Part shown: in pieces, positions 1 through 64,000 of the stretch
Numbering within the stretch: position 1 is the stretch's first letter
How the letters are laid out: every line of letters begins with the position of its first letter
Source of the DNA: Promethearchaeota archaeon
GTDB taxonomy: Archaea > Asgardarchaeota > Lokiarchaeia > Sigyniarchaeales > SOKP01
Direction of reading: 5' to 3'
NCBI GenBank assembly: GCA_019058365.1
Contig: JAHPZE010000001.1
Location: forward strand, 320,001 to 384,000
Length of the DNA stretch: 64,000 nucleotides
Made by a program: the position numbers and the translations under genes
Notes under the pieces: model-generated
What the model was told of the DNA's origin: nothing
Database searches by the model: none
Seen by the model: the letters and a program-made list of their open reading frames with translations, nothing else

Positions 1-181
1 AAACCCCGATAATATTGTCCATTGCCATCCACACTCCTACAAGAGCATAAGAACCTAAATATTCAAATAGAGTAATATTAACCTGTGTATTGAACATTGA
101 CCAAGCTATACCAGTTGTAAAAAATGCTAACCCTATAAAAGTGGTTTGCTTTAAATCAAATTTTTGTTTAGTTTCTGACAT
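1..181 (-). CDS. MFS transporter, N-terminal fragment (runs off window)
   Basis: Manual translation from ATG at 181: MSETKQKFDLKQTTFIGLAFFTTGIAWSMFNTQV...VGVWMAMDNIIGV, resembling MFS TM1-TM2. Confidence 0.7.
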   Translation of the reverse strand, partial: MSETKQKFDLKQTTFIGLAFFTTGIAWSMFNTQVNITLFEYLGSYALVGVWMAMDNIIGV

Positions 182-379
182 AATTTTAAACCAATTTTTT
201 GTAAATTTTGTGAATAATTGATTATTTATTAAATCTTTAAGTATTTAAAAGATCTATCTAGCAAATTTTCATTTTATAAAGACTGATTATACAAAAATGT
301 ATATTAGAAGAAGTAAAAACCATTACCAAATTTAAAGTTATAAAAGCTAAATCGCGTTAAAATTACATCAAAAAAGAAT

Positions 380-1264
380 ATGAAACTAGAACCTGAATGT
401 ATTGGATGTCTTTTTAATCAAGTGTTAAAAGCATTTGAATTATTAAATCCTAATATCTCTCGTGAAGTTGTGATTACTGCCCAGAAAAAACTCATGAAAT
501 TTCTTTTAGACTTCAATATAAATGAGGTTGCCGCTCCTATTCTTGGAAAAGTGACTTATAATATCATTGCAGAGCTATTAGATAATAGGGATCCTTATCA
601 TGATCTTAAAATTGAATATAATCGTCTTGTATTAAAGTACTTCGATGATACTTTAAATTTAATTGAAAAAGCAGAAGATCCTTTATTTATAGCTATTTTA
701 GCGTCTGCACTTGGAAATACTATAGATTTTGCAGGTCAACATGATATAGATATTATTTATGACTTAGAAAACTTTAAGATCGAAAATTTAGCTATTAATG
801 ATTATGAAAAATTCCAAAAATCATTAAAAAATTCAAAACAGCTATTAATATTAGGAGATAATGCCGGTGAGATTGTTTTCGATAAAATTCTAATCATTAT
901 TCTTAAAAAATATTATCCAGATTTAGAAATAATCTATTCCGTGAGATCTGCTCCTATAATTAATGATGCTACTATTGAAGATGCGAAATTTATTAATCTA
1001 ACAAAATTAATTCATGTCATTGAGTCAAATGATGCTCCAGGAATAATTTTATCTGATGTATCAGAAGAATTTAAAGAATATTTCTATAACAAGAACACTA
1101 TTTTATTATCTAAGGGGCAAGGTAATTTCGAAAGTCTTTATGGTATGGAACTTCCCCAAAAAGATGTTTACTATTTATTAAAGGCTAAGTGTAATTTAAT
1201 GGAACGAATTTTTGAGGTAAAGATAGGAGATCTAATATTTAAAAAGAAAGAAAAGGGATTTTAA
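380..1264 (+). CDS. DUF89/ARMT1-like damage-control metal-dependent phosphatase
   Basis: N-terminal ECIGC, GNTIDF, DNAGE, INDAT, KGQGNFESL and KAKC motifs. Confidence 0.9.
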   Translation: MKLEPECIGCLFNQVLKAFELLNPNISREVVITAQKKLMKFLLDFNINEVAAPILGKVTYNIIAELLDNRDPYHDLKIEYNRLVLKYFDDTLNLIEKAEDPLFIAILASALGNTIDFAGQHDIDIIYDLENFKIENLAINDYEKFQKSLKNSKQLLILGDNAGEIVFDKILIIILKKYYPDLEIIYSVRSAPIINDATIEDAKFINLTKLIHVIESNDAPGIILSDVSEEFKEYFYNKNTILLSKGQGNFESLYGMELPQKDVYYLLKAKCNLMERIFEVKIGDLIFKKKEKGF

Positions 1265-1749
1265 TTCGTTGAATTAGTTCTTAATTTTTTAATAGCATCA
1301 GTAAAAAAACCAAAGTCTCCAATTTCAGGTTCTTTTTGGTTGTCTTTAATCCTGTTAAAATATTCTTCAATCTGTGTAAATAAAATATTTTTAAAAGAAG
1401 TGAATTGACTAACTTCATTACAATTTTCATCAATTTCAGTACGATATAATGAATAAAACATATCTAATGCTTTTTCTGCCTCTTCTCTTATTCCAAGTCT
1501 TGCAAAACCCTTATCAAGTATTGCAACAAAGATCAAGTTATATTTATATACAATAATCATTTCTACGTCGAGTCCTTTAATGTTGATCTCTTCAATCTGT
1601 CCTAAATTTTCACCAAATAAACCTAAAGCACCTACAAAAGAAGATAATAAAACAGGATTAATCTTCGTATCCAATATAAGATCGAGGAGATACTGGCCAC
1701 TCTCTTCACAAATTACAATTCCTTTAATTCCCTTATGATTTCCAGAAAT
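1261..1749 (-). CDS. Longin/roadblock-like domain protein; extended upstream of the track start, probable ATT/ATA start near 1749-1755
   Basis: Frame stays open upstream of 1674 (ISGNHKGIKGIVICEESGQYLL), followed by NPVLLSSFVGAL and a beta-hairpin pattern typical of longin-like folds. Confidence 0.55.
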   Translation of the reverse strand: MSGNHKGIKGIVICEESGQYLLDLILDTKINPVLLSSFVGALGLFGENLGQIEEINIKGLDVEMIIVYKYNLIFVAILDKGFARLGIREEAEKALDMFYSLYRTEIDENCNEVSQFTSFKNILFTQIEEYFNRIKDNQKEPEIGDFGFFTDAIKKLRTNSTN

Positions 1750-1956
1750 AATTATCCCTGTTATTAATTTAATTAATATTCTAATTAAATAAAAATAATT
1801 TTAGCTAATAAAAGCATCTAATTTATAATTTTAATAATAGGATATATTATCTGGAAAATAGTTTTATATTCAGATTATCACTTTTATATTGTTTCATAGT
1901 TTCGTGATGGTGACACATACAATAAATAATTTTATTATTAAAAGAAAAAAATATTA

Positions 1957-2808
1957 TTATTTTTCTAAAATATCTCTAATTTTTTTAACTGTGTCTTTGA
2001 AAGCTTTAGCTGATTTGCTTTCGGGGTATTTTAAAACAAATGGTAACCCTTGGTCACTTTGTTGACTAACTTCAATTTCAAAAGGAATTTTTCCTAATAA
2101 CGCAACATTGAAATCTATGCTAGCTTTTTCCGCACCACCAGGAGGGTATAAGTCAATATATTCCCCACAATGAGGACAATTAAAACCAGACATATTCTCT
2201 ATTATTCCAAGGATGCTTCTTTCCATTACCATTGCCATTTTAATTGTTTTTCTTGCATCCATTAAAGCAACTTCTTGAGGAGTAGATACAATCACCACAT
2301 TTTCATCTGGAATTAATTGTAAAATATCTAAAGTTTCATCAGATGTTCCAGGAGGTAAATCACATATTAAATAATCAAGTTCACCCCACACAGCATCCCC
2401 TAAAAATTGTCTTACGGCACTCATTTTCATAGGACCTCTCCAAATTACAGGCTCATCAGATGTAAGAGTTAAAAATGCCATACTCATAACTTTAAGTTTT
2501 AATGGTCCATCAATAGGATAAAATATCTTAGCTTCAGCGTCGACTCTTGGTTTCAACTCTGGGTTAATACCCAACATTTTTATGACATTTGGGCCTGTAA
2601 TATCTACATCAAGAATTCCTACCCTCAATCCAACACTAGCTAAACTCATAGCAAGATTAATCGCCACAGTAGTTTTCCCTACACCACCCTTCCCCGAAAT
2701 GATAACAATTTTGTGCTTTATCTTTTCCATATTTTTTTGAATGTTTTTAGTACGCTCATCCAACATCATTTCTTTTAAATTTATATCTGGAACCTGTTCT
2801 TCTGACAT
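1957..2808 (-). CDS. mrp: Mrp/ApbC/Nbp35 Fe-S cluster carrier ATPase
   Basis: SGKGGVGKT, DVDITGP, VIWRGP, DLPPGT and ENMSGFNCPHC motifs. Confidence 0.93.
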   Translation of the reverse strand: MSEEQVPDINLKEMMLDERTKNIQKNMEKIKHKIVIISGKGGVGKTTVAINLAMSLASVGLRVGILDVDITGPNVIKMLGINPELKPRVDAEAKIFYPIDGPLKLKVMSMAFLTLTSDEPVIWRGPMKMSAVRQFLGDAVWGELDYLICDLPPGTSDETLDILQLIPDENVVIVSTPQEVALMDARKTIKMAMVMERSILGIIENMSGFNCPHCGEYIDLYPPGGAEKASIDFNVALLGKIPFEIEVSQQSDQGLPFVLKYPESKSAKAFKDTVKKIRDILEK

Positions 2809-3048
2809 TTATTTAATCACCTTAATTTTCATCTAAAAATATTTATTTTATTATTATTTAATTTGAGAAACAAATGTATTGCTTTAATTCTATCGTTAAT
2901 AAATTATGAAATTTTCTGAGTTTTCAATTATAATTATAATTCCTACTGCGAGAAATTTATAATACATAAACTAAAGAAATTAATAAATCGCAGAATATTA
3001 TTCATAACTGAAAAGAGAAGAATAATTAATTTTTGAAGGTGTTTTTGA

Positions 3049-3534
3049 ATACCAGTAAGTAATTTCATGGAGCTCTATAAATTTTTACCTAAAACCAACT
3101 GCAAAAAGTGTGGGAAACCAACTTGTATGGCTTTTGCATTAGATTTGTTACAAGGAAAGGTAAAAATCGATGATTGTAGTCCACTTTTAGAACCTAAGTA
3201 CAAAAAGAATTATGATGCATTAAAGAATTTAATAGGTTCTGAAGAGGGAAAGGAAAAGGAGCTTAAAATTGATGTAGATACCGAGTTATGTGATGGATGT
3301 GGAATTTGTGTGACTGTATGTCCAGTTAATGCAAGGTATTGCCCTCCGACCTTAAGTGGTAAAGCTCCAGATTATCCCCCCGAAAATCACCAATTGTTTC
3401 AAGTTAAGGATGGAAAATGTGAACTATTAGCTATAAAATATTGTCGAAGAATCGAAGCGGAAGGGCGAGAAAGAGAATGTCGGGTTTGTGAAACCTATTG
3501 TCCACGAGAAGCTATAAAAATTGATTATGTTTAA
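3049..3534 (+). CDS. Fe-S domain (CdhE/AcsC N-terminal type) fused to 2[4Fe-4S] ferredoxin; Fwd-associated electron-transfer subunit
   Basis: LPKTNCKKCGKPTCMAFA, CDGCGICVTVCP and CRVCETYCP; SD AGGTG at 3037-3041 favours ATA at 3049 (ATG at 3067 is the alternative). Confidence 0.75.
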   Translation: MPVSNFMELYKFLPKTNCKKCGKPTCMAFALDLLQGKVKIDDCSPLLEPKYKKNYDALKNLIGSEEGKEKELKIDVDTELCDGCGICVTVCPVNARYCPPTLSGKAPDYPPENHQLFQVKDGKCELLAIKYCRRIEAEGRERECRVCETYCPREAIKIDYV

Positions 3535-3571
3535 TTTTATTCTAAGAATCTTTATAAGAGTGTAATAAATA

Positions 3572-4879
3572 ATGGTTAGTGAACGTATTACATGTTCTGG
3601 ATGTTCGCTTCTATGTGATGATATTATTATTAGAAGTGATGGTTTATATATTGATGAAGTAATTGGAGCTTGTTTGAAAGGTAAAGAGAGATTTGACCAA
3701 ATTACATCAAAGAACAGAATATTATCTCCTCTAATAAAAGAAGATGGAGAATTACAGAAAGCAACATTTGATGAAGCTTTAGGAAAAGTTATTAAAATTA
3801 TAAAGAACTCTTCTAAACCTCTTTTATATGGCTTTTCCACCACAAGTTGCGAAGCTCAATTAAAAGGTATTGATCTCGCAAAAACGATAAACGGCTTTAT
3901 AGATTCTAATTCTACAATCTGTCAAGGAAAAGTACTAAATATTTCAAAAGAAACGGGAATAACGCTAACAACTATCTCAGAAATTATAAATAAAGCAGAC
4001 TTATTGATGTTATGGGGAGCAAATGCAGCTGAATCAATACCACGTTTATTAAATAAGGTACTATTTTCACGGGGTAAGTTTAGAATGACTGGGCGAGAAA
4101 TTAAAACTTTAATAGTTATAGACCCAGTTAAAACAGCCTCTTTTGGAGTAATGGGTGTACGAGATATAGCACTTCAAATTGAACCAGGAAAAGATATTGA
4201 TTTGATTCGTGTTTTAAAAGAAGAATGTTGTGTAGCAGATAGTGTTCCAAACAATGGCGTTGCTGGTATAGATAAAGATGATCTAAAAAGATTATTACTC
4301 CATTTAACTGGTGCTGAAAATGGAGTAATTATAATTGGTCAAGGCATTTTAAGTTCTCAGAATAGTCCTAATGTAATTAAAGAGTTACTTGAATTAGTGC
4401 AATTAATAAATGTTAAGCAAAAAAAGGGACGCATTTCTATCATGATGTTAGGCGGTCATTATAACATGGTAGGTTTTGACCATGTTGCACTTTCAATATG
4501 TGGGAAAAACCATAGCTTACAATTTTTAAATAATCAATTGATTGAATCAAAAGAAACAATCGTCTCAAAAATTGAAAATGAAGATTTTGATTGTTCTATA
4601 ATTGTAGGAACGGATCCAATTTCGCATTTACCTTGGCAATTAAGTAAAAAATTGATGGCAAAACCTTTAATCCTAATCGATAATAAACAATCCGCAACCT
4701 CGTACGTAGCAGACATAATAATACCTTCAGCAATCACTGGAATTGAAAGTGGAGGATTAGCTTATCGTTTGGATCATATTCCAATTGAATTGAAAAAAAT
4801 CATAAAACCACCAAACGACATTCTTTCTGATGAAGAAATATTAACTAAAATTATGTATGGATTTAAGGAGGGTAGATAA
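3572..4879 (+). CDS. fwdB: Formylmethanofuran dehydrogenase subunit B-like (divergent)
   Basis: CSGCSLLCDD..GACLKG Fe-S motif, PLLYG..TSCEA, ADLLMLWGAN, GHYN and GIESGG.AYRLD. Confidence 0.75.
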   Translation: MVSERITCSGCSLLCDDIIIRSDGLYIDEVIGACLKGKERFDQITSKNRILSPLIKEDGELQKATFDEALGKVIKIIKNSSKPLLYGFSTTSCEAQLKGIDLAKTINGFIDSNSTICQGKVLNISKETGITLTTISEIINKADLLMLWGANAAESIPRLLNKVLFSRGKFRMTGREIKTLIVIDPVKTASFGVMGVRDIALQIEPGKDIDLIRVLKEECCVADSVPNNGVAGIDKDDLKRLLLHLTGAENGVIIIGQGILSSQNSPNVIKELLELVQLINVKQKKGRISIMMLGGHYNMVGFDHVALSICGKNHSLQFLNNQLIESKETIVSKIENEDFDCSIIVGTDPISHLPWQLSKKLMAKPLILIDNKQSATSYVADIIIPSAITGIESGGLAYRLDHIPIELKKIIKPPNDILSDEEILTKIMYGFKEGR

Positions 4880-4886
4880 AATAGAA

Positions 4887-5246
4887 ATGATAGTAAATAC
4901 AGTTAGAATAATGGATTACGATCAAGTAAAGGAGTATTCTTTAGGAGATGATACCTCTCTTACAGAAAATTTGGCGATTGGATTATTAAATCCAGAAGAT
5001 TTTAAAAATCTTAATTTAACTGCAAATGCAAATTTAAAAATAAGTAACAAGTATGGTAGTGTTATTATAAAGCCAATTCAAGATAAAAATGTTCCTATAG
5101 GAATTATTAATATGCCAGTCTCCATTTGGGCTAATCAAATTACTGGACTCGAGAAGAGTGAAATAGTATATAAAAATTTAAGCGTAAATGTGGAAGTAAC
5201 TTCAGACTCAGTAAAGAACGTAAAAAGTCTATTAAATATAATTTAA
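4887..5246 (+). CDS. fwdD: Formylmethanofuran dehydrogenase subunit D-like (molybdopterin dinucleotide-binding domain)
   Basis: LNPEDF...ISNKYGSV...VPIGIINMP..IWAN; ATG at 4887 follows GGAGG; lies between fwdB and fwdA. Confidence 0.75.
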   Translation: MIVNTVRIMDYDQVKEYSLGDDTSLTENLAIGLLNPEDFKNLNLTANANLKISNKYGSVIIKPIQDKNVPIGIINMPVSIWANQITGLEKSEIVYKNLSVNVEVTSDSVKNVKSLLNII

Positions 5247-5272
5247 ACAAATAGATAAGGGGATTATTAGAA

Positions 5273-6937
5273 TTGAATAAGCTAATTATCAAAAATGGTT
5301 TAGTGTTTGATCCCATCAACGATATTAATGGAGAAACAAAAGATATTTTAATTGAGTCTGGTAAAATAGTAGAAAAATTTAGCAGTGAAAGTAATGTTAA
5401 AGAAATAAATGCAAAGAATAGGAGTGTTATCCCCGCAGCTCTAGATATCCATACACATATAGCTTCTCAACAAACTAATTGGGCGCGATTATTAGGGTCA
5501 AATAACAAAAAATTCCAAGAGAATTGGGAAGGATTAACACTTAAAAACATTACAAGAAATTATATTTCTAATGGATACACATTTATACTTGAAGCTAATG
5601 TGTTTCCATCTTTAGCGAGAGAAACTATTTTTAATTTTAAACAAATACCTGTACTTGATAAGGCAATGTTATTAAATGTAAGTAATCTATGGCCTTTAGA
5701 ACTAGAATTTCAGAGAAAAAAAATTGATGAGATGGCAGTATTTCTATCTGACCTTCTATCAAAAACATATGGTTTTGGTTTCAAAGTCTATAATCCATTC
5801 GAAAATGAAATATGGAATTTTAAAGAACTAAGAGATGATTTAACACAACAAGGACGATTGTACAATTTTTCAACAATGGATGTGTATGAAAACCTTCTTA
5901 GATGCAATGAAAAACTTGGAATGCCTCATTCTCTTCATGCTCATATTGAAGGTTATGAAAATGCAACTGGCAAGAATAATCTCTTTGTTATTTTGGAAAA
6001 GATTAAATCATTAAATTTAACTCCCAATCAATATATAGGAAGAGATCACATTTTTCATATTGCTCATGCTAATACATATAACTATGATGGGGATAATGAG
6101 AATTTAATTAATTTTTTAAATGAAAATCATGATTTTTATATTGATCTTGCATTTCTAAGCTTCAATCCAATAAATCCATTAATAACTTCAGACAGAAGAC
6201 TTATACATTCGATGTTAACATCTGATATAATCGATAATCCGCATAAATTAATTAGTTCAGCTATAGAATTTGAAGGAGATTATTTTATTTCAATGAGAAA
6301 TTTAAACAAAAATAATTATGTTAATTGTAATTTATGGGCTAATGCTATCGATTTAGCATTAAATATTAAAAATAAATTTCAAGTTAGTTTTTCTTTAAAT
6401 TTTCCTAATTATGCTAATATTTCTGATATTCCTGAAATTGCGACATGGTTAACAAGTAAGGAAGCTCGCGATAATTTCATGAAAGATATGAATACTGATT
6501 TCCTTAATAACCATCCTTTAGCTAATGACGATAAAGAACTAAAATTTCCAGAATTAATATGGTTAACAAGAATAAGTCCAGCAAAATCCTTAGGTTTATC
6601 AAGGATCAAAGGAAATCTTGGTTTAGATGCAGATGGCGATCTAAATATCTTAGATACGAATATTAATGAAATAGATCTCTCTAAAGACCATAGAAAATTA
6701 AGGAATGCATTACAAAATATTGAATATGTTATAAAATCAGGAGTAATTGTTAAAAAACAAAATGAATTCAATTTCAGTCATAATGGCTCAATTTTCTGGT
6801 CTAACGGAAAAGTTAACGTAAAAGAAAAAGATTTTATTATGTCTAAAAAAAAGGAATTTTACCAAAAGTATTCCTCTCTTTTTTATGATTCTTACAAAGT
6901 TTCGGTTGATAAGAATCTATTAAGAAGAGTTGATTAA
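5273..6937 (+). CDS. fwdA: Formylmethanofuran dehydrogenase subunit A-like amidohydrolase (divergent)
   Basis: IIKNGLVFDP, DIHTH, GFKVYNP, HSLHAH and PAKSLGL..KGNLG..ADGD. Confidence 0.75.
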   Translation: MNKLIIKNGLVFDPINDINGETKDILIESGKIVEKFSSESNVKEINAKNRSVIPAALDIHTHIASQQTNWARLLGSNNKKFQENWEGLTLKNITRNYISNGYTFILEANVFPSLARETIFNFKQIPVLDKAMLLNVSNLWPLELEFQRKKIDEMAVFLSDLLSKTYGFGFKVYNPFENEIWNFKELRDDLTQQGRLYNFSTMDVYENLLRCNEKLGMPHSLHAHIEGYENATGKNNLFVILEKIKSLNLTPNQYIGRDHIFHIAHANTYNYDGDNENLINFLNENHDFYIDLAFLSFNPINPLITSDRRLIHSMLTSDIIDNPHKLISSAIEFEGDYFISMRNLNKNNYVNCNLWANAIDLALNIKNKFQVSFSLNFPNYANISDIPEIATWLTSKEARDNFMKDMNTDFLNNHPLANDDKELKFPELIWLTRISPAKSLGLSRIKGNLGLDADGDLNILDTNINEIDLSKDHRKLRNALQNIEYVIKSGVIVKKQNEFNFSHNGSIFWSNGKVNVKEKDFIMSKKKEFYQKYSSLFYDSYKVSVDKNLLRRVD

Positions 6938-7015
6938 ATTTAATTTTTCCTTTCTATTTAAGAATAATTATTTAAGTGAACTCGATTAATTTTATACAAT
7001 ATAAAAGTAATTAAT

Positions 7016-8128
7016 TTATTTCACAGCTTCAGGGAGTAGTACGATAAAGTTACTTCCTTTTGAGTAATTTCCTTTAACTTTATCTTCAACCCAGATTTTT
7101 CCTTTATAACTTTCTATAATTTTTTTCACGAGGGTTAATCCAAACCCCATTCCCCTTGAACCTTTTTCTTTGTTGAATCTTTTTATAAAAATTCTTTGTT
7201 TTATTTCATCAGAAATCCCAATACCATTATCCCTGAATTCAAATTTAATGAATTTTACGTTTTTCTGTATTTCTTTGGAAATTTTTATGAGAATCTCAAC
7301 TTTGGGTTCATTATTATAAGTTAATGCATTGATTAACAAATTTTCAAAAACATCAATTAACAAATCATTAACTTGAACGAAAATGTCATCTTGAAATGAA
7401 TCTATAGCAATATCAATATCTTTTACTTTCTTATTGACTAAGACAAAATTTATCGCATCTTTAAGAACATCTATTGCATTAATAACTTTAATGGATCTTT
7501 CTTCATTGTCTAAAGAAGACAATTTTTGGACATTACTAACCATTTTTGCCCCTCTTGTGAGTTGATTTTTAATTATTTCATAATACTCTTTAATCTCACC
7601 CTCTCTTTCTTGTTCATTTAAGTATTTTTCACTAAGTTCTATTGCGATACTTATATTAGTAAGTATGTTATTGATATCATGATAGAATAAATCTTTATAA
7701 AGTTCAGCTCGATCGTATGCTTCACGAAACTGCTTCTCTGATTGTTTTAATTTCTTTTCTGCTTCTTTTTTCTCAGTAATATCTCGAGTAAATCCATAAA
7801 AACCAACTTTACTTCCACTAGAGTTATATCTTAAGTAAAAAGATCCTTCAAAAGTACGTATCTCCCCATCACTTCTTATAACTTGACTTTCAAAAATCCC
7901 TTTTGGAAGATTAGTTTTGTATAAATTATTAAAGATTTCAAATACTTCTTTTGTCGTATCTTTATCTAAAAAAGTGGTATAACTCTTTCCTAATAGTTTT
8001 TCTCTAGGAATCCCTAAGTATCTACAAATATAATCGTTGACATAAGTATAATTTCCTTGTAGATCTACTTCAAAATATCCGTCCTCAAGATTCTCAATAA
8101 TTTCTCTGTACCTTTCATCAGATTCCAT
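7016..8128 (-). CDS. PAS-domain sensor histidine kinase
   Basis: PAS/PAC (YVND..C..LG...RDITE), H-box HDINN, N-box ENLLINA, DNGIGI and GMGFGL. Confidence 0.9.
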   Translation of the reverse strand: MESDERYREIIENLEDGYFEVDLQGNYTYVNDYICRYLGIPREKLLGKSYTTFLDKDTTKEVFEIFNNLYKTNLPKGIFESQVIRSDGEIRTFEGSFYLRYNSSGSKVGFYGFTRDITEKKEAEKKLKQSEKQFREAYDRAELYKDLFYHDINNILTNISIAIELSEKYLNEQEREGEIKEYYEIIKNQLTRGAKMVSNVQKLSSLDNEERSIKVINAIDVLKDAINFVLVNKKVKDIDIAIDSFQDDIFVQVNDLLIDVFENLLINALTYNNEPKVEILIKISKEIQKNVKFIKFEFRDNGIGISDEIKQRIFIKRFNKEKGSRGMGFGLTLVKKIIESYKGKIWVEDKVKGNYSKGSNFIVLLPEAVK

Positions 8129-8476
8129 AAAGTTTCGTTAAGCCTCTTTCATTTGAGTTATGTATCTAAACAATAACGCTAGTATAGTTTGAACTGTATC
8201 GGATTTATAAATATGTATTTTTAATTATAAGATAATTCAATAGCTAATACAAAGAAGATAATTAAGAAATTTAATCTTATGTTGATAATTTTATTTATGT
8301 TTTAATTCGTAACACAAAAAGAGAAATTAATATTTTAAAACATCAATTGTTTTCTTTAATTGCTAATTTTTTAAAGTTAACAGATTCAGTAATATAAAAT
8401 CTTTATTTACACACTTCCATCATATCAATAGGTTAAATTTCTCTAGTTTATTAAGATACTTTTTACAGCCTTTCTA

Positions 8477-9901
8477 CTAATAATTTAATCCTTTTAATAA
8501 TTGAACTGTTGTAAACATATTTTTTCCACCTTTTCGCAGATAATCCATTGCTTTTTCAATTCCCTCAACAGTTAAATCGAACATTGGGATTATACTAGAT
8601 ATAATCTTCCGTGTCCAAGGTGCCCATTCAGGTCTAATGAGTTCTGGATTTAACCAGACTACGTTATTTTTAAAATGATTCGCAAGCTCTTTAATATAGT
8701 AAATTCCGGGTAATTCATTTCGATGATAATAATAAATAGAGCCATATTTTTCCGTAAGTTCCCAACTTGCCATTGCAGCATCACCAACAACTACAATTTT
8801 ATATTTATTATCATATTTTTTTAAAAATTCATTGAATTCAATTGCTTCTTCTGGATTTCTTCTTGCATTGAGATAAAGGCTCTCATAAAGACAATTATGG
8901 AAGTAAAAATATTTAAACGTACGCCAGTGTGACATATTATTTGCGGCAGAAAATAGCAGATTGACAAGGTGCGCATATGGTGTCATACTTCCACCAACGT
9001 CCATTAATAATATTAATCTCACATTGTTTTTCCTTTTTTTATCGAACACGAGTTCTATGTCTCCATAGTTTTTAGCCGTTTTGTCTATAGTCTTATCTAA
9101 ATCGAGTTCATCTCTTTTTCCAATTTCTTCGAGTTTTTTTAAACGCTTTAGAGCAACTTTTATCTGTCTTGTATCGAGTACGATATCTTTCCGATAATCT
9201 TTAAAAATTCTTTTCTGAGCAATCTGCATTGCCATACGCATTCCTGATGAGCCACCAATTCTCATACCCATTGGATTCTGACCCCCATGACCAAAGGGAG
9301 ATGCTCCCTGAGTACCAATCCAGCGATTCCCTCCATGATGTTCTTCATCTTGTTTTTGCATTAATTCTTCGAAACGCTTTTGCATTTCTTCGAGATCAAA
9401 AAATTGGCTAATCATTTCTTGAAAATTGCCCTTGATTTCAGACAAATCAAAATTTTTTTCTAACCACTTCCAAATTTCATCTTTTATTTCATTTGGCGCA
9501 TTAATTAAAAGTTTATCTCCAAATTCAGAACTATATTTTTTCAATAGTTCTTCTAAGAATTCTTCAAGATTATCTATATTGATATATTCTTGGTATTCTC
9601 TTAGTAGGAGTTGCAGCCCTTCTATAAGTTCAGGGAGAGTAATATCTTTATTGAGCCAATCCCAAATTTCTTGTTTAATATCTTCAGGGAATTGCACCAT
9701 AGCTTCTTTGAAAAAGTTCGCAAAAGCAATGTCATATATATCAAAGTGGTGTTCACTCTTGCACAATATTGAACGGGATGTATAGTAAAACTCAAGCATA
9801 TTATGGATAAGCCCTTTATTGAGTGCTTCCATTAGCGTCATGTATTCAGTAATACTAACAGGTAACCTTTCTTTCAAATAATAAAAATATTCCACAAACA
9901 T
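8477..9901 (-). CDS. VWA-domain CoxE-like protein (MoxR partner)
   Basis: HHGGNRWIGT.G.SPFGHGG, MIDAS motif DVGGSM, YFHNC.Y, VGDAAM and WLNP. Confidence 0.85.
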   Translation of the reverse strand: MFVEYFYYLKERLPVSITEYMTLMEALNKGLIHNMLEFYYTSRSILCKSEHHFDIYDIAFANFFKEAMVQFPEDIKQEIWDWLNKDITLPELIEGLQLLLREYQEYINIDNLEEFLEELLKKYSSEFGDKLLINAPNEIKDEIWKWLEKNFDLSEIKGNFQEMISQFFDLEEMQKRFEELMQKQDEEHHGGNRWIGTQGASPFGHGGQNPMGMRIGGSSGMRMAMQIAQKRIFKDYRKDIVLDTRQIKVALKRLKKLEEIGKRDELDLDKTIDKTAKNYGDIELVFDKKRKNNVRLILLMDVGGSMTPYAHLVNLLFSAANNMSHWRTFKYFYFHNCLYESLYLNARRNPEEAIEFNEFLKKYDNKYKIVVVGDAAMASWELTEKYGSIYYYHRNELPGIYYIKELANHFKNNVVWLNPELIRPEWAPWTRKIISSIIPMFDLTVEGIEKAMDYLRKGGKNMFTTVQLLKGLNY

Positions 9902-10053
9902 TTAAAGAAATCTTAAAGTTTAGAATTACTTAATTATATAGAATTAATTACTTAATTTAGGTTTATGTATAATAAAGCGATATTTTTATATATAAAATCC
10001 TAATAAGATCATGTGTTCTAATAAATCTTGGATACCAGAAGGAATGTATTAAT

Positions 10054-10671
10054 TTAAATATTGTTTGTTTGATTTTTCTTTCTCATCAACCTTGAATAAA
10101 TGCTAATTTGTAATCCATTTATTATTAAAACAGAGAATCCAATAGTATATAAGAAAAAACCCGTAGTATAACCAGAATATCGATAAATCAAAATTGCTAA
10201 ATATCCAGTTAGTTTAAATTTAGGATAAAATAAAAGTATAATACCGGGGATTATAAATATTACCTCTAGTAATTCTAAAAATACAGGAATGTGAATTTTC
10301 TTTTTTATAGAAATTTTAACAAATATAAGAATTAATCCAAGTAAGTAAGCATAATAAATGAATACAAAGAATATGGCTTTAAAGTTAGATGCGTCAATAA
10401 AATAAAGAAATTGAATTTGAAAACCTCCCCCAATAATTCCAAATAAGTGGTAATACCAAGGAATATAAAAAGAGATTATTAAGAGAATAAACCCAATTAC
10501 CTCTGTAATAATAGAAATTAAAGAATGTTTTCCTGTGAGGAATGATTTTAACTTAATTGTAAATTTTATATCTTTTAGGTTGCTTACTGGTTTGATTAAT
10601 GTAACTAAGCCAATAATGTCCAATAGCATCCAAGCTATGAAAAGAAATATTAGATTGAATGTATCATTCAT
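10054..10671 (-). CDS. Hypothetical multi-pass membrane protein
   Basis: 205-aa ORF with about 5 hydrophobic segments. Confidence 0.6.
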   Translation of the reverse strand: MNDTFNLIFLFIAWMLLDIIGLVTLIKPVSNLKDIKFTIKLKSFLTGKHSLISIITEVIGFILLIISFYIPWYYHLFGIIGGGFQIQFLYFIDASNFKAIFFVFIYYAYLLGLILIFVKISIKKKIHIPVFLELLEVIFIIPGIILLFYPKFKLTGYLAILIYRYSGYTTGFFLYTIGFSVLIINGLQISIYSRLMRKKNQTNNI

Positions 10672-10837
10672 AAAAAAGAAATTGTTTAATTAATATTAAA
10701 AAATCCATATTAAAATTAATCAAATCTAGCTTTTAATAATTTTATAGAATAGTAATGAAATTATTCATTAATCTGTTGTAATATTTAATATATTTTAATA
10801 TAAATGTTTAATGTTAAATGTTGATTATTTAATATAG

Positions 10838-11089
10838 TTATCCTCCCTTTTTTATGGTATAGAGAACTTGTATTGAATCTACGGATAAAACAAGGATAAT
10901 AGTAGAAATTAGAGAAACGAGGATTCCAAATAACCAACTTGATTCTAAAGAATTATGTAAAAATATTCTATAATAATTAAAAAAAAATAGAAATGCAAAA
11001 TAAAAAACTAAAATGCTAATTAAAATCAACTTTTTGTATATTTGTTTATTATAACTTACAAATTTACTTAGAAAATCTTTAAAATTCAT
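10838..11089 (-). CDS. Small 2-TM hypothetical protein
   Basis: 83-aa ORF with two hydrophobic segments, co-oriented with neighbours. Confidence 0.45.
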   Translation of the reverse strand: MNFKDFLSKFVSYNKQIYKKLILISILVFYFAFLFFFNYYRIFLHNSLESSWLFGILVSLISTIILVLSVDSIQVLYTIKKGG

Positions 11090-11160
11090 TTATATCAAAT
11101 CTTTTTTTCTTAATTTCTTTTTAATCACATAACTTAAAAAATACTAATTTGATGTATTAT

Positions 11161-11628
11161 TCATTTATCTATTAAACTTTCATAAAATTCTTCCTTAATA
11201 GTAGATGATTCAATTCTATTCTTATTTTTATAATTATAATAACCACCAACGATTCCCCCAGTTAGTAACCCTATAATAATTGCTTCAATTAAATACAGCT
11301 CAAAAACTATTAGCAACATAAATAAAGAATATCTGAGTATTTCTGAAAAAACGAACCAATCAAATAACGTGAAACTTACTGCAGTTAGAACAGCCCCAAC
11401 TAAACTTACACCTATGCCTTGTATTATAAATGATTCATTTGATTTATTGTTTTTAAGAGCAAAACGTGAACCAATTATACACCCAATCATCATTTGTAGA
11501 TCGCCAAACCAGAAAATGCCAGAAGTAAAAATTATATATGAAATAAATGCAATTAAATCTGTAATTATCATTCCTGCAAGAATATTTTTTTTTCGAGCTT
11601 TTTTAGCTAAATCAGCAATGAAAGGCAT
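11161..11628 (-). CDS. Hypothetical 4-TM membrane protein
   Basis: 155-aa hydrophobic ORF downstream of the ABC ATPase. Confidence 0.65.
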   Translation of the reverse strand: MPFIADLAKKARKKNILAGMIITDLIAFISYIIFTSGIFWFGDLQMMIGCIIGSRFALKNNKSNESFIIQGIGVSLVGAVLTAVSFTLFDWFVFSEILRYSLFMLLIVFELYLIEAIIIGLLTGGIVGGYYNYKNKNRIESSTIKEEFYESLIDK

Positions 11629-11682
11629 AGAATTACCAAATTTTTTATGTGAATTATTTGTTGTTAATTTTTGTTATTATTC

Positions 11683-12783
11683 TTAATAATGAATTAAATT
11701 TATTTCCGTATTCTTGTCAAATATATGTATCTTCTCAGAAGGGAATGATATATATGCTTTATCACCCATTTTTGCGTCATAAAAACCGGGAGTAGATATC
11801 ATGCCGCTAATTTTATCAGAAAACTCAAATGTTACAATTGTTTCTGCTCCAAGAAATTCTATAACAGTTATCTCAACTTCATAAGATTGACTATGATGAT
11901 CTGGAGTAATAATGATGTGCTCAGGGCGAATTCCTAAAATTACATCACCCATGCCCTTACTTTTAAGTTTTATTAGTAAATCATTGGGTATTGGATATTC
12001 TTGTTTACCAAATTTTATTTTATCGTTACTTAATTTAGCATCCCAAAAATTCATAGTTGGTGATCCAATAAATCCTGCTACGAATTTATTGGTTGGTTTA
12101 TTATAGACTTCGCTGGGAGTACCAATCTGCTGAAAAACACCATCAAATAGGATAGCGATACGATCTGCCATAGACATTGCTTCTACTTGATCATGCGTGA
12201 CATAAACCTGAGTTATTTGTAGTTTTCGGTGTAATTTAATTATTTCACCTCTTGTTTGAATACGTAATTTTGCATCTAAATTACTCAATGGTTCATCAAA
12301 AAGAAAAACGGTTGGATTACGTACGATTGACCTACCCAGAGCAACTCGCTGACGTTGTCCTCCACTTAATTCTTTAGGTTTTCTATCCAATAATGTTGAT
12401 ATTTCTAGTAGGTGAGCAGCAGCCTCTACTCTTTTTTTTATCTCTTTTTTATTCATTTTTGACAATTTTAAAGCAAAACCCATATTTTCCCGAACATTCA
12501 TGTGAGGATATAATGCATAACTTTGGAAAACCATAGCTATCTTTCTTTCTTTCGGTGGAACATATGTAACATCTACATCGTCAAATAATACTCGTCCATC
12601 AGTTACATACTCTAATCCAGCTATAATATTTAAGCATGTGGATTTTCCACAACCTGAAGGCCCAACAAGTACGATAAATTCTTTATCTTTAATTTCAAGA
12701 TCAATATCCTTTAAAACATGGACATCGGGATTAAAAATTTTATTGACTTTCTCTAATTTTATTCTTACCATATTAATTATCAC
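11683..12783 (-). CDS. malK: Sugar ABC transporter ATPase (MalK/UgpC family)
   Basis: GPSGCGKST, VFQSYALYPHM, LSGGQRQRVALGR, DEPLSNLD, FVAGFIGSP and C-terminal TOBE. Confidence 0.93.
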   Translation of the reverse strand: MIINMVRIKLEKVNKIFNPDVHVLKDIDLEIKDKEFIVLVGPSGCGKSTCLNIIAGLEYVTDGRVLFDDVDVTYVPPKERKIAMVFQSYALYPHMNVRENMGFALKLSKMNKKEIKKRVEAAAHLLEISTLLDRKPKELSGGQRQRVALGRSIVRNPTVFLFDEPLSNLDAKLRIQTRGEIIKLHRKLQITQVYVTHDQVEAMSMADRIAILFDGVFQQIGTPSEVYNKPTNKFVAGFIGSPTMNFWDAKLSNDKIKFGKQEYPIPNDLLIKLKSKGMGDVILGIRPEHIIITPDHHSQSYEVEITVIEFLGAETIVTFEFSDKISGMISTPGFYDAKMGDKAYISFPSEKIHIFDKNTEINLIHY

Positions 12784-12789
12784 CTATCT

Positions 12790-14892
12790 TTAACCTTTTA
12801 CAGCACCTCTAGTCAACCCACTGATAATCTTCTTTTGAAAAATTAATACAACAATTATTAATGGAATAGTAGCTACTGAGGTTGCTGCCATTAGAGCAAT
12901 ATCTGTATTCCAAGGGCGGGTTATACTACCAGGATTTCGAACGAATTGCAATATGGCAAGAGGTATAGTATGATTACTTTCTGATGATTGGAGAAATACT
13001 TGAGCAAATAATAATTCATTCCAACAAGCAATAAAAACTAAAATAGCACAGGTAAAAATTCCAGGAATAGTTAATGGAAGAATAATTTTCCTGAAAATCT
13101 GAAAATTAGTTGCACCATCAACCTTTGCTGCTTTCCATAAGTCTTCTGGGATCTCCTTGAAGAATGCAATTAATATAAAAATTGCTAATGGTAAATTGAT
13201 TGCCGTATATGGAAGTATTAACCCATATAGTGTGTTTCGAATATCAAGCGGTGGGATTATACGTGAAATTGCAATTATCCATTGATAAAATGGTATAATG
13301 ATTATTAATGCAGGTAGACTATTCATAGAAAAAATAAATCCATTAAGCCCTCTTTTAAAGGGAAAGTTGAATTTAGCTATAGCATAGGCGATTAATGAGC
13401 CAACAATCAATATTAAGATTACTGTAGATCCAGCAAGGATTACACTATTTAAGAGAGCATGTGCAAAGTAACCTTGCTGTTCAAAAATAATTTGATACGC
13501 TCGCAAAGAAAAATATTTTGGGATCCACTCAAATTGAGTTTGTGTAATACCAGGAGCTCTAGTTGGATCTCTAAATGATTTTAAAAATATCCATAAAAAA
13601 GGTCCTGCACAGAAAAAAATCATGATTATGACAAGGAGAATAAATACAACCTTTTTTAAACGTCTTATATTAATATACCATTTAATTTTTGTTGTAGAAA
13701 TCGGTTTTAATTTTACTGATTCACCAATTAAATCTGTTAAATCTTGATCTAAACCAATTTTCTTTGGTAATGGTATTTTTTCTTTTGAATATTCCAATGG
13801 AATCTCTTTTTTTACCTGATCCTTTTTTTTAGAATTATTCCTTTTTAATCTAAGTTTTTTAAAAACATTTTTCAAAAATGGTGTCGAACTTGTACGTTTT
13901 TCTCTTTTTGTAAATAACAAAATAAAAAATGCAAAAATTATTATAAATAATAAGATCATGATAGAAACTGCAGAAGATAATCCATAATCAGTATTAGACC
14001 AGAAAAGGAATGATTGAACAGTCATTGAACGCACACTTTGATCATTAAAGACAACTACGGCATCGTAAACTCTAAGAGATTGCATCATTCGAAAAATTAA
14101 AGCAATACCTACCCCTGGCTTAATTAACGGCCATGTTATGTACCTAAATTTCTGCCATCCACTTGCTCCGGCTATATCTCCTGCTTTATATAGATCTTCA
14201 GGTACAATTTGTAGACTAGCTAGAATTAATAATGTTATAAATGGTGTTGTTTTCCATACATCAATCATAATTACTGAAAACATTGTCATTGTTATTTGTA
14301 CTTCGGAGATAAAAGGAGGAAAAGAGACCAAAACGGGTATGTTAAATAAAACAGGGGCAAGACCAGTACCATAAAAGTATACTGGGGTACCTCCAAATAA
14401 TTGAATTATACTATTAATTAAACCAAATTCTTGAACGCTATTTAAAATTTCAAACCTAAAAAGTGTCGCTGAGGCAACTGTAGGAATCGCCCAAGGAATT
14501 AGAAGAGTTGCTCTAGCAATACCCCTTCCTTTAAAATTTTTATTTAAAATCATAGCGAACACTAACCCTAATAAAAATTCTATAACAAGTGATACGATTG
14601 AAAAAAATAATGTCTGGTAAGTATATGTCCAAAAACTACGTGCATATACATTATTATATCCTATAAGCTGATAGTAATTAATTATTGTAAACCTTTTTCC
14701 AAAAGGATTACTTAAATTAAAATCAACTCTAAAACTAAGGAATATTCCTATAACTATAGGAATTAAAATAATAAGAGCAAATATTATCAATCCAGGAGTT
14801 AAGAGTGAAATAATAAATTTAGTATCTTTAGGTGGTTTTTTTTTTTCTAAATCTATTAAAATTTCAAATTTTTGAGTTGTAATTGTTTCCAT
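12790..14892 (-). CDS. Fused carbohydrate ABC permease (MalF-like + MalG-like)
   Basis: Two permease domains with EAA-type loops (LYKAGDIAGA, LWKAAKVDGA) joined by a Lys-rich linker; ends GLTRGAVKG. Confidence 0.88.
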   Translation of the reverse strand: METITTQKFEILIDLEKKKPPKDTKFIISLLTPGLIIFALIILIPIVIGIFLSFRVDFNLSNPFGKRFTIINYYQLIGYNNVYARSFWTYTYQTLFFSIVSLVIEFLLGLVFAMILNKNFKGRGIARATLLIPWAIPTVASATLFRFEILNSVQEFGLINSIIQLFGGTPVYFYGTGLAPVLFNIPVLVSFPPFISEVQITMTMFSVIMIDVWKTTPFITLLILASLQIVPEDLYKAGDIAGASGWQKFRYITWPLIKPGVGIALIFRMMQSLRVYDAVVVFNDQSVRSMTVQSFLFWSNTDYGLSSAVSIMILLFIIIFAFFILLFTKREKRTSSTPFLKNVFKKLRLKRNNSKKKDQVKKEIPLEYSKEKIPLPKKIGLDQDLTDLIGESVKLKPISTTKIKWYINIRRLKKVVFILLVIIMIFFCAGPFLWIFLKSFRDPTRAPGITQTQFEWIPKYFSLRAYQIIFEQQGYFAHALLNSVILAGSTVILILIVGSLIAYAIAKFNFPFKRGLNGFIFSMNSLPALIIIIPFYQWIIAISRIIPPLDIRNTLYGLILPYTAINLPLAIFILIAFFKEIPEDLWKAAKVDGATNFQIFRKIILPLTIPGIFTCAILVFIACWNELLFAQVFLQSSESNHTIPLAILQFVRNPGSITRPWNTDIALMAATSVATIPLIIVVLIFQKKIISGLTRGAVKG

Positions 14893-14962
14893 TTTCCATT
14901 CTCCATCTCAATAATTCAAATAATTCTAAAAATAAAAAAAAAGAAGTTAGACCTTTAAAAAT

Positions 14963-16435
14963 TTAGTGTAATTTTTTTCGCATAATAATAACAGTCCCTG
15001 CAGCAAAAGCAACGGCTAATAGAACAACAGCAATACTATATCCAGGAATAGGTGGTTGAGATGGTCCAGAGATTATTTCTTGTACATCTCGCTGCATTTC
15101 CGTTAAAGCAGTATCAACACTCTTTACACCACTTGTTAAATCACTGAAATAATCTGCAATTGTACTAGAAATCAGAGGATAATCAGGATGTACCGGTCTG
15201 GATAATGTTAATGCTGCTTGTGCTGACCAATTTTGAATCCATTCAAAACCAGTAGGGGGATTTGCATATACAGATAGCAAAGCTGGAAAGTTTCCTTCCG
15301 GTTGGAGAGTTGAGGGGTCAATGGCTGTTAATTCAGCCTCTTGTGCATCTTTCATGCCTAAAAATTTAGTAAAATTAATTGCAGCTTCTCTAGCAACACC
15401 AACTGTAGCTGTAGGAACTGCCATAATAGCACCACCTATTGCTGATGTTTTATATCCTGTAGCTCCTGCAAAATGGGGTAATGGTGCAATACCAAAGTCC
15501 ATATTATTACCTTCTGACAAAGAATAAATATAAGGCCATTGTCGTAAAAATATTGAATTATTAGCTAACCAGATATTTCCTGAAGATGCTTCGTCCGTCT
15601 TAAGAGCATAACGTGGAATAATATAATCTGACCCTTGAACTCCACCATATATAGGAGCAACTAATGATGCAAGAAAAGTCATTGCTTTATTTACAGCTGC
15701 AGTATCAATATTAACTTCCCCAGTGCTTGTAACCACATCTAAAGCACCATTGCTTCCACACCATTCAAAAAAATTGACTACTCCACCTTCATAAGCATCA
15801 AGTTGACCAACATATCCCACTAAATCCGGATTATCAAGTGTACCCGATACATTATTAAGGATATAATTAGCTGTAGCGTTAAGTTCTTCCCATGTATCAA
15901 AATCTGCTTCCGTAAACCCATTAAGATCCATCAGATCTTTTCTATAGTACAATACACCTAAATTCATAAAATAAGGATATGCATAATAACTACCTTTATA
16001 TTGACAGGAAGCAACAATACCAGAACCAAAAGCACTTAAACCACTAACATTTATATCATCATCAAGCTTAATTATCCATCCATTGTCTGCAAATGGAGCT
16101 GTCCAAACTGTATCTATTGCAATAACATCAGATGTTAAAGTTCCACCCTGCAAGTCAGTCTGTAACGTTGTTAATTGGAGATCAGCTGTTGATCCGGAAG
16201 ATTTAACAACTACGGAATCTACTCCATAACCTAAATCAGACGCTAAGAAAGCAGCTGTGACAGCTTCAACTCCAGGTTTTTGTTGGTCTCCTAACATGGT
16301 TACTGTCAAGGTTACTCCTGCCGATGGTTTTGGTGCTGGAGATGCACTAACTGGCAAGAGAAATACTGGTATTGAAAGGACCATTAAAAATGCGAATAAG
16401 CCAACTAAGGCTGTTTTATTAATCTTTTTTAACAC
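14963..16435 (-). CDS. Sugar (trehalose/maltose-type) ABC substrate-binding protein with C-terminal IPGY-TM anchor
   Basis: Signal peptide, D..W..FADNGW, GVLYYRKDL, FLRQWPY, RPVHPDY; C-terminus PPIPGY + TM + basic tail. Confidence 0.88.
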   Translation of the reverse strand: MLKKINKTALVGLFAFLMVLSIPVFLLPVSASPAPKPSAGVTLTVTMLGDQQKPGVEAVTAAFLASDLGYGVDSVVVKSSGSTADLQLTTLQTDLQGGTLTSDVIAIDTVWTAPFADNGWIIKLDDDINVSGLSAFGSGIVASCQYKGSYYAYPYFMNLGVLYYRKDLMDLNGFTEADFDTWEELNATANYILNNVSGTLDNPDLVGYVGQLDAYEGGVVNFFEWCGSNGALDVVTSTGEVNIDTAAVNKAMTFLASLVAPIYGGVQGSDYIIPRYALKTDEASSGNIWLANNSIFLRQWPYIYSLSEGNNMDFGIAPLPHFAGATGYKTSAIGGAIMAVPTATVGVAREAAINFTKFLGMKDAQEAELTAIDPSTLQPEGNFPALLSVYANPPTGFEWIQNWSAQAALTLSRPVHPDYPLISSTIADYFSDLTSGVKSVDTALTEMQRDVQEIISGPSQPPIPGYSIAVVLLAVAFAAGTVIIMRKKLH

Positions 16436-16598
16436 AATATACGCCTTTTTTTTTTAATTTTTTTTATATAATATTTTAGTCCTAATTTTTTCCTTTTGGG
16501 AAAAAATTAAAAGAAATTATTACATATTAGCTTATAAATATTATGTTTATAATAAGAAAGAATAATATTTGAATATAGATTGAAAGAAGATTATACAT

Positions 16599-17819
16599 AT
16601 GAAAGTTACTTCTGAATCACTATTAGTTCGTTATTCTACACTATTAGGAAAGACAGAAATAAAAAGGCTCCAAGATAAAGCAAAAAATTATGCTGAGAAG
16701 GATATTCTCAATATAAATGCTACAAAATTTGGTGGAGGAGTTGCTGAAATTCTGCAAAATATGATTCCCTTAATGCAAGAATTAAAAATTAATGCTCAAT
16801 GGAAAGTTTTTACTGCTCCTGATAGTTTTTTTGAAATCTCAAAGAAAATGCATAATGCCTTACAAGGTAATATGGAAATACAATTTAGTGATAATGAAAT
16901 TTCCATATACACTTCACAAGCTAAATCTATATATGAACAAATCCAACCCAAAGGAGATTTTATAATAATTCATGATCCTCAACCATGTCCAATTATAAAT
17001 TTTAAGGAGAAAAAAGAAGGGAAATGGATTTGGCGGTGCCATATTGATACATCAAATCCGAATCCTCAAGCATGGAATTTAATAGCAGAATATCTACCTA
17101 AATATGATGCTCTTGTCTTCACAAAAGAAGAATATGCAAAAAAGGGGATTAAAAATCTCATATATCCTATAACTCCTTCTATTGATCCATTTTCTGAGAA
17201 AAACAAAGAATTAGATCTTAAATCTGCTAGAGAAATCGTTAAAAAATTTATCCCTTTAGATAAACCATTGATCACTCAAGTTTCTAGATTTGACCCTTGG
17301 AAAGATCCATTAGGAGTAATTGATGCTTATAGAATTGTTAAAGCAAAAATTCCTATAAGATTAGCATTAATTGGCAGTTTAGCTCATGATGATCCTGAGG
17401 GGCAAGAATGGCTAGAAAAAGTTAAAAACTATGCAAATGATGATCCGGATATTCATATCTTATCGAATTTAGATGGAGTAGCGGATTTAGAAGTAAATGC
17501 ATTTCAACGTATATCTAATGTAGTTTTACAGAAATCGATAAGAGAGGGATTTGGAATGACAGTAACAGAGGCACTTTGGAAAGAAACACCTGTTATAGGA
17601 GGAAATGTGGGAGGTATAAAACTACAAATTGAGAATGGAATTAATGGCTTTTTAGTAAATTCTATAGAGGAAACGGCTGAGAGAGTGATATATCTTTTAA
17701 ATAATCCTAAAATCTTAAAAGAAATGGGAAAAAAAGGGCATGAGAAAGTAAAAAGAGAGTTCCTTTTAACAAAACATGTTGAAAATTATTTAGATTTATT
17801 TTCAGTCTTATTGAAATGA
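16599..17819 (+). CDS. treT: Trehalose glycosyltransferring synthase TreT (GT4)
   Basis: GGGVAEIL, IHDPQP, WRCHID, SRFDPWKDP and QKSIREGFGMTVTEALWK; adjacent to sugar ABC operon. Confidence 0.88.
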   Translation: MKVTSESLLVRYSTLLGKTEIKRLQDKAKNYAEKDILNINATKFGGGVAEILQNMIPLMQELKINAQWKVFTAPDSFFEISKKMHNALQGNMEIQFSDNEISIYTSQAKSIYEQIQPKGDFIIIHDPQPCPIINFKEKKEGKWIWRCHIDTSNPNPQAWNLIAEYLPKYDALVFTKEEYAKKGIKNLIYPITPSIDPFSEKNKELDLKSAREIVKKFIPLDKPLITQVSRFDPWKDPLGVIDAYRIVKAKIPIRLALIGSLAHDDPEGQEWLEKVKNYANDDPDIHILSNLDGVADLEVNAFQRISNVVLQKSIREGFGMTVTEALWKETPVIGGNVGGIKLQIENGINGFLVNSIEETAERVIYLLNNPKILKEMGKKGHEKVKREFLLTKHVENYLDLFSVLLK

Positions 17820-17947
17820 AATAAACCAGGGGAAACGAGAAAAATATGGAATTTAATCCTTAAAATCAAAATAGGTTTATATTCATTTTTCTCATGAAGA
17901 CCTTTTAAATAAATCTAAATTTTATAAATCTAAAAATAATACTGGTT

Positions 17948-18313
17948 TCAAAACCATTCGGTCGCATCTGCTTCTAATACCAAATCATTTAAGGTTGCAG
18001 CTCCAACAATTTTAACTCCTGGTATTAAATCCACTTTTTCCCAACCTAGCATTCGTTTAGATGCTTCACAAACTAAAATTTCAATACCCATGCTAAGAGT
18101 TTTATCAATCATTTCCTTTACACTTGGAAAACCACCCAACTTAATTTTTTCAGCTTCTCCGGTTTTTAAAATTCTTAATCCTGTGCCCAAATAGTATACT
18201 ATAGCTTTAATGTTCATGGCTTTTGCTGTTTGAGCTAACACTAATGGAGAATATTGACGTTCTGGGTCATGTGAGGTTTGTACATATAAAATTGTTTTTT
18301 CTTTTTCAGTTAT
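17948..18313 (-). CDS. DsrE/DsrF-like protein (probable ATA start at 18313)
   Basis: Upstream frame gives ITEKEKTILYVQTSHDPERQYSPLVLA; LVCEAS and IVGAATL motifs; SD GAGGTGA contains an in-frame TGA. Confidence 0.75.
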   Translation of the reverse strand: MTEKEKTILYVQTSHDPERQYSPLVLAQTAKAMNIKAIVYYLGTGLRILKTGEAEKIKLGGFPSVKEMIDKTLSMGIEILVCEASKRMLGWEKVDLIPGVKIVGAATLNDLVLEADATEWF

Positions 18314-18557
18314 AATTACTCACCTCTGAGTTTTTAAAAGATTTTATTTTATAAGAAATTTATTTTTTTCTAATAATGCTATAGTCAATTGCTAAACGAA
18401 ATTAATAAATCTCCCTTTTATAATTCAGAAAAAAAGTTAAAATTTTACGAAATAATTATAATATTATTGAACCTAATAAATATTCCTATTTAACTTCGAA
18501 ATTTCTTATAATATAACAACTGTTGGATGAGCAGTCTATAAAATCTTACCTATTATA

Positions 18558-19619
18558 CTATGCTTCTGGAATTAAAATATTAAATTTGCTTCCTTGAGAA
18601 AAATCTCCGGATATTTTGTCTTCAACCCAGATTTTTCCATTATATTTTGCTATTATTTTATTAACAATTGATAAACCAAAACCCATTCCTTTAGAATATT
18701 TATCTTTATTTAATTTTCTCTTAAATATAATTTCTTTCCTTTCATCGGGTATTCCAATACCATTATCAATAATTTCAATTTTTATATAATTTATTCCATT
18801 ACTAATCTTCCTTGAAATATTTACATTAATTTCCACATTAGGATTATCATTATATTTTACACTATTAATTATTATATTCTCAAACATATCTAATAAGAGC
18901 TCATTCGCTATTACCCATATCTTTTTATCTGGAGTATCTATTGAGATTGATAATTCTCTATCAAGTATACTTCTTTGAAGAAATGTAATTGCCTCTTCAA
19001 GAATTCTATTTACATCTACATTTTCTAAATACATTTCAGAATCCTCTAAATTCGCAAGCTGTTGTGCATTTGAAACTAGCCTCATGCCTCTAAAACCTTG
19101 ATCTCTTATTATATCTATTAACATATCCAAGTCCTTCGCATTTTTACCATTTTTTCTATATAATGAGTAGAGTTCTGTTGCTGATTTAATATGCTGAATT
19201 ATATTGTTAATATCATGAGTCAGAAGGTCTCTATAAAAGATTAAATCCTCGTATGCTTTATTTAGTTCTTCAGTCTTGGAGATTTCTTCGCTTAAAAAGC
19301 TTATTATAATACCTATAATTATAAGAAATAATGCACGGAGGAGGTTATCTATGTTATATAAAGTTAATATATCCATTCCAAATAAAAAAGGAAAGAAAAT
19401 CAGTGAAATTGCTAGAAATATAGGAACAATTAAACCTTTTTTTTTCCACCAAAGACATGCTAGAATTGTTGGAATATAAAAGAAATGTGAAAAAACTACA
19501 TTAGTATTATGAATTACCTGAAACAAATAATTTAGGAGAGACGAAATAATTAAGAAAAAAGTTAGAATAACCAATTTTAATTTATTTAAATATTTTTCAA
19601 ACTGTGTTTTTATAATCAT
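18558..19619 (-). CDS. Membrane sensor histidine kinase
   Basis: N-terminal TM domain (SHFFYIPTILACLWW), HDINN, DNGIGI and GMGFGL. Confidence 0.88.
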   Translation of the reverse strand: MIIKTQFEKYLNKLKLVILTFFLIISSLLNYLFQVIHNTNVVFSHFFYIPTILACLWWKKKGLIVPIFLAISLIFFPFLFGMDILTLYNIDNLLRALFLIIIGIIISFLSEEISKTEELNKAYEDLIFYRDLLTHDINNIIQHIKSATELYSLYRKNGKNAKDLDMLIDIIRDQGFRGMRLVSNAQQLANLEDSEMYLENVDVNRILEEAITFLQRSILDRELSISIDTPDKKIWVIANELLLDMFENIIINSVKYNDNPNVEINVNISRKISNGINYIKIEIIDNGIGIPDERKEIIFKRKLNKDKYSKGMGFGLSIVNKIIAKYNGKIWVEDKISGDFSQGSKFNILIPEA

Positions 19620-19718
19620 CTCAATAAACCATTATTTTTTTAAGACTATTTACATATAACCTTCTTTCTATATCACTTTGCGTACTTGTTTATTTATCTA
19701 ATTTTATTAATCTCATTT

Positions 19719-21032
19719 TTAATGCGTTGCACATGATATGCAAGGATCAAAGGCTCTAATTATCCTCTGAACACTATTTTTCACTAAATTAATATCTCCT
19801 GTTCTTTCAAATAATACTTTTGCATAATTCGTAATCATTTCATTTATTAGTGGAATATTAAACTCAGTTGCTACAAATAATTTTATACGATCAATAGAAT
19901 TATGATTATTTACATAATAATGATGTAAAAGTGTCCCTCTGGGGGCCTCAATAACACCGATCCCATCAATTTTTTTTACGGAGTTCAGAGAGGAGATTTC
20001 TTGTTTAACAGTTAAATTATGATCATCTAAAATTTGTATACTCTGGACACTTTCTATATACATTTCTAATAATCTAATAAAATTAGCAAATAGAATATTA
20101 TTTTTCCATGGTTTATCAAAATATTCTAGATAAGTCTGAATTTCATCTGTACCATAATTCTCGTTAATATTGTATCTGGTTAAAGGTCCTACTATAACAT
20201 TTTTTTTATTATCAAAGTAAAAGTCTATTCCACGTAATTCAGGCTCCTTTCCAAAATAGGAAGAATAATTCTGCTTTTCAAATTCTATCATATTTCTATT
20301 AGTTTCTTTCAATGATAACCTACCTGAATATCGATTATAATTTCTTAAATTCGAGAGACCGAGATAAATGAGATTTGGAGCATCGAATTCTTTAGGTGGT
20401 AATTGATGAGAAAATAATTCAATAAATTTTTCAATGATCCATTCCAAACTGATTAAAGCATTTTGAAATCTTTTTTTAGCTATTGATATATCCTTTTTGG
20501 AAGGAGAGTAAATAATTCCTCCAGGAATAAGTGAAATTAAATGAATTGATCTACCCCCAAACAAATTATTAATTTCATTTCCAATTTTAATTAGTTCATA
20601 TATATTTGAAGTTATTTGAGGGTCGTAATTAATTAAATCATAAGCAGTTGTAGTTTTCTGACTAATATTAAAAATATTTAATAGATCTGGTAATGTTTGG
20701 AAAAAGAAACTCATAGAATGTGATTTGATTAATTCTCCAGTCATTAAAATGCGCCTTAAGAGTTTTGCTTGTTCTGAAACCTTAATATTATATATATCCT
20801 CAATTGCTTTACAACTCGCGATTGCTTGAGAAGCATAACATAATCCACATATCCTAGGAACTATTTTTGGAATATCTAATAATTTCTTTCCAATTAAGAA
20901 ATTTTCAAAACCTCTATAAATTTTAAATTCAAAATTTACTAACGAAATTTCATCATTTTGAACTAAAATTTTTATTTCCCCATGCCCTTCAACACGTTTA
21001 CAAACATCAATGACTTTTAACATTTTTTTCAC
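19719..21032 (-). CDS. mvhA: Group 3 [NiFe]-hydrogenase large subunit (MvhA/HydA-like), ending at the terminal His
   Basis: RVEGHG, RGFE, L1 motif RICGLC, EAPRG.L.HHY, L2 motif DPCISCATH-stop. Confidence 0.85.
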   Translation of the reverse strand: MKKMLKVIDVCKRVEGHGEIKILVQNDEISLVNFEFKIYRGFENFLIGKKLLDIPKIVPRICGLCYASQAIASCKAIEDIYNIKVSEQAKLLRRILMTGELIKSHSMSFFFQTLPDLLNIFNISQKTTTAYDLINYDPQITSNIYELIKIGNEINNLFGGRSIHLISLIPGGIIYSPSKKDISIAKKRFQNALISLEWIIEKFIELFSHQLPPKEFDAPNLIYLGLSNLRNYNRYSGRLSLKETNRNMIEFEKQNYSSYFGKEPELRGIDFYFDNKKNVIVGPLTRYNINENYGTDEIQTYLEYFDKPWKNNILFANFIRLLEMYIESVQSIQILDDHNLTVKQEISSLNSVKKIDGIGVIEAPRGTLLHHYYVNNHNSIDRIKLFVATEFNIPLINEMITNYAKVLFERTGDINLVKNSVQRIIRAFDPCISCATH

Positions 21033-21787
21033 CCTTCCAATTTTGGTTTCGAGAATCGGTAAAAAATACCAGTGTAGTTTTTGAGTTCTTCAGATAAATT
21101 TATTAAACTCAAATAGTTAACAAGGTTAGAAGTAAAATCTTTTGATACTGGTCCTATACATCCTTCACAGGGAAGTCCCATCTTAATACACATATGTTCA
21201 CACCCATCTCGTATAATAGGTCCTAAACATAAAATACCCTTTGCTAAAAAACATTCAGAGTTTTCCTCATCAAGTTTAATCTCTTCTGGATTTGGTGTAA
21301 TTTTTGAGATATTTATATTTGAATTTATTTCCATGTTCCCTCTTAATGGGCAACTACCACACATATTTTTTTCAGAGAGTTCTATTTCTTTATTTTCAAC
21401 CAATCTAATTAGACAATTACCAAAAAGTTTCATAGGTGGTGGACAACCTGGAATGATACCATCAATTTCAATATATCTTGAAATTGGTTCTGTCATTTTT
21501 ATATCTGATAGGCTTAAAATTCCTCCAAAACAAGCACAAGTTCCTAATGCATATATTTTTTTAGCTTGTTTTCGGATTTTTCGAAGGATAGGTATTTGAT
21601 CATCTTCAGAAACACATCCTTCAATTAAACAAACATCACAATCTTCAATATCCATTACATCGGAAATAAATTGAAAGTAAATTACTTTAGTACGTTCAAG
21701 GAATTGTGGAAAAATATCTAACGATATAAGAGAAGAGATGCATCCACTACAAGATGTTAAAGATATTATTGCAAATTTACGTTTCAA
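21029..21787 (-). CDS. mvhG: [NiFe]-hydrogenase small subunit (MvhG/HydD-like)
   Basis: SCSGC, EGCV, GTCACFGG, PGCPP and Cys-rich C-terminus; TTG at 21787 follows GAGGAGG and overlaps the upstream stop. Confidence 0.85.
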   Translation of the reverse strand: MKRKFAIISLTSCSGCISSLISLDIFPQFLERTKVIYFQFISDVMDIEDCDVCLIEGCVSEDDQIPILRKIRKQAKKIYALGTCACFGGILSLSDIKMTEPISRYIEIDGIIPGCPPPMKLFGNCLIRLVENKEIELSEKNMCGSCPLRGNMEINSNINISKITPNPEEIKLDEENSECFLAKGILCLGPIIRDGCEHMCIKMGLPCEGCIGPVSKDFTSNLVNYLSLINLSEELKNYTGIFYRFSKPKLEG

Positions 21788-24326
21788 ATTTAACCTCCTC
21801 CAATAATTTATTATAAAATTTATTAGCAACCTCAGCAAACTTGTTCCCTTCAACAGCATTCAAATGTTTAAGAATTATTCGCTCACGGTATTTTGTCGGG
21901 ATAATATTTTTTAATATCAATATTTTTTTTTCTACTTTCTCTACTCCATCAATATATCGACACGCATTTTTTCTACAACCAATTATCATCACTCCATCAA
22001 AACCTAACTCAAACGATTTAATTATGAAATTCGTATCTATGCGACCAGTGCAAGGAACACTTAAAATAAAGATATTTGGATTATATGAGATCTTCTTAAG
22101 ACCCGCATCATCTGCAGCAGCATAACCACAAGAACGACAACAAAAGGCAATAATTTTAGGTTGTTTTCTAAATTTCGAAAAAATTTCAATTGATTTTAAA
22201 ATCTTCTCAGAATTATCTATGTTTAAATCTATCGCATTAGTGGGACAAATACTAGCGCATGTACCACATCCCTTACATTTAAATTTATCTATATTTACTT
22301 TTTCTGATTCTATTGTAATTGCATTGTAAGGACAAATTTTAGAACACAATCCACATAAGCCACACTTGTTATCATCGATTTCGATTCCACTAAACTCCGC
22401 TATCAAATAATCATTAGAGAGTAATGAAATGATTTTAATCGCTGTATTATTAGCTGTTGAAATCGTAGAATTATAATCTAATGGACCAAATATAGTTCCA
22501 ACCCCATATATTCCAGATGCTAATGTCTCTTCACTCATAAAACCATAATCATCTAATGTAAAATCCATTGTTTTTCGAAATGCTTTTAAGTCTTTATTTG
22601 GTACTAAAGTTTGATTTAACACTATTAAGTCACTTGGATATTCTTTTGAATCGACTTTTACTATCTTTTGATCGTTTTTTTCAACAATTTTTACTTTATT
22701 AGAATAATGTATCCTAGAATCCATGGATCTTAGTGTAAAGTCGTCTGCTTTTTTTATCTTACTTAAATCGTAAAAAATATTGACTTTACAATCAGGATTT
22801 TTTACTTCAACATAATTTAAATATTTTAAAGCAAGGATATCTTGAAGTTTATGTTGATGATCAGGGTGTCCAGCATATTGAATAATCGAAATCGTCTTTG
22901 GAGGCGTTTTATCAGAAATTTTTACTATTTTACCTTCTGTGAAGCCATCAGAAGATAACATTCTTTCAAACTCCGATGATGTAATGATATCATTTTGTGG
23001 GTTATAACAATATTCATCTAAATCTGTAAAAAGATCAGAACCGATAGCTATAACTTTAGTACCTACCTTAATTTCAATTTTTTCTGGTTTTTGTGTCAAA
23101 TCTATTGCTTTATTAACGCATGCACGTTCACAAATTCTGCAATTAAGACAATTCTTAATATCTGATTCATCAATTAAAGGAACATAGGGAAAAGAATGAA
23201 TAAATGGGATATAAATAATTTTTCTATTATTTAATCCAAATTCATATTGATTTTGTTTTTCAATACTGCATACTTTTATGCATTGTTTACAACCAGTACA
23301 TTTCTTTGTATCTACATATCGCGGTTTTTTAATCAAATTAAGAGTAAAATTTCCGACTTCTCCTGAAACACTTTCTATTTCAGTATTAGTAAGTACTTTT
23401 ACATTTTTTTCATTCACCAACTCACCTATTAATTCTGAAATGAAGCATATAGAACAATCGCCCATATTATGTATTCGATCCCATCGGGCTACTTTACCTC
23501 CCAAAGTTGGTGATTTCTCAATAACATATACTTTTATTCCAGCTCGAGCTAAGTTTAATGCAAGTGTTATACCCGCTATTCCACCTCCTAAAATTGCAGC
23601 ACTTTTTTCAATTTCAACTCTCTTAATTTTTACTTTTTTTTGAAGACTAACGCGTTCAACTGCTGCTTCAATTAATAATTTTGCCTTTTCTAATGAAAGA
23701 GAGGGATCGATTTGATTAATTTCGAATTGATGTACCCAACAACATTGTTCTCTAATATTTGCTATTTCTATATTCACATGTTCAATGACACCATCAAAAA
23801 TTCGCTTAAAAAGATGCTGATGAGTTTTTGGAGAGCAAGCAGCTATTACAATCTTGTTTAAAAAGTTATCTTTTACCCAATGTGTAATTTTATCAAAATT
23901 TTTTTGCTGGCATAAATTTTCGAAGATTTTTACAGATACAACCTTTCTTAACTTATTTACATATTTTTCAAGAGCAGTTATATTAATTACATTTGAAATT
24001 TCTGTATTGCAATTGCAAATTATTACTCCAATTCGGCTTATTTCACTTCCCTGAGAATCTAAGTATTCATCAATATTTTCTCCTGATAAAATTCTTTTGT
24101 TGAGATTTAGTATTTTTAATATACGTTTACCATCTTCCGTAAGAAAATATGATTTTTTATCTTTATTGATTAATGTACCAATTTTTTTGAGATGGAAATT
24201 TAACTGTCCTGTAGTATCTAAACCCAATTTTTCCATTAAATCTGTATAGGGAATATAACCCTCTTTTTCTAAAAGGAGTAAGATCTTTCTTCTAAACGGA
24301 TGAGATAATATAGAATATATATCCAT
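21777..24326 (-). CDS. Fusion protein: ArsR-like winged helix + degenerate HdrA + MvhD
   Basis: SHPFRRKILLLL..GQLNFHLKKI..YFLTEDG (wHTH); CNC, ACSP, NIREQC, GGGIAG, DCSIC and ferredoxin motifs (HdrA); FCCRSCGYAAAD, PCTGRID and GC...C (MvhD). Confidence 0.85.
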   Translation of the reverse strand: MDIYSILSHPFRRKILLLLEKEGYIPYTDLMEKLGLDTTGQLNFHLKKIGTLINKDKKSYFLTEDGKRILKILNLNKRILSGENIDEYLDSQGSEISRIGVIICNCNTEISNVINITALEKYVNKLRKVVSVKIFENLCQQKNFDKITHWVKDNFLNKIVIAACSPKTHQHLFKRIFDGVIEHVNIEIANIREQCCWVHQFEINQIDPSLSLEKAKLLIEAAVERVSLQKKVKIKRVEIEKSAAILGGGIAGITLALNLARAGIKVYVIEKSPTLGGKVARWDRIHNMGDCSICFISELIGELVNEKNVKVLTNTEIESVSGEVGNFTLNLIKKPRYVDTKKCTGCKQCIKVCSIEKQNQYEFGLNNRKIIYIPFIHSFPYVPLIDESDIKNCLNCRICERACVNKAIDLTQKPEKIEIKVGTKVIAIGSDLFTDLDEYCYNPQNDIITSSEFERMLSSDGFTEGKIVKISDKTPPKTISIIQYAGHPDHQHKLQDILALKYLNYVEVKNPDCKVNIFYDLSKIKKADDFTLRSMDSRIHYSNKVKIVEKNDQKIVKVDSKEYPSDLIVLNQTLVPNKDLKAFRKTMDFTLDDYGFMSEETLASGIYGVGTIFGPLDYNSTISTANNTAIKIISLLSNDYLIAEFSGIEIDDNKCGLCGLCSKICPYNAITIESEKVNIDKFKCKGCGTCASICPTNAIDLNIDNSEKILKSIEIFSKFRKQPKIIAFCCRSCGYAAADDAGLKKISYNPNIFILSVPCTGRIDTNFIIKSFELGFDGVMIIGCRKNACRYIDGVEKVEKKILILKNIIPTKYRERIILKHLNAVEGNKFAEVANKFYNKLLEEVKFET

Positions 24327-24791
24327 AATTCATTTTCCTTTTTCAAATAAATTATATTATATATTTTTAATAGAAAAAATAATTTTAAATTCAAAAATAA
24401 CTATGACTATTTTGATAAACAAAATGATCTCTATGATAAATATCATTGTCAGAGTATATAAATATGATCCTTTTCCCATTTATAGTATTTGAAAGTAGTC
24501 AAATAAGTGTTAGAAAGATCATAGTTTTTATCATAAAAGCGATAGATCCTCTATAAGAAAATAATTATACGAAGATCAGATTCGTATATTAAGTCAAAAA
24601 AAGACTAAAAATTTTGTCAAATAATTAAAATTTCTCTTATCAGATTTTTTAAATTTACTTAAAATCATCATTTAATCTGAATAGCAGAAAAAAAAATGCA
24701 TTTTATTCTTTTGCAGATTTTTAGTTTTTTCAATTTCATGAATTTATTACATTATAATTAATAGTAGGTGATGTTTTACTAGGTGAATTAA

Positions 24792-26828
24792 ATGTCTGAG
24801 ATACAGACCATGGTGAGAATTGGAGTATATATCTGTAGATGAGGAGTTAATATCAGTACTTCTATCGACTGTGATCTTATTAGAGATTATGTTGAGGCCC
24901 TCCCAAACGTTATTGTTGCTAAAGTAAATGATTTTACTTGTAGCGATCCAGGACAAAAAATTATCAAAAACGATATTTTAGATTTAGACTTAAATCGAGT
25001 GGTTGTTGCAGCTTGTACACCTAAAATTCACGAATCCACCTATCGATTAGTTTTAGTTGAAGCAGGATTAAACCCATATTACTTCCAAATGGTTAATCTT
25101 CGTGAGCATTGTTCATTTACTCACTCGGGAAATAAGAGAAAAACTACTGAAAAAGCTATAAGGTTAGTGCAAGCAGGGATAAATCGTGCTAGAGAATTAG
25201 AGATAGTACCTTATAAAAAATTATCAGTAGAGAAATCGGTATTAATTATCGGTGCGGGTATTGCGGGAATGAATGCAGCATTAGATTTAGCAAATCAAGG
25301 AATAAATGTATATTTAGTCGAAAAAGAAGCTACAATTGGAGGTAAAATGGTACAATTAGATCGAATTTATCCCACAGACGATTGTGCTATATGAGTTCTA
25401 GCACCTATTATGGTTAGTACTTCAAAACATCCAAATATAACCTTATTTACTTGTAGTGAAATCATAAAATTTAGTGGCAACACTGGAAACTATAATGTTA
25501 TAATACACAAAAAAGCCCGGTATGTTAATGAAAGTAAATGCACGGGTTGTGGATTATGTACTACAAAATGTCCAATAAAGGTACCTAACGAATTTGATAG
25601 AGGTATGGGTGAACGAAGCGCAATTTACATACCTTTTCCCCAAGCAGTACCTAAGGTTGCTTTAATTGATAAGAGTGTTTGTATAGATTGCAAAAGTTGT
25701 GAAAAAATTTGTCCCGCAGAAGCTATTGACTTAGATCAAACCTCAGAATATATAGATTTAAAAGTTGGTGCAGTCATTATTGCAACGGGATGGGATGAAT
25801 ATCCAATTATGAAAAATAACGAATATAAATATGGTATTTATCTTGATGTTATTACTCAAATAGAATTGGAACGAATGTTAAGTCCAGTTGGACCAACTGG
25901 GGGTCATGTATGTAGAATTTCTGATGGAAAAATCCCAAAAACAGTCGCGATGATTCAATGCGTGGGTTCAAGATCCTTAAACGGGAATCCCTATTGCTCA
26001 GGAGTATGTTGTAATGTTGCACTTAAAAACGCTCAATTGTTAAAACATGAATATCCTGATATGGAAATTGTTATTTTTTATATAGATATGCGGACATGGG
26101 ATAAAGGAAATGAGGAATATTATAGAAAAGCGAGAGAAGCGGGGATAATGATGATTCGAGGAAAAGTAGGAGATGTAAGACAAGATCCCAACTTAAAAAA
26201 AATAAAAGTTACAGCTTCTTCAACTTTAACAAATGATTTTATTACAATGGATACCGATTTAGTTGTATTATCTACGGGAATGGTCCCCTCTAAAAAAACA
26301 ACACAAATCGTTGAGACTTTAGGAATTGCTAAAGATATAAATGGGTTTTTAACTGAAGTTCATGGATGCCTGAAACCTCAAGAGACAAATAATTTGGGTA
26401 TATATATATGTGGCTGTGCTGCTGGACCTAAAAATATCCCTTATTCCGTGTCAACTGCATTAGCTGCTGCAAGTAAAGCATCTACTTTACTCTGTAAAGA
26501 TACAATAACTCAAGAATTAATCATCGCTGAAGTAAATGAAAATTTATGTATGGGTTGCCATAGATGTGAAAAACTTTGTAATTATAATGCAATAAAAGTT
26601 AATAGAGAGAATATAGCTATAGTAGATGATTTAAAATGTAAAGGGTGCGGAGTTTGTGTATCATCATGCCCCGCTAGAGCAATTGATCTTAAATACTATA
26701 GAGATAAGCAAATTAGTGAAGAGATAAGAGGGATCTGTAGTACTGAACTTGAATATAAGGAAGAATATATTGAATCTATTGATCTTATTTGGAAAAAGAT
26801 TGAAGCATTAGCTCCTTATCAAACATAA
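24792..26828 (+). CDS. hdrA: Heterodisulfide reductase subunit A, selenoprotein with two in-frame UGA (codons 17 and 201; 678 aa)
   Basis: Single frame from ATG 24792 (SD AGGTGA at 24781) through TGA 24840-42 (GVYICR*GVNI) and TGA 25392-94 (DDCAI*VLAP) to TAA 26828; the in-window paralog has Cys at both sites (CRCGINI, DCSLCILAP). Confidence 0.9.
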
Positions 26829-26829
26829 T

Positions 26830-26898
26830 CTGAAAAAGAATGATCCTCTTAAACAAATGTTAGTTGAGAGGAAACTAACCCATTGCATGGGTTTTCAG
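26830..26898 (+). promoter_or_regulatory. SECIS-like 3'-UTR stem-loop
   Basis: AUGA (26840-43) followed by a 9-bp helix UCCUCUUAA/UUGAGAGGA, A-rich apical region with possible mini-stem, outer helix CUGAAAA/UUUUCAG; immediately after the Sec-HdrA stop. Confidence 0.6.
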
Positions 26899-26935
26899 AA
26901 AAATATAAAATAATAATTGATATAATTTTATATCA

Positions 26936-28066
26936 TTAATTCATATTAGTTTGATTTCTGATCTTTAAAGAAATTAATTTATTATACCAATCTAATTTCT
27001 TATTCTTCCACTCAATAGTTCTGTTAGATGGAACAATAAACTGCTCAATTATCCCTTTTGAAAGCATACTATTTATTACATTCTTACCATTATCAGTTCT
27101 AATTAATATCATAGAATATCCTTCTGGAGCTCCAGATGCCCCAACACTAATATCTGTAAATCTTCCCGTGAATTCATCACATTCATGGCAATTATTTCTT
27201 ACTGCGGGATTTAGAGTTTTCATATCGATTTCGAATTCTTTATTATCTTTTGTTTGGATAAAGAAATTCTTTTTTATCCAAGTCTTCTTAATATTAGTAG
27301 GAACTACTTCTATTTCTCTTTTTAAGATATCATATAATTTGTCATAAATAAAATTCTCAAAACAGAAAAGACCTATAATATATTTAATGACATGAGCAGG
27401 TTTAACATGTAAAAATTTCATTTTATTAACAGCCCTACATTGACAAGGAGTTCCAATAAATGCTATTCTTAGCTCGTCAATATCAAATATCTCCTTCTTT
27501 ATAAGAATTTCTTTCGGTATAGTGTATAAATTTTTTAAAGGGAATATTTGAGGAGAAATAGAATAACGTGTACCTGCTGATTTAAATAAATCCTCTTTAT
27601 CAAATATAATTTTTGGAACGGGTTTAAAATTGCGGTCAAATTCCGAAACAATAGCGGCATCAATTTTATGTTTTTCAAATAAATATGTTAGAATTGCTGA
27701 AACTACTCCTCCATCTTGTCCAACTTTTTCTAATACAGTATTTATTGCTTTAGCAGCAAGAATTTTAACAATTTTTCCAATATTATCTTCAATACAATAA
27801 ATCTCATTTAATTCTTTTAATAATACTTTAGTTTGAGGACAAATATAATAACAAACACCACATTTAGTACAGTTTTCAACACTTCTTTCTGATTTAAATT
27901 CGGGATTATATCCCTTCATTTCAATAACATCAAAACCTTGACTTTCGCAATATGCTATGCAAGCACCACATGCACAGCATTTATTACCATTAATTATTTC
28001 ATTTTTAAGATCTTCAAATGTTTTTACTTCATTTTGTAAAAGTTTCTCATAAGTTAATTCGGTCAT
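26936..28066 (-). CDS. Coenzyme F420 hydrogenase/dehydrogenase beta subunit (FrhB/FdhB family) with N-terminal ferredoxin
   Basis: CCACGAC, CTKCGVC..ICP, QDGGVVS, AGTRY, GTPCQ, GLFC.ENF and DISVG. Confidence 0.88.
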   Translation of the reverse strand: MTELTYEKLLQNEVKTFEDLKNEIINGNKCCACGACIAYCESQGFDVIEMKGYNPEFKSERSVENCTKCGVCYYICPQTKVLLKELNEIYCIEDNIGKIVKILAAKAINTVLEKVGQDGGVVSAILTYLFEKHKIDAAIVSEFDRNFKPVPKIIFDKEDLFKSAGTRYSISPQIFPLKNLYTIPKEILIKKEIFDIDELRIAFIGTPCQCRAVNKMKFLHVKPAHVIKYIIGLFCFENFIYDKLYDILKREIEVVPTNIKKTWIKKNFFIQTKDNKEFEIDMKTLNPAVRNNCHECDEFTGRFTDISVGASGAPEGYSMILIRTDNGKNVINSMLSKGIIEQFIVPSNRTIEWKNKKLDWYNKLISLKIRNQTNMN

Positions 28067-28080
28067 TACAATTCCTCTTT

Positions 28081-28572
28081 TTAATTCTTTTTATTATTAT
28101 ATTCAAATTCAAATACACCAGGTTTTTTAGGAATTCTTAATTCTCCAAATTCTTTGATTGATTTTGTAAAATTTTTAATTAATTCAGAAAATTGCCTTCC
28201 CTCACTTGCTGAAATAGAGCACAGTTCAAATCGATCTGCTTCAATTCCAAGATATTTTATTAATTTCTTTAAATGATCCATTCTAACTTGAGCATATTCA
28301 AACCCTTTCATATAATGACAATCACCCATATGGCATCCAATAATTAATACTCCATCTATTCCATTATTAAAAGCTCGTAGAATGAATGTAGGATCAACCC
28401 TACTAGAACACATGACCCTAATAATCCTAATATTTGGGGGATATTGGAACCTCGAAACACCTGCTAAGTCTGCACCAGCATAACTACACCAATTACAGCA
28501 AAAAACTAAAATATTTGGTTCAAATCCATATTTTACCTTTCTTTTTCTTTTTAACAGGAAAAATCCCCCCAA
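28081..28572 (-). CDS. mvhD: Methyl-viologen-reducing hydrogenase delta subunit (Cys form)
   Basis: FCCNWCSYAGADLAG, RVMCSSRVDP, GCHMGDCHY and ISASEG. Confidence 0.92.
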   Translation of the reverse strand: MGGFFLLKRKRKVKYGFEPNILVFCCNWCSYAGADLAGVSRFQYPPNIRIIRVMCSSRVDPTFILRAFNNGIDGVLIIGCHMGDCHYMKGFEYAQVRMDHLKKLIKYLGIEADRFELCSISASEGRQFSELIKNFTKSIKEFGELRIPKKPGVFEFEYNNKKN

Positions 28573-31500
28573 TTAAACAATTTCATAATCAATTATGTCT
28601 AAACTTGGTAATAAATCAATCATTTTGCTAATTTGAAATTTACTAAAATGATTTTGATCAATAGCCCCAACTGAACATTCCACAACACAAGCTCCGCACC
28701 CCTTACAAACAGCACTAATTATATGAGCCTTTTTCATAGATATATTATACAAACCCATCTCTTTACAGATTTCAACCAATTCAATTGCATTATAGGGGCA
28801 AATCTCAGTACATTTACCGCATCCTATACATTTTTCTTCATTTACATAAGAAGTAATACATTCAGTTTCTATTTCTCCTTTAACCATTATTATTGCTGCT
28901 CTTCCAGCAGCAGCATAAGCTTGAATAATACTTTCACCAATCCATTTCGGCCAATGAGCGCCTCCACAAAGGAAAATTCCTTCTGTTGCAAAATCAATTG
29001 GTCTAAGTTTTGCATCAGCTTCTAAGAAAAAGCCATCTGTATTTGTTGATACTTTTAACATTTTTGCTAATTGTTTTGTATCATCAGTAGGAACTTTTGG
29101 AGTGGCTAATATTAATAAATCAGTATCATATTTTATATTTGTTTGAGCGCCAATATTATTATATAAGATATGGAACTTATCATTTACATCACTGATTTTG
29201 ATATCATCAATTGAACGATATCTTTCATAAGTTACTTTCTTTCGAAGACCTCGCCATAAATTTTCAGCATTTAAATCGGAGAATTGAAATTCTCTATATA
29301 AAATATGAATTTGTGCTTTAGGGTTGATATTCAATAATTTTTCAATATTCTTTAATGCTACACCACAACAGATATTTGAGCAATAAGGTTTTATATTATC
29401 TCCCCTATTAAATTCGTTTCTTCTTTGATCTACGCACAAAATTATTGTAGCATCTTTAAATACGGGGACATCTTCATCACTCAATGCAGTTAATTCAGTT
29501 TGAGTAAGCAGACGATTAGGATATTTTTCCGATAAATCTGCCCATCTATTTGTTTTTATTTGTTTAGTTCCCGTAGAAACTATTATTGTACCTACATTGA
29601 ATTTTGTATATTTTGAACTATCATTAACATTTTTAACTTTTACTTGATAATTTCCAACATAACCTTGGATATCCTCTATTTCTGAATTTAATAAAATATG
29701 AATATCAGATTTGTTTTTCAAATCAGCAATTTTCTGTAAAATTTCATTTTTCGTAATAGGTATATAATATAAATCAATAAATTCAAGAGCGATACCTCCA
29801 AGAAAAGATTTCTTCTCTACAAGATATATCTCGAATCCTTGATTTGCCAAATTATGTGCAGTAGTTATTCCTGCTATTCCACCGCCAATAATTAAAGATG
29901 ATTTTTCAACTTTTTCTTTAATGGTTTCTAATGGTTTTAAATTAATAACCTTCGCTAAGTGCATTCTTATTAAATCACATGCTTTTTTAGTAGCCTCTTT
30001 AGGTTCATTTTGATGGACCCATGAATCTTGGTTTCTTATGTTTACTAGTTCAAATAAAAATGGATTTAATCCTACTTCTCTTAGAGTATTTTTAAAAAGT
30101 TGTTCATGAGTTCGCGGGGTACAAGAAGCAACTATAAATCTATTAAGATTGTATTTTACAATTAGTTCTTTAATCCGTTCTTGTGAATCAGAACTACAAG
30201 AATACATGTTTTCTTCAACATGAACAACATATGGTAATTTAGAAACATAGTTTACTACTTCAGGAACGTTAACAATACCCCCGATATTAATACCACACCG
30301 ACAAACTAAAATACCTACACGAGGTTTATCCTCTGGTTTTACTGGTATTTCTGGAGGATATTTCACTTTTATAATATTTTGAAATCTAACAGGATACAAT
30401 TTCTCACTAATTTTAGCTGCACATGCAGAACCTTCAGCAACAGCCATTTGAATGTCATTGGGTTTTCTAGAATAGCCAGTTACGAATATATTCTTTTTTT
30501 CAAGTAAAATTATATCAGTCTCACTAATATAACCTAAATCATCACAATCCAAACTGAGTTTTTTTAATAGCTTATAATAAGAAGGAGGTGGAGATAGTGC
30601 ACTAGCCAATATAACCATATCCACTTCAAAAGTTCCAACTTTTCCTTTATCAATATCTTCAAAATATAACTTTAATTTTCCGTTATCTAAATTTTCTTTA
30701 ACATATGAAACATGCCCGTTCACATATTTGACATTATATTCATTCTTACTTTTTTCAATAAATTCGTAAAAGTTCTTACCTTTTGCTCTGATTTCTGTGT
30801 TAAAAATATAGCAGTCGATATTTGGATCATGTTCTTTGACAACTATTGCTTCTTTAGCCGAATTCATGCAACATATGGCAGAACAATATTTTTTACATTC
30901 TGGATGATGAACGTTTCTGGAGCCTACACATTGTATAAAAGCAATTGAATGAGGATGTTTTTTATCATCTAATCTTATAATTTTACCACCTGTAGGCCCA
31001 TTTGCTGATAAAAGACGCTCAAATTGCATATTGGATAAAACATTAGGGGAAGAACCCGCAAAAGAATTATAAATTTCTGGCATTTCTTGATTATATCCTG
31101 TAGCAATAACAATAGCCCCTACTTTTAAATGTATTTCTTCTGGTTTTTGTAAAAAATCTATCGCTTCTGCACTACAAGCTTTAGCACAAAGTCCACATAT
31201 TCTATAATTTAAATATAAACATTTTGATTCATCAATGAGATATATTGGGGGTACTGAAGATGGAAAAGGAATATATATCGCACTTCGAGTTTTTAAATGA
31301 GTATCAAATTCGCTAGGAATTCCTCTAACGGGACAAATTTCGCCACAATCTCCACATCCTTTACAGAGGTCTTCTTTTAAATATCTTGGCTTCTTAATAA
31401 TTGTTATTGTGTAATCACCAGCAGTTCCTCTAATGTTTTTAATGTAAGAATAAGTAAATAACTCAATATTTGGATTTCTATATATATCAACCATTTTCGG

Positions 31501-31686
31501 AGCTAAGATGCATAAGCTACAATCAAGAGTAGGATATATTTTATCTAATTGGGCCATAGTACCTCCTATTGTTGGTTTAATTTCAACTAAATATACTTTA
31601 AAACCTAATTTGGTTAGATCTAAGGATGCTTGTATCCCTGAGATTCCTCCTCCAATAACCAAAACACTACTCCATAAATTTGGCAT
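28573..31686 (-). CDS. hdrA: Large HdrA-like flavoprotein with two FAD modules
   Basis: GGGISG..DCSLC, QCVGSR..CSAICC, internal CRCGINI/CSSD/CTPRTH domain, second GGGIAG module, C-terminal ferredoxin. Confidence 0.88.
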   Translation of the reverse strand: MPNLWSSVLVIGGGISGIQASLDLTKLGFKVYLVEIKPTIGGTMAQLDKIYPTLDCSLCILAPKMVDIYRNPNIELFTYSYIKNIRGTAGDYTITIIKKPRYLKEDLCKGCGDCGEICPVRGIPSEFDTHLKTRSAIYIPFPSSVPPIYLIDESKCLYLNYRICGLCAKACSAEAIDFLQKPEEIHLKVGAIVIATGYNQEMPEIYNSFAGSSPNVLSNMQFERLLSANGPTGGKIIRLDDKKHPHSIAFIQCVGSRNVHHPECKKYCSAICCMNSAKEAIVVKEHDPNIDCYIFNTEIRAKGKNFYEFIEKSKNEYNVKYVNGHVSYVKENLDNGKLKLYFEDIDKGKVGTFEVDMVILASALSPPPSYYKLLKKLSLDCDDLGYISETDIILLEKKNIFVTGYSRKPNDIQMAVAEGSACAAKISEKLYPVRFQNIIKVKYPPEIPVKPEDKPRVGILVCRCGINIGGIVNVPEVVNYVSKLPYVVHVEENMYSCSSDSQERIKELIVKYNLNRFIVASCTPRTHEQLFKNTLREVGLNPFLFELVNIRNQDSWVHQNEPKEATKKACDLIRMHLAKVINLKPLETIKEKVEKSSLIIGGGIAGITTAHNLANQGFEIYLVEKKSFLGGIALEFIDLYYIPITKNEILQKIADLKNKSDIHILLNSEIEDIQGYVGNYQVKVKNVNDSSKYTKFNVGTIIVSTGTKQIKTNRWADLSEKYPNRLLTQTELTALSDEDVPVFKDATIILCVDQRRNEFNRGDNIKPYCSNICCGVALKNIEKLLNINPKAQIHILYREFQFSDLNAENLWRGLRKKVTYERYRSIDDIKISDVNDKFHILYNNIGAQTNIKYDTDLLILATPKVPTDDTKQLAKMLKVSTNTDGFFLEADAKLRPIDFATEGIFLCGGAHWPKWIGESIIQAYAAAGRAAIIMVKGEIETECITSYVNEEKCIGCGKCTEICPYNAIELVEICKEMGLYNISMKKAHIISAVCKGCGACVVECSVGAIDQNHFSKFQISKMIDLLPSLDIIDYEIV

Positions 31687-31740
31687 TTGTCAAAGCCCCA
31701 ATAAACCTTTAACTTTAAATTCTTCTTTTTTAATAGTAAT

Positions 31741-32991
31741 TTAAAAAAGCATCAACAACTTTCCAATGAAACTTGCTAGATCAATTACTTCGATTTTATT
31801 TCTTAATTCATTATATTCTTTATTTAAAGAAAGCTCATTTATATAACAATTAAAATGTGTTAGGCATTTAGGGCACGGAACTATTAAGTAATCTGCATTA
31901 GTAGTAATAGCTTCATTAATACGATTTCTTCTTAAAATATGTGTATATTCATTGCAATTTGAAAATGCTGAAACGCCACAACAGTTAGCATCATCTTCAA
32001 TATTTTCCATTTCAATTAACTCTACTCCTGGAAGTTGTTTAATTAATTCTCTTGGAACATTATATAACTTATCCGCTAACCGCCCCATCCGACAAGAGTC
32101 ATGATATGTCACCTTGATGTCAGAAATAGAAGGGAATCTTACATTTTTGAGAATTTTTTCTTCAAGAAAGAATTCAGAAAAATGCTTCACTTTAAAATCA
32201 AAATTGTCTATTATTTTTGGATAATCAAATTTCCAAGTTCTATATCCTTCAGCACATCCAACAATAACAGTTTTTACACCAGCGTTTCTATAAAGCTGAG
32301 TGTTATATTCGGCAAACGTTTTAAAAGTTTCAATATCTCCTTTACCCCATAGAACGTCATGTCCACAGCATTTTTCATTTAAAACTACTGGCACAATATC
32401 GGCTTCATTAAGTAAACTTATTATTGTAATAGGTATATTAGTATATTTCAAATTTAAATTATAAAATACTTCTTCCATTAAAGGTAAACACCCAATAAAG
32501 TAAGCAATCTCTCCAGATTCCGTTGTTTTCAAACCTTCCTCCTTTAAAAATTCTAATTTATTTGGGTTCATCAGATTATCTGCCATTATTCTCCAGATTA
32601 GTGGAAAAATTTGATTATGTGTTTCACACTGACTAATTCTATTCATTTGGAGTGGATTATTTCTAGAAATCTTTCTCAATTCTAAAATTAGTTTAGGTAT
32701 ATTTATGCCGTCATTTTCTTGACTCATTGGACAATAAATTGTACATTGCCCACAAGTAAGACAATTCCATATGTTATGTTTTTTTACAACTTCTTCCACC
32801 GAAGAAAAAATTAAATCCCCTACTAATTTTCGTGGAAAAAACAAGTTTAAGTGCGAAAGTGGACACACATTTACACATCGATTGCAAGCATAACAAAAAT
32901 TTGACGTTGCAATGACATTTTTGATGCTTTCGCCTAAAATTTGGCAGTCTGAATTATCAGTTTCAATTTCATGATTAAGATAAGATGACAT
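31741..32991 (-). CDS. HdrD/GlpC-like Fe-S oxidoreductase (4Fe-4S dicluster + two CCG domains)
   Basis: CYACNRC..CP, CLTCGQC..CP, EKCCGH, YHDSC, NCCG and PCPKC. Confidence 0.88.
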   Translation of the reverse strand: MSSYLNHEIETDNSDCQILGESIKNVIATSNFCYACNRCVNVCPLSHLNLFFPRKLVGDLIFSSVEEVVKKHNIWNCLTCGQCTIYCPMSQENDGINIPKLILELRKISRNNPLQMNRISQCETHNQIFPLIWRIMADNLMNPNKLEFLKEEGLKTTESGEIAYFIGCLPLMEEVFYNLNLKYTNIPITIISLLNEADIVPVVLNEKCCGHDVLWGKGDIETFKTFAEYNTQLYRNAGVKTVIVGCAEGYRTWKFDYPKIIDNFDFKVKHFSEFFLEEKILKNVRFPSISDIKVTYHDSCRMGRLADKLYNVPRELIKQLPGVELIEMENIEDDANCCGVSAFSNCNEYTHILRRNRINEAITTNADYLIVPCPKCLTHFNCYINELSLNKEYNELRNKIEVIDLASFIGKLLMLF

Positions 32992-32997
32992 CGAAAA

Positions 32998-33129
32998 TTA
33001 TTCCTCGATATACCATTCAAAATACCCGCATTTAGAACATACATATGTTCTAACATTAGGCGCAGTACGTCTGTATACATAATCATTATTTTCCAACATT
33101 GCCCCACATTTATTACAAAATTCTTTCAT
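32998..33129 (-). CDS. Small zinc-ribbon protein (43 aa, not in the ORF track)
   Basis: MKEFCNKCGAMLENNDYVYRRTAPNVRTYVCSKCGYFEWYIEE; two CxxCG motifs; ends 6 nt before the HdrD-like start. Confidence 0.75.
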   Translation of the reverse strand: MKEFCNKCGAMLENNDYVYRRTAPNVRTYVCSKCGYFEWYIEE

Positions 33130-33952
33130 TTCTCTTTTTTCTACTAAAATGCGTATATCACCTTTTTTTTTAAACAGGATTAATTAAATAATTTTAAAAA
33201 TTTCGTTTCCTCTTAATTTTTATAAATTTTCAAAATGATCTATCTCTAAGATGAAAAAGGTAATCCACATATAAAAATCCTTGCACTGAATTTTTCTCTT
33301 CTAGCATTTCATTGATTGAATATAATATCTCTATGTTAGAGATCTAATCATTTTGATTTCTTTAATAAGAGAATTATTTAATTATAGGAAAAATAATGAT
33401 AAAATTAGATAATTATATTTTTGATTTATAAATATTAATTAACATTATTATAGATAAATATAAAATATTTAGGAAAATTTACAGATTTGTTATATTTTAC
33501 ATTACAGATTTGTCTATATATGCTGATAAAAAATTATAAATTTATCGTAATGAATCGACTTTTTGAGTAAAAAATACCATGTAAGTTGAAATTAACCATT
33601 CTATTCTTGATACTTAAAATCAAAAAACAGTTGAAATGTTGAAATTATTTATTTGTCAAAAAATTTGACAATTTTTATTTTCAATTTAAATTTAGAAAAA
33701 AGGGTTATTTTAGGAAAAAGTCAAAATAGTCAATATTTCTAATGAAAATAAAAATTATAGAAAATAAGTTTTGAAAAATAAATTTGTCAAAATGATAAAA
33801 ATTTTTCTTATCAAACTATTTAAATTCTAATCAGATTATTATATAATTAGAATTAGTCTCATGCCTCAGAAAGATGGAATGGGTTCATCTTAAGAGGTTA
33901 TGATAGTTATATTAAGAACTATTAATAAAAAAGAAAAAAGAAGGGAATTAAA

Positions 33953-34582
33953 ATGGAAGTATTAGAATTAAAACCAATAAACAACAAAAAAATTACTATA
34001 TATTTAATAGATAAAATGAGAATTAACCCTGAACTTAATGATATTGATCTATTAAAGGATTTGATAAATATTAATGATGTTTCTTTTATTACAGTTGAAA
34101 TAAATAATGAAAACTTTAGAGAGTTTAAAAATTCCAATCTTTCAATTATAATAGGTGCTCTAAACTTAGAATATCACTTATTAGATATACCTGAATATGC
34201 GTATGGATATCTTTTTGAAGAGATAAACAAGAAAGAAGAGCAAATTAGAGAGTTATTAACAGAATATAAAAATATGGATGATAAAAACTCTCTTAAAGGG
34301 CTAAATTTAAAATCTTGGATTGATGTTCTTCAAAAGGAAATCAATCATGATAAAAGCATTCTAGAAACAAAAACAAGACCACAATGGATTGTTAAAAAAA
34401 TTTTGGATTTAGTAAGATTACATCAACATGAAGAATTATGTGTTATTCATTTTTTCCATGAAAGAACTTTAGCAGAATTAACTAAACAATTGAGAGAACT
34501 TCATATAGAAGCAATTGTTTATGAATTGAATAATTTTCACAATATCCCATATATAATTATAAAACAAGAGGGGAATAATTAA
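33953..34582 (+). CDS. Hypothetical protein, paralog of the N-terminal domain of the downstream Mtd fusion
   Basis: Shares the MEVLELKP start, L/VDIPE/SE.A.xYL, coiled coil and W..R..W pattern with the next ORF; TAATG coupling. Confidence 0.75.
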   Translation: MEVLELKPINNKKITIYLIDKMRINPELNDIDLLKDLININDVSFITVEINNENFREFKNSNLSIIIGALNLEYHLLDIPEYAYGYLFEEINKKEEQIRELLTEYKNMDDKNSLKGLNLKSWIDVLQKEINHDKSILETKTRPQWIVKKILDLVRLHQHEELCVIHFFHERTLAELTKQLRELHIEAIVYELNNFHNIPYIIIKQEGNN

Positions 34583-36261
34583 TGGAAGTTTTAGAATTAA
34601 AACCTTTAAAAAAACAAAGTTTAAAATTGGTATTAATAGAAAGTGAGTTTCCAATAGATTGGTGGTTTGAACCCACAGCACAGAAAAAGCATGATTTAGT
34701 ATGGAATTTGCACCTAATTTCCAGGGAATATCTTAATCTGATTGAAAATCTTATAGTTAAATATGACCCTGATTTCGCAATCGAAGAAAAAGGAAGTCGG
34801 TGGGAAGATACAATATCTAACGAAGATCCATTAGAAAAGCTATTTAGAGAAAATAACGTCCCATATAAAATGGTAGATATTTCAGAAAACGCAGAAAATT
34901 ATCTTTCCTCGAATTTAGAGGACCAAAGAGCGCTTATAAAACAATTAATAAAATCAATTGAAGATACTAAAAAGAATAATGAGAAAAAAATTTTAAAAGA
35001 TGAATTTGAATTTCAACGGATGATTTTATGGAAGGAATATTTACAGCAAGAATATAATTTTCAAGAAAATGAGATAAGATATAATGTTCGGGAAGCTTGG
35101 ATGATGATGGGAATTCTAAAATTTGCGAAAAAGATGATAGAAAAAAAGCTAATAGCATTCTTTATCTGTGATTCAAGACACTTTGAAGGAATAAGAAAAT
35201 TAACAGAAGAATTAGGCATCGAAACGGAAGAAATTAAAATTAAAAGGTCTGCAAAAATAATAAATAATCCTGGTTCTAATTCAATCAAAAATATAATTGG
35301 AAAAAGTATACTCGAATTATCTCCGATTAAAGTCAAAAAGAAAGAGTCGTTAGAAAAGATATGTTATTTTTTTGATACCGATGATAATGCTTCTCCTTTC
35401 GATATAAATATGGCTTATGACGCAAGTTTTGATGTAGTTATACCTATTAGCAAGATGACTGCTGATCAAGTACCAAAACTCGTACAAGATGCTATTTTTT
35501 CCCGTAAACCAAAAGCACCTACAACTTTCTTTATCGGTGGCTCAAATGTAAAAGAAGGTGAAAAAATTGCTAAAAAAGTTATTGAATCTTTAGTACCCCC
35601 ATTTGAATGCCCCGTGATAATAGATCCTCGTGGTTCACACACCACAGCTTCTTCTGTAGTTGCGAAAACAATGGAATTTGCTAGAGAACATGATTTATAT
35701 GATTTAAAAGGTAAAAAAGTGGTTGTTTTAGGAGCAGGTCCAGTTGGAAGAATTGCAGCTATTATTGCGGCAAAATTAAATTGTAAAACGTATTTAGTAG
35801 AAACTTGGGAAAAATCGAATGAAGAATTTATAAAACGACTAGTTAAAGAATTAAACGAAGAAGTTGGAGAAAATGAAATTATTGGTGTTTTTGCACCTAA
35901 TGATGAAAAGAAATTAGAAATAGTAAAGAGTGCAGATATTATATGGTCCTTAGCAGCAGTGGGAGTTCAAGTATTATCAAAAGAACTCATGAGCAAATTG
36001 ACAAATAAAATTGTATTAGATATAAATTTAGTACCTCCTTATGGAATTGAGGGATTAAAACCTAAAGATAATAATAAAGAACTTTATCCAACTATAAATG
36101 GAACGGGAGCATTAGCCGTTGGAAGGCTTAAGTCAGAAGTTGAGGCCTCAATTTTAAAAGAAGCAGCAATTACTAAGGGGAAAAGAATTTTTGATTATAA
36201 TGAAGCATTTGAAAAGGCTAAAAATATACTATTTGGAAGGGAAATAAAAATTTCTCATTAA
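34582..36261 (+). CDS. Unknown N-terminal domain fused to NAD(P)-dependent methylene-H4MPT dehydrogenase (MtdA/MtdB type)
   Basis: C-half: SPFDINMAYDA, LVQDAIFSR, FIGG, DPRGSHTTA, GAGPVG, DINLVPPYGIEG and GALAVG.LK. Confidence 0.8.
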   Translation: MEVLELKPLKKQSLKLVLIESEFPIDWWFEPTAQKKHDLVWNLHLISREYLNLIENLIVKYDPDFAIEEKGSRWEDTISNEDPLEKLFRENNVPYKMVDISENAENYLSSNLEDQRALIKQLIKSIEDTKKNNEKKILKDEFEFQRMILWKEYLQQEYNFQENEIRYNVREAWMMMGILKFAKKMIEKKLIAFFICDSRHFEGIRKLTEELGIETEEIKIKRSAKIINNPGSNSIKNIIGKSILELSPIKVKKKESLEKICYFFDTDDNASPFDINMAYDASFDVVIPISKMTADQVPKLVQDAIFSRKPKAPTTFFIGGSNVKEGEKIAKKVIESLVPPFECPVIIDPRGSHTTASSVVAKTMEFAREHDLYDLKGKKVVVLGAGPVGRIAAIIAAKLNCKTYLVETWEKSNEEFIKRLVKELNEEVGENEIIGVFAPNDEKKLEIVKSADIIWSLAAVGVQVLSKELMSKLTNKIVLDINLVPPYGIEGLKPKDNNKELYPTINGTGALAVGRLKSEVEASILKEAAITKGKRIFDYNEAFEKAKNILFGREIKISH

Positions 36262-36497
36262 TTTTTTTTTTATCTTAAATCTTAAGATTTTGGCAATTAT
36301 TTTTTATTTCTACTATTATAAAATGCTTAGTTGAATAGATTTCACTTCTATTAGAATCCTTCGAATACTCTTCGTTTTATTATATATATGATAGGGTTTC
36401 ATTCGACATATTTATAAATGTTAAATGACATATTTAAAATGAAGAGATATCTTCTATTGAATTTAAAAGAAAAACTCAAAACTGAATTTTATTCGAA

Positions 36498-37853
36498 ATG
36501 TTAGAAAATAAAAAAAAAGAACAGATGAAATTCATTTATCCAGAAACTTTAATTTCTCCAGATGAAATTGAAATTTATGGAAAGGAAGAGAAAGAATTAA
36601 TCCCAGAAACAAATCCATTCGAAATGGCAAAGAAACAAATTGATATTGTTGCCAAAGAGATGTGTTTAAATGATAATATAAAAAAATTCCTTAAAAGGGT
36701 AGAGCGTTCCTTAATTGTATCGATTCCAATCAAAATGGATGATGGAGATCTTGAGATATTCGAGGGATATAGGGTACAACATTCAACCCTTCGTGGTCCT
36801 GGTAAAGGAGGTATTAGATTTGCTCCAAATGTTAATCTTGATGAAGTTAAAGCATTAGCTACTTGGATGACTTGGAAATGTAGCCTATTATGTTTACCTC
36901 TGGGGGGAGCAAAAGGAGGTATATGTGTTGATCCCAAGAAATTATCAAAAAACGAGTTAGAAAGATTAACTCGGAGATATACAACAGAAATAATAAATGT
37001 TATAGGTCCAGATATAGATATTCCTGCTCCAGATGTAAATACTGACCCTCAAATCATGGCTTGGATTATGGATACTTATTCTATGCATAAAGGGAGGGCT
37101 ATTCCTGGAGTTGTAACAGGGAAACCAATAGAAATAGGGGGTTCAGTAGGGAGAGAAACTGCTACTGGAATGGGGTTATTTTTTGTACTCGAAGCGTTAT
37201 GTACTAAAATGAATATAGATCTAAAAACCCAGAGTATTGTTGTACAGGGATTTGGTAATGTTGGGGGAAATATTGCTCAAATTTTATATGATAAAGGCTG
37301 CAAAATAATTGCTGTGTCAGATATAAGTGGAGGTTTATACTCAAATAGAGGATTAAATATTAAAGAATTATTAGAGTGGAGAGATGGGAAAAATTACTTA
37401 AAGGATTTTCAGAATAAAGATTATAATTATATCAGTAATGAGGATATGCTAATGTTAAGATGTGATATTCTAATTCCCGCAGCAATGGAAAACCAAATAA
37501 CGAAAGTAAATGCTAATAATTTAAAATGTAAAGTTGTATTAGAAGGTGCTAATGGCCCAACTACTCCAGAAGCAGACGATATTTTGAAAAAAAAAGGAAT
37601 AATAGTAGTGCCTGATATTCTTGCTAATGCTGGAGGTGTATGTGTCTCTTATTTTGAATATATTCAAGATATTCATAGCTATTTTTGGAAATTAGAAAGA
37701 ATTAATCATGAATTAAAGAATATCCTTGTTAATACATTTGAGAATGTTTACATATTATCAAAAGAAAAGAATGTTACCTTACGAATAGCCTCTTATATGA
37801 TTGCTATTGCAAGATTAGCTAAAGCAATTGAACTGAGAGGAATTTTCCCTTAG
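36498..37853 (+). CDS. gdhA: Glutamate dehydrogenase (Glu/Leu/Phe/Val family)
   Basis: GYRVQH, GPGKGGIRF, GGAKGG, DIPAPDV, VTGKP, QGFGNVG, EGANGP and PDILANAGGV. Confidence 0.93.
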   Translation: MLENKKKEQMKFIYPETLISPDEIEIYGKEEKELIPETNPFEMAKKQIDIVAKEMCLNDNIKKFLKRVERSLIVSIPIKMDDGDLEIFEGYRVQHSTLRGPGKGGIRFAPNVNLDEVKALATWMTWKCSLLCLPLGGAKGGICVDPKKLSKNELERLTRRYTTEIINVIGPDIDIPAPDVNTDPQIMAWIMDTYSMHKGRAIPGVVTGKPIEIGGSVGRETATGMGLFFVLEALCTKMNIDLKTQSIVVQGFGNVGGNIAQILYDKGCKIIAVSDISGGLYSNRGLNIKELLEWRDGKNYLKDFQNKDYNYISNEDMLMLRCDILIPAAMENQITKVNANNLKCKVVLEGANGPTTPEADDILKKKGIIVVPDILANAGGVCVSYFEYIQDIHSYFWKLERINHELKNILVNTFENVYILSKEKNVTLRIASYMIAIARLAKAIELRGIFP

Positions 37854-38749
37854 GCTTTATTTTTTTTTTCTATATTAAAATTTATTTTATGAGTCATTTT
37901 AAAAATATCTATAAAACTTGAAACATGCATTGGTAATTGTATTCCATTCATAGTTTTAATTTCTTCATTAACAAATCTCCAAAGATTTTTCTCATTTATA
38001 GCAATAATTTTTACTAATAAATTATGATCCCCGGTTGAAGAGGCAACTAATTGAATCTCCTCATAACTGGCTAACTTTTTTGCGACATCATCCAATTTCA
38101 GTGGATCAACAGAGAGACCAAGAATGGCTATAGATTCATATCCAACTTTAAATGGATCTACAAGTGTATCGAATTTTCTTATTATACCCTCTTTTATCAT
38201 ATTTTGCACTCGATTATGTATAGTACTAGCAGCTAGATCTACTTTTTTACTTAAATCTTTATAAGAGATTCTATAATTTTCCTGTAAAGAATTAAGAATT
38301 TCTTTATCTTTTTCATCGAATTGCATTTTTAGAGCTTTTTCTCTAGTCTTTTCACTTTCAATTCTGTGTCTTTCAATAGCATAGATTATTGATCGTATTA
38401 AACTTGGTCCATTAAGCTCACCTTTCACTAAATAATCTTGAGCTCCTTTTTGAAGAGATTGTAATGCAAAATCCTTATCATCTAACCCTGTTAAAACAAT
38501 TATAGGAATCTTATCAGTTACACTCAAGACTTTTTCTAAAGTGGATTCTCTATCACTATCTGGTAAAGTTAAATCTAATAAAATAATATCAAATTGTTTA
38601 GTTTTTAGATTATTTAAACTGTCAGAAAGCCGAGGATGTGATTCTAAATTAAACTTGAAGTCCGCAGACTTTTTTAATAATTCTTCAATAAGACGTACAT
38701 CAACAGAATTATCTTCAATTAGTAGTATATCAAGTTTCTTATTCTCTAT
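37850..38749 (-). CDS. Response regulator: receiver domain fused to Lrp/AsnC HTH and RAM domain (probable ATA start at 38749)
   Basis: Upstream frame gives ILLIEDN...ILLDLTLPD; then IIVLTG..DYLVKG; then DEKDKEIL..ISYKDLS..AASTIHNRV. Confidence 0.85.
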   Translation of the reverse strand: MENKKLDILLIEDNSVDVRLIEELLKKSADFKFNLESHPRLSDSLNNLKTKQFDIILLDLTLPDSDRESTLEKVLSVTDKIPIIVLTGLDDKDFALQSLQKGAQDYLVKGELNGPSLIRSIIYAIERHRIESEKTREKALKMQFDEKDKEILNSLQENYRISYKDLSKKVDLAASTIHNRVQNMIKEGIIRKFDTLVDPFKVGYESIAILGLSVDPLKLDDVAKKLASYEEIQLVASSTGDHNLLVKIIAINEKNLWRFVNEEIKTMNGIQLPMHVSSFIDIFKMTHKINFNIEKKNKA

Positions 38750-39114
38750 AATTATTCACCCATTTTTTTTTTTGTAAATTATATTAAAATTAAAATCTTT
38801 TTCAATTCTTTTTTCGTCATTCTGAATAATATTCAATTTAATATAAATAATTATTATATTTATAAACCGAACAGGGTAATATAAGTTATAAAATTTTTAA
38901 GGTTACAATGCAATTTATAATTATTTCTATAAATTTTAAACTGAAATCTCATATTCTGTACTAAAAATTATGCTATTTTTATTCGATAAAATTTATTTTG
39001 TTTTGGACAATATTCTAATTAAATAAGAATTTTTCTTAGGATCTTAAAATTTATGATTTTCTATGAATCTTTTTAAAAAACTCAAATTAGCAAATATATA
39101 ATAAAAGATGGGAG

Positions 39115-40182
39115 ATGATTGTAATGAATTTGAAGTTTAAAGAACAGAAAATGAGATTTTTGATTATTTTAATTTTAGTTATTGTTTCATGTTTATTAAT
39201 TTATTATTTCGAGGTAATTCTTAACACATCTATCTTGGTTGCGCATTTTTTTTACTTTCCTTCAATTTTAGCATGTTTATGGTGGAAAAGAAAAGGATTA
39301 ATCATCCCCACATTTTTAGCGACAATATTAATCATTATTCATCTCATTCTGGATGATAATCTTTTTATTTTAGACACTATTAATAACTTTGTAAGAGGAA
39401 TCTCCTTAATAATTGTGGGAATAGTGGTATCATTCCTATCTGAGCATATTTCTAGAAGAGAAATTGAATTCAATAAAATTACGGAGGATCTAAAGCGATC
39501 TAATGAAGATTTACAACAATTTGCTTATGTAGCATCTCATGACTTACAAGAACCTTTACGAGCAATTGTAAGCTTTTCTCAACTTTTAGAAGATAAATAT
39601 AGAGAAAAAATAGATAAGGATGGTAAAGAATTTATACATTTTATTACGGACGGCGCAAAAAAAATGAATACTCTTATAAAAGACTTATTATCATATTCAA
39701 GAATCACAACCCACGCTAAGCCTTCTAAATTAACTAACCTTGAAAATATTCTAAAAGATGCTTTATTTAATCTGCAAGAATCCATAAAAGAAAGTGATGC
39801 CGTTATAACTTATGATAAAATGCCAACATTGAAAGTGGAGAAAACTCAATTTACACAATTATTTCAGAATTTACTTAGCAATGCTATAAAATTCCGAAGA
39901 CAAGAACCGCCTAGAATACATGTTGGGGTAAAGAAGGTCAATGATGAATGGTTATTCTCTGTAAAAGATAATGGTATAGGAATTGAGTCAAAATTTTTTG
40001 ATAAGCTTTTTAATATTTTTTACCGGTTACATACTAAAGAAGAATATCCCGGTACAGGAATAGGATTACCCATATGCAAGAAGATAGTTCAACGATATGG
40101 AGGAAAAATATGGGTAGAATCAAAAATAGGTAAAGGATCAACCTTCTTTTTTACGATTTTTCCAAAAAAAAATAAACAATAA
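39115..40182 (+). CDS. Membrane sensor histidine kinase (SHDLQEPLR class)
   Basis: TM sensor, FAYVASHDLQEPLR, QNLLSNAIKF, DNGIG and GTGIGL. Confidence 0.92.
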   Translation: MIVMNLKFKEQKMRFLIILILVIVSCLLIYYFEVILNTSILVAHFFYFPSILACLWWKRKGLIIPTFLATILIIIHLILDDNLFILDTINNFVRGISLIIVGIVVSFLSEHISRREIEFNKITEDLKRSNEDLQQFAYVASHDLQEPLRAIVSFSQLLEDKYREKIDKDGKEFIHFITDGAKKMNTLIKDLLSYSRITTHAKPSKLTNLENILKDALFNLQESIKESDAVITYDKMPTLKVEKTQFTQLFQNLLSNAIKFRRQEPPRIHVGVKKVNDEWLFSVKDNGIGIESKFFDKLFNIFYRLHTKEEYPGTGIGLPICKKIVQRYGGKIWVESKIGKGSTFFFTIFPKKNKQ

Positions 40183-40194
40183 TTATAGATAATA

Positions 40195-40641
40195 ATGAAT
40201 GAATATAAAAAAATTAAGGCTAAAATCTTACTCGTAGAAGATAATGCCGCAGATATTCGCCTTACGAAAGAAGTCCTTCAAGAAAGGAAAATGGTTAGTA
40301 GCTTAGATGTTGTTCGGGATGGCGTTGAAGTAATAGATTTTCTAAAGAAAAAAGGGAAATATTCTAATGCTAATACCCCTAATTTAATTCTTTTAGATTT
40401 GAATTTGCCAAAGAGAAATGGATTTGAGGTATTAGAAGAAATCAAGCGAGATGAAGAATTAAAGCGAATTCCCGTGGTAATTTTAACTGTATCTGACGCA
40501 AATGAAGATTTAGTAAAAGCTTATAATCTCCATGCTAATTGTTACGTAATTAAACCTTTAGAAATGAAGGAATTCTCTAGAATTATTAATTCAATAGTGA
40601 TTTTTTGGTTTAGAATTGTAAAGCATATTCAGGTAGAATAA
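40195..40641 (+). CDS. Stand-alone response regulator (Rcp1-like receiver)
   Basis: ILLVEDN, LLDLNLP, IPVVILT and ANCYVIKP. Confidence 0.92.
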   Translation: MNEYKKIKAKILLVEDNAADIRLTKEVLQERKMVSSLDVVRDGVEVIDFLKKKGKYSNANTPNLILLDLNLPKRNGFEVLEEIKRDEELKRIPVVILTVSDANEDLVKAYNLHANCYVIKPLEMKEFSRIINSIVIFWFRIVKHIQVE

Positions 40642-40692
40642 ATTTAAAGTAAAAATAGAATTATATTTATTTTTACTTATATTAAATATCGT

Positions 40693-41286
40693 TTACACGA
40701 TTTTTACTGCTTGTGTTGACTTATATATATCTAAAAAGTTGGATACATGAATTTGAGGTTTTATTCCACTTAGTGTCTTTATTTTTATATTTATAAAGTT
40801 CCAGAGTGATTTTTCATCTTTAGCAATTATCTGAGCTACAATATCGTGATCTCCTGATGAAATTGCTACAAGTTGAGTCTCATCATAGGATGCAATCTTT
40901 TCAGCAATTTCACTCATTTTAAGTGGGTCAACTGAAAGGCCTACCAATGCTATAGTGTTGTAACCAATTTTCCCTGGATCTACTATAGCACCAAATTGTT
41001 TTATTATTTCATCCTCAATCATCTTTGTTACTCTATTATGAATTGTACTTGCAGCCATTTTCAACTTTTCCGCTAATTCGCGATATGAAATTTTATCATT
41101 TTCTTGTAAAATATTTAGAATCTTTTTATCTGTAGCATCTATACAAAGACAATTCCAAGGACGATTTTCACGATCATCATTAAAAATGACTCCGTGTTCT
41201 ATTGAACCTCCTTCACAACAGTGATATATTTTTCTTCCTAATGAGTATTCTTCTCCACATTTAGGACATATTACCATTATCATCAA
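40693..41286 (-). CDS. Lrp/AsnC transcriptional regulator with N-terminal Cys-rich extension
   Basis: CPKC..HCC..CLC followed by DATDKKIL..ISYRELA..AASTIHNRV and RAM domain. Confidence 0.85.
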   Translation of the reverse strand: MMIMVICPKCGEEYSLGRKIYHCCEGGSIEHGVIFNDDRENRPWNCLCIDATDKKILNILQENDKISYRELAEKLKMAASTIHNRVTKMIEDEIIKQFGAIVDPGKIGYNTIALVGLSVDPLKMSEIAEKIASYDETQLVAISSGDHDIVAQIIAKDEKSLWNFINIKIKTLSGIKPQIHVSNFLDIYKSTQAVKIV

Positions 41287-41451
41287 CTCATTTATATTGT
41301 TTGATTGTTAGAATATTATTTTTTATATAATCTGAATAAAATTCATTATAATTATTTTGTTTATTTTTTATTATTCTAGTTTTTCTAATATAATATATAT
41401 AGAATAATATATTTAAACATATCGAAAATGGTTCGATTATTGTCACATTGA

Positions 41452-41805
41452 TCACATGTTTGTACGATTGGAGGATCGACTTGCCGAATTATGTTCAAAA
41501 AGAAAATTCTTTATAAGTCTCTTTTTTTCTCTTTTTTTAATTTTAAGTTGCTCTCTGGTTAATGAGGCATATAGCCTTTGAATAAGTTCATCTCGTTTTT
41601 GGGTGTTCTCTTGAGTTTCCCTCTCAAACTTGGCTTTTAACCGAATATACTTTTTTTCAAGCATGGGAACAAACTCGATAAGATCAGAAAAGTCGTTTTT
41701 CTCTCTTGCGATCTGTAAGCCTTTTCCGATTGAGCTTTTTGGTAAAATTCCCTTATGAGTGTTAATAAGGTCTTCTGCTCTCTGGAAATTTACTAAGTCT
41801 TGGAT
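41452..41805 (-). pseudogene. Hypothetical gene fragment in a higher-GC accessory segment
   Basis: Frame open about 47 codons upstream of the track ATG with no canonical start; no recognisable family. Confidence 0.3.
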
Positions 41806-41917
41806 TTATAAAGCCTGACAATTTAGATTAATAAATTCTCCCACACTTAATATTTAAATAGGTTTTTTTCCTTTTCTTTTATAATAAAAGGCAATATTTT
41901 ATAGTATAGAGCATTGT

Positions 41918-43000
41918 ATGTTAGACTTCAATTATTATTTCATTGAGCCGTGCGAGCTTGTCGCTATCGTGTATCAGCCAGATGGCATAACTGAGCTGGG
42001 CAGGTATTCGTTTCGGGGATATATGAGAGGTATGGATCATTTCTTTCAAGTTTGCAGTCTTTTAGCCTACGAGGCGGTCCATCCAAATCGTTTTCACGAT
42101 ACAGATTTTGAGAACTATTTGAGCACTATTCGAGCTTTTTATAGTGCGTACGTAAAAAGTGGAGAATCGATCAATTTAGAGAGTGCAGTTCAACAGCGCA
42201 TTGAAGAATTAAAGCAATATAAATTTAAGGCTCAAAGGATATTTCCATTTCTGCCAGATTCGAGTGCTACATGGGCTGATCGCAAACAATTCGAAATTAC
42301 CATTGACTATATTTTCAGAAAGATAAAGAAAATGCGCCAGCAGCGTATTCTTTTTTATGAACGCATCTTACAGGAATATATGGCACAAAAAGATCAATAT
42401 AACCAGCGTTTGCAGGAGTATTTAAAGAATGATGATAAGAAATTTGTTAATACAGCTGTTGAATTTGATACTAATTCAATCCTATCTGAGCTTGGAATTG
42501 ATTCTGAAAACCACGGTAATGGTGGATTACATGAGAAGTATTATGAAATCTACAGCGCATCTTGGTATCTTAAAGATTTATTGAACCTTGAGAATCCTGA
42601 AATTGAAAGATATACTAAAAGGCTTCCTCGTTATCGTTCTGGTAAAATACACACGTATCCAGAAGGATTAAAAGCTTATTTTGAGTTGTTCTCCGTTTTT
42701 AAAGACGAGATGAGCCTTATTCTACCAGATGAGCCTGATAAGAGCTTTTTTGAAAGGGTCTTAACGGTTCTCTCCCGAGATTTTGGCGACGATTTTGAAC
42801 AGCACGGTGATTTGGAAGAGGTAATTGTCAAACACATTGAAGAACTCGAAAAATATGAGTTCCTTTCGCTTCCAAAAGAACAGTTTTTCGACAAACTTTC
42901 CAAAATGATTTATGACCTTCGAGCTCGACGCATTGCCTTCTATGAAGCCGTGCTTGCGGATTATTTGGCTAACAAGGAGAAGTATGACAATGCCATGTAA
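41918..43000 (+). CDS. Hypothetical helical protein with internal duplication
   Basis: 360 aa; RIEELKQYKF..RILFYERILQEY repeated as HIEELEKYEF..RIAFYEAVLADY; visibly higher GC. Confidence 0.7.
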   Translation: MLDFNYYFIEPCELVAIVYQPDGITELGRYSFRGYMRGMDHFFQVCSLLAYEAVHPNRFHDTDFENYLSTIRAFYSAYVKSGESINLESAVQQRIEELKQYKFKAQRIFPFLPDSSATWADRKQFEITIDYIFRKIKKMRQQRILFYERILQEYMAQKDQYNQRLQEYLKNDDKKFVNTAVEFDTNSILSELGIDSENHGNGGLHEKYYEIYSASWYLKDLLNLENPEIERYTKRLPRYRSGKIHTYPEGLKAYFELFSVFKDEMSLILPDEPDKSFFERVLTVLSRDFGDDFEQHGDLEEVIVKHIEELEKYEFLSLPKEQFFDKLSKMIYDLRARRIAFYEAVLADYLANKEKYDNAM

Positions 43001-43325
43001 TAAGGTGCTATTTAAATTCTATTCAAAATGAGGTCATTCAAATCTCTTTTTAGTATAGAACTAGGGTAGACATTGAATAAGTTAGATTTAAGATATAATT
43101 ATTAATGTCACGTCCATCATACATTCTGGCTTTCACCCTCCTTGTAAAACTTTATTAATACGTTCCATCCGACAATATTCACTTACAAGGGATTCAGAAC
43201 TAATAAATAAGGAAGAATCTACCCTTTTCTTACACTATCGACAATATCTAAAGATGATATATTCAGATTTTCCTATTTCTGACATTTTTTCCATTTTATT
43301 ATTCAAATTTGATTAAATTAAAATT

Positions 43326-43349
43326 AAAAGGGGAGAGACTCTCCCTTTT
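43326..43349. terminator. GC-stem hairpin with A/T tails, terminator-like
   Basis: AAAAGGGGAGA-GAC-TCTCCCTTTT inverted repeat. Confidence 0.4.
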
Positions 43350-43545
43350 GAATTGTTAAATTAATTAACTTTTTTACGCTAATGATCATTAATGTAAGAA
43401 AAAATTGTTTGAGTTTTGATTTGGATTCAAAGCGATCACTTCTTAAATCGTCGTATAAGGTTAAAAGGTATTCTAATCCTAATGAACTTGTTAAGATATT
43501 TGGTTAACTTTTTAAAATCTAATAATTTTTAAAAAAAAATTTCTT

Positions 43546-43731
43546 TTAAAATTCGGAAGTGTTAATGAATTCAAAACCGCAATTTATACAAAAACGCTGA
43601 GTATCTCGCATAATCTCTTACCCGCATACTGCATAGATCTTAACGACTTCTTGTAGGTCTTCTGATAATTCTGATTCTTCACTATAGAGAGGTATAACTT
43701 CTTGAGAAAGCTCCGGAAGGTCGAATCTTAG
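43546..43731 (-). pseudogene. Remnant of a gene with C-terminal zinc ribbon
   Basis: ...QEVVKIYAVCG*EIMRDTQRFCINCGFEF; internal TAA, no N-terminus. Confidence 0.45.
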
Positions 43732-43771
43732 GGATTATCCACATCTTTCTTTGAGAAGAAGAGGAGATTCT

Positions 43772-43852
43772 ATGAAAATTGCGATAGATGTTGATGGAGT
43801 AATATTGGCTATGACCCCTAAAGTATATGAAATTTATAATAAAATGCTTTAA
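43772..43852 (+). pseudogene. Truncated HAD-family (nucleotidase-like) N-terminus
   Basis: GAGGAG SD + MKIAIDVDGVI (HAD motif I), stop after 26 aa. Confidence 0.55.
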
Positions 43853-43954
43853 GGCATTTTTAATAATTAATGACAAAAATGGAAATCTTTAAATAAATAA
43901 GATTACTTAAATGTAAAAATTATCAAATTATATTAAAAAATAAAAAATTTAAAG

Positions 43955-44335
43955 GTGAGTAAAATAACCGATATAGACGCGAATGATGATGCGATTAAAC
44001 GATTAGGAAAATTAGTACCTGTATATATAATCTCACTTTTAGGGTTTGTTTCATCATTTTTTCAACCCCTCTATAATGAAGGTCCAGTGTATGCTCAAAT
44101 TGCCATATATATCACGATAATAGCTTCTGTAGTACTTACCATCGTAATTGAACATTGGATTAGAGATGTAAATAATATTCTGCAACTTATACTTGCAGCA
44201 TTAAGTGGGGCACTCTGGTTATTTCTTATTAATTTAAGATATTTCGATTATCAGAATATAACTATGTTATTTATACAATTCGGGATTTCTTTATATACTG
44301 GTATATTAGGCCTTGTTTCTTCGCTTATGAAGTAA
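43955..44335 (+). CDS. Hypothetical 4-TM membrane protein
   Basis: 126 aa, four hydrophobic helices, RLGKLVP motif. Confidence 0.65.
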   Translation: MSKITDIDANDDAIKRLGKLVPVYIISLLGFVSSFFQPLYNEGPVYAQIAIYITIIASVVLTIVIEHWIRDVNNILQLILAALSGALWLFLINLRYFDYQNITMLFIQFGISLYTGILGLVSSLMK

Positions 44336-44443
44336 GATTATAAATCATCTACAAAAATTTTTTTTTTTGCCCTATTCTCTGTTAAAATTTTCTCCCTCCT
44401 CCATAGTACCTCCTCCTAAAAGAATAAGAAATGAGAGATGAAT

Positions 44444-44863
44444 TTAGATCTTTAAAAAATCAGTTTTTTTAATTAAGTCTTCTGTCGTGAACACTGTTAT
44501 TTCTTCTTGGTTTTGTTTTAATCTTCTATCATTTGACCATATATAAGATTTAAGTGCCAATGCAAGAGCCACATATATTGTATCTTTAGGATCGGGAGAG
44601 ATTTTTCCAGCTTTATCCATAAAAGGGATTATCTCCTTTTTTGAAATAACCGTGATCTGCTCTTTTAATAAATCTAAGAATTGGTTAAATTCTTTACGGG
44701 ATCGGTGAGTCTTCTTGAGAATGAGTTCTTCATATTTAGCAAATTCGTTGAATAAGAATTCGGGAGCAAAAAGTTGTAATTTATCGTTAATTATGAGCTC
44801 AGCAGTCGATCCCTTTTTTATTAAAGCAGCAAAAAGGATATTAGCATCAACAACTAATTTCAT
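44444..44863 (-). CDS. vapC: PIN-domain toxin (VapC)
   Basis: LVVDANIL, E, DPKD..YVALAL and WSND acidic tetrad. Confidence 0.88.
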   Translation of the reverse strand: MKLVVDANILFAALIKKGSTAELIINDKLQLFAPEFLFNEFAKYEELILKKTHRSRKEFNQFLDLLKEQITVISKKEIIPFMDKAGKISPDPKDTIYVALALALKSYIWSNDRRLKQNQEEITVFTTEDLIKKTDFLKI

Positions 44864-44866
44864 TTT

Positions 44867-45091
44867 TTATTCGCTCTTATAGTGTTTTAATAAGAGTTCA
44901 CTTATTTCTCTTCCAAGATTTAAAGCGTCTTCTGGAGATATTTCACTATCAATTCGAAAAGTTTTCATAAAATTTAATTGTGCAATCTTTTTTTTGATTG
45001 AATCTCTTGCTACTTCAGACCAATTAATTTCTGGGAAATCTTCCATCATTTTTTTTAATTCATTGGGAATTGATAAAGTTAGATTTGCCAT
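44867..45091 (-). CDS. vapB: RHH/CopG-type antitoxin (VapB)
   Basis: MANLTLSIP.ELK..M..FPEINWSEVAR; directly upstream of the PIN gene. Confidence 0.82.
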   Translation of the reverse strand: MANLTLSIPNELKKMMEDFPEINWSEVARDSIKKKIAQLNFMKTFRIDSEISPEDALNLGREISELLLKHYKSE

Positions 45092-45384
45092 TTTAATTTT
45101 AGTTTGTATATTTTTTATTATGTGAATATATGTGAATACACATATTAATAATTATCCAGAAATTATTTTTTATAAAAATAAAATATTCTTGAATTTTACT
45201 AATAATGTAAAATTTACTTATTATTCCCTTTATTGCCCTCCCCCGTGATGCCTTCCTCCTAAAAAGTTAAATTATCAACTAATACCTTGTTTTAGGGGTC
45301 TAAAATGAAGTATTTTTTAAATTCCTTGATAAATAATCAAATACTCCAACAATTTTGTAACCCAATACTTCAAGAATCTATAAA

Positions 45385-45888
45385 CTATGAATCAATTGAT
45401 TTAAGACTCTTTAAATCTTCTGAGAGGTCATTGAACCAAAAACGGAAGTTCTCATTAATCTCTCTTATTTTTCTGATTAAAAAGGGGATTGTATTAATTT
45501 GATCAAAAAATGAACTATCCATGGTAATAATACAATCACATTCACAAATAGCAGTGGCAAAAATTAAGCAATCAATTGTATCATTATGAATTGTTTTTAA
45601 TTGAGATGCCAATTCAATAATTAATGGATTATCCGTAAACGATTTTTTTGTTTGGCGTATGTCGTTTTGAATGGCATCAATTCCAATCCTTATATCTTGT
45701 GATGTTACTCTATTTTTTTGAGATGAAAGCTTTAATCCCTTCGCTGTGAGTTCAAAAATAGTTAGATTTGAGTAAAAATATTCATTAGATGTTTTGGATA
45801 AGAGATTGACCAAGACAGTTTGAGGAATATTTTCAATCCCGATTTTAATGAGGGGTAGAAAGTAAGAAGTATCAATAAGAATCTTCAT
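45385..45888 (-). CDS. vapC: PIN-domain toxin (VapC)
   Basis: ILIDTSY, FE, DTIDCLIFATA and ITMD. Confidence 0.82.
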   Translation of the reverse strand: MKILIDTSYFLPLIKIGIENIPQTVLVNLLSKTSNEYFYSNLTIFELTAKGLKLSSQKNRVTSQDIRIGIDAIQNDIRQTKKSFTDNPLIIELASQLKTIHNDTIDCLIFATAICECDCIITMDSSFFDQINTIPFLIRKIREINENFRFWFNDLSEDLKSLKSIDS

Positions 45889-46136
45889 AATTCATAGTCT
45901 TCAGTCAATTCCTCCTTAAATTGTTTCCATGCATGATAACTTATTTTAGTTTTAGGCGGAGTATTTAATATTTCTTCTATAGAATGAAGTTTTCTTATGA
46001 TTAATTGATCTTGATGAGTATATAATAAAATAGGCTGATTAGGTTCAAATCCGAGTCTTTTTCTAATTTCCTTGGGAGGAAAAATTTCTCCTTTTGATCC
46101 AATTTTTAAAACTATTGCATCAGAATGAGTTGTCAT
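45885..46136 (-). CDS. vapB: AbrB/MazE-type antitoxin
   Basis: KIGSKGEIFPPKEIRKRLG; ATGA overlap with the PIN gene. Confidence 0.82.
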   Translation of the reverse strand: MTTHSDAIVLKIGSKGEIFPPKEIRKRLGFEPNQPILLYTHQDQLIIRKLHSIEEILNTPPKTKISYHAWKQFKEELTEDYEL

Positions 46137-46420
46137 GATAAAGTAATATATACTCGAAATATTTAAATTTTTCGAGTCAATAAAATTTTACTTATTTTAC
46201 CATCTCCCTCCCCCGCGGTGTCTCTTGTTAAAAGGATGTTAAGAGATTAAGTGAAAAAAGCTTTCACTTTTATTTTTCCGACTAGTTTATCCAACATCAC
46301 TTAGGATATCAGAAAAAATCTCTCTCATACCTTTAAATTCTTTTTGTTATTTAAGACTAGAAAGGAGTTCAAGTTTCTAATTTTTAATGCAAGACATGAT
46401 AATGATTTTACTGTTAAAAT

Positions 46421-48574
46421 TTATAAATTTGTCAGAAAGAAAAATCCCCAATTCAGTATTCCTCCGATTAATAAAGCAAATCCTATTTCCAGACCAGCTA
46501 TTTGTAAAGCATATTTCCAATTAGTCTCTTTAGCAATTATAACTATAGTAGCAAAGCACGGGATGTAAAGCATTGTTACTAAACTAAATACAATCATCTG
46601 GAAGGGAGAAAGTAATCCTAAAAGAGTTGCGCTCATAGAATTTGCTAATAAAGCTAATAAAACTAATGTTAATTCCTTCCTGAGAATCCCATATATTAAA
46701 AAGATACCAGTAATAGGAGGTAAACCTAACCAGAAAACAGTAATTGGTGATAAAATAAGATTGACAGGATCTAATAATCGAAACATAAATAAAATCTCCA
46801 ATATAACTCCTGATACAATAATAATGGGCATTGCTTTATAGACGAATTCTTTAGTTCTTACCCAAGTTTGTTTTATAATTACGGAATAATTTGGAACACG
46901 ATATTCATGCATTTCCATTATTAGTTCTGTACATTCACCAGGTAAAATCTTATTCAATATTTTGCCGACAATTATTATTACAATAAAATTTATCCCAAAT
47001 AATATCAACACCCAAGTTACACCTAAGTATCGTCCTACTAATCCTAACACTACAGTCATTACCGCTGCACATGGAATTAAAGATGTTAAAGCAATTGAGA
47101 TTTTCTTTTCTCGTTCAGTTTCCATTATTCTACATCCAGTACAGGCGGGAACATTACATCCAAACCCTAATATCATAGGGATGATTGTTTTCCCATGGAC
47201 ACCTAAGAAATGCATGAATCTATCCATGAGATATGCTGCTCGTGGTAGATAGCCCGAATCCTGCAAAATTTCGATAATTAAAAAGAAAGGAATAACATAC
47301 ACCAAAACACCACCCACTGCTCCAAAAATGCCTCCTACGCCGCCTTCCCAAAATATCTTAACCCCCAAATCATTCTCACTGTAGATCTTATAAATAAAAC
47401 TACTCAAACCGTTAAAAATATCTTCAATTTTTCCTCCAAGGAAATTTCCAATAATGAAAGTAAAGGTATATATTCCTATAAGGATTAAAATTAAGATAAT
47501 ATAACCCCAAACAGAATGTGTAGTTATATGATCTAATCTCTCAGCCCAAATAATTCTTTTTTCATCATGAGCTTTAACAATGACAACTTCTTCAATAATT
47601 TTATGTATATTTGTATAAATTTCAGAAGAGATGATTGTACTTATATCTTCTCCATGTAATTCTTCTAATTCTTTTCGATAATTTTCTGCTAAATCAATTA
47701 TATATGTGGTTTCTTGGTTAACTTTAAATATTTTTTCAATTTCTTCATCGTTTTCTATAAGCTTAATAGCTAAGAATCTTGAAGGGTAATTAAATCTTGA
47801 AAAATGTTCTGAATATGATTCAATGTTTTTAATTAAATCATTTACTCTAGTTTCTACTTCTTTACCATATGTTAATATTGAATATAAATCTGGAAACTGG
47901 AAATCTTTTTTAGTAGATGAATGATTTTTAATTTTTTTATCATCATGAGAAAGTTCTTCATGAATTTTTTTTCCATCCTGATTATAATGTGAAGTAGGCT
48001 GGTGATAAACTACTAATTCAATTGCTTCTTCAAGTAATTGGTGAACTCCCTTACCATGAACGGCTACAACAGGAATAACGGGCAATTTGAAAATTTCTTC
48101 TAGCTTTTTAAAATTTAATATTAGATTTCTTTTTAATAAGATATCCATCTGATTAATAGCTAGTATCATTGGCACTTTTAGTTCTAATAGTTGAAATGTA
48201 AAAAATAAATTGCGTTCTAGATTTGTCGCATCTATTACATTAATAATAACATCTACTTCTTCTGAGACTATATACTCTCTACTAATAATTTCTTCTAGCG
48301 AGTAGGTTGACAGGGAATAAATTCCTGGTAAATCTACAATATTAAATCGATACCCTAAAAAATTCAAATTCCCTTCCATTTTTTCTACAGTTTTTCCAGG
48401 CCAATTTCCTATAGTTTGAGAAAGTCCTGTAAGTTGATTAAAAATTACCGATTTTCCAACATTTGCATTACCAGCTAAAGCAATATTAATAATACTTTTA
48501 AAATTCTTAGTTTCTTTTTTTTGCTTATTTACTGATTTAATGATTCTCATTTTTCTCAACAAAAAGATAACCAA
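46421..48574 (-). CDS. feoB: Ferrous iron transporter FeoB
   Basis: GNANVGKS, GNWPGKTVE, DLPGIYSL, DSGYLPRAA, GFGCNVP and LYIPC. Confidence 0.95.
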   Translation of the reverse strand: MVIFLLRKMRIIKSVNKQKKETKNFKSIINIALAGNANVGKSVIFNQLTGLSQTIGNWPGKTVEKMEGNLNFLGYRFNIVDLPGIYSLSTYSLEEIISREYIVSEEVDVIINVIDATNLERNLFFTFQLLELKVPMILAINQMDILLKRNLILNFKKLEEIFKLPVIPVVAVHGKGVHQLLEEAIELVVYHQPTSHYNQDGKKIHEELSHDDKKIKNHSSTKKDFQFPDLYSILTYGKEVETRVNDLIKNIESYSEHFSRFNYPSRFLAIKLIENDEEIEKIFKVNQETTYIIDLAENYRKELEELHGEDISTIISSEIYTNIHKIIEEVVIVKAHDEKRIIWAERLDHITTHSVWGYIILILILIGIYTFTFIIGNFLGGKIEDIFNGLSSFIYKIYSENDLGVKIFWEGGVGGIFGAVGGVLVYVIPFFLIIEILQDSGYLPRAAYLMDRFMHFLGVHGKTIIPMILGFGCNVPACTGCRIMETEREKKISIALTSLIPCAAVMTVVLGLVGRYLGVTWVLILFGINFIVIIIVGKILNKILPGECTELIMEMHEYRVPNYSVIIKQTWVRTKEFVYKAMPIIIVSGVILEILFMFRLLDPVNLILSPITVFWLGLPPITGIFLIYGILRKELTLVLLALLANSMSATLLGLLSPFQMIVFSLVTMLYIPCFATIVIIAKETNWKYALQIAGLEIGFALLIGGILNWGFFFLTNL

Positions 48575-48610
48575 TATATTAATGAAAAAATTATTAGTTT
48601 GTTTTAAAAA

Positions 48611-48901
48611 TTATTTAGAATTTTCAGGTATAACAATTATTCTAGCTGCTAACCCTCTTCCAATTACTAATAAAGATCCTTTCACGATTATTTCAATAGG
48701 CCCTCGAAAAGGAGCAGCTTTTCTTTTTATGATTATAACACCTGGAATAATTCCTAAATTAGCAAGTCTTCTTTTAGCATGGTAACCTGCATCTACTCTT
48801 AATACTTTAAGTTTTTCACCAATTGTACAATCCATCAAACGTTTTATCAAATGTATACCCTTGTTATACTCTTGAAAAGATTTTTTGAATTTTGAATCCA
48901 T
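48611..48901 (-). CDS. feoA: Ferrous iron transport protein FeoA
   Basis: RRLANLGIIPG...APFRGPI..IGRG.A. Confidence 0.92.
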   Translation of the reverse strand: MDSKFKKSFQEYNKGIHLIKRLMDCTIGEKLKVLRVDAGYHAKRRLANLGIIPGVIIIKRKAAPFRGPIEIIVKGSLLVIGRGLAARIIVIPENSK

Positions 48902-48968
48902 GATAATTATTAGTTGATAAAAACTTTTTTTCTCAATTAAATTATGTATTTTCTCATTTATAAAGTTA

Positions 48969-48982
48969 TTAGTTATACCTAA
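48969..48982. promoter_or_regulatory. DtxR-family-like operator upstream of feoAB
   Basis: TTAGTTATACCTAA matches TTAGG-N4-CCTAA with one mismatch; DtxR gene nearby. Confidence 0.55.
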
Positions 48983-49298
48983 AAAAAGAGGTTTTTTCTT
49001 TAGTTTCTTATAGCTATTTATAGAATAAAGAAAATAATTAACCTAAAAATAATAAGTGAATTCCATAATTCGCAAAATTAAAGAAATCGTAAAGATTCTC
49101 TACATATTATTATAAGACAATGAAAGAAAAATTTTAATAGAATTATTCTGAATAATGATTCATAATAGAATTCTTTCTAAATGCATTCTATTCAAAAATG
49201 GAGGATAATGAATAATCATTCAATAACATTTAAAAGTTACCATTACTTATATTTAATTAAAAAAAAATAATAAAATTTTAAGAGGTGAAAGAATCAAT

Positions 49299-49679
49299 AT
49301 GCCATGGGGAGATAGAACTGGACCAAGAGGATTAGGTCCAATGACAGGCAGAGCTTTAGGATATTGTTCGGGTTATGATACACCAGGATATACAAAAGGT
49401 CCTGGAATGGGTTTTGGTCGTGGCTGGGGTGGTGGTAGAGGTTGGGGACGTGGTAGAGGATTAGGGTATGGTAGAGCTTGGGGTGGGGGTTATAGAAGTC
49501 CTGTTTATGCTCCTGCTTATACATCATATACACCTGGAGTTATTCCACAAATTAGTCCAGAAAATCAATTATCAATGCTAAAACAAGAAAAAAGTTACCT
49601 AGAATCAGAAATGAATGGTATTAAAAGCTCGTTAGACGATATCTCTAAAAGAATTGCTGAATTGGAAAAAGAAGAATAA
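49299..49679 (+). CDS. DUF5320-family Gly/Arg-rich protein
   Basis: MPWGDRTGPRGLGPMTGR..GYC, GRG repeats, C-terminal coiled coil. Confidence 0.85.
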   Translation: MPWGDRTGPRGLGPMTGRALGYCSGYDTPGYTKGPGMGFGRGWGGGRGWGRGRGLGYGRAWGGGYRSPVYAPAYTSYTPGVIPQISPENQLSMLKQEKSYLESEMNGIKSSLDDISKRIAELEKEE

Positions 49680-49722
49680 TTCTTTTTTATTTTTTTTTAC
49701 TTTTTAAGAGGTAGATGGCCAA

Positions 49723-50103
49723 ATGATTGAGATTCATGAAAGTTATGAAAATTATTTAAAAGCAATATATTTAATCTCTAAAAGAAATAAAGGTGGGTGG
49801 GTATGCAATTCAGAGATTTCAAATTACCTAAATGTTAAACCCCCTTCTGTAACTGACATGTTATATAAATTAAAGGCAGGAGACTTAATAGATTGGAGTC
49901 CAAGAAAATCTTTAAGATTAACGAAAAAAGGAAAAATAATCGCTCAAGATGTAATTAAAAGCTATAAGAATTTATGTAATTTTTTTAGGAATGTTTTAAA
50001 AATAGAAAACAGAAATTTAATAAAAAAATTATCTTGTGAAATTGAGCATCATTTAACTCCAGAAGTATCTGATGCTTTAGAAGATCTACTTCTTGAATAT
50101 TAG
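49723..50103 (+). CDS. DtxR/MntR-family metal-dependent regulator
   Basis: ENYLKAIY, VKPPSVTDML, LTKKG and CEIEHH. Confidence 0.9.
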   Translation: MIEIHESYENYLKAIYLISKRNKGGWVCNSEISNYLNVKPPSVTDMLYKLKAGDLIDWSPRKSLRLTKKGKIIAQDVIKSYKNLCNFFRNVLKIENRNLIKKLSCEIEHHLTPEVSDALEDLLLEY

Positions 50104-50129
50104 TAAAATTTAATTTTATATTTATAAAA

Positions 50130-51077
50130 TCAATTCTTATCCTTATTTAAATTTAATTTCCAAAAGATTTGCTTATTATAGAGAGTATCTATAATCTTTT
50201 TTTGAGATTTAAGTTTTTTTAACTGTGAAATAATTTTATCTTCATCAAAATTAGAAGAAGAAAATGTTTCAATAATTTGATCTTGCCTCATTGGATGTCT
50301 CTCTAGTATTGATAAAACTTCTTTTTCGAAATCTGATGAATAAATATTGAATTTTCCTACCTCCGGAAAATTAATATTAGTGTAATCAACGAAGATTTCA
50401 TTTAAGATTGAAAGTATGCTCTTATCAGGAATTTTTACCCATTTTTCTACTGGGGGCCTTATCGGAACATTTATATCAATTCTATCTGGTTTTATCAACT
50501 CTAGTTTTTCTTTAATTTTTAATAATTCTTCTTTTGTGTCATTAATCCCTTTCATTAACATTACTTCTATCCAAAATTTACCCATGAATTTTTTCCTAAA
50601 ATCTATAAATCCTTGAATTAGATTATTAAAGCTAATAGAGGGGTGAGGTCGATTTATTCTTATGAATGAGTTTTCATCCCAAGCATCCAAACTTGGTAGA
50701 ACTACATCTGAAGAAATTAACGCATTCTGAACTTCTTTATCATAAAGCAAACTTCCATTAGTAATCACACAAACAGGTTTTTCAGATAACTCTTTAGCTC
50801 TTATGATCAAATCCTTTAAATCTTTATATAGTGTAGGTTCCCCACTCCCTACAAATGTTATATAATCAAATTTATTTTCATTTAATTTGATTGCTTTTTC
50901 GATTTCAGTTAAAATTTCTTTCTTTGGGAAATAATTTTTCCGGATATTAGTAAAGTTGTTTGTTTTTCCTAATTGACAGTAGATACATTGAAAATTACAC
51001 GTTTTAGAAGGAATTGGATCAATCCCTAAGGATTTCCCTAATCTCCTGCTAGGAACAGGTCCATATACATATTTCAT
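50130..51077 (-). CDS. Radical SAM protein (YGPVPSRRLG family)
   Basis: CNFQCIYC, GSGEPTL and ITNGSL. Confidence 0.88.
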   Translation of the reverse strand: MKYVYGPVPSRRLGKSLGIDPIPSKTCNFQCIYCQLGKTNNFTNIRKNYFPKKEILTEIEKAIKLNENKFDYITFVGSGEPTLYKDLKDLIIRAKELSEKPVCVITNGSLLYDKEVQNALISSDVVLPSLDAWDENSFIRINRPHPSISFNNLIQGFIDFRKKFMGKFWIEVMLMKGINDTKEELLKIKEKLELIKPDRIDINVPIRPPVEKWVKIPDKSILSILNEIFVDYTNINFPEVGKFNIYSSDFEKEVLSILERHPMRQDQIIETFSSSNFDEDKIISQLKKLKSQKKIIDTLYNKQIFWKLNLNKDKN

Positions 51078-51099
51078 GTTTTTTTATTGGGAACCCATA

Positions 51100-51582
51100 T
51101 TAAGAACTTTGAATCTTGTATTTCTCAATCGCGTGTTTTAAAGTAGTTACTGCTAATTCAGCACAATGTTTATGATCATCAGGTAAGCCACCTAAAGCAT
51201 TTTCAACATCAATTGGTTGTAAATTCTCAGCAAATTCTAATGCTTGGCCTTCTACCATCATAGTAGTTTGACTTCCCGCTGCTACTGTAGCACCACAGCC
51301 ATCTGTAATAAAATTTGCTTTTTCAATTATACCTTCCTTAATCCTCAGAAAGAATTGCATTGTATCTCCACATGTTCCTTCATATGCATGCCAAACACTT
51401 ATTTCATCATCCTTTGGTTTTCCCCAATTTTTTGGATTTAGAAGTAAATCAACAATATATTTATTATACCGTTTAATTTCCTCTTCAATAATTTCTTTCT
51501 GAATTTCCTCTACCCATTTATCTAAATTGTCTAGTGGCATTTTATGATTACCTATTAAAGGCTTTTTTGATGTACAATGCAT
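51100..51582 (-). CDS. NifU/IscU-like Fe-S scaffold
   Basis: GTCGD, DGCG and HKHCA Cys triad; start may be ATG at 51540. Confidence 0.85.
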   Translation of the reverse strand: MHCTSKKPLIGNHKMPLDNLDKWVEEIQKEIIEEEIKRYNKYIVDLLLNPKNWGKPKDDEISVWHAYEGTCGDTMQFFLRIKEGIIEKANFITDGCGATVAAGSQTTMMVEGQALEFAENLQPIDVENALGGLPDDHKHCAELAVTTLKHAIEKYKIQSS

Positions 51583-51626
51583 TACTTAGGATTAAGTAAT
51601 TTTTAAAATATAAAAAAATTATTCTT

Positions 51627-52499
51627 TTATTTTTCCAATATTTCTCGAATCTTTTTAACCGTTTCTTTAAAAGCCTTTGTCGATATACTATCAGGATATT
51701 TTAATATAAAAGGCATTCCTTGATCTCCCTGCTGACTTACCTCAATTTCGAAAGGAATTTTACCTAATAGTCGAACATTAAAATCTTTCGCCGCTTTTTC
51801 TACTCCTCCTGGAGGATAGAGATCAATATATTCTCCACAATGGGGACAATTAAAACCAGACATGTTTTCAATAATACCAAGTATTTGTCGTTCCATTATC
51901 TGAGCCATCCTTATTGTTTTTCTAGCATCCATTAAAGCAACTTCCTGCGGGGTTGAAACTACTACAACATTCTCATCGGGAATGAGTTGAAGGATATCTA
52001 GCGTTTCATCGCTGGTGCCGGGTGGTAGATCGCAGATCAAATAGTCTAATTCTCCCCAAATTGCTTCGCCTAAAAATTGCCTCACAGCACTCATCTTCAT
52101 TGGACCTCTCCAAATAACTGGTGAGTCTGAACTTTCAATGAGAAATGCCATACTCATTGCTTTAAGATTTAATGGCCCATTTACAGGATAAAATCTTTTT
52201 TTATCAGGATCAACCCTTGGTTTAAGATTTGGATCTACACCCAACATTTTTAATACATTTGGCCCTGTTATATCTACATCTAAGATTCCAACTCTCAGTC
52301 CAACGCTTACTAAACTCATAGCGAGGTTTACAGCTACTGTTGTTTTGCCCACTCCACCTTTACCAGATATAACAACTATTTTATGTTTAATTTTTTCCAT
52401 GTTTTTTTTTATATTTTCTTCTAATTCATCCATCTTTTCTTTCTTTCCTTGCTCGACTGTTTTCTTCAAATCGATATCTGGAATATCTCTTTCTTGAAT
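51627..52499 (-). CDS. mrp: Mrp/ApbC Fe-S carrier ATPase (close paralog of 1957-2808)
   Basis: Same motifs; SD GAGGTG and paralog N-terminus favour ATT at 52499 (track uses TTG at 52526). Confidence 0.9.
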   Translation of the reverse strand: MQERDIPDIDLKKTVEQGKKEKMDELEENIKKNMEKIKHKIVVISGKGGVGKTTVAVNLAMSLVSVGLRVGILDVDITGPNVLKMLGVDPNLKPRVDPDKKRFYPVNGPLNLKAMSMAFLIESSDSPVIWRGPMKMSAVRQFLGEAIWGELDYLICDLPPGTSDETLDILQLIPDENVVVVSTPQEVALMDARKTIRMAQIMERQILGIIENMSGFNCPHCGEYIDLYPPGGVEKAAKDFNVRLLGKIPFEIEVSQQGDQGMPFILKYPDSISTKAFKETVKKIREILEK

Positions 52500-52639
52500 A
52501 TTCTTGCACCTCTTATTTGTAATCAAATTTAATGGTTAAATTTATATATTTTCAAATTTTGTTAATAATTGATAATGAATAATTATTCATTAAATTAAAA
52601 ACTTATGAATTGAAAATTTAAAAAAAAGGTTAGAAAAAA

Positions 52640-53083
52640 ATGAGTATTATTGCAATTCCTTCATTGGGTAATGGAGGCTTAAATGATCAGATGAGCCCTC
52701 GTTTTGGGAGATGTGCTAGTTTTACATTTGTTGAAGTTGAAAATAACGAGATTAAAGCTGTAAAAACGGTTCCAAATCCCGCAGCAAATGCTATGGGGGG
52801 AGCTGGTGTGCAAGCAACTCAGATTATTGGTAATAATGGTGCTAATGCTATAATAGTAGGATTCCTAGGCCCTAATGCTTCTAGTGGACTTAATGCTTTA
52901 AATATACAAATTTTTCAAGCTCCAAATCAAACAATTACAATAAAAGAAGTCTTGAATCTCTATTTAGAAGGAAAATTACAACCAATTACTACCTCAAATG
53001 TCGCATCACACTATGGAATGGGAGGTGGTGGACGGGGTATGGGCGGCGGTGGCAGAGGCATGGGAAGAGGAAATCTACCCTAG
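52640..53083 (+). CDS. NifB/NifX-family protein with GGGR tail
   Basis: IAIPS, RFGRC, NP...GGAG and GPNA. Confidence 0.88.
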   Translation: MSIIAIPSLGNGGLNDQMSPRFGRCASFTFVEVENNEIKAVKTVPNPAANAMGGAGVQATQIIGNNGANAIIVGFLGPNASSGLNALNIQIFQAPNQTITIKEVLNLYLEGKLQPITTSNVASHYGMGGGGRGMGGGGRGMGRGNLP

Positions 53084-53122
53084 AAAAGCTAGCGATTAAT
53101 TAGAAAATAAAAGATATCTCTA

Positions 53123-54046
53123 ATGAATAGCAAGAAATCCAAAATAATATGTATTACCGGAGGAAAAGGAGGAACAGGTAAAACATTATGTGCTGTAAAT
53201 ATTGCTATAATGTTCAAAAACGAAGGAAAAAAAGTTCTTCTTATAGATGGTGATGTAGAAAATCCTAATACATATTTATTATTAAATGGAAAACTTGAAA
53301 ATAAAAAAGATGTTCCTTTTTTCAAACCTAAAATTAATGAAGATAAATGCTCCAAATGCGGATTATGTGCTAAAAATTGCTTAGCAAATGCGCTTTTACA
53401 TATTAAAGATGCTTTTCCAATTCCAATCTTGACTGTTTGTTCTGGATGTCAGTTATGTTATAAGATCTGTCCTGAAAATGCAATTGAAGCAGATTCAAAA
53501 ACAATAGGGTTTATTTATTCAACAAAAATAAATGGACTCTCACTTTTTCTAGGTGAATTAATGCCTTCAGAAGCTAGATCAGCTGCAATTGTAGAAGCAC
53601 TTCTTGAAAAATTCGAAGAGATTCTTGAAGCTGAACCTGAAAAATTTGATATTATCATTTTAGATACTGCTCCTGGTGCGCATTGTGATGTGGAACTTTT
53701 AATAGCTAATGCAGATATTGTAATTCCCATAACAGAGCCAACTAAGTTCGGTAAATTAGATTTAATTAGGATAATGGAATTGATTATGTTATTAGGCAAA
53801 GAATCTCGAGTGATAGTAAACAGATCTTCATTATTAGGATTTAGAGACCAATTTTTAAAAGAATTAGAAGAAGAAAACATAAAAATTTTAGGTGATATTC
53901 CCTTGGATTCGGATATAGTAGAATCTTACTGCCAAGGAACACCGATTATGGATAGCAACAGTGTGTTCGATAGAGAGGGTGCTGGTTATAGAGCTTTTAA
54001 TAAGATTTATGAAAATTTAAAAAAATGGTTAGGAATAATTAAATGA
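53123..54046 (+). CDS. MinD-like P-loop ATPase with inserted 2[4Fe-4S] ferredoxin
   Basis: GGKGGTGKT, DGDVENPN, CSKCGLC, CSGCQLC, DTAPG..C and EPT.FG. Confidence 0.88.
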   Translation: MNSKKSKIICITGGKGGTGKTLCAVNIAIMFKNEGKKVLLIDGDVENPNTYLLLNGKLENKKDVPFFKPKINEDKCSKCGLCAKNCLANALLHIKDAFPIPILTVCSGCQLCYKICPENAIEADSKTIGFIYSTKINGLSLFLGELMPSEARSAAIVEALLEKFEEILEAEPEKFDIIILDTAPGAHCDVELLIANADIVIPITEPTKFGKLDLIRIMELIMLLGKESRVIVNRSSLLGFRDQFLKELEEENIKILGDIPLDSDIVESYCQGTPIMDSNSVFDREGAGYRAFNKIYENLKKWLGIIK

Positions 54047-54056
54047 CCTATAAAAG

Positions 54057-54998
54057 TTGAATGAGTTTATGGACAGAAAAATAGTAGGCATTGTTTCAGG
54101 GAAAGGAGGTGTAGGTAAAACATCAATAACAGCTTCATTAGCAAGTCTTGCAGAAAAAGATCTAGAAATCCAAGTAATTGTAATGGATTGTGATGTTGAT
54201 GCTCCGAATTTAGCTATTATTCTTCCTCCTGAGGATGAATCCACAATAAAAAAAGAAGATACTTTTACTACGAGGAAAGCAGAATTTATAGAAAACCAAT
54301 GTACTAATTGCAAACAATGCATTGATGACCATTTTTGCGAATTTAATGCTTTAAAATGGGATAACCAAAATTCAATTCCTATAATAGATGTTTTAAAATG
54401 TGAAGGGTGTGGAGCTTGTAAAGTTTTATGTCCAGAACATGCTTTTGAAATACATCCGGTAAAAAGTGGAGAAATAATTTCATATAATAGTAAGATGGGT
54501 GTTCCTTTAATTTATGGTAAAACTCAATTAGGGAGCACCACATCTGGAAAATTAGTATCAGATGTGAAGGAATTTTTAAGTAATTCTGAAAATTTTAACA
54601 ATAGCAACTTAATATTAATTGATGGACCCCCTGGAATTGGTTGTCCAGTAATTGCGACTATTTCAAACTTAGATTATGTTATTACAATCTCTGAACCTAC
54701 ACCTTCGGGTTTGCATGATTTATTGCGAGTAATAGAAGTTATTCAACATTTTGCAATTCCATTTGGGTTAGTCATAAATAAATCAGATTTAAAAAGCACT
54801 TTTCAAGAAGATTTTAAAAAATATATTAATGAAACAGGATATACAAAATTAGGAAAAATACCATTTGATTTATCGATCCCAGAAGCAATGTCTTTTGCCC
54901 AACCAGTTGTAGATTTTGCCCCAGATTCTAAAGCAAGTTTATCTATTAATAATATTTATAAAAATTTAAAAGAAGTTTTATGGAATAATATTCAATAA
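54057..54998 (+). CDS. MinD-like P-loop ATPase with inserted ferredoxin (second of pair)
   Basis: SGKGGVGKT, DCDVDAPN, CEGCGAC, SGKLV, DGPPGIGCPV and EPTPSGLHDL. Confidence 0.88.
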   Translation: MNEFMDRKIVGIVSGKGGVGKTSITASLASLAEKDLEIQVIVMDCDVDAPNLAIILPPEDESTIKKEDTFTTRKAEFIENQCTNCKQCIDDHFCEFNALKWDNQNSIPIIDVLKCEGCGACKVLCPEHAFEIHPVKSGEIISYNSKMGVPLIYGKTQLGSTTSGKLVSDVKEFLSNSENFNNSNLILIDGPPGIGCPVIATISNLDYVITISEPTPSGLHDLLRVIEVIQHFAIPFGLVINKSDLKSTFQEDFKKYINETGYTKLGKIPFDLSIPEAMSFAQPVVDFAPDSKASLSINNIYKNLKEVLWNNIQ

Positions 54999-55041
54999 AA
55001 CTAAATGCCTTATATTAAACTATTTCACATAAAATAAGAAT

Positions 55042-55461
55042 TTAAATATATTCTCTAACAAAGAAATAGACATTTTTAGAATTGCATTCTACGCAATTAA
55101 CTTTTCCATCCTTTGATGCAGTGGGATCTTCCCATTCATGATTACAATCTAAACATCCATATCCTTTAAAGCTTAATTTATAATCAAAATTCCCACCATA
55201 GACTTTAATTTCTTTCCCCTCAAGCAAGGCTAAAGTATTTTTCTGATGGGCACTTTCAAGAATTCTTGAAAAAGTAGGTTGACTTATTCCCATTCTTTCA
55301 GCAGCTGCTTTCTGATTCAAGCCTAAATAATGTTTTAATCTCATAGCTTCAAATTCAGCAACAGTTATTATAATTGAATCTTTTATTTTATTAGAAACCC
55401 CAGTGAAATAGGAATTATTAGGTGGCTGATTAACCCATCGTCGATGTCTGTTTCTTCCTAT
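55042..55461 (-). CDS. DUF134-family HTH regulator with C-terminal Zn ribbon (probable ATA start at 55461)
   Basis: Extended N-terminus IGRNRHRRWVNQPP..EFEAMRL, Q..AA..MGISQPTFSRIL, C..C..C..C. Confidence 0.85.
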   Translation of the reverse strand: MGRNRHRRWVNQPPNNSYFTGVSNKIKDSIIITVAEFEAMRLKHYLGLNQKAAAERMGISQPTFSRILESAHQKNTLALLEGKEIKVYGGNFDYKLSFKGYGCLDCNHEWEDPTASKDGKVNCVECNSKNVYFFVREYI

Positions 55462-55735
55462 ATCGAATCACCAAAAAAATAATTTTAACTATATTTCCAA
55501 TTGATATACTATATAAAAGTATTAATTTAGATTTTTATTATTAATTATTCAAAATTATTAGAAAAATGATTATTAAGAAATTTCTTAGTTCTTTATATCT
55601 TTATACTTAATTAATATACCTCGATTTTTATGTAAAACTAAAGAAAACACATAATATATATTATGAATAATTATTCATTAAATTTAAATTTTATAATTTC
55701 CTATAATATAATATAAAATAAAATTAATTAATAAG

Positions 55736-56155
55736 TTGAAAAGAATGAAAATAGCTATTAGTACAGAATCAGGAAATGTATGCGCTCACTTTGGCCGAGC
55801 GCCAGAGTTTACTTTTGTTACAATCGAAGATAATAAAATAATAAAAAAAGAAATACTTCAAAACCCAGGACATTCCGTAGGCAGTATACCTCAATTTGTA
55901 AATCAACAAGGAGCTAAATATATGATTGCGGGAGGTATGGGGCGCAGAGCTGAAGATTTTTTTAATCAATATGGAATTGAAGTAATTGTAGGAATTACTG
56001 GTAAAGTTGATGATGTTATCAAAAAGATCTTAGACGGAACTTTAAAAGGAGGAGAAAGTCTTTGCTCTCCAGGAGGGGGTAAAGGATTCGGTGTCGAAAA
56101 AATTCATACTGAAGCTGATGATAATCATGAGCACCATCATTTACATGACTTATAG
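55736..56155 (+). CDS. NifB/NifX-family protein with His-rich tail
   Basis: KIAIST..HFGRA..NPGH..GGMG; C-terminal HEHHHLH. Confidence 0.88.
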   Translation: MKRMKIAISTESGNVCAHFGRAPEFTFVTIEDNKIIKKEILQNPGHSVGSIPQFVNQQGAKYMIAGGMGRRAEDFFNQYGIEVIVGITGKVDDVIKKILDGTLKGGESLCSPGGGKGFGVEKIHTEADDNHEHHHLHDL

Positions 56156-56245
56156 TTTTTAAAGAGCTTAAAGTTTAATTGAAAAGGAATTTTTTAATCC
56201 AGATTCTTCTTATATTGCGATATTAACATGTTATTGAAAACTAGG

Positions 56246-56455
56246 TTAGTAATAAAGATCTTCTTTAATTTCACCATTAGGTAACATATTATCAGGATGA
56301 TTTTTTCCGCGCTCTTCCAATGCATATCTAATACAATTTTTATTTCCAATTAAACAATAATTTTCAACCCATTTGGGATCAAGTTTACCCTGATCAACAA
56401 AATATTTAATTGGGCAAACGGGATACCATTTACAGGTTTTGCTTTTGGTTTTCAA
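56246..56455 (-). CDS. Small Cys-rich conserved hypothetical protein
   Basis: CKWYPVCP...YC....CIRY...HPDNMLPNG. Confidence 0.7.
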   Translation of the reverse strand: MKTKSKTCKWYPVCPIKYFVDQGKLDPKWVENYCLIGNKNCIRYALEERGKNHPDNMLPNGEIKEDLYY

Positions 56456-56554
56456 TTTTAGATACAGTCTCAGATAAATTTAATTATAAATAGAACATCA
56501 GGAAATAAAATATAAAGTAAAAAATTAAATAAATCTTTTTTGTTGAGAGAAACA

Positions 56555-56992
56555 TCAACCATCATTATAATCGATAATTTCAGGTAATATTGCATTATTA
56601 GGACAATTTTTAAAGCATTTTAAGCATTTAAAACATTGTGTTAGGTTTTTTTTATAAAATTTGATCAATTCCTTGCCTGTTTTTTCATCTTTTTCAAGTT
56701 CAAAGAGGGATTGAAAACAAAAATCCTCATCTAAGCAAATTCTACACAATGTACAGCTTTCTTGATCAATGGAAAAACCTCTCAATTTTCCTTCCTTAAT
56801 CGAGATAACTTCAATGGCACCATGCTCACAAACATCCACGCATTTTAAACATCCTTGACATTTATCATAATTCACATATCGAAGTGAATTTCTAAAAAAG
56901 ATTGCTTTTTTTGGACAACTGTACATACATCGTTGACATAATACGCATAAATTTGGATTTATATATATTGGAAATAGTTTCTCTTTTTCCAT
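56555..56992 (-). CDS. Polyferredoxin (four CxxCxxC-type motifs)
   Basis: CVLCQRC..CP, CQGCLKC..C, CTLCRIC and CFKCLKC..CP. Confidence 0.85.
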   Translation of the reverse strand: MEKEKLFPIYINPNLCVLCQRCMYSCPKKAIFFRNSLRYVNYDKCQGCLKCVDVCEHGAIEVISIKEGKLRGFSIDQESCTLCRICLDEDFCFQSLFELEKDEKTGKELIKFYKKNLTQCFKCLKCFKNCPNNAILPEIIDYNDG

Positions 56993-57061
56993 GATAATTT
57001 ATGCTAAATTTTATGTATTAAAGTAAGGAATTCTAAATAAAAAAAAAAAGGAGAAAAATAT

Positions 57062-57571
57062 TTATTTTCTAATCTGAACCTTTGGTGTAATTTTGGAAGC
57101 TCCACCAAAATTTGTAATTACAGGACAATGGGTAAAAACTTTATCCATTAATTCATTGATTTTCTCTTCGGACGCATCTGCTTTAATTCTAATAACGGGT
57201 TCAAGCTTATCATAGCCTGCTATTTTTGAATCGTCAATTCCAAAAAGTGCTCCTAAATTAATATGTCCCCGAGAGAAAACCTTTAATTCTTCGATGTTAA
57301 TATCCATTATTTTAGCCCAGAATTTAGTCACAGCAATGATACAAGCACCAATAGAAGATAAAATCACTAATAATGGTGATGGTCCTTTATTTGTACCATC
57401 TAATCCTCCAGGAGCATCTATTAATAATTCAAAAGGATCCCCACCTGGATTACCCATTATACATTTGACTTGCATACCATCTGATAGCATCTCGCATTCA
57501 ATGTTAAAGTTCTTTTCCCCAGCATTCCAATCTGCCTTAATGGCATTATAAGTTTCTTTAAAACTTGGCAT
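57062..57571 (-). CDS. OsmC/Ohr-family protein
   Basis: DAP..L.G...GPSP...GAC and HCPV. Confidence 0.85.
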   Translation of the reverse strand: MPSFKETYNAIKADWNAGEKNFNIECEMLSDGMQVKCIMGNPGGDPFELLIDAPGGLDGTNKGPSPLLVILSSIGACIIAVTKFWAKIMDINIEELKVFSRGHINLGALFGIDDSKIAGYDKLEPVIRIKADASEEKINELMDKVFTHCPVITNFGGASKITPKVQIRK

Positions 57572-57615
57572 ATTTATTCAACTCATTTAAGTTAAAATTT
57601 TATTTTTATTTTCAT

Positions 57616-58005
57616 TTAATGAGTGTGAGCATGATCTGAGTTATTTCCACAACTGGCGTCATTTAATGATATTAATTGATGTTCTAATAACATTCTGACA
57701 TTTTTTTCAATGCTTCCATTGATACCTTGAAATAAATTTATGTTAACTTGTTGAAAACCCATAAATGGGCGCATCCCAATACCGGTTAGAATCATATCAG
57801 TAACATTTCTTTGTTTCATATTAATAACAGGTTCCATACAACCAGAATGACCATGATTAGGTAATTCAAAAACCTTCCTGAACTTACCATCATCATAAAT
57901 TTCAATTCCAAGGAAATAATTACAATGTCCAAAATGAGGTGATATATTATCAGAGATTTCAGGACCATCAGAGGGAATTCCAATAATTCTATTCATATCT
58001 CTCAC
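57616..58005 (-). CDS. NifB/NifX-family protein
   Basis: HFGHC, GHSGC, GIGMRP; His-rich end. Confidence 0.85.
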   Translation of the reverse strand: MRDMNRIIGIPSDGPEISDNISPHFGHCNYFLGIEIYDDGKFRKVFELPNHGHSGCMEPVINMKQRNVTDMILTGIGMRPFMGFQQVNINLFQGINGSIEKNVRMLLEHQLISLNDASCGNNSDHAHTH

Positions 58006-58237
58006 ACTTATTCTTCTTTTTTTTTTTTGAAAATATGTAAGAAGAATTATAATTTTTGAATAATTATTCCTATGACTTAAATTTAATGTTTTGAAATTAA
58101 TAAGAATGAAATGTGTAATAATTATTAATCTTTTGAATAAGTATTCATAAATCTTAAATTACTATACAAATATCTATTAATTAGTCCTTATATATTGAAT
58201 ATTCATTCAAAAATTAAATTCAAAAGTTGTTAACAAA

Positions 58238-58429
58238 TTGAAGAGTTATAAAGAGATAATAAAAAGCGATACTTTTAAAGTAGAAGATGAATATATTGTT
58301 GATACTAAAATATTTAAAATGTGTTGGGGTTGCGAAATAAAACATAAGTCGGGTCATATGGTTTGGGACACAAGTAAAATGCGAAGAATTTTCTTTTGCG
58401 ATGATTGCTTCGCGAAGTTAAAGAAATAA
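58238..58429 (+). CDS. Small Zn-finger-like protein
   Basis: CWGC...FCDDC; preceded by operator palindromes. Confidence 0.55.
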   Translation: MKSYKEIIKSDTFKVEDEYIVDTKIFKMCWGCEIKHKSGHMVWDTSKMRRIFFCDDCFAKLKK

Positions 58430-58508
58430 GCTTCATTTTCTTATTCTATATTTTTTTAAAACTTAATTAAAGGTAAAATTATGTTTTATACATTAGATAA
58501 GATATAAT

Positions 58509-59300
58509 TTATAAAACAAATATTTGTAAAATTAAATATATTCCAATTCCAAACGCATAAGCGGGTATCAAATATTTCCAAAATTTATTTGGCAGAACTC
58601 TTACTAAATAAGGAGCTATAAGAGCTGCAAAAAAACCTCCAGTAAACAATGATGGAAGAAGAACAAGATCTACCATAACACCAGCAAAACTTATCAGAAA
58701 AAATGTGAATATACCCATAATCGAGACAATAGATTCTGCAAAAGACACAATAGCAGTTGCGCTTTTTTCATAAACTCCAGAAAAAATTTGACCCATAGTT
58801 ATGACTGGACCATAACCTCCTCCTCCAATCCCTTTATTGAAACCTGCTAATGCTGAAAAACCTATTAACATTTTTGGTCGCTTTTTAGAAAATTCAATGT
58901 TGTTTAATTTTATTTTGATAAATCCTGAAATCCCCATAAAAAGGATTAAAATCGCTACATAGGTTTTTATTACGATATCAGGGAATTTTATTGCAAAATA
59001 GCCAAGACATACAGATGCGAAAATTGCTAAACATCCAAAAAATGCCATTATTAAAGCCATTTTAGTAGCATCATTTAATGGACGAAAAGAATAACGAACA
59101 TTTTTAAATTCATGATCAAAAAATGTGTCAATTGCTCCAGTAATAGCCTCTGAAATTAAAATAGTTGGAACGACTTGAAGAGGAGTATAACCCATTAAGA
59201 ATAATAACGGCGATAATGCGGTGCCAAAACCCATTCCAGCCATGGAATCCATAGATTCAAATAAAAATGCAAATAAAATTATAATTAAGATTAATTCCAT
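58509..59300 (-). CDS. TauE/SafE sulfite exporter family protein
   Basis: GMGFGT..SP and GIGGGGYGP; about 8 TM. Confidence 0.88.
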   Translation of the reverse strand: MELILIIILFAFLFESMDSMAGMGFGTALSPLLFLMGYTPLQVVPTILISEAITGAIDTFFDHEFKNVRYSFRPLNDATKMALIMAFFGCLAIFASVCLGYFAIKFPDIVIKTYVAILILFMGISGFIKIKLNNIEFSKKRPKMLIGFSALAGFNKGIGGGGYGPVITMGQIFSGVYEKSATAIVSFAESIVSIMGIFTFFLISFAGVMVDLVLLPSLFTGGFFAALIAPYLVRVLPNKFWKYLIPAYAFGIGIYLILQIFVL

Positions 59301-59312
59301 GATTACTTAACC

Positions 59313-59468
59313 TTAAAATACAAAGTAAAATAAAACCATTGTTACAAAGTAAAAAAGTAAAGCAACACTTATTTTCATAATAGAACGTTTTTCTACTCTC
59401 ATTCTTTCTATAATTGGCTTTTCATCTAATTCACGTGCTTCTTTTCCAATTTCCCAATCCATTTCCAT
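59313..59468 (-). CDS. Small tail-anchored membrane protein (51 aa, not in the ORF track)
   Basis: MEMDWEIGKEARELDEKPIIERMRVEKRSIMKISVALLFYFVTMVLFYFVF; ends 12 nt before the tauE start. Confidence 0.55.
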   Translation of the reverse strand: MEMDWEIGKEARELDEKPIIERMRVEKRSIMKISVALLFYFVTMVLFYFVF

Positions 59469-59859
59469 AACTTTTTTCACACTTTTTTTAATTAATAATT
59501 ATTAGTTATCATTAAATATAATTAAATATAATGATATTTTTCTATTTAAAGATTATTTTTTCCAATACAAATGTTCTTAGTATGAATAATGTTCGGTTTT
59601 TCCCACTTTTTTCCGAACTATCTCCGAAATATTTAAATATTTTTCTTTATAAATATTAGATGGTAAAAGAAGAAAAAAATAATCTAATAAAAAAATTATA
59701 TATTGAAAATTATTCAATAAGAGAGAAAATTTGAGGTGGTATTTTTTAATAAAAAAATTTTTGCTGTAGTAAATAAATCATCATATTCGTTAAGAATGGT
59801 AGGAAACATGATAGAACTTCAAAAAAATTGGAATTTTAATTAAAAGGGATGAGGATGAA

Positions 59860-60048
59860 ATGACAAAAGAAATACAAGATCTTTATCGAATAAATGATAG
59901 GAATATTTTCAATTCTTATCGAGTAAAACAAAAAGAAAAAATAAATAATAATTGTATTACAAAAGAAGATTTTAAAGCCTCTATGAAGCAATGGCAACGT
60001 AAAAAGAAGATAGATAATTTGATTAGAAAGTTGGAGAATAAAATGTGA
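59860..60048 (+). CDS. Small basic hypothetical protein
   Basis: 62-aa ORF with GAGG SD. Confidence 0.45.
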   Translation: MTKEIQDLYRINDRNIFNSYRVKQKEKINNNCITKEDFKASMKQWQRKKKIDNLIRKLENKM

Positions 60049-60130
60049 ATCATAATTACTTATTAGATTATTTTATTTAAAATTTGTAAAAAATAAATTC
60101 CAAATAAAAATAAAAGGGGTGATATGAAAA

Positions 60131-60460
60131 ATGTTAATAGCACAACCTGAAGTATTTTTTGAATTACTGCCAAAAAATAAAGTTAATTTATTAAAAGTCA
60201 TAGAAATGACTGAAAATCGAAAAATAAAAACTGAAAAAGTTTTTCAGCATTTATTAAATAGCTTTTTCCCATTTGATGCTATGTGTTGGGCTCTTGCAGA
60301 ACTTAATTTGATATTTGAGAAGGGGCATAAGAAATATTCTGAAAAGGACGTTATTAAAAAAGCTGAGGAGATTTTAGATTCATCATTGGATTATAAGACT
60401 ATCTGCTGGTTCATAGCATTATTTAAAGTTTACCTTGAGGAAATTGGAGATTATCCATAA
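60131..60460 (+). CDS. Hypothetical protein with duplicated (F/Y)xxxCWxxA motif
   Basis: FDAMCWALAE and YKTICWFIA. Confidence 0.6.
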   Translation: MLIAQPEVFFELLPKNKVNLLKVIEMTENRKIKTEKVFQHLLNSFFPFDAMCWALAELNLIFEKGHKKYSEKDVIKKAEEILDSSLDYKTICWFIALFKVYLEEIGDYP

Positions 60461-60506
60461 TAATATAGTTTAATAGAATTAAAAAAAAAAAAAAATTTTT
60501 TTAAAT

Positions 60507-61391
60507 TTAAAATTTCTGAGACCTAAGGAAAAATGAAAGATTTCTCTTAAGAACAGGAAGAACTCGTTCTGCATCAGGAGGAGAAAACATTTTAAGCTTT
60601 TTAGATAAGGAAGATGCTAATTTATCGTCTTTGGATCCGTCCAATAACAACCTAGTTTCTTCTTCTGTAATAGTCTCAAGCCTTTCTGTTAACCCGATTA
60701 CTTCGCGATTGCTTGGACAAGATTTTTGGCATCTCATACATCCAATTAAAGCGTTATGAGCATCAGAAGGAATCCAGTCTGGAATTATTCCTTTAATTTC
60801 ATTATACACAGAAATACATTTCCCTGCATTAATTACAAAATCATTATCAGTTGGTGCAGGTATTGCGTTTGTCGGGCAGTTATTAAAACAAATTGTGCAA
60901 TTTTCACATTGATCCATCATTTTTATTTCTGTCCAATGATCTTTTTCAAACTGAAAATCTGTAAAATAGGCAAATAAATTTATCATACTCCCCCAACCAT
61001 CAATATAACAAATATTATTCCTTCCATATTTTCCAAGCCCACTTCTAACAGCTAATAATTTCACATGTAGTTTATTAGTAAATTCAACTTTATATCCTGA
61101 TTCCTTTATTATCTCTTTTAATATTAGATTCTCGAAGTCTTCAAATGTTGTTCCATCATCATAATAATTGGGGGGTATCATGATTTCATGGTTCTTGCCA
61201 TCTAAATGAAAATTTACTAATGCTAACTTACTAAATATTGCAAGTATTACTATCGATTTAGCATTAGGAAGATTTTCTGGGATTTCAAACTTTTTACTGT
61301 CAATATAACTCCTATAAACTTCATTATCACTAAGTTTTCCCGCACGACGCAATTTATCGATATCTTCTTGAAGTTCTCCTAAATGTTCCAC
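60507..61391 (-). CDS. QueG/reductive-dehalogenase-like double [4Fe-4S] protein (frame extends about 19 codons further upstream)
   Basis: AVRSGLGKYGRNN, CENCTIC..CPTNAI, C and GCMRCQ.SCP. Confidence 0.75.
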   Translation of the reverse strand: MEHLGELQEDIDKLRRAGKLSDNEVYRSYIDSKKFEIPENLPNAKSIVILAIFSKLALVNFHLDGKNHEIMIPPNYYDDGTTFEDFENLILKEIIKESGYKVEFTNKLHVKLLAVRSGLGKYGRNNICYIDGWGSMINLFAYFTDFQFEKDHWTEIKMMDQCENCTICFNNCPTNAIPAPTDNDFVINAGKCISVYNEIKGIIPDWIPSDAHNALIGCMRCQKSCPSNREVIGLTERLETITEEETRLLLDGSKDDKLASSLSKKLKMFSPPDAERVLPVLKRNLSFFLRSQKF

Positions 61392-61712
61392 TGAAATGGT
61401 ACGATATTTATATTCAAAATTTAAATTATTGCGGCTATACGTAAATAATTACCTTTAAAATTTAGTAATTTAATTTCAGAAATTAAAAATATTAATGTTG
61501 TAGTATAATTTTAAATTTTACTGAATTGTCTTCTTCTGTTTAAATTTCTGGTCTTGTTCTAATATTGTTAATGAAATTTAAAACCTTAATTCAATTTAAT
61601 AAATGAAAGTTTGGAAAAACAAATTTGAAAAATATTAAAATTGCATATTAATAAATGGGTTGAATTATTTCATTAGAGGTAAGACATTTAGAGAAAAAGT
61701 TTATTTGATATA

Positions 61713-62567
61713 TTAAGTTGGAAATTTAATTTTATCTAAAGTGATTTCAAAATCTTTCTCTTTCTTTATGAGAACCCCCAAAAACGGAATTTCTTTTTTC
61801 AAATCATCCATTGTTATTCCACTTTTTAATAACACTCCAATCCAATCAAGAAGTTCAGAGGTAGAGGGCATTTTTCGAAGTTTTGTTATAGCTCTTAATG
61901 CATAAAAATGTTGTAAACATTGATCTAAGAGGTTTTGTTTTAAATTAGGGTAATGTAGTCTACAAATTTCTGCCATAAATGTTTTAGAGGGGAATTCAAT
62001 CCAGTGAAATACACATCTTCTTAGAAATGCATCAGGAAGTTCTTTTTCATTATTTGAAGTAATTACTACAATTGGTCTGGTTTTAGCTTTCACAAATTCT
62101 TTGGTCTCTTTAATGTAAAACTCCATAACATCTAATTCTTGAAGTAAGTCATTAGGAAATTCAATATCAGCTTTATCAATCTCATCTAATAAAAGAACAA
62201 CTTGTTCTTCAGAATCAAACGCATCTCCTAAAGGTCCAAGTGTTATATAATCATGTATATTATCAACATCTCGATCTTCGCAACCAAACCTACTATCATT
62301 CAGTCTCTGAACTGTATCATACATATAACATCCGTCAATAGCTTCAGTAGTACTTTTAATGTTCCATACTATTAATTTCTTATTTAAACTTTCAGCTATA
62401 GCATGTGCTAGCATTGTTTTTCCAGTTCCTGGTTCTCCTTTTACTAATAAAGGTCGTCCGAGAGCTATTGCAACGTTCACAATATTTCTAAGTTGAGGAT
62501 CAGCGAGATATTTCACATTCTGAGTTTTTACGTCTCCTTGGAATTTATTAAAACCAGTATTACTCAT
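61713..62567 (-). CDS. MoxR-family AAA+ ATPase
   Basis: RPLLVKGEPGTGKT, YDTVQRLND, LLDEIDKAD.EFPNDLL and ELPDAFLRRC. Confidence 0.92.
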   Translation of the reverse strand: MSNTGFNKFQGDVKTQNVKYLADPQLRNIVNVAIALGRPLLVKGEPGTGKTMLAHAIAESLNKKLIVWNIKSTTEAIDGCYMYDTVQRLNDSRFGCEDRDVDNIHDYITLGPLGDAFDSEEQVVLLLDEIDKADIEFPNDLLQELDVMEFYIKETKEFVKAKTRPIVVITSNNEKELPDAFLRRCVFHWIEFPSKTFMAEICRLHYPNLKQNLLDQCLQHFYALRAITKLRKMPSTSELLDWIGVLLKSGITMDDLKKEIPFLGVLIKKEKDFEITLDKIKFPT

Positions 62568-62866
62568 AATTGAAAGAAATTAATTTAAAATTAAATAATT
62601 TTTGAATAATTTTTATTAGATTTAATTAGAAATATAAAAAAATGAATAGCATTAATTTAGTTAAGATTAAAGATTCTTTTCTAAATAAATCTCTTTTTGG
62701 GTTGTAAATCCTTAAAAACTTATATTCTAACGAGTTCTATTCAAAAAATCGAATATTAATTTCTCTTTTGTATAATAAAAAATAAAAATAAATTTTAAAT
62801 AATCCTCATCAAATATAATTAACCATCTATTCCTCTTAAAATGGAATTTATAAAGAAAAGATTTAG

Positions 62867-63271
62867 GTGAAAACTAATTTGTCCAAAGAAAATGAAATGT
62901 TAGAAGAGTTAAAAAAAATTAGAGAATTTCTCACTCCCCCACCGACACCTCCGCCTCCAAAAAATTTACTTCAAGAATTTAAAGATTTTATCAAAACGTA
63001 TAAAGTAATGGGGCTTGCTGTCGCATTCATCATGGCTCTTTATCTTGGTCGACTTGTCCAATCCATAGTAACTGCATTCCTCTCACCACTTCTCAATAAT
63101 CTCTTCATACTAATTGGATTTCTAAATCCAGCGGTAGCTACCGCAGACCCATCATCGTATCCCTTAAACCTCAATCCCACATTATTCATTAGTGAATTAA
63201 TCACCTTTATAATCGTAGCAATCGTTATCTTCATCTTAGTAAAGTTGACAAAACGACTTGGAATTGAATAA
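62867..63271 (+). CDS. mscL: Large-conductance mechanosensitive channel-like protein
   Basis: EFKDFI....VMGLAVAFIM and FI..LITFIIVA.VIF. Confidence 0.82.
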   Translation: MKTNLSKENEMLEELKKIREFLTPPPTPPPPKNLLQEFKDFIKTYKVMGLAVAFIMALYLGRLVQSIVTAFLSPLLNNLFILIGFLNPAVATADPSSYPLNLNPTLFISELITFIIVAIVIFILVKLTKRLGIE

Positions 63272-63318
63272 ATAATACTTCAATTCAAAAAATTAAAAAA
63301 AAAAAATTTTTTTTTATT

Positions 63319-64000
63319 TTAATCTCTCTGACCTAAAACAGTTACGGAACAAACAGTAAATGCTCCACCCAAATTGTGGCATAACCCAACTTTTGCATCA
63401 GGAACTTGTCTTCCTTCAGCTCTTCCTTGGAGTTGTTTTGTTATTTCTGTCAACATTCTACATCCTGTACTTCCGATAGGATGCCCAAAACTTTTCAATC
63501 CTCCAGATGGATTAATTGCTATTTCGCCATCCCAATTAAATGTACCGTTTTTTAATTCTTCAGCTGCTTTTCCCCTCTCACAGAATTTTAAATCTTGACA
63601 ATTTAATAATTCAGTTATGGTAAAGCAATCATGAACTTCAGCGCAATCAATTTCTTTTCGCGGATTTGTAATTCCTGCTTCTTTATAAGCATATTCTCCA
63701 GCTTTCTCAGTTGCAGGAAAGTGTGTAAATTCTGCGCCAGGACCTCCCTGAGGAACGTACCAAGGGAAATTAGTTTGACATGAAATAGCATTGGCTTTAA
63801 CTAAGATATAATCATCAGCATGAGCATAACTTTCAGCTAATTCGGGTGTTGTCAATATAAGAGCAGCAGAACCATCACTCATAGCACAACAATCAAAGCG
63901 ACCAAGTGGGTCTGCAATCATCGGTGCTTTCATTACTTGGTCAATTGTTATTCTACTCCTAAAATGAGCTTTTGGATGGTCCGCACCATTATCATGATTT
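63319..64000 (-). CDS. Thiolase (SCP-x/acetyl-CoA acetyltransferase type), C-terminal part
   Basis: DCC..SDG, AEVHDCFT, NPSGGLKSFGHPIG and HNLGG; runs off window. Confidence 0.9.
   Translation of the reverse strand, partial: NHDNGADHPKAHFRSRITIDQVMKAPMIADPLGRFDCCAMSDGSAALILTTPELAESYAHADDYILVKANAISCQTNFPWYVPQGGPGAEFTHFPATEKAGEYAYKEAGITNPRKEIDCAEVHDCFTITELLNCQDLKFCERGKAAEELKNGTFNWDGEIAINPSGGLKSFGHPIGSTGCRMLTEITKQLQGRAEGRQVPDAKVGLCHNLGGAFTVCSVTVLGQRD

Follow-up and report, generated by a model that had tools for sequence, protein, structure and literature searches.

In this Sigyniarchaeales archaeon, genes whose conserved N-termini lie upstream of the first ATG, GTG or TTG carry ATA or ATT codons behind strong Shine-Dalgarno (SD) sites, and at the level of sequence this observation is confirmed. 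Most likely these are genuine genes, translated from near-cognate start codons by means of the ordinary Met-tRNAi(CAU), the SD compensating for the mismatch and AT drift supplying the codons.

Near-cognate codons in the window

Six such starts were named in the earlier note, ATA at 18313(-), 38749(-), 55461(-) and 3049(+) and ATT at 52499(-) and 1749(-), and all six codons are present in the window, which is the whole 64,000-nucleotide stretch of DNA that was analysed. In three of these genes (DsrE, REC-Lrp and DUF134) GGTGA lies 6 nt before the ATA with its TGA in frame, and the domain N-terminus is indeed upstream of the first ATG, GTG or TTG, so that 24, 74 and 39 residues, respectively, would otherwise be lost. 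All three extensions hold the beginning of a Pfam match: residue 8 for DsrE, residue 8 for Response_reg and residue 2 for DUF134. The frame-closing TGA, although present as claimed, follows geometrically from a spacing of 6 and is not separate evidence. Across orthologs, ATA, ATT or ATC is kept at the same site, 6 nt after GGTG(A), and a few orthologs have ATG there.

The case for a near-cognate start is strong, as judged from conservation, in four genes. The DUF134 gene (55042..55461, minus strand, 139 aa) has ATA at 55461 and its SD, GGTGA, at 55468-55472, a spacing of 6; the site is ATA in this genome, in 15 others of the genus and in one genome of family f2, and ATG in 4 genomes, and the NCBI record of one relative already begins at ATA. 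At the start of the DsrE-family gene (17948..18313, minus strand, 121 aa; ATA at 18313, SD GAGGTGA at 18320-18326), ATA and ATT swap across most orthologs, with ATG in G024 and G033. Its extension is 81% identical among orthologs (146 synonymous vs 98 non-synonymous differences) and the sequence upstream 23%. The receiver plus Lrp/AsnC regulator (37850..38749, minus strand, 299 aa; ATA at 38749, SD GGGTGA at 38756-38761) starts with ATA in 11 orthologs, ATC in one and ATG in one, and what it would lose by starting at its first canonical codon, a TTG, includes both the acidic pair (LLIED) and the phospho-Asp strand (DIILLD) of the receiver. The Fe-S/ferredoxin protein (3049..3534, plus strand, 161 aa) has ATA at 3049 immediately after an in-frame TGA, with its SD, AAGGTG, at 3036-3041. 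Here a canonical start would cost only 6 residues, but ATA or ATT directly follows the stop in 12/12 orthologs, and the 6 residues in question are 95% identical, with 14 synonymous and 3 non-synonymous differences.

The extension of the pattern to further genes held in part: it is strong for the Fe-S gene, probable for Mrp-2 and ambiguous for the longin-like gene. Mrp/NBP35 paralog 2 (51627..52499, minus strand; SD GAGGTG at 52507-52512) probably starts at ATT 52499, which is ATT in 6/6 orthologs and, as had been noticed, aligns with the ATG of Mrp-1. The ATT is not forced in this genome, where a TTG lies in frame 9 codons upstream (52526), but that TTG is not conserved, being absent or stop-blocked in some orthologs; in two orthologs an ATG precedes the ATT site by 2 codons. 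For the longin/roadblock-like gene (1261..1749, minus strand) the start is ambiguous among three adjacent codons (ATA 1755, ATT 1752, ATT 1749) near a weak SD, AGGGA, at 1755-1759. Its 25-residue extension is 74% identical in 12 orthologs, and an Atlas lead points to a Roadblock/Fuz_longin cluster in which 22% of members carry the Pfam family. The QueG-like Fe-S protein (60507..61442, minus strand, 311 aa), suspected of using another near-cognate codon, has ACG at 61442 behind AAGGTAA (61449-61455), and contigs of ~80x depth have the same ACG. The site is ATG in G005 and G006 and ATT in G014, so the ACG looks like a recent strain-level change. One small Cys-rich (zinc-ribbon-like) gene that the note did not list (32998..33150, minus strand) probably starts at ATT 33150, 7 nt from GGTGA at 33158-33162; its only 2 orthologs have ATT (G006) and ATG (G002) at this site, and an ATG lies 7 codons downstream of the ATT. 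Four window genes have a divergent upstream neighbour, so translational coupling is not needed.

Genome-wide signal and essential genes

Counted genome-wide after SD sites, ATH codons (ATA, ATT, ATC) occupy 34/104 positions at spacing 6 against 47/493 at the frame-matched spacings 0, 3, 9, 12 and 15 (Fisher p=1.3e-8). The SD excess at spacings 5-7 is +208 for ATG, +51 for TTG, +14 for GTG, +25 for ATT and +22 for ATA, with smaller values for ATC (+8), CTG (+8) and ACG (+3); A/T-rich control codons at these spacings show no excess, or a deficit. A raw-DNA count of GGTGA-N6-ATH without ORF context had no power, its signal swamped by coding background. A forced SD-anchored near-cognate start was detected in 15 of 698 G000/G006 ortholog pairs, and inspection added about 4 more. 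The forced extensions of the 15 pairs contain 147 synonymous vs 100 non-synonymous differences, the gene bodies 1.33:1. Scaled up from a single partner genome, of which roughly a third was sampled, the pairs suggest near-cognate starts in about 85-110 genes, roughly 2-3%. An SD of at least 5 nt precedes 12 of ~22 coding-like forced extensions vs 33 of 239 confirmed ATG starts.

The third base of the near-cognate codon varies like a synonymous site (5/10 differ; internal Ile 44%), and start-site codons switch to ATG or CTG at a higher rate than internal Ile codons. Pooled internal ATH codons keep Ile at 76% of aligned sites and have ATG opposite in 1.6%. A one-way test (partner ATG vs self ATH) gave few events because ATH is usually common to both genomes. 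Beyond family f1, the evidence on how far the phenomenon reaches comes from the r-protein cluster, from aIF1 and from a handful of loci. Automated forced calls outside f1 for uL6, uL24 and Rpp29 proved false, since conservation in these genes begins at a canonical codon or just before one. The claim that this lineage has relaxed start-codon selection is supported but needs qualifying: near-cognate codons appear to be used, yet ATG dominates and ATH nearly always needs an SD at spacing 5-7.

The single-copy ribosomal protein genes uS14 (ATA) and uL15 (ATT) have forced near-cognate starts here and in relatives. The same is seen in aIF1, the single-copy start-codon proofreading factor, which has an ATT start in G000 and its genus and no ATG start in any genus or family member examined; in many other Asgard lineages it starts with ATA, ATT, TTG, CTG or GTG, and in others with ATG. 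Near-cognate starts in these three single-copy genes therefore largely exclude decay.

Initiation machinery and competing explanations

The initiator tRNA is normal, with A1-U72, three G-C pairs and a CAU anticodon. It contains an intron and was mislabelled Ser by ARAGORN; the assembly yielded no elongator tRNA-Met. In the 16S rRNA the P-site motifs look standard, and the search for a clear lesion of the initiation machinery found none: KsgA, aIF1 and aIF2beta are present, as are two copies of aIF1A, and uS9 ends in Arg. aIF1 keeps its basic loop and LQGD motif, and the conserved EG after beta-2 is replaced in families f1 and f2. A Tyr-to-Trp change in loop 1 of aIF1 was considered as a cause and rejected, the change being widespread across Asgard archaea.

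With such machinery, a strong SD would pair with the 16S 3' end (GAUCACCUCCU) and bring the codon into the P site at 5-7 nt, with a peak at 6, where optimal positioning may offset one codon-anticodon mismatch. The ordinary Met-tRNAi(CAU) would then read mainly AUA and AUU, and also AUC, CUG and ACG, giving proteins with an N-terminal Met. In a genome of 29.5% GC, mutation pressure would convert ATG to ATA or ATT and be tolerated mainly where a strong SD is present, with ATG still favoured overall in a mutation-selection balance. The AUU start of aIF1 may set fidelity by negative feedback, like IF3 in bacteria. In E. coli such codons yield only 1-2% of AUG output (10.1101/063800). Such a level would not suffice for ribosomal proteins, and initiation here would have to be more efficient.

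An unlikely addition to this model, which would not replace it, is a regulatory regulon: AUH would be selected, infC-like, so that ~100 genes respond to the level of aIF1 as set by its own AUU, and AUH initiation in family f1 would be efficient enough for ribosomal proteins while tuned by this feedback. The missing ATG of aIF1 throughout the genus and family members examined fits such a regulon, as does the strong retention of a single codon in some genes, such as the ATA of DUF134 in 16 genomes. However, reversion to ATG (~4-18%, by set) is near the neutral fourfold-site G frequency of 9.4%, and the affected genes have no obvious common function.

It is very improbable that mRNA editing restores AUG or that translation starts at a canonical codon downstream or upstream. 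Single genes would allow the latter (Mrp-2 at its upstream TTG, the Fe-S gene at the ATG 6 codons downstream), but downstream starts would remove catalytic or structural residues, upstream ones are cut off by stops in nearly all orthologs, and no single editing chemistry is known to turn AUA, AUU, AUC, CUG and ACG into AUG. A special tRNA for start AUA deserves slightly less credence still. It would draw on the tRNA-Ile with a UAU anticodon on C34, whose arm occurs in 22/23 family genomes, and on a search of 40 Lokiarchaeia that detected no TiaS domain. Yet this tRNA carries G1-C72, its anticodon stem is without the three G-C pairs typical of initiators, UAU leaves ATT, ATC, CTG and ACG starts unexplained, aIF1 begins at ATA in the TiaS-bearing G139 and G159, and internal ATH codons align with Ile rather than Met. 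Reassignment of AUA to Met in a mitochondrial-type code was also rejected: internal ATH stays Ile, tRNAi is CAU and tRNA-Ile(UAU) exists.

Least probable of all is that the genes are decaying and have lost their start codons, or that the assembly is wrong, the two outcomes that the earlier note held could overturn its claim: the QueG-like ACG occurs only in this strain among those compared, and some forced extensions among the ortholog pairs are nonsense-split genes or spurious ORFs, but the ~80x contigs (possibly from the source sample) have identical letters with zero differences at 52499, 55461 and 61442, the same codons recur in 16 other genomes from independent assemblies and throughout the genus, frames are intact with synonymous bias, and essential single-copy genes share the ATH.

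Known systems and significance

The start codons usually listed for archaea are AUG, GUG and UUG. NCBI table 11 formally permits ATT, ATC, ATA and CTG initiators, but most gene-calling pipelines do not call them, and shortened forms consequently dominate the public collection. The N-terminal mis-annotation predicted from this window is borne out by shortened forms of 100, 97, 225, 155, 137 and 294 aa in that collection for this contig. In these Asgard genomes some 2-3% of proteins would be shortened or missed in databases, with consequences for domain calls and structure prediction and for attempts to express Asgard proteins in other hosts.

A literature search covering few subscription journals found no systematic description of non-canonical Asgard or archaeal starts and one ATT tubulin case. 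This is the AtubA of Kariarchaeaceae, whose deposited protein lacks the first beta-strand and whose start had to be corrected by hand to an upstream ATT behind a plausible RBS (PMC13394414); it is a single gene from a different Asgard class, described there as rare, and that study contains no genome-wide or lineage analysis. In the portions available of work on archaeal SD-led initiation and aIF1 proofreading, the starts named are AUG, GUG and UUG only, and SD sequences are noted to be in the minority in Lokiarchaea (PMC7531240, PMC6237735). The same anti-SD, tRNAi and factors are common to general archaeal initiation and to the genome described here. Near-cognate sites from Haloferax Ribo-seq were putative alternatives set aside by their authors (PMC7261190) and, unlike those here, are not conserved main starts. 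A close likeness is with E. coli infC (IF3) and pcnB, two confirmed genes with AUU starts (10.1101/063800): in both systems a near-cognate AUH stands behind an SD, here as a single-mismatch codon at AUG-type SD spacing, and the gene of a fidelity factor itself starts at AUU (IF3 there, aIF1 here). Unlike E. coli, ~100 genes would be involved here, ribosomal proteins among them, AUA is as common as AUU, and the machinery is the archaeal aIF1/aIF2.

Conserved AUA and AUU starts in essential genes and aIF1 would imply that the archaeal initiation complex tolerates a third-position mismatch efficiently once the codon is placed by an SD, which bears on aIF1 proofreading and autoregulation in the lineage closest to eukaryotes. 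If true, a start-codon-fidelity regulon would give these archaeal relatives of eukaryotes a prokaryotic counterpart to the autoregulation of eIF1 and the non-AUG control known from eukaryotes.

Start codons of the window genes

The window spans C16:320001-384000 of a genome assembly (G000; 4.74 Mb, 29.5% GC) that belongs with the Loki-type Asgard archaea, going by the naming of close cluster members (Promethearchaeota, Lokiarchaeota) and by Atlas taxa. The genome has a 16S rRNA whose 3' end is GATCACCTCCT, which makes GGAGGTGA the cognate Shine-Dalgarno (SD) site. An earlier note had proposed that six genes of the window start at ATA or ATT behind strong SD sites, and all six codons are present at their expected positions in the window sequence. 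Starting instead at the first canonical codon (ATG, GTG or TTG) would cut 24 residues from DsrE, 39 from DUF134 and 74 from the receiver domain of REC-Lrp (receiver plus Lrp/AsnC), the last including the acidic pair and the phospho-Asp strand. Pfam matches begin inside these stretches in all three proteins; their coding N-termini lie upstream of any canonical codon.

The orthologs also show the expected switches, with ATG at the same site in some genomes for each of these three genes. DUF134 has GGTGA-6 nt-ATA in G000 and 15 other genomes of the genus, and ATA in one genome of another family (f2); the identical position is ATG in four genomes, where the SD is mostly altered, and identity figures for the DUF134 stretch upstream of the first canonical codon are blurred by linker indels. 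DsrE orthologs have mostly ATA or ATT (ATG in two), and those of REC-Lrp have ATA (11), ATC (1) or ATG (1). Past the proposed start, amino-acid identity for both stands at about 80%, versus 23-32% over the ten codons before it. In the Fe-S gene a stop is followed directly by ATA or ATT in 12/12 orthologs. It is very probable, judging from comparative genomics, that the strong cases in the window start at ATH (ATA, ATT or ATC).

Other genes are less clear. The Mrp-2 ATT is conserved in 6/6 orthologs and lines up with the paralog's ATG, but it is a probable start only, because there is an in-frame TTG nine codons upstream in G000 and an ATG two codons upstream in two orthologs. The longin-like gene does need an upstream start, but it has only a weak SD and three ATH codons side by side. 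The suggestion that the QueG-like gene uses another near-cognate codon fared well: it has ACG where two relatives (G005 and G006) have ATG and a third (G014) has ATT. A small Cys-rich gene (ATT 33150) is a further, probable ATH case. At 4845-5246 (+), ATA 4881 behind AGGAGG aligns with the orthologs' ATG; there is a second ATG two codons further on, and the SD comes after the listed ATG 4857.

Consensus errors do not explain these codons. Contigs of run X1 (~80x, possibly the source sample) show zero differences at 52499, 55461 and 61442, and 55461 is also matched by a second sample of that study; conservation in independent assemblies is the stronger argument.

Separately, an HdrA-like frame at 24792-26828 (+) contains two in-frame TGA codons (24840 and 25392), the first conserved in three relatives, both at positions where HdrA motifs would have Cys. 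It is probably a selenoprotein, split in two or three by gene callers.

The signal across the genome

Among long ORFs closed by a nearby stop, ATA, ATT and ATC together account for 34/104 codons 6 nt behind GGTGA versus 47/493 at control spacings that also keep TGA in frame (p=1.3e-8). Across all 61 codons (SD of at least 5 nt, spacing 5-7), a clear excess was found only for ATG (+208), TTG (+51), ATT (+25), ATA (+22, mostly at spacing 6), GTG (+14), ATC (+8), CTG (+8) and ACG (+3). No GC-rich codon overlapping SD letters exceeded +3; AAA, AAT and TTA showed a deficit at these spacings. About one in six strongly SD-led starts is therefore an ATH.

Comparison with 1.2 Mb of one relative (78% median protein identity) gave 15 forced near-cognate starts in 698 informative pairs, plus about four on inspection, where forced means that a conserved extension of at least 8 residues precedes the first canonical codon and that an SD stands ahead of a near-cognate codon. 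Extrapolation to 4016 ORFs gives ~85-110 genes, a minimum estimate, as the count left out short extensions and small genes. The distinguishing feature of near-cognate starts is the SD: a match of at least 5 nt precedes 12 of ~22, versus 33/239 ortholog-confirmed ATG starts and a 2.8% background. Two other conserved genes, on contig C16 near 64655-65002 (-) and on C18 near 9344 (+), have an in-frame stop near the N-terminus without counterpart in the relative, likely nonsense changes.

Ribosomal proteins and the initiation machinery

Two genes of the S10-spc ribosomal cluster in G000, uS14 (GGTGA-6-ATA) and uL15 (AAGGTGA-6-ATT), lack a canonical start and lie 17-19 nt past the upstream stop. 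Forced genes in this cluster number 16/314, spread over six different proteins, in 17 genomes of the organism's own family (f1), versus 2/401 in 24 other Asgard genomes once false calls are removed; as kin are not independent and nine of the 16 are uS14, enrichment in f1 is suggested, not proven. aIF1 has no ATG start in G000 either (C35:130394-130609 (-), L001): its ATT, 9 nt behind GTGA, is conserved across the genus and in three further genera of its family. Many other Asgard lineages start aIF1 at ATA, TTG, CTG or GTG, others at ATG.

Inspection of initiation factors, as the earlier note had advised, and of other parts of the machinery found no clear lesion among the components covered. 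The initiator tRNA shows nothing unusual (A1-U72, three G-C pairs, CAU anticodon, intron at 37/38), and KsgA, the uS9 C-terminal Arg, aIF2beta, two aIF1A paralogs (C39:290132 and C34:200899, each with an N-terminal tail rich in Lys) and the 16S P-site motifs are all present. aIF1 keeps the basic loop known from P. abyssi to bind the 30S (PMC6237735). Its only conspicuous change is replacement of the conserved EG after beta-2 (V-I-T-F), confined to f1 and f2 among the sequences aligned; f2 showed no forced ribosomal case.

A tRNA-Ile(UAU) with two introns lies on C34 at about 25519-25694 (-), and its arm was found in 22/23 family genomes. A domain search found TiaS in 0/40 Lokiarchaeia versus 14/19 other Asgard genomes; another genome, G138 (C1:666750), gave matches to TiaS and to the UAU-type tRNA arm.

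Known systems and the origin of ATH starts

In E. coli, infC and pcnB are the only two confirmed non-canonical starts, and AUH starts give 1-2% of AUG output (10.1101/063800). The way of working would be the same here, but the scale is larger and ribosomal proteins are among the affected genes. The portion of a review that covers archaeal starts gives AUG, GUG and UUG only (PMC7531240), and one Asgard tubulin has had its start corrected to ATT (PMC13394414). An NCBI record starts one DUF134 relative at ATA; apart from this, shortened forms dominate the public collection, in keeping with the predicted N-terminal mis-annotation.

At the level of comparative genomics the near-cognate trait is real, and initiation at these codons is what I infer from it. 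Held in the P site by SD pairing, the codon would have enough time to accept Met-tRNAi despite one mismatch; the upstream neighbour is divergent at four window genes. Relaxed start-codon selection, as first proposed, holds in part: ATH starts are many, their third base is about as variable as that of internal Ile codons, and reversion to ATG is near the neutral G frequency (9.4%), but SD-led genes have roughly four ATG starts for every ATH start, so ATG is still preferred by selection on the whole. A balance between mutation and selection in an AT-rich genome would account for the ATH starts of this organism, with aIF1 feedback as a possible addition.

Follow-up and report, generated by a model that had tools for sequence, protein, structure and literature searches.

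The closest described relatives of the gene considered here are the HdrA proteins of Lokiarchaeota, for which Mariotti et al. (2016; PMC4989117) reported up to four selenocysteine (Sec) residues at five positions, and the wider set of multi-Sec HdrA proteins surveyed across Asgard archaea in 2024 (PMC11227280). In both sources hdrA and vhuD/frhD are described as always standing in tandem with one shared SECIS element 3′ of vhuD, an arrangement given for “almost all” cases in the later survey. The element, termed lokiSECIS, is defined (PMC4989117) by an AUGA directly before a 9-bp stem with an 11-nt apical loop, the first five bases of the loop being A-rich and its last G usually following an A, with GA or AA past the stem. 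In the crystal structure of HdrA the N-terminal [4Fe-4S] cluster is bound by cysteines of the N-domain together with Cys197 of the partner protomer, and fused or tandem HdrAs show a complementary loss of N-domain and Cys197 (Chadwick et al. 2022; PMC9012536).

The DNA analysed here, called the window, is a stretch of 64,000 nucleotides (contig C16, positions 320001-384000) from a 4.74 Mb genome in 54 contigs with 29.5% G+C that belongs to an Asgard archaeon of the Lokiarchaeia type. When TGA is translated as Sec (U), positions 24792-26828 of its plus strand form a single HdrA frame of 678 codons closed by TAA, with no internal stops other than the TGAs at 24840-24842 (codon 17) and 25392-25394 (codon 201). 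A Shine-Dalgarno-like AGGTGA, read from the sequence at 24781-24786, lies 5 nt ahead of the ATG at 24792. The first UGA stands in the context C-R-U-G-V-N-I, at the second Cys of the N-domain motif C-x-C-G-x-N-I, and the second in D-C-A-I-U, the canonical HdrA Sec site D-C-x-x-U that corresponds to Cys/Sec197 of methanococcal HdrA. Under genetic code table 11 the gene appears in the open reading frame list as the pieces 24999-25394 and 25410-26828. The initial annotation, which had described one frame interrupted by two TGAs alone, cut into these same pieces by the ORF caller, and with both TGAs opposite cysteines of a paralog at 28573-31686 (minus strand), is confirmed on each of these counts. 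In a BLASTP alignment with this 1037-residue paralog, U201 is opposite the final Cys of the D-C-S-L-C in module 1, and U17 opposite the second of the two cysteines in the C-R-C-G of module 2. The paralog itself is a fused double HdrA in which module 1 has the D-C-x-x-C site and is devoid of an N-domain, and module 2 keeps the N-domain C-x-C-G motif and is missing the C-x-x-C site, which is the complementary-loss pattern that Chadwick et al. (PMC9012536) give for fused HdrA. C-x-C-G is likewise what the Cys-type HdrA paralogs of this genome read. This case confirms that genuine genes with several Sec codons are cut apart by standard gene callers in Asgard genomes, and HdrA copy numbers and reconstructions of redox metabolism in Asgard archaea are therefore easily wrong.

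The product is an intact 678-residue HdrA-family flavoprotein with iron-sulfur clusters. It aligns over residues 9-650 with two solved HdrA chains (PDB 9sfi_A, E = 5e-212; 5odc_A, E = 9e-205), and in 9sfi_A a deposited selenocysteine, written X, stands opposite residue 201 and a Cys opposite residue 17. The translation contains the FAD-binding, thioredoxin-reductase-like fold with its G-x-G-x-x-G (Pfam Pyr_redox_2, FAD_oxidored and related families at residues 149-189), two pairs of 4Fe-4S ferredoxin motifs, one inserted and one C-terminal (Fer4-type Pfam matches at 243-312 and 579-632), and the C-V-G-S-R ... Y-C-S-x-x-C-C motif of cluster HA4. In the N-domain, the seat of cluster HA3, four Cys positions are conserved (15, 17, which is Sec here, 50 and 75), and an alignment of 27 diverse HdrA N-domains from Asgard archaea and bacteria shows conserved Cys at these four only. 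Residues 15, 17, 50, 75 and 201 correspond to Cys11, Cys13, Cys46, Cys71 and Cys197 in the numbering of the solved HdrA structures. The scores remain below the NCBIfam equivalog cut-offs for methanogen HdrA and HdrA2 (810.7 bits against 1100 for HdrA2; 622 against 1300 and 595 against 1400), so the protein is to be read as a member of the family and not as a demonstrated subunit of a CoB-CoM heterodisulfide reductase. Lokiarchaeia are not methanogens.

A search of 40 related genomes returned a full-length ortholog (79-95% identity) in 14 other species of the genus, each with at least two TGAs, and the TGAs at codons 17 and 201 are present in 14/14. Both are invariant in all 12 gap-free orthologs (eleven gap-free comparisons with the window gene), and both are kept in each gap-free ortholog examined from more than 20 Promethearchaeota (Lokiarchaeia) genomes; close relatives occur in metagenome-assembled genomes (MAGs) titled Promethearchaeota or Promethearchaeia, Loki_b32 among them. 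In the eleven comparisons, synonymous and non-synonymous codon changes number 36 and 19 in codons 1-16, 524 and 212 in codons 18-200, and 1126 and 814 in codons 202-678. Substitutions fall mainly on third positions in all three segments, and the codons before, between and after the TGAs evolve as coding sequence. One might suppose that two nonsense mutations have turned hdrA into a pseudogene, as would suit a frame broken twice under table 11. We consider this extremely improbable, given that the TGAs are identical in 14 other species, that constraint on the protein persists past each of them, that both fall on conserved Cys positions and that a conserved SECIS follows the gene. The initial annotation had already judged two chance nonsense mutations unlikely and had proposed a search for conserved TGAs in Asgard relatives; that search now bears it out, with orthologs carrying TGA and not TGY codons at these sites.

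The two reported pieces, 24999-25394 and 25410-26828, could instead be separate polypeptides that form a split HdrA, and each does have a possible start codon (GTG and ATG). The breaks, however, lie within the N-terminal domain and within the FAD-binding fold, and both codons 1-16 and the stretches just ahead of the two internal “starts” are conserved as protein. Moreover, an AF2 model of residues 1-135 reaches a pLDDT of 89 and superposes on the N-domain of 5odc_A with a TM-score of 0.90, residues 9-69 included, which makes two separate chains a scarcely credible arrangement.

In a wider set of 79 related loci from public genomes, TGA occurs at position 17 in 64, at 50 in 32, at 75 in 43 and at 201 in 71, and at position 15 in none, so that within the N-domain recurrent Sec would fall on 17, 50 and 75. 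Rare TGAs at 260, 297, 303, 406/407 and 619 are all at Cys positions. These extra TGAs, found at codons 260 and 297 in the ortholog of genome G002 (loci L062/L097), 406/407 in L083, L098 and L099, 619 in L132 and 303 in L136, coincide with cysteines of the ferredoxin motif C-x-x-C-x-x-C-x-x-x-C-P or with ligand positions of Y-C-S-x-x-C-C (HA4), and would put Sec where Fe-S ligation is beyond doubt. In L063/L101 position 112, a Ser position, reads TGA. The ortholog in MAG DZ1B.205 (L086) reads GGA (Gly) at codon 17 and keeps Sec201; accordingly Sec17 may not be strictly essential, or the MAG carries an error. Within the genome studied here, five full-length HdrA paralogs contain in-frame TGAs, all five at both sites, and one of them adds a third at position 77.

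Directly behind the gene we found an RNA element that has all the published sequence and structure features of lokiSECIS. Its core (26840-26874, plus strand) starts 11 nt past the TAA of hdrA and consists of AUGA, a 9-bp helix (26844-26852 paired with 26864-26872), an 11-nt A-rich loop (26853-26863) that begins A-C-A-A-A and ends A-G, and then AA. In 11 of 14 orthologs the loop opens with five A, and GA follows the stem in four. The offset of +11 from the stop is the same in all orthologs that keep the TAA; in two (L062 of G002 and L065 of G012) TAA has changed to TTA, so that the stop is lost and the frame continues as far as the UGA within AUGA, as is likewise described for VhuU.1, which ends at its SECIS UGA (Mariotti et al., PMC4989117).

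The core is enclosed by a lower helix (26829-26835 with 26893-26899), on whose 3′ side sits a small second hairpin (26878-26892) followed by a run of U. Folding of 26826-26935 with RNAfold gives -25.4 kcal/mol (z = -4.5), and lower helix and hairpin are both supported by fold and covariation. Across 15 aligned 3′ ends of orthologs, the proportion of paired cells is 94%, compared to about 60% when partners are shifted by one column, and six pairs, spread over the lower helix (3 of its 7 pairs), the SECIS helix and the extra hairpin, are changed on both sides. A strict lokiSECIS pattern run over both strands of the genome gives 9 matches compared to 1-5 in first-order Markov random genomes, and 4 of the 9 lie directly behind Sec-hdrA or Sec-hdrA-vhuD genes. 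Rfam, searched at permissive E-values over 24300-27200, matched no SECIS family.

The lower helix, AUGA core, 9-bp helix and second 3′ hairpin are common to most lokiSECIS elements of this genome; the composite shape is seen, for example, in six 3′ UTRs (C9:91170, C16:433517 on the minus strand, C9:30893, C34:290724, C34:292516 and C35:297183), so that lower helix and hairpin are not special to the window hdrA. The extra 3′ hairpin is not described in the published accounts of lokiSECIS that we found. LokiSECIS elements also stand 12-15 nt downstream of two paralogous 158-residue genes (C34:290239-290715 and 292028-292504, or L161:440-916 and 2229-2705) that contain adjacent in-frame TGA-TGA codons (U-U), and neither gene has a match in a Pfam search.

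The surroundings of the gene differ from the tandem arrangement described for Asgard archaea. The window hdrA is monocistronic, with no adjoining hdrBC. The gene that follows, FrhB-like and convergent (26936-28066), is the last of an operon of Cys-type hdrD, double hdrA, mvhD and frhB, and of the 22 orthologous loci at least 16 keep this neighbour. No vhuD lies downstream, and the vhuD-less arrangement is conserved in the orthologs, so the gene owns its SECIS. Behind each of the other four Sec-hdrA genes of the genome, a few bases away, stands a vhuD that contains two in-frame TGAs, and then a lokiSECIS, which fits the strict pattern in three cases and a version with two mismatches in the fourth. 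The window HdrA ends in 14-25 extra residues that align to the C-terminus of VhuD (hhalign P = 1e-4; 14 of 5000 shuffles), and part of this tail also resembles the C-terminus of a paralogous HdrA. The tail may tentatively be thought of as a remnant of a deleted vhuD, a history that we do not claim given the second similarity. If the element works where it now stands, a SECIS can stay functional without its usual host gene vhuD, a point of relevance to the spread of SECIS elements among genes.

Decoding of UGA as Sec also needs a dedicated machinery, which the initial annotation had suggested looking for in the genome. SepSecS (C34:23408-24565; 480 bits, cut-off 225) and two SelD genes on C30, each with one in-frame TGA, score above their cut-offs. 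An EFsec-like GTPase (C34:17205-18623, minus strand) has selB as its best family at 241 bits, just below the cut-off of 242.25 and about 110 bits above the EF-Tu models, and for a PSTK-like kinase (C37:58890-59639, minus strand) PSTK is likewise the best family, at 150 bits, below the NCBIfam cut-off of 290.5.

The tRNA-Sec (anticodon UCA; C34:23029-23185, plus strand) came to light when GC-rich islands were scanned for a hairpin with a UCA anticodon, and lies between the EFsec-like gene, about 4.4 kb away, and SepSecS. Its acceptor stem has 9 bp and its T stem 4 bp, the discriminator base is G and CCA is encoded. Two inserts with approximate borders interrupt it, of about 36 nt (D loop) and 30 nt (T loop), and after removal of both in silico the gene is recognised by ARAGORN as a 91-nt tRNA-SeC(tca). 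On the whole genome as it stands ARAGORN calls no tRNA-SeC and the Rfam tRNA-Sec model gives only sub-threshold matches, all of them to ordinary tRNAs; both tools missed the gene because of the two inserts. A strict structural regular expression for tRNA-Sec returned only AT-rich junk, and a weak tmRNA-like match near SepSecS, considered as a candidate, turned out to be another intron-rich tRNA. By comparison, the Lokiarchaeum tRNA-Sec reported by Mariotti et al. (PMC4989117) has a single 31-nt T-loop intron and lies about 6 kb from EFsec. The two inserts explain how such genomes can come out of automated pipelines as negative for the Sec trait. In the same region, a tRNA-like gene with long inserts (C34:25519-25694, or L052:17520-17695 on the minus strand), a GGGCC...GGCCCA acceptor and UAU in the anticodon loop is not called by ARAGORN. 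The total of called tRNAs, only about 30 for a genome of 4.7 Mb, suggests that many intron-rich ones are missed.

These components bear on whether the UGAs are read as something other than Sec, be it through near-cognate or suppressor decoding to Cys or Trp or through a genome-wide reassignment of TGA. The sequence itself does not identify the inserted residue, and Cys would be chemically acceptable at both sites. Nonetheless, TGA closes 278 of the 1879 open frames of at least 300 codons in this genome and is thus a normal stop codon that has not been reassigned; the gene has a dedicated SECIS and the genome a full Sec pathway, including a tRNA with a UCA anticodon; and the solved methanococcal HdrA bears Sec at the site equivalent to 201. 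We therefore hold a non-Sec reading to be very unlikely. Selenocysteine, as first proposed for both TGAs, is upheld by their conservation, by their Cys positions and by the 3′-UTR SECIS and the Sec machinery, and on this sequence evidence we put the probability at roughly 0.93 that both UGAs are decoded as selenocysteine by way of the single eukaryote-like lokiSECIS 3′ of an intact hdrA. We infer that selenium is in fact incorporated. In the mechanism that we propose, Sec would be inserted at the two in-frame UGAs to give residues 17 and 201, with the lokiSECIS at 26840-26874 acting over about 2.0 kb for the first UGA and about 1.45 kb for the second, and Sec-tRNA(Sec) would be brought by the archaeal EFsec, to which the SECIS is presumably linked. 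SBP2 is not known from Asgard archaea.

What the two selenium atoms might do can be considered from the structures. In cryo-EM work of 2026 (PMC13518236 and a second paper), the C-x-x-C/U pair lies between the bifurcating FAD and a mobile arm, which is composed of the [2Fe-2S] cluster of MvhD/VhuD and the HA3 “shuttle” cluster. At the C-x-x-U site, for which PMC13518236 describes Sec197, one of the papers reports density that would fit a selenylsulfide between Cys and Sec197 and the other an unknown ligand, and both call the role of C-x-x-C/U mechanistically unresolved. Sec201 would occupy this site between FAD and arm, and Sec17 a conserved Cys position of the mobile N-domain that carries the [4Fe-4S] shuttle cluster HA3. 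From these locations both selenium atoms probably act at the same electron-transfer junction (HA3/FAD). The recurrent Sec sites of the family fit such a picture, as 17, 50 and 75 are three of the four conserved N-domain cysteines and 201 is the equivalent of Cys197; all four are predicted to be residues linked to the mobile shuttle cluster, and thus to gather around the junction flagged in the two cryo-EM papers.

A further and doubtful step would be to take 17, 50, 75 and 201 as the ligand set of HA3, which in this protein would be held or gated by the selenolates of Sec17 and of Sec201 from the partner protomer, their easier exchange speeding docking and undocking. If true, this docking step would be the gate of flavin-based electron bifurcation, and the protein would contain a naturally occurring Fe-S cluster whose Se ligation serves the mechanism.

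Set against known systems, the gene sits closest to HdrA.1-4 of Lokiarchaeota, of the same phylum and family, in which, according to PMC4989117 and PMC11227280, Sec is always found near position 200 with more at conserved cysteines. One lokiSECIS is described there (PMC4989117) as serving UGAs up to about 2 kb away behind a TAA or TAG stop, as in the window gene. HdrA.1-4 have a tandem vhuD and a SECIS 3′ of it, whereas here vhuD is absent and the SECIS lies directly 3′ of hdrA. Our family map (17, 50, 75 and 201 plus rare sites, including the last ferredoxin motif) fits the account in PMC4989117, the five published positions being compared by description only. The HdrA(U) of Methanococcales and Methanopyrus (PDB 9sfi; Sec197, PMC13518236), the full-length match at E = 5e-212, has its Sec at the identical C-x-x-U site. 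It holds that one Sec, with Cys at the position of residue 17, whereas the window protein would hold two; its SECIS is of the GC-rich archaeal type and it works with HdrBC in methanogenesis, partners that are not encoded next to the window gene.

Another comparison is with VhuD/MvhD, the two-Sec proteins of the FlpD family, which share a related alpha/beta fold with the HdrA N-domain. In a Foldseek search the N-domain weakly resembles chain D of 5ODC/5ODH (137-138 residues; TM-score 0.45-0.51), whose length fits MvhD, and in a weak profile alignment Sec17 falls on the first Sec of VhuD and Cys75 on the second. The alignment is only marginal (hhalign E = 0.027), so the mirroring of Sec sites is a lead only; Pfam finds no FlpD match in the N-domain, and VhuD binds a [2Fe-2S] cluster whereas the HdrA N-domain binds a [4Fe-4S] one.

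The initial annotation knew Sec-containing HdrA from methanococci and Lokiarchaeota, and rightly so, as seen from Sec197 in the solved methanococcal chain (PMC13518236) and from the lokiarchaeal proteins of PMC4989117. Its view of the N-terminal Sec as less familiar does not stand, as the gene belongs to the multi-Sec HdrA class described in the 2016 and 2024 papers (PMC4989117; PMC11227280). Genes of this type have been in print since 2016, which makes the finding genuine without being new; also published is a eukaryote-like SECIS that serves several UGAs from about 2 kb away. To this known system the present locus makes modest additions, namely an ortholog group without vhuD and with a private SECIS, a tRNA-Sec with two inserts, and a predicted structural reading of the Sec sites.

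Follow-up and report, generated by a model that had tools for sequence, protein, structure and literature searches.

We confirmed that the plus strand of the window (the whole stretch of DNA analyzed, 64,000 nt) carries two overlapping genes, one for an MtdA/B-type dehydrogenase (Mtd) fused to a domain that lacks annotation and the other, located upstream, for a free and degenerate paralog of this domain. Gene A (positions 33953 to 34582, + strand) encodes the free paralog, a protein of 209 residues. Gene BC (positions 34582 to 36261, + strand) encodes a 559-residue fusion of domain B (34582 to 35307, + strand; residues 1 to 242) and the Mtd domain (35347 to 36258, + strand; residues 256 to 559). 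The TAA stop codon of A and the ATG of BC share one base in a TAATG junction, and the two overlapping open reading frames described in the initial annotation, each opening with MEVLELKP, were recovered at these exact coordinates. We favor, with a probability of about 0.6, an explanation in which the products of A and BC form one multi-subunit enzyme, i.e., an NAD(P)-dependent methylene-H4MPT dehydrogenase in which two paralogous domains constitute an accessory module.

No published description of the fusion was found in the literature searched on MtdA or MtdB in connection with Asgard archaea, Lokiarchaeota, or Bathyarchaeota. Public annotation designates proteins of the BC type as NAD(P)-dependent Mtd or as hypothetical, leaving half of the polypeptide unexplained.

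Domains encoded by A and BC

The Pfam family Mpt_N (PF09176) matched residues 272 to 349 of BC with a score of 85.5 bits (cut-off, 27; E = 2.8e-24), ahead of a Rossmann domain containing the GAGPVGR motif. A phmmer search of the PDB revealed that solved MtdA structures (1LU9, 6TGE, and 6TLK) are collinear with residues ~260 to 555 of BC (E ~1e-29), the alignment spanning positions 5 to 297 of the Mtd-domain query and 3 to 288 of the MtdA chain with retention of the Rossmann GAGPVG. The C-terminal half of BC, previously assigned to this type, is thus a complete MtdA/B-type dehydrogenase, and the domain is predicted to be an NAD(P)-dependent methylene-H4MPT dehydrogenase of the MtdA/MtdB type. 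Rossmann strand 2 of the domain terminates in VETWEK and, by the general rule for Rossmann folds alone, the Glu ending this strand (VETW) suggests that this Mtd copy uses NAD rather than NADP, whereas the TSR motif found in some relatives would point to NADP.

The same genome encodes an F420-dependent Mtd (PF01993; E = 1.7e-104) and the cyclohydrolase Mch (PF02289; E = 8e-106), the latter also detected in 24/24 same-genus genomes searched. These matches rule out both an archaeon devoid of F420-dependent Mtd and a role for B as a replacement of Mch. The implied use of F420-dependent Mtd only by an archaeon did not stand, since the genome holds this enzyme in addition to the NAD(P)-type. The presence of Mch and F420-dependent Mtd indicates that the module would provide an additional NAD(P) branch.

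The resemblance of A to the N-terminal half of BC, which had been noticed at the outset, was modest in a BLASTP comparison (23% identity over 124 residues; E = 4e-6) and clear in the profile-profile comparison of A with B performed with hhalign (probability, 99.4%; E = 2.8e-21; 198 columns). AlphaFold models of A and B (pLDDT, 81.7 and 86.7; pTM, 0.78 and 0.81, respectively) displayed the same order of secondary-structure elements, b-a-b-a-b-a followed by a long helical hairpin and b-a-b, with the hairpin of the alpha/beta core of B located at residues ~113 to 183. A common origin of A or B with the N-terminal domain of Mtd was not supported, since the match of A to the Mtd profile in hhalign was limited to a 6-residue LELxPI peptide and that of B merely reflected the overlap of the two alignments.

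Conserved residues of B include E20, E22, E68, G71, R73, D99, E102, R170, E171, W173, C196, H200, and G203, and those of its polar pocket are conserved in distant relatives; A conserves other positions. The free copy still has the DIPExAxGYL loop that follows strand 3, as well as the R..W motif of the helix. It lacks the conserved residues of B after strands 1, 2, and 4, in line with the early remark that A is missing some residues of the B domain, and most of the pocket is lost.

The peptide that opens both proteins occurs three times in the operon: at the N terminus of A (MEVLELKPIN; 33953 to 33982, + strand), at the N terminus of B (MEVLELKPLK; 34582 to 34611, + strand), and in the linker of BC (ILELSPIKVKKK; 35308 to 35343, + strand; residues 243 to 254), where the third copy, ILELSPIKVKK (residues 243 to 253), directly precedes the Mtd domain. 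The corresponding pattern, [VIL][LIM]E[LIV]xP[ILV], is rare: of its 10 instances in the 1.38 million residues of the genome's open reading frames, 3 belong to the present operon. Conservation of the LELxP peptide was observed for A, B, and the related Mtd proteins that are encoded separately from B, in which the counterpart of the linker peptide lies within an N-terminal extension of 28 to 44 residues.

According to the explanation that we favor, B, which is fused to Mtd, would retain a conserved polar pocket along the C-terminal edge of its parallel sheet, and A would be its free copy devoid of most of that pocket. The helical hairpins may hold the two domains together in a heterodimer of one active-like and one dead-like partner, and the LELxP arms may assist the docking of the three modules.

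Possible relationship of B to the TraB/Tiki/ChaN superfamily

The initial annotation had related the N-terminal domain to TraB/EreA/ChaN-type folds. Searches of public families and structures did not identify a clear relative: Pfam and NCBIfam returned chance-level matches only for A and B, the TraB family HMM (PF01963 or clan members) matched none of 29 B domains at E values up to 10, and the B profile retrieved nothing from PDB sequences (best E, 1.2). Foldseek, proposed as a check on the N-terminal domains, gave no PDB match at E values of 0.001 or less, the best ones being RecA/KaiC-like noise (E of 0.07 or worse). The B profile used with HMMER recruited 97 clusters, all of B's own kind.

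Direct comparisons were more favorable to this relationship. Alignment of B with 10 Asgard TraB proteins by hhalign gave a P value of 0.0015 with a narrow profile and of 7.3e-5 with a broad profile (probability, 62.5%; 150 columns), the latter with the expected register of motifs. The in-register TraB motifs of B are E68/E69...R73, R170-E-A-W-M, and C-D-x-x-H200-F-x-G203-I, in which H200 is not universal. The GxxH motif that follows strand 1 in TraB (G-T-x-H) is absent from B, which contains L-I-E-S-E-F at this position (E-K-E in other lineages). TraB/GumN was also the named cluster closest to B in the ESM Atlas (0.83). In structural comparisons with VIA-align, ChaN gave the largest number of aligned residues among whole-domain matches to B (Z, 8.1; rmsd, 4.3; 150 aligned), at the noise ceiling, as was its match to A (Z, 7.4). 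HopBA1 (Z, 7.7) and PMT C2 (Z, 7.1) scored in a range, 7 to 8.8, that unrelated models also reached, and the N-terminal domains of CbiL-type tetrapyrrole methylases scored like ChaN (Z, 8.4 to 8.8). The proposed fold is plausible, but the profile comparison, the ESM Atlas, and the structural scores each point to it weakly. The B/A domain would be a new family without a clear solved relative, probably a remote offshoot of the TraB/Tiki/ChaN proteins.

This putative affiliation bears on the possibility that B is a second enzyme, with a hydrolase site like those of TraB/EreA/Tiki proteins and with a pterin-bound C1 unit or some related metabolite as its substrate, in which case BC would be a FolD-like bifunctional protein and A its dead partner. 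We regard this as unlikely. The invariant or near-invariant polar residues at the strand ends of B (E20, E22, E68, R73, D99, E102, R170, E171, and H200), the remote resemblance to a superfamily with esterases and a metalloprotease among its members, and the preservation across phyla of the fusion to a pathway enzyme are all in keeping with catalysis. However, B lacks the first His motif of TraB, some fused relatives differ at H200 and E20/E22, an activity cannot be assigned, and the pathway step most obviously expected to be missing is in place, Mch and F420-dependent Mtd both being encoded. In the multi-subunit dehydrogenase that we favor, B would rather be a remotely TraB/Tiki/ChaN-like domain with a bound ligand or metal and with no catalytic step of its own in the pathway.

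Distribution and redox-gene neighborhood

The fusion of B to Mtd recurs among Asgard archaea and was also present in proteins bearing the labels Bathyarchaeia and Hadarchaeales. With hundreds of relatives, including split and re-ordered forms, it is not the one-off artefact that had been considered at first. Synteny was compared among 78 related loci, the counts from which are not independent evidence since the genomes are related. Gene A is directly upstream of B or BC in nearly all of these loci. In ~22 of the 78, the fusion is split into B (~242 residues) and Mtd (~330 residues), forming an A-B-C operon, and 5 loci contain tandem arrays of the type A-BC-A'-B'-BC'. One protein (P0230) displays the reversed order, Mtd followed by B. 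Recurrence of the fusion together with its split, re-ordered, and tandem forms indicates that A, B, and Mtd very probably act together. Apart from one other family, the free copy was seen in Lokiarchaeia-type families alone, and many lineages have B-Mtd without A, indicating that the fusion does not depend on A. Thus, the B-Mtd fusion is broadly distributed while the free paralog alone is Loki-centered.

In the window, genes encoding an HdrD-like protein (416 residues) and a double-FAD HdrA-like protein (1037 residues) are located at positions 28573 to 32991 (- strand), outside the module and in divergent orientation relative to A-BC. The open reading frames of the window included no HdrB/C partner. 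An HdrA-like gene is a neighbor in 51 of the 78 related loci, NiFe hydrogenase subunits flank 20 to 23 of them, and HdrD was also found as a neighbor. The gdh gene, the REC-Lrp gene, and the downstream kinase gene were not counted in the module because they are conserved in only 13 to 15 of the 78 loci.

These neighbors raise the possibility that B, with or without A, is an adaptor through which Mtd docks onto an electron-bifurcating complex of Mvh hydrogenase and HdrA, so that reducing power from H2 would reach methenyl-H4MPT through bound NAD(P). Such linkage was observed in locus L096, where B-Mtd is the fourth gene of a same-strand operon with MvhD, MvhG, and MvhA, and in L095, where it follows the NiFe large subunit in the same order; the HdrA-like genes and NiFe subunits at the related loci, and the divergent HdrD/HdrA genes of the window, point in the same direction. 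Elsewhere, however, B-Mtd adjoins EtfAB (L102) or NfnAB-like genes (L098, which L107 resembles by the sizes of its open reading frames alone), and in other lineages it lies beside none of the Mvh, Hdr, Etf, and Nfn genes. This variation of redox neighbors by lineage speaks against a single dedicated docking partner, and the genes may be linked through common regulation or a common pool of cofactors instead of contact. We consider docking on this particular complex improbable. In the two-domain accessory module that we favor, A and B might act as a heterodimeric sensor or scaffold, and the module would either regulate Mtd or tether it to NAD(P)H/ferredoxin machinery encoded nearby (Mvh hydrogenase, HdrA/HdrD, Etf, or Nfn).

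Less likely still, A and B could be a lineage-specific appendage for oligomerization or stability, with no link to a ligand or a redox partner and with conserved residues of structural importance, as the dimerization-like helical hairpins, the activity of MtdA without such a domain, and the unfused Mtd genes of 300 to 320 codons in several Asgard genomes would permit, but conservation of charged residues at strand ends, including in proteins labelled Bathyarchaeia and Hadarchaeales, is unusual for a purely structural role, and retention of a degenerate paralog beside an intact one suggests functional asymmetry.

Significance and comparison with known systems

A methanopterin-based Wood-Ljungdahl pathway is presumed to operate in Asgard archaea and Bathyarchaeia. 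The module bears on the redox wiring of this pathway and on what Mvh/HdrA modules reduce. In three archaeal groups, it identifies an NAD(P)-linked step whose enzyme carries a domain that lacks annotation and contains a conserved pocket, thereby offering a concrete object for study. If B, together with its dead paralog A in Loki-type families, were an adaptor plugging NAD(P)-dependent Mtd into Mvh hydrogenase/HdrA-type bifurcating complexes, which we hold to be doubtful, this would define an undescribed route from H2 to methenyl-H4MPT. The "orphan" Mvh-HdrA modules of Asgard archaea, Bathyarchaeia, and Hadarchaeales, in which the methanogen heterodisulfide is missing, would thereby also gain a physiological partner.

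The superfamily comprising TraB/PrgY/GumN, Tiki, ChaN, and EreA (PF01963; ChaN, 2G5G) shares with the predicted fold of B an alpha/beta core in which helices are inserted between strands 3 and 4. The motifs occur in a common register, with Glu following strand 2, (I/V)D following strand 3, R-x-x-(W/Y)-M in the helix ahead of strand 4, and xxHxxG(I/V) following strand 4. B differs from this superfamily in having no Pfam match and in the replacement of the first GxxH by E-S or K-E, and statistical support for the relationship is moderate. We know of no member of the TraB family that is fused to a dehydrogenase.

In methanogens, MvhAGD-HdrABC supercomplexes recruit C1 enzymes, and linkage of a C1-enzyme gene to Mvh/HdrA genes, in a same-strand operon in some Asgard families, is similar. 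The linked enzyme is here Mtd instead of formylmethanofuran dehydrogenase, the association being known from genes alone. Similar to FolD, BC would combine a C1-pterin dehydrogenase and a second function on one polypeptide. In contrast, the two activities of FolD use one site and one fold, whereas BC adds an unrelated domain and Mch is encoded separately.

The closest known relatives are MtdA and MtdB of methylotrophic bacteria, which share with BC the Mpt_N and Rossmann domains and the conserved loops FDTD, SPFD.NM, and DPRGSHTT. BC is archaeal, is encoded by a genome that also specifies an F420-dependent Mtd, and has ~255 additional N-terminal residues as well as an additional subunit, A. At the end of Rossmann strand 2, BC has ETW and 4 inserted residues, whereas MtdA contains an Arg (GR) at this position and some relatives contain SR.

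The A-BC gene pair and its modules

The free gene A (33953-34582, plus strand; 209-aa ORF) and the downstream fusion gene BC (34582-36261, plus strand; 559-aa ORF) overlap in the sequence TAATG, which joins the stop codon of A to the start codon of BC, and both proteins open with MEVLELKP, as reported in the initial annotation. The window has a G+C content of ~29%, and its close relatives are MAGs of Promethearchaeota (Lokiarchaeia-type Asgard). The DNA around the two start codons is also alike (33935-33976 versus 34562-34605), with the pattern GA(A/G)GGGAAT..AATGGAAGT(A/T)TTAGAATTAAAACC; thus, a Shine-Dalgarno-like GAGGGG or GAAGGG and the first 8 codons are common to A and BC.

Judged from its sequence, the C-half of BC is a complete MtdA/MtdB-type NAD(P)-dependent methylene-H4MPT dehydrogenase, as first proposed, since residues 272-349 match the Pfam family Mpt_N (E 2.8e-24), a Rossmann domain comes next, and solved MtdA (1LU9, 6TGE, 6TLK) aligns end to end with residues ~260-555 (E about 1e-29). 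The resemblance between A and the N-half of BC (B) also held: the two are paralogous, with 23% identity over 124 residues in BLASTP (E 4e-6) and an hhalign probability of 99.4% (E 2.8e-21, 198 columns) between trimmed alignments of 29 B domains (A2) and 46 A proteins (A3) from 78 related loci. AlphaFold models built from these alignments were confident for both B (pLDDT 81.7, pTM 0.78) and A (pLDDT 86.7, pTM 0.81) and agree in their secondary-structure order (b1-a-b2-a-b3-a, then a long helical hairpin and b4-a-b5), B carrying ~20 additional residues after strand 1 relative to A.

A short LELxP peptide precedes each of the three modules. A begins with MEVLELKPI and B with MEVLELKPL, the linker ahead of Mtd in BC is SILELSPIKVKKK, and Mtd proteins encoded separately have a 28- to 44-aa N-terminal extension containing SIIELTPIxIKKK. 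The seven-residue LELxP-type pattern occurs 10 times in the 1.38 million residues of this genome's ORFs; three of these occurrences fall in the A-BC operon, each located 8 to 12 residues ahead of the first strand of a module. A has no homology to Mtd outside this peptide. We infer that the LELxP peptides are putative docking arms.

Fold and conserved residues of B and A

Comparison of A and B with Pfam and NCBIfam identified no family, a PDB sequence search with B gave no match, and the Foldseek search proposed in the initial annotation returned nothing at E ≤ 0.001. Scores from exhaustive structural alignment were only middling, at a ceiling also reached by unrelated models: B gave Z 8.4 against the CbiL-type methylase N-domain (120 aligned), 8.1 against ChaN (rmsd 4.3, 150 aligned, span 13-253), 7.7 against HopBA1, and 7.1 against the Pasteurella toxin C2 domain, and A gave Z 8.8 against CbiL and 7.4 against ChaN. 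ChaN, HopBA1, and PMT C2 belong with TraB, Tiki, and EreA to a single superfamily. Ten genuine TraB proteins encoded by related Asgard genomes were combined into a profile, which was aligned by hhalign with a narrow B profile (P 0.0015) and with a broad B-Mtd profile (probability 62.5%, P 7.3e-5, 150 columns). The register was the expected one, pairing (I/V)D after strand 3, RNxxM with RExW(M/I), and GxGHxxG(I) with C(D/S)xxHxxG(I); the post-strand-2 Glu of TraB has its counterpart in E68/E69 of B, followed by R73, and B has E-S-E in place of the first GTxH motif of TraB. The nearest named ESM Atlas cluster to B is TraB/GumN (0.83), which is a lead only. The TraB/EreA/ChaN-type fold first suggested for this domain is plausible, with the profile alignment leaning toward it and the Pfam and GxxH results against it. 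We estimate at about 65 to 70% the probability that B is a remote TraB/Tiki/ChaN-like domain. Because B is neither matched by the Pfam TraB HMM nor endowed with the GxxH motif, it is not assigned to the TraB family proper.

In a set of 41 related genomes, a genuine TraB (PF01963) was detected in none of the 24 from the window's own genus and in 7 of the 11 from family f2, opposite to the B domain (18 of 24 and 0 of 11, respectively); Mch is absent from 8 of these 11 f2 genomes. Both patterns may reflect chance or pathway loss.

Residues conserved across B domains comprise L4-E5-L6, E20, E22, W27, S47, Y50, P63, E68, G71, R73, D99-I100, A104, E162, R170-E171, W173-M174, C196, H200-F201, and G203. 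A broad alignment that takes in Bathyarchaeia- and Hadarchaeales-labelled proteins shows no variation at G71, R170, and W173 and almost none at L4, E5, P8, R73, A104, and Y107. According to the secondary-structure map, the conserved residues would lie at the C-terminal edges of strands 1 to 4 and in the helix leading into strand 4, which is where parallel alpha/beta folds usually bind a ligand. In A, only the loop following strand 3 (DIPExAxGYL) and the R..W helix motif are retained, the residues after strands 1, 2, and 4 being lost, which gives A the look of a degenerate counterpart to an intact B; the initial annotation had likewise noted that the free copy lacks some of the motif residues.

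Gene arrangements, distribution, and neighbors

Among the candidates scored, 439 proteins matched BC, the best 120 of them being mostly 553 to 569 aa long, a few partial ones aside, and 72 matched A. Gene A is immediately upstream in nearly all of the 78 loci taken from species-representative genomes. In ~22 loci the fusion is split to form an A-B-C operon, in which short spacers separate B (~242 aa) and Mtd (~330 aa), and A-BC-A'-B'-BC' arrays occur in five (L037, L038, L042, L046, and L050). In one cluster representative (P0230, 496 aa), Mtd comes first (Mpt_N, 16-95) and a B-like domain follows (318-488), an order that could be an independent fusion or read-through of neighboring genes. Since the modules are found fused in both orders and split, there is strong genomic evidence that they work together, and recurrence in several lineages shows that the fusion is not a one-off artifact. 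The tandem arrays contain up to five A/B-domain copies and two Mtd domains per operon, and their second Mtd belongs to the TSR subtype. Directly downstream of the split operon, on the same strand, lies a CDC48-type double AAA ATPase (~757 to 776 aa; L029:7787-10117 and 22 other split-type loci; median gap, ~72 nt).

Mpt_N was detected in 91 of 301 sampled Asgard genomes, mostly in open frames of 550 to 610 aa. The fusion occurs without an adjacent A in families f11, f12, f16, f17, and f2; a free A gene was seen in f1, f5, f6, and f23 and in f3/f4-type relatives. B is present in 18 of 24 genomes of its own genus and is thus accessory there. A distant fused representative retrieved homologs at 98% coverage labelled Bathyarchaeia/Bathyarchaeota, Hadarchaeales, Thorarchaeota, and others, and the B profile matched only 97 of 1.84 billion cluster representatives, all fused, split, or A-type. 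Most of the conserved B residues are retained by fused relatives in further Asgard families and by distantly related cluster representatives. In some relatives the A/B family has a third stand-alone member, encoded elsewhere and more distant (~180 to 215 aa, 25 to 28% identical to A; L016:4141-4746, L023:9468-10016 on the minus strand, L024:3559-4206, and L028:3498-4097), of which the window's own genome has none.

In the window, HdrD-like (31741-32991) and HdrA-like (28573-31686) genes on the minus strand are divergent from A-BC. Of the 78 loci, 51 have an HdrA-like neighbor, 23 a NiFe hydrogenase large subunit, 20 a small subunit, and 17 HdrD. In other loci, B-Mtd stands fourth in a same-strand MvhD-MvhG-MvhA operon (L096, another Asgard family), follows a NiFe large subunit (L095), adjoins a ferredoxin-domain EtfAB (L102), or is divergent to NfnAB-like genes (L098); ORFs of similar sizes, judged by size alone, neighbor it in L107. 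Every one of these neighbors works with H2, ferredoxin, or NAD(P)H. Gene order, the only indication here, suggests a link of the A/B/Mtd module to hydrogenase/Hdr modules.

Cofactor subtypes and relation to the F420-dependent route

Two Rossmann subtypes of Mtd were distinguished: G(A/T)GPVGR...VETWxK (71 sequences, including the window, 35347-36258), which carries a 4-residue insertion, and the MtdA-like GGTGPVGQ...(T/S)SR-RE (28 sequences). As a general rule for Rossmann domains, an acidic end of strand 2 goes with NAD and Ser-Arg with NADP, which suggests that the VETW type uses NAD and the SR type NADP. Some genomes have both subtypes (L010 and L060, for example, come from one MAG), an arrangement that would permit NAD- and NADP-linked isoenzymes acting on one substrate pair. 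In L104 (3999-7493), from a genome of the same family without A or B, a pyruvate:ferredoxin-oxidoreductase-like gene is followed downstream by three unfused Mtd genes in tandem (304, 316, and 317 aa).

The initial interpretation, an undescribed heterodimeric sensor or scaffold attached to a C1 enzyme, is supported in part, the observation beneath it being confirmed; no published description of the module was found in the literature searched. The NAD(P)-Mtd would be a multi-subunit enzyme with a TraB-like accessory pair, one member intact-looking (B) and one degenerate (A), whose role would be regulatory or tethering. Less probable alternatives are that B is a second enzyme, that B is a specific Mvh/HdrA adaptor, or that A and B form a purely structural appendage. 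The window's genome also encodes a canonical F420-dependent Mtd (PF01993, E 1.7e-104; contig C5, 114-923) and Mch (PF02289, E 8e-106; contig C31, 11196-12164), so that the methylene/methenyl-H4MPT step can be taken by two routes. Thus, the A-BC module is an additional NAD(P)-linked branch rather than a replacement of the F420-dependent enzyme.
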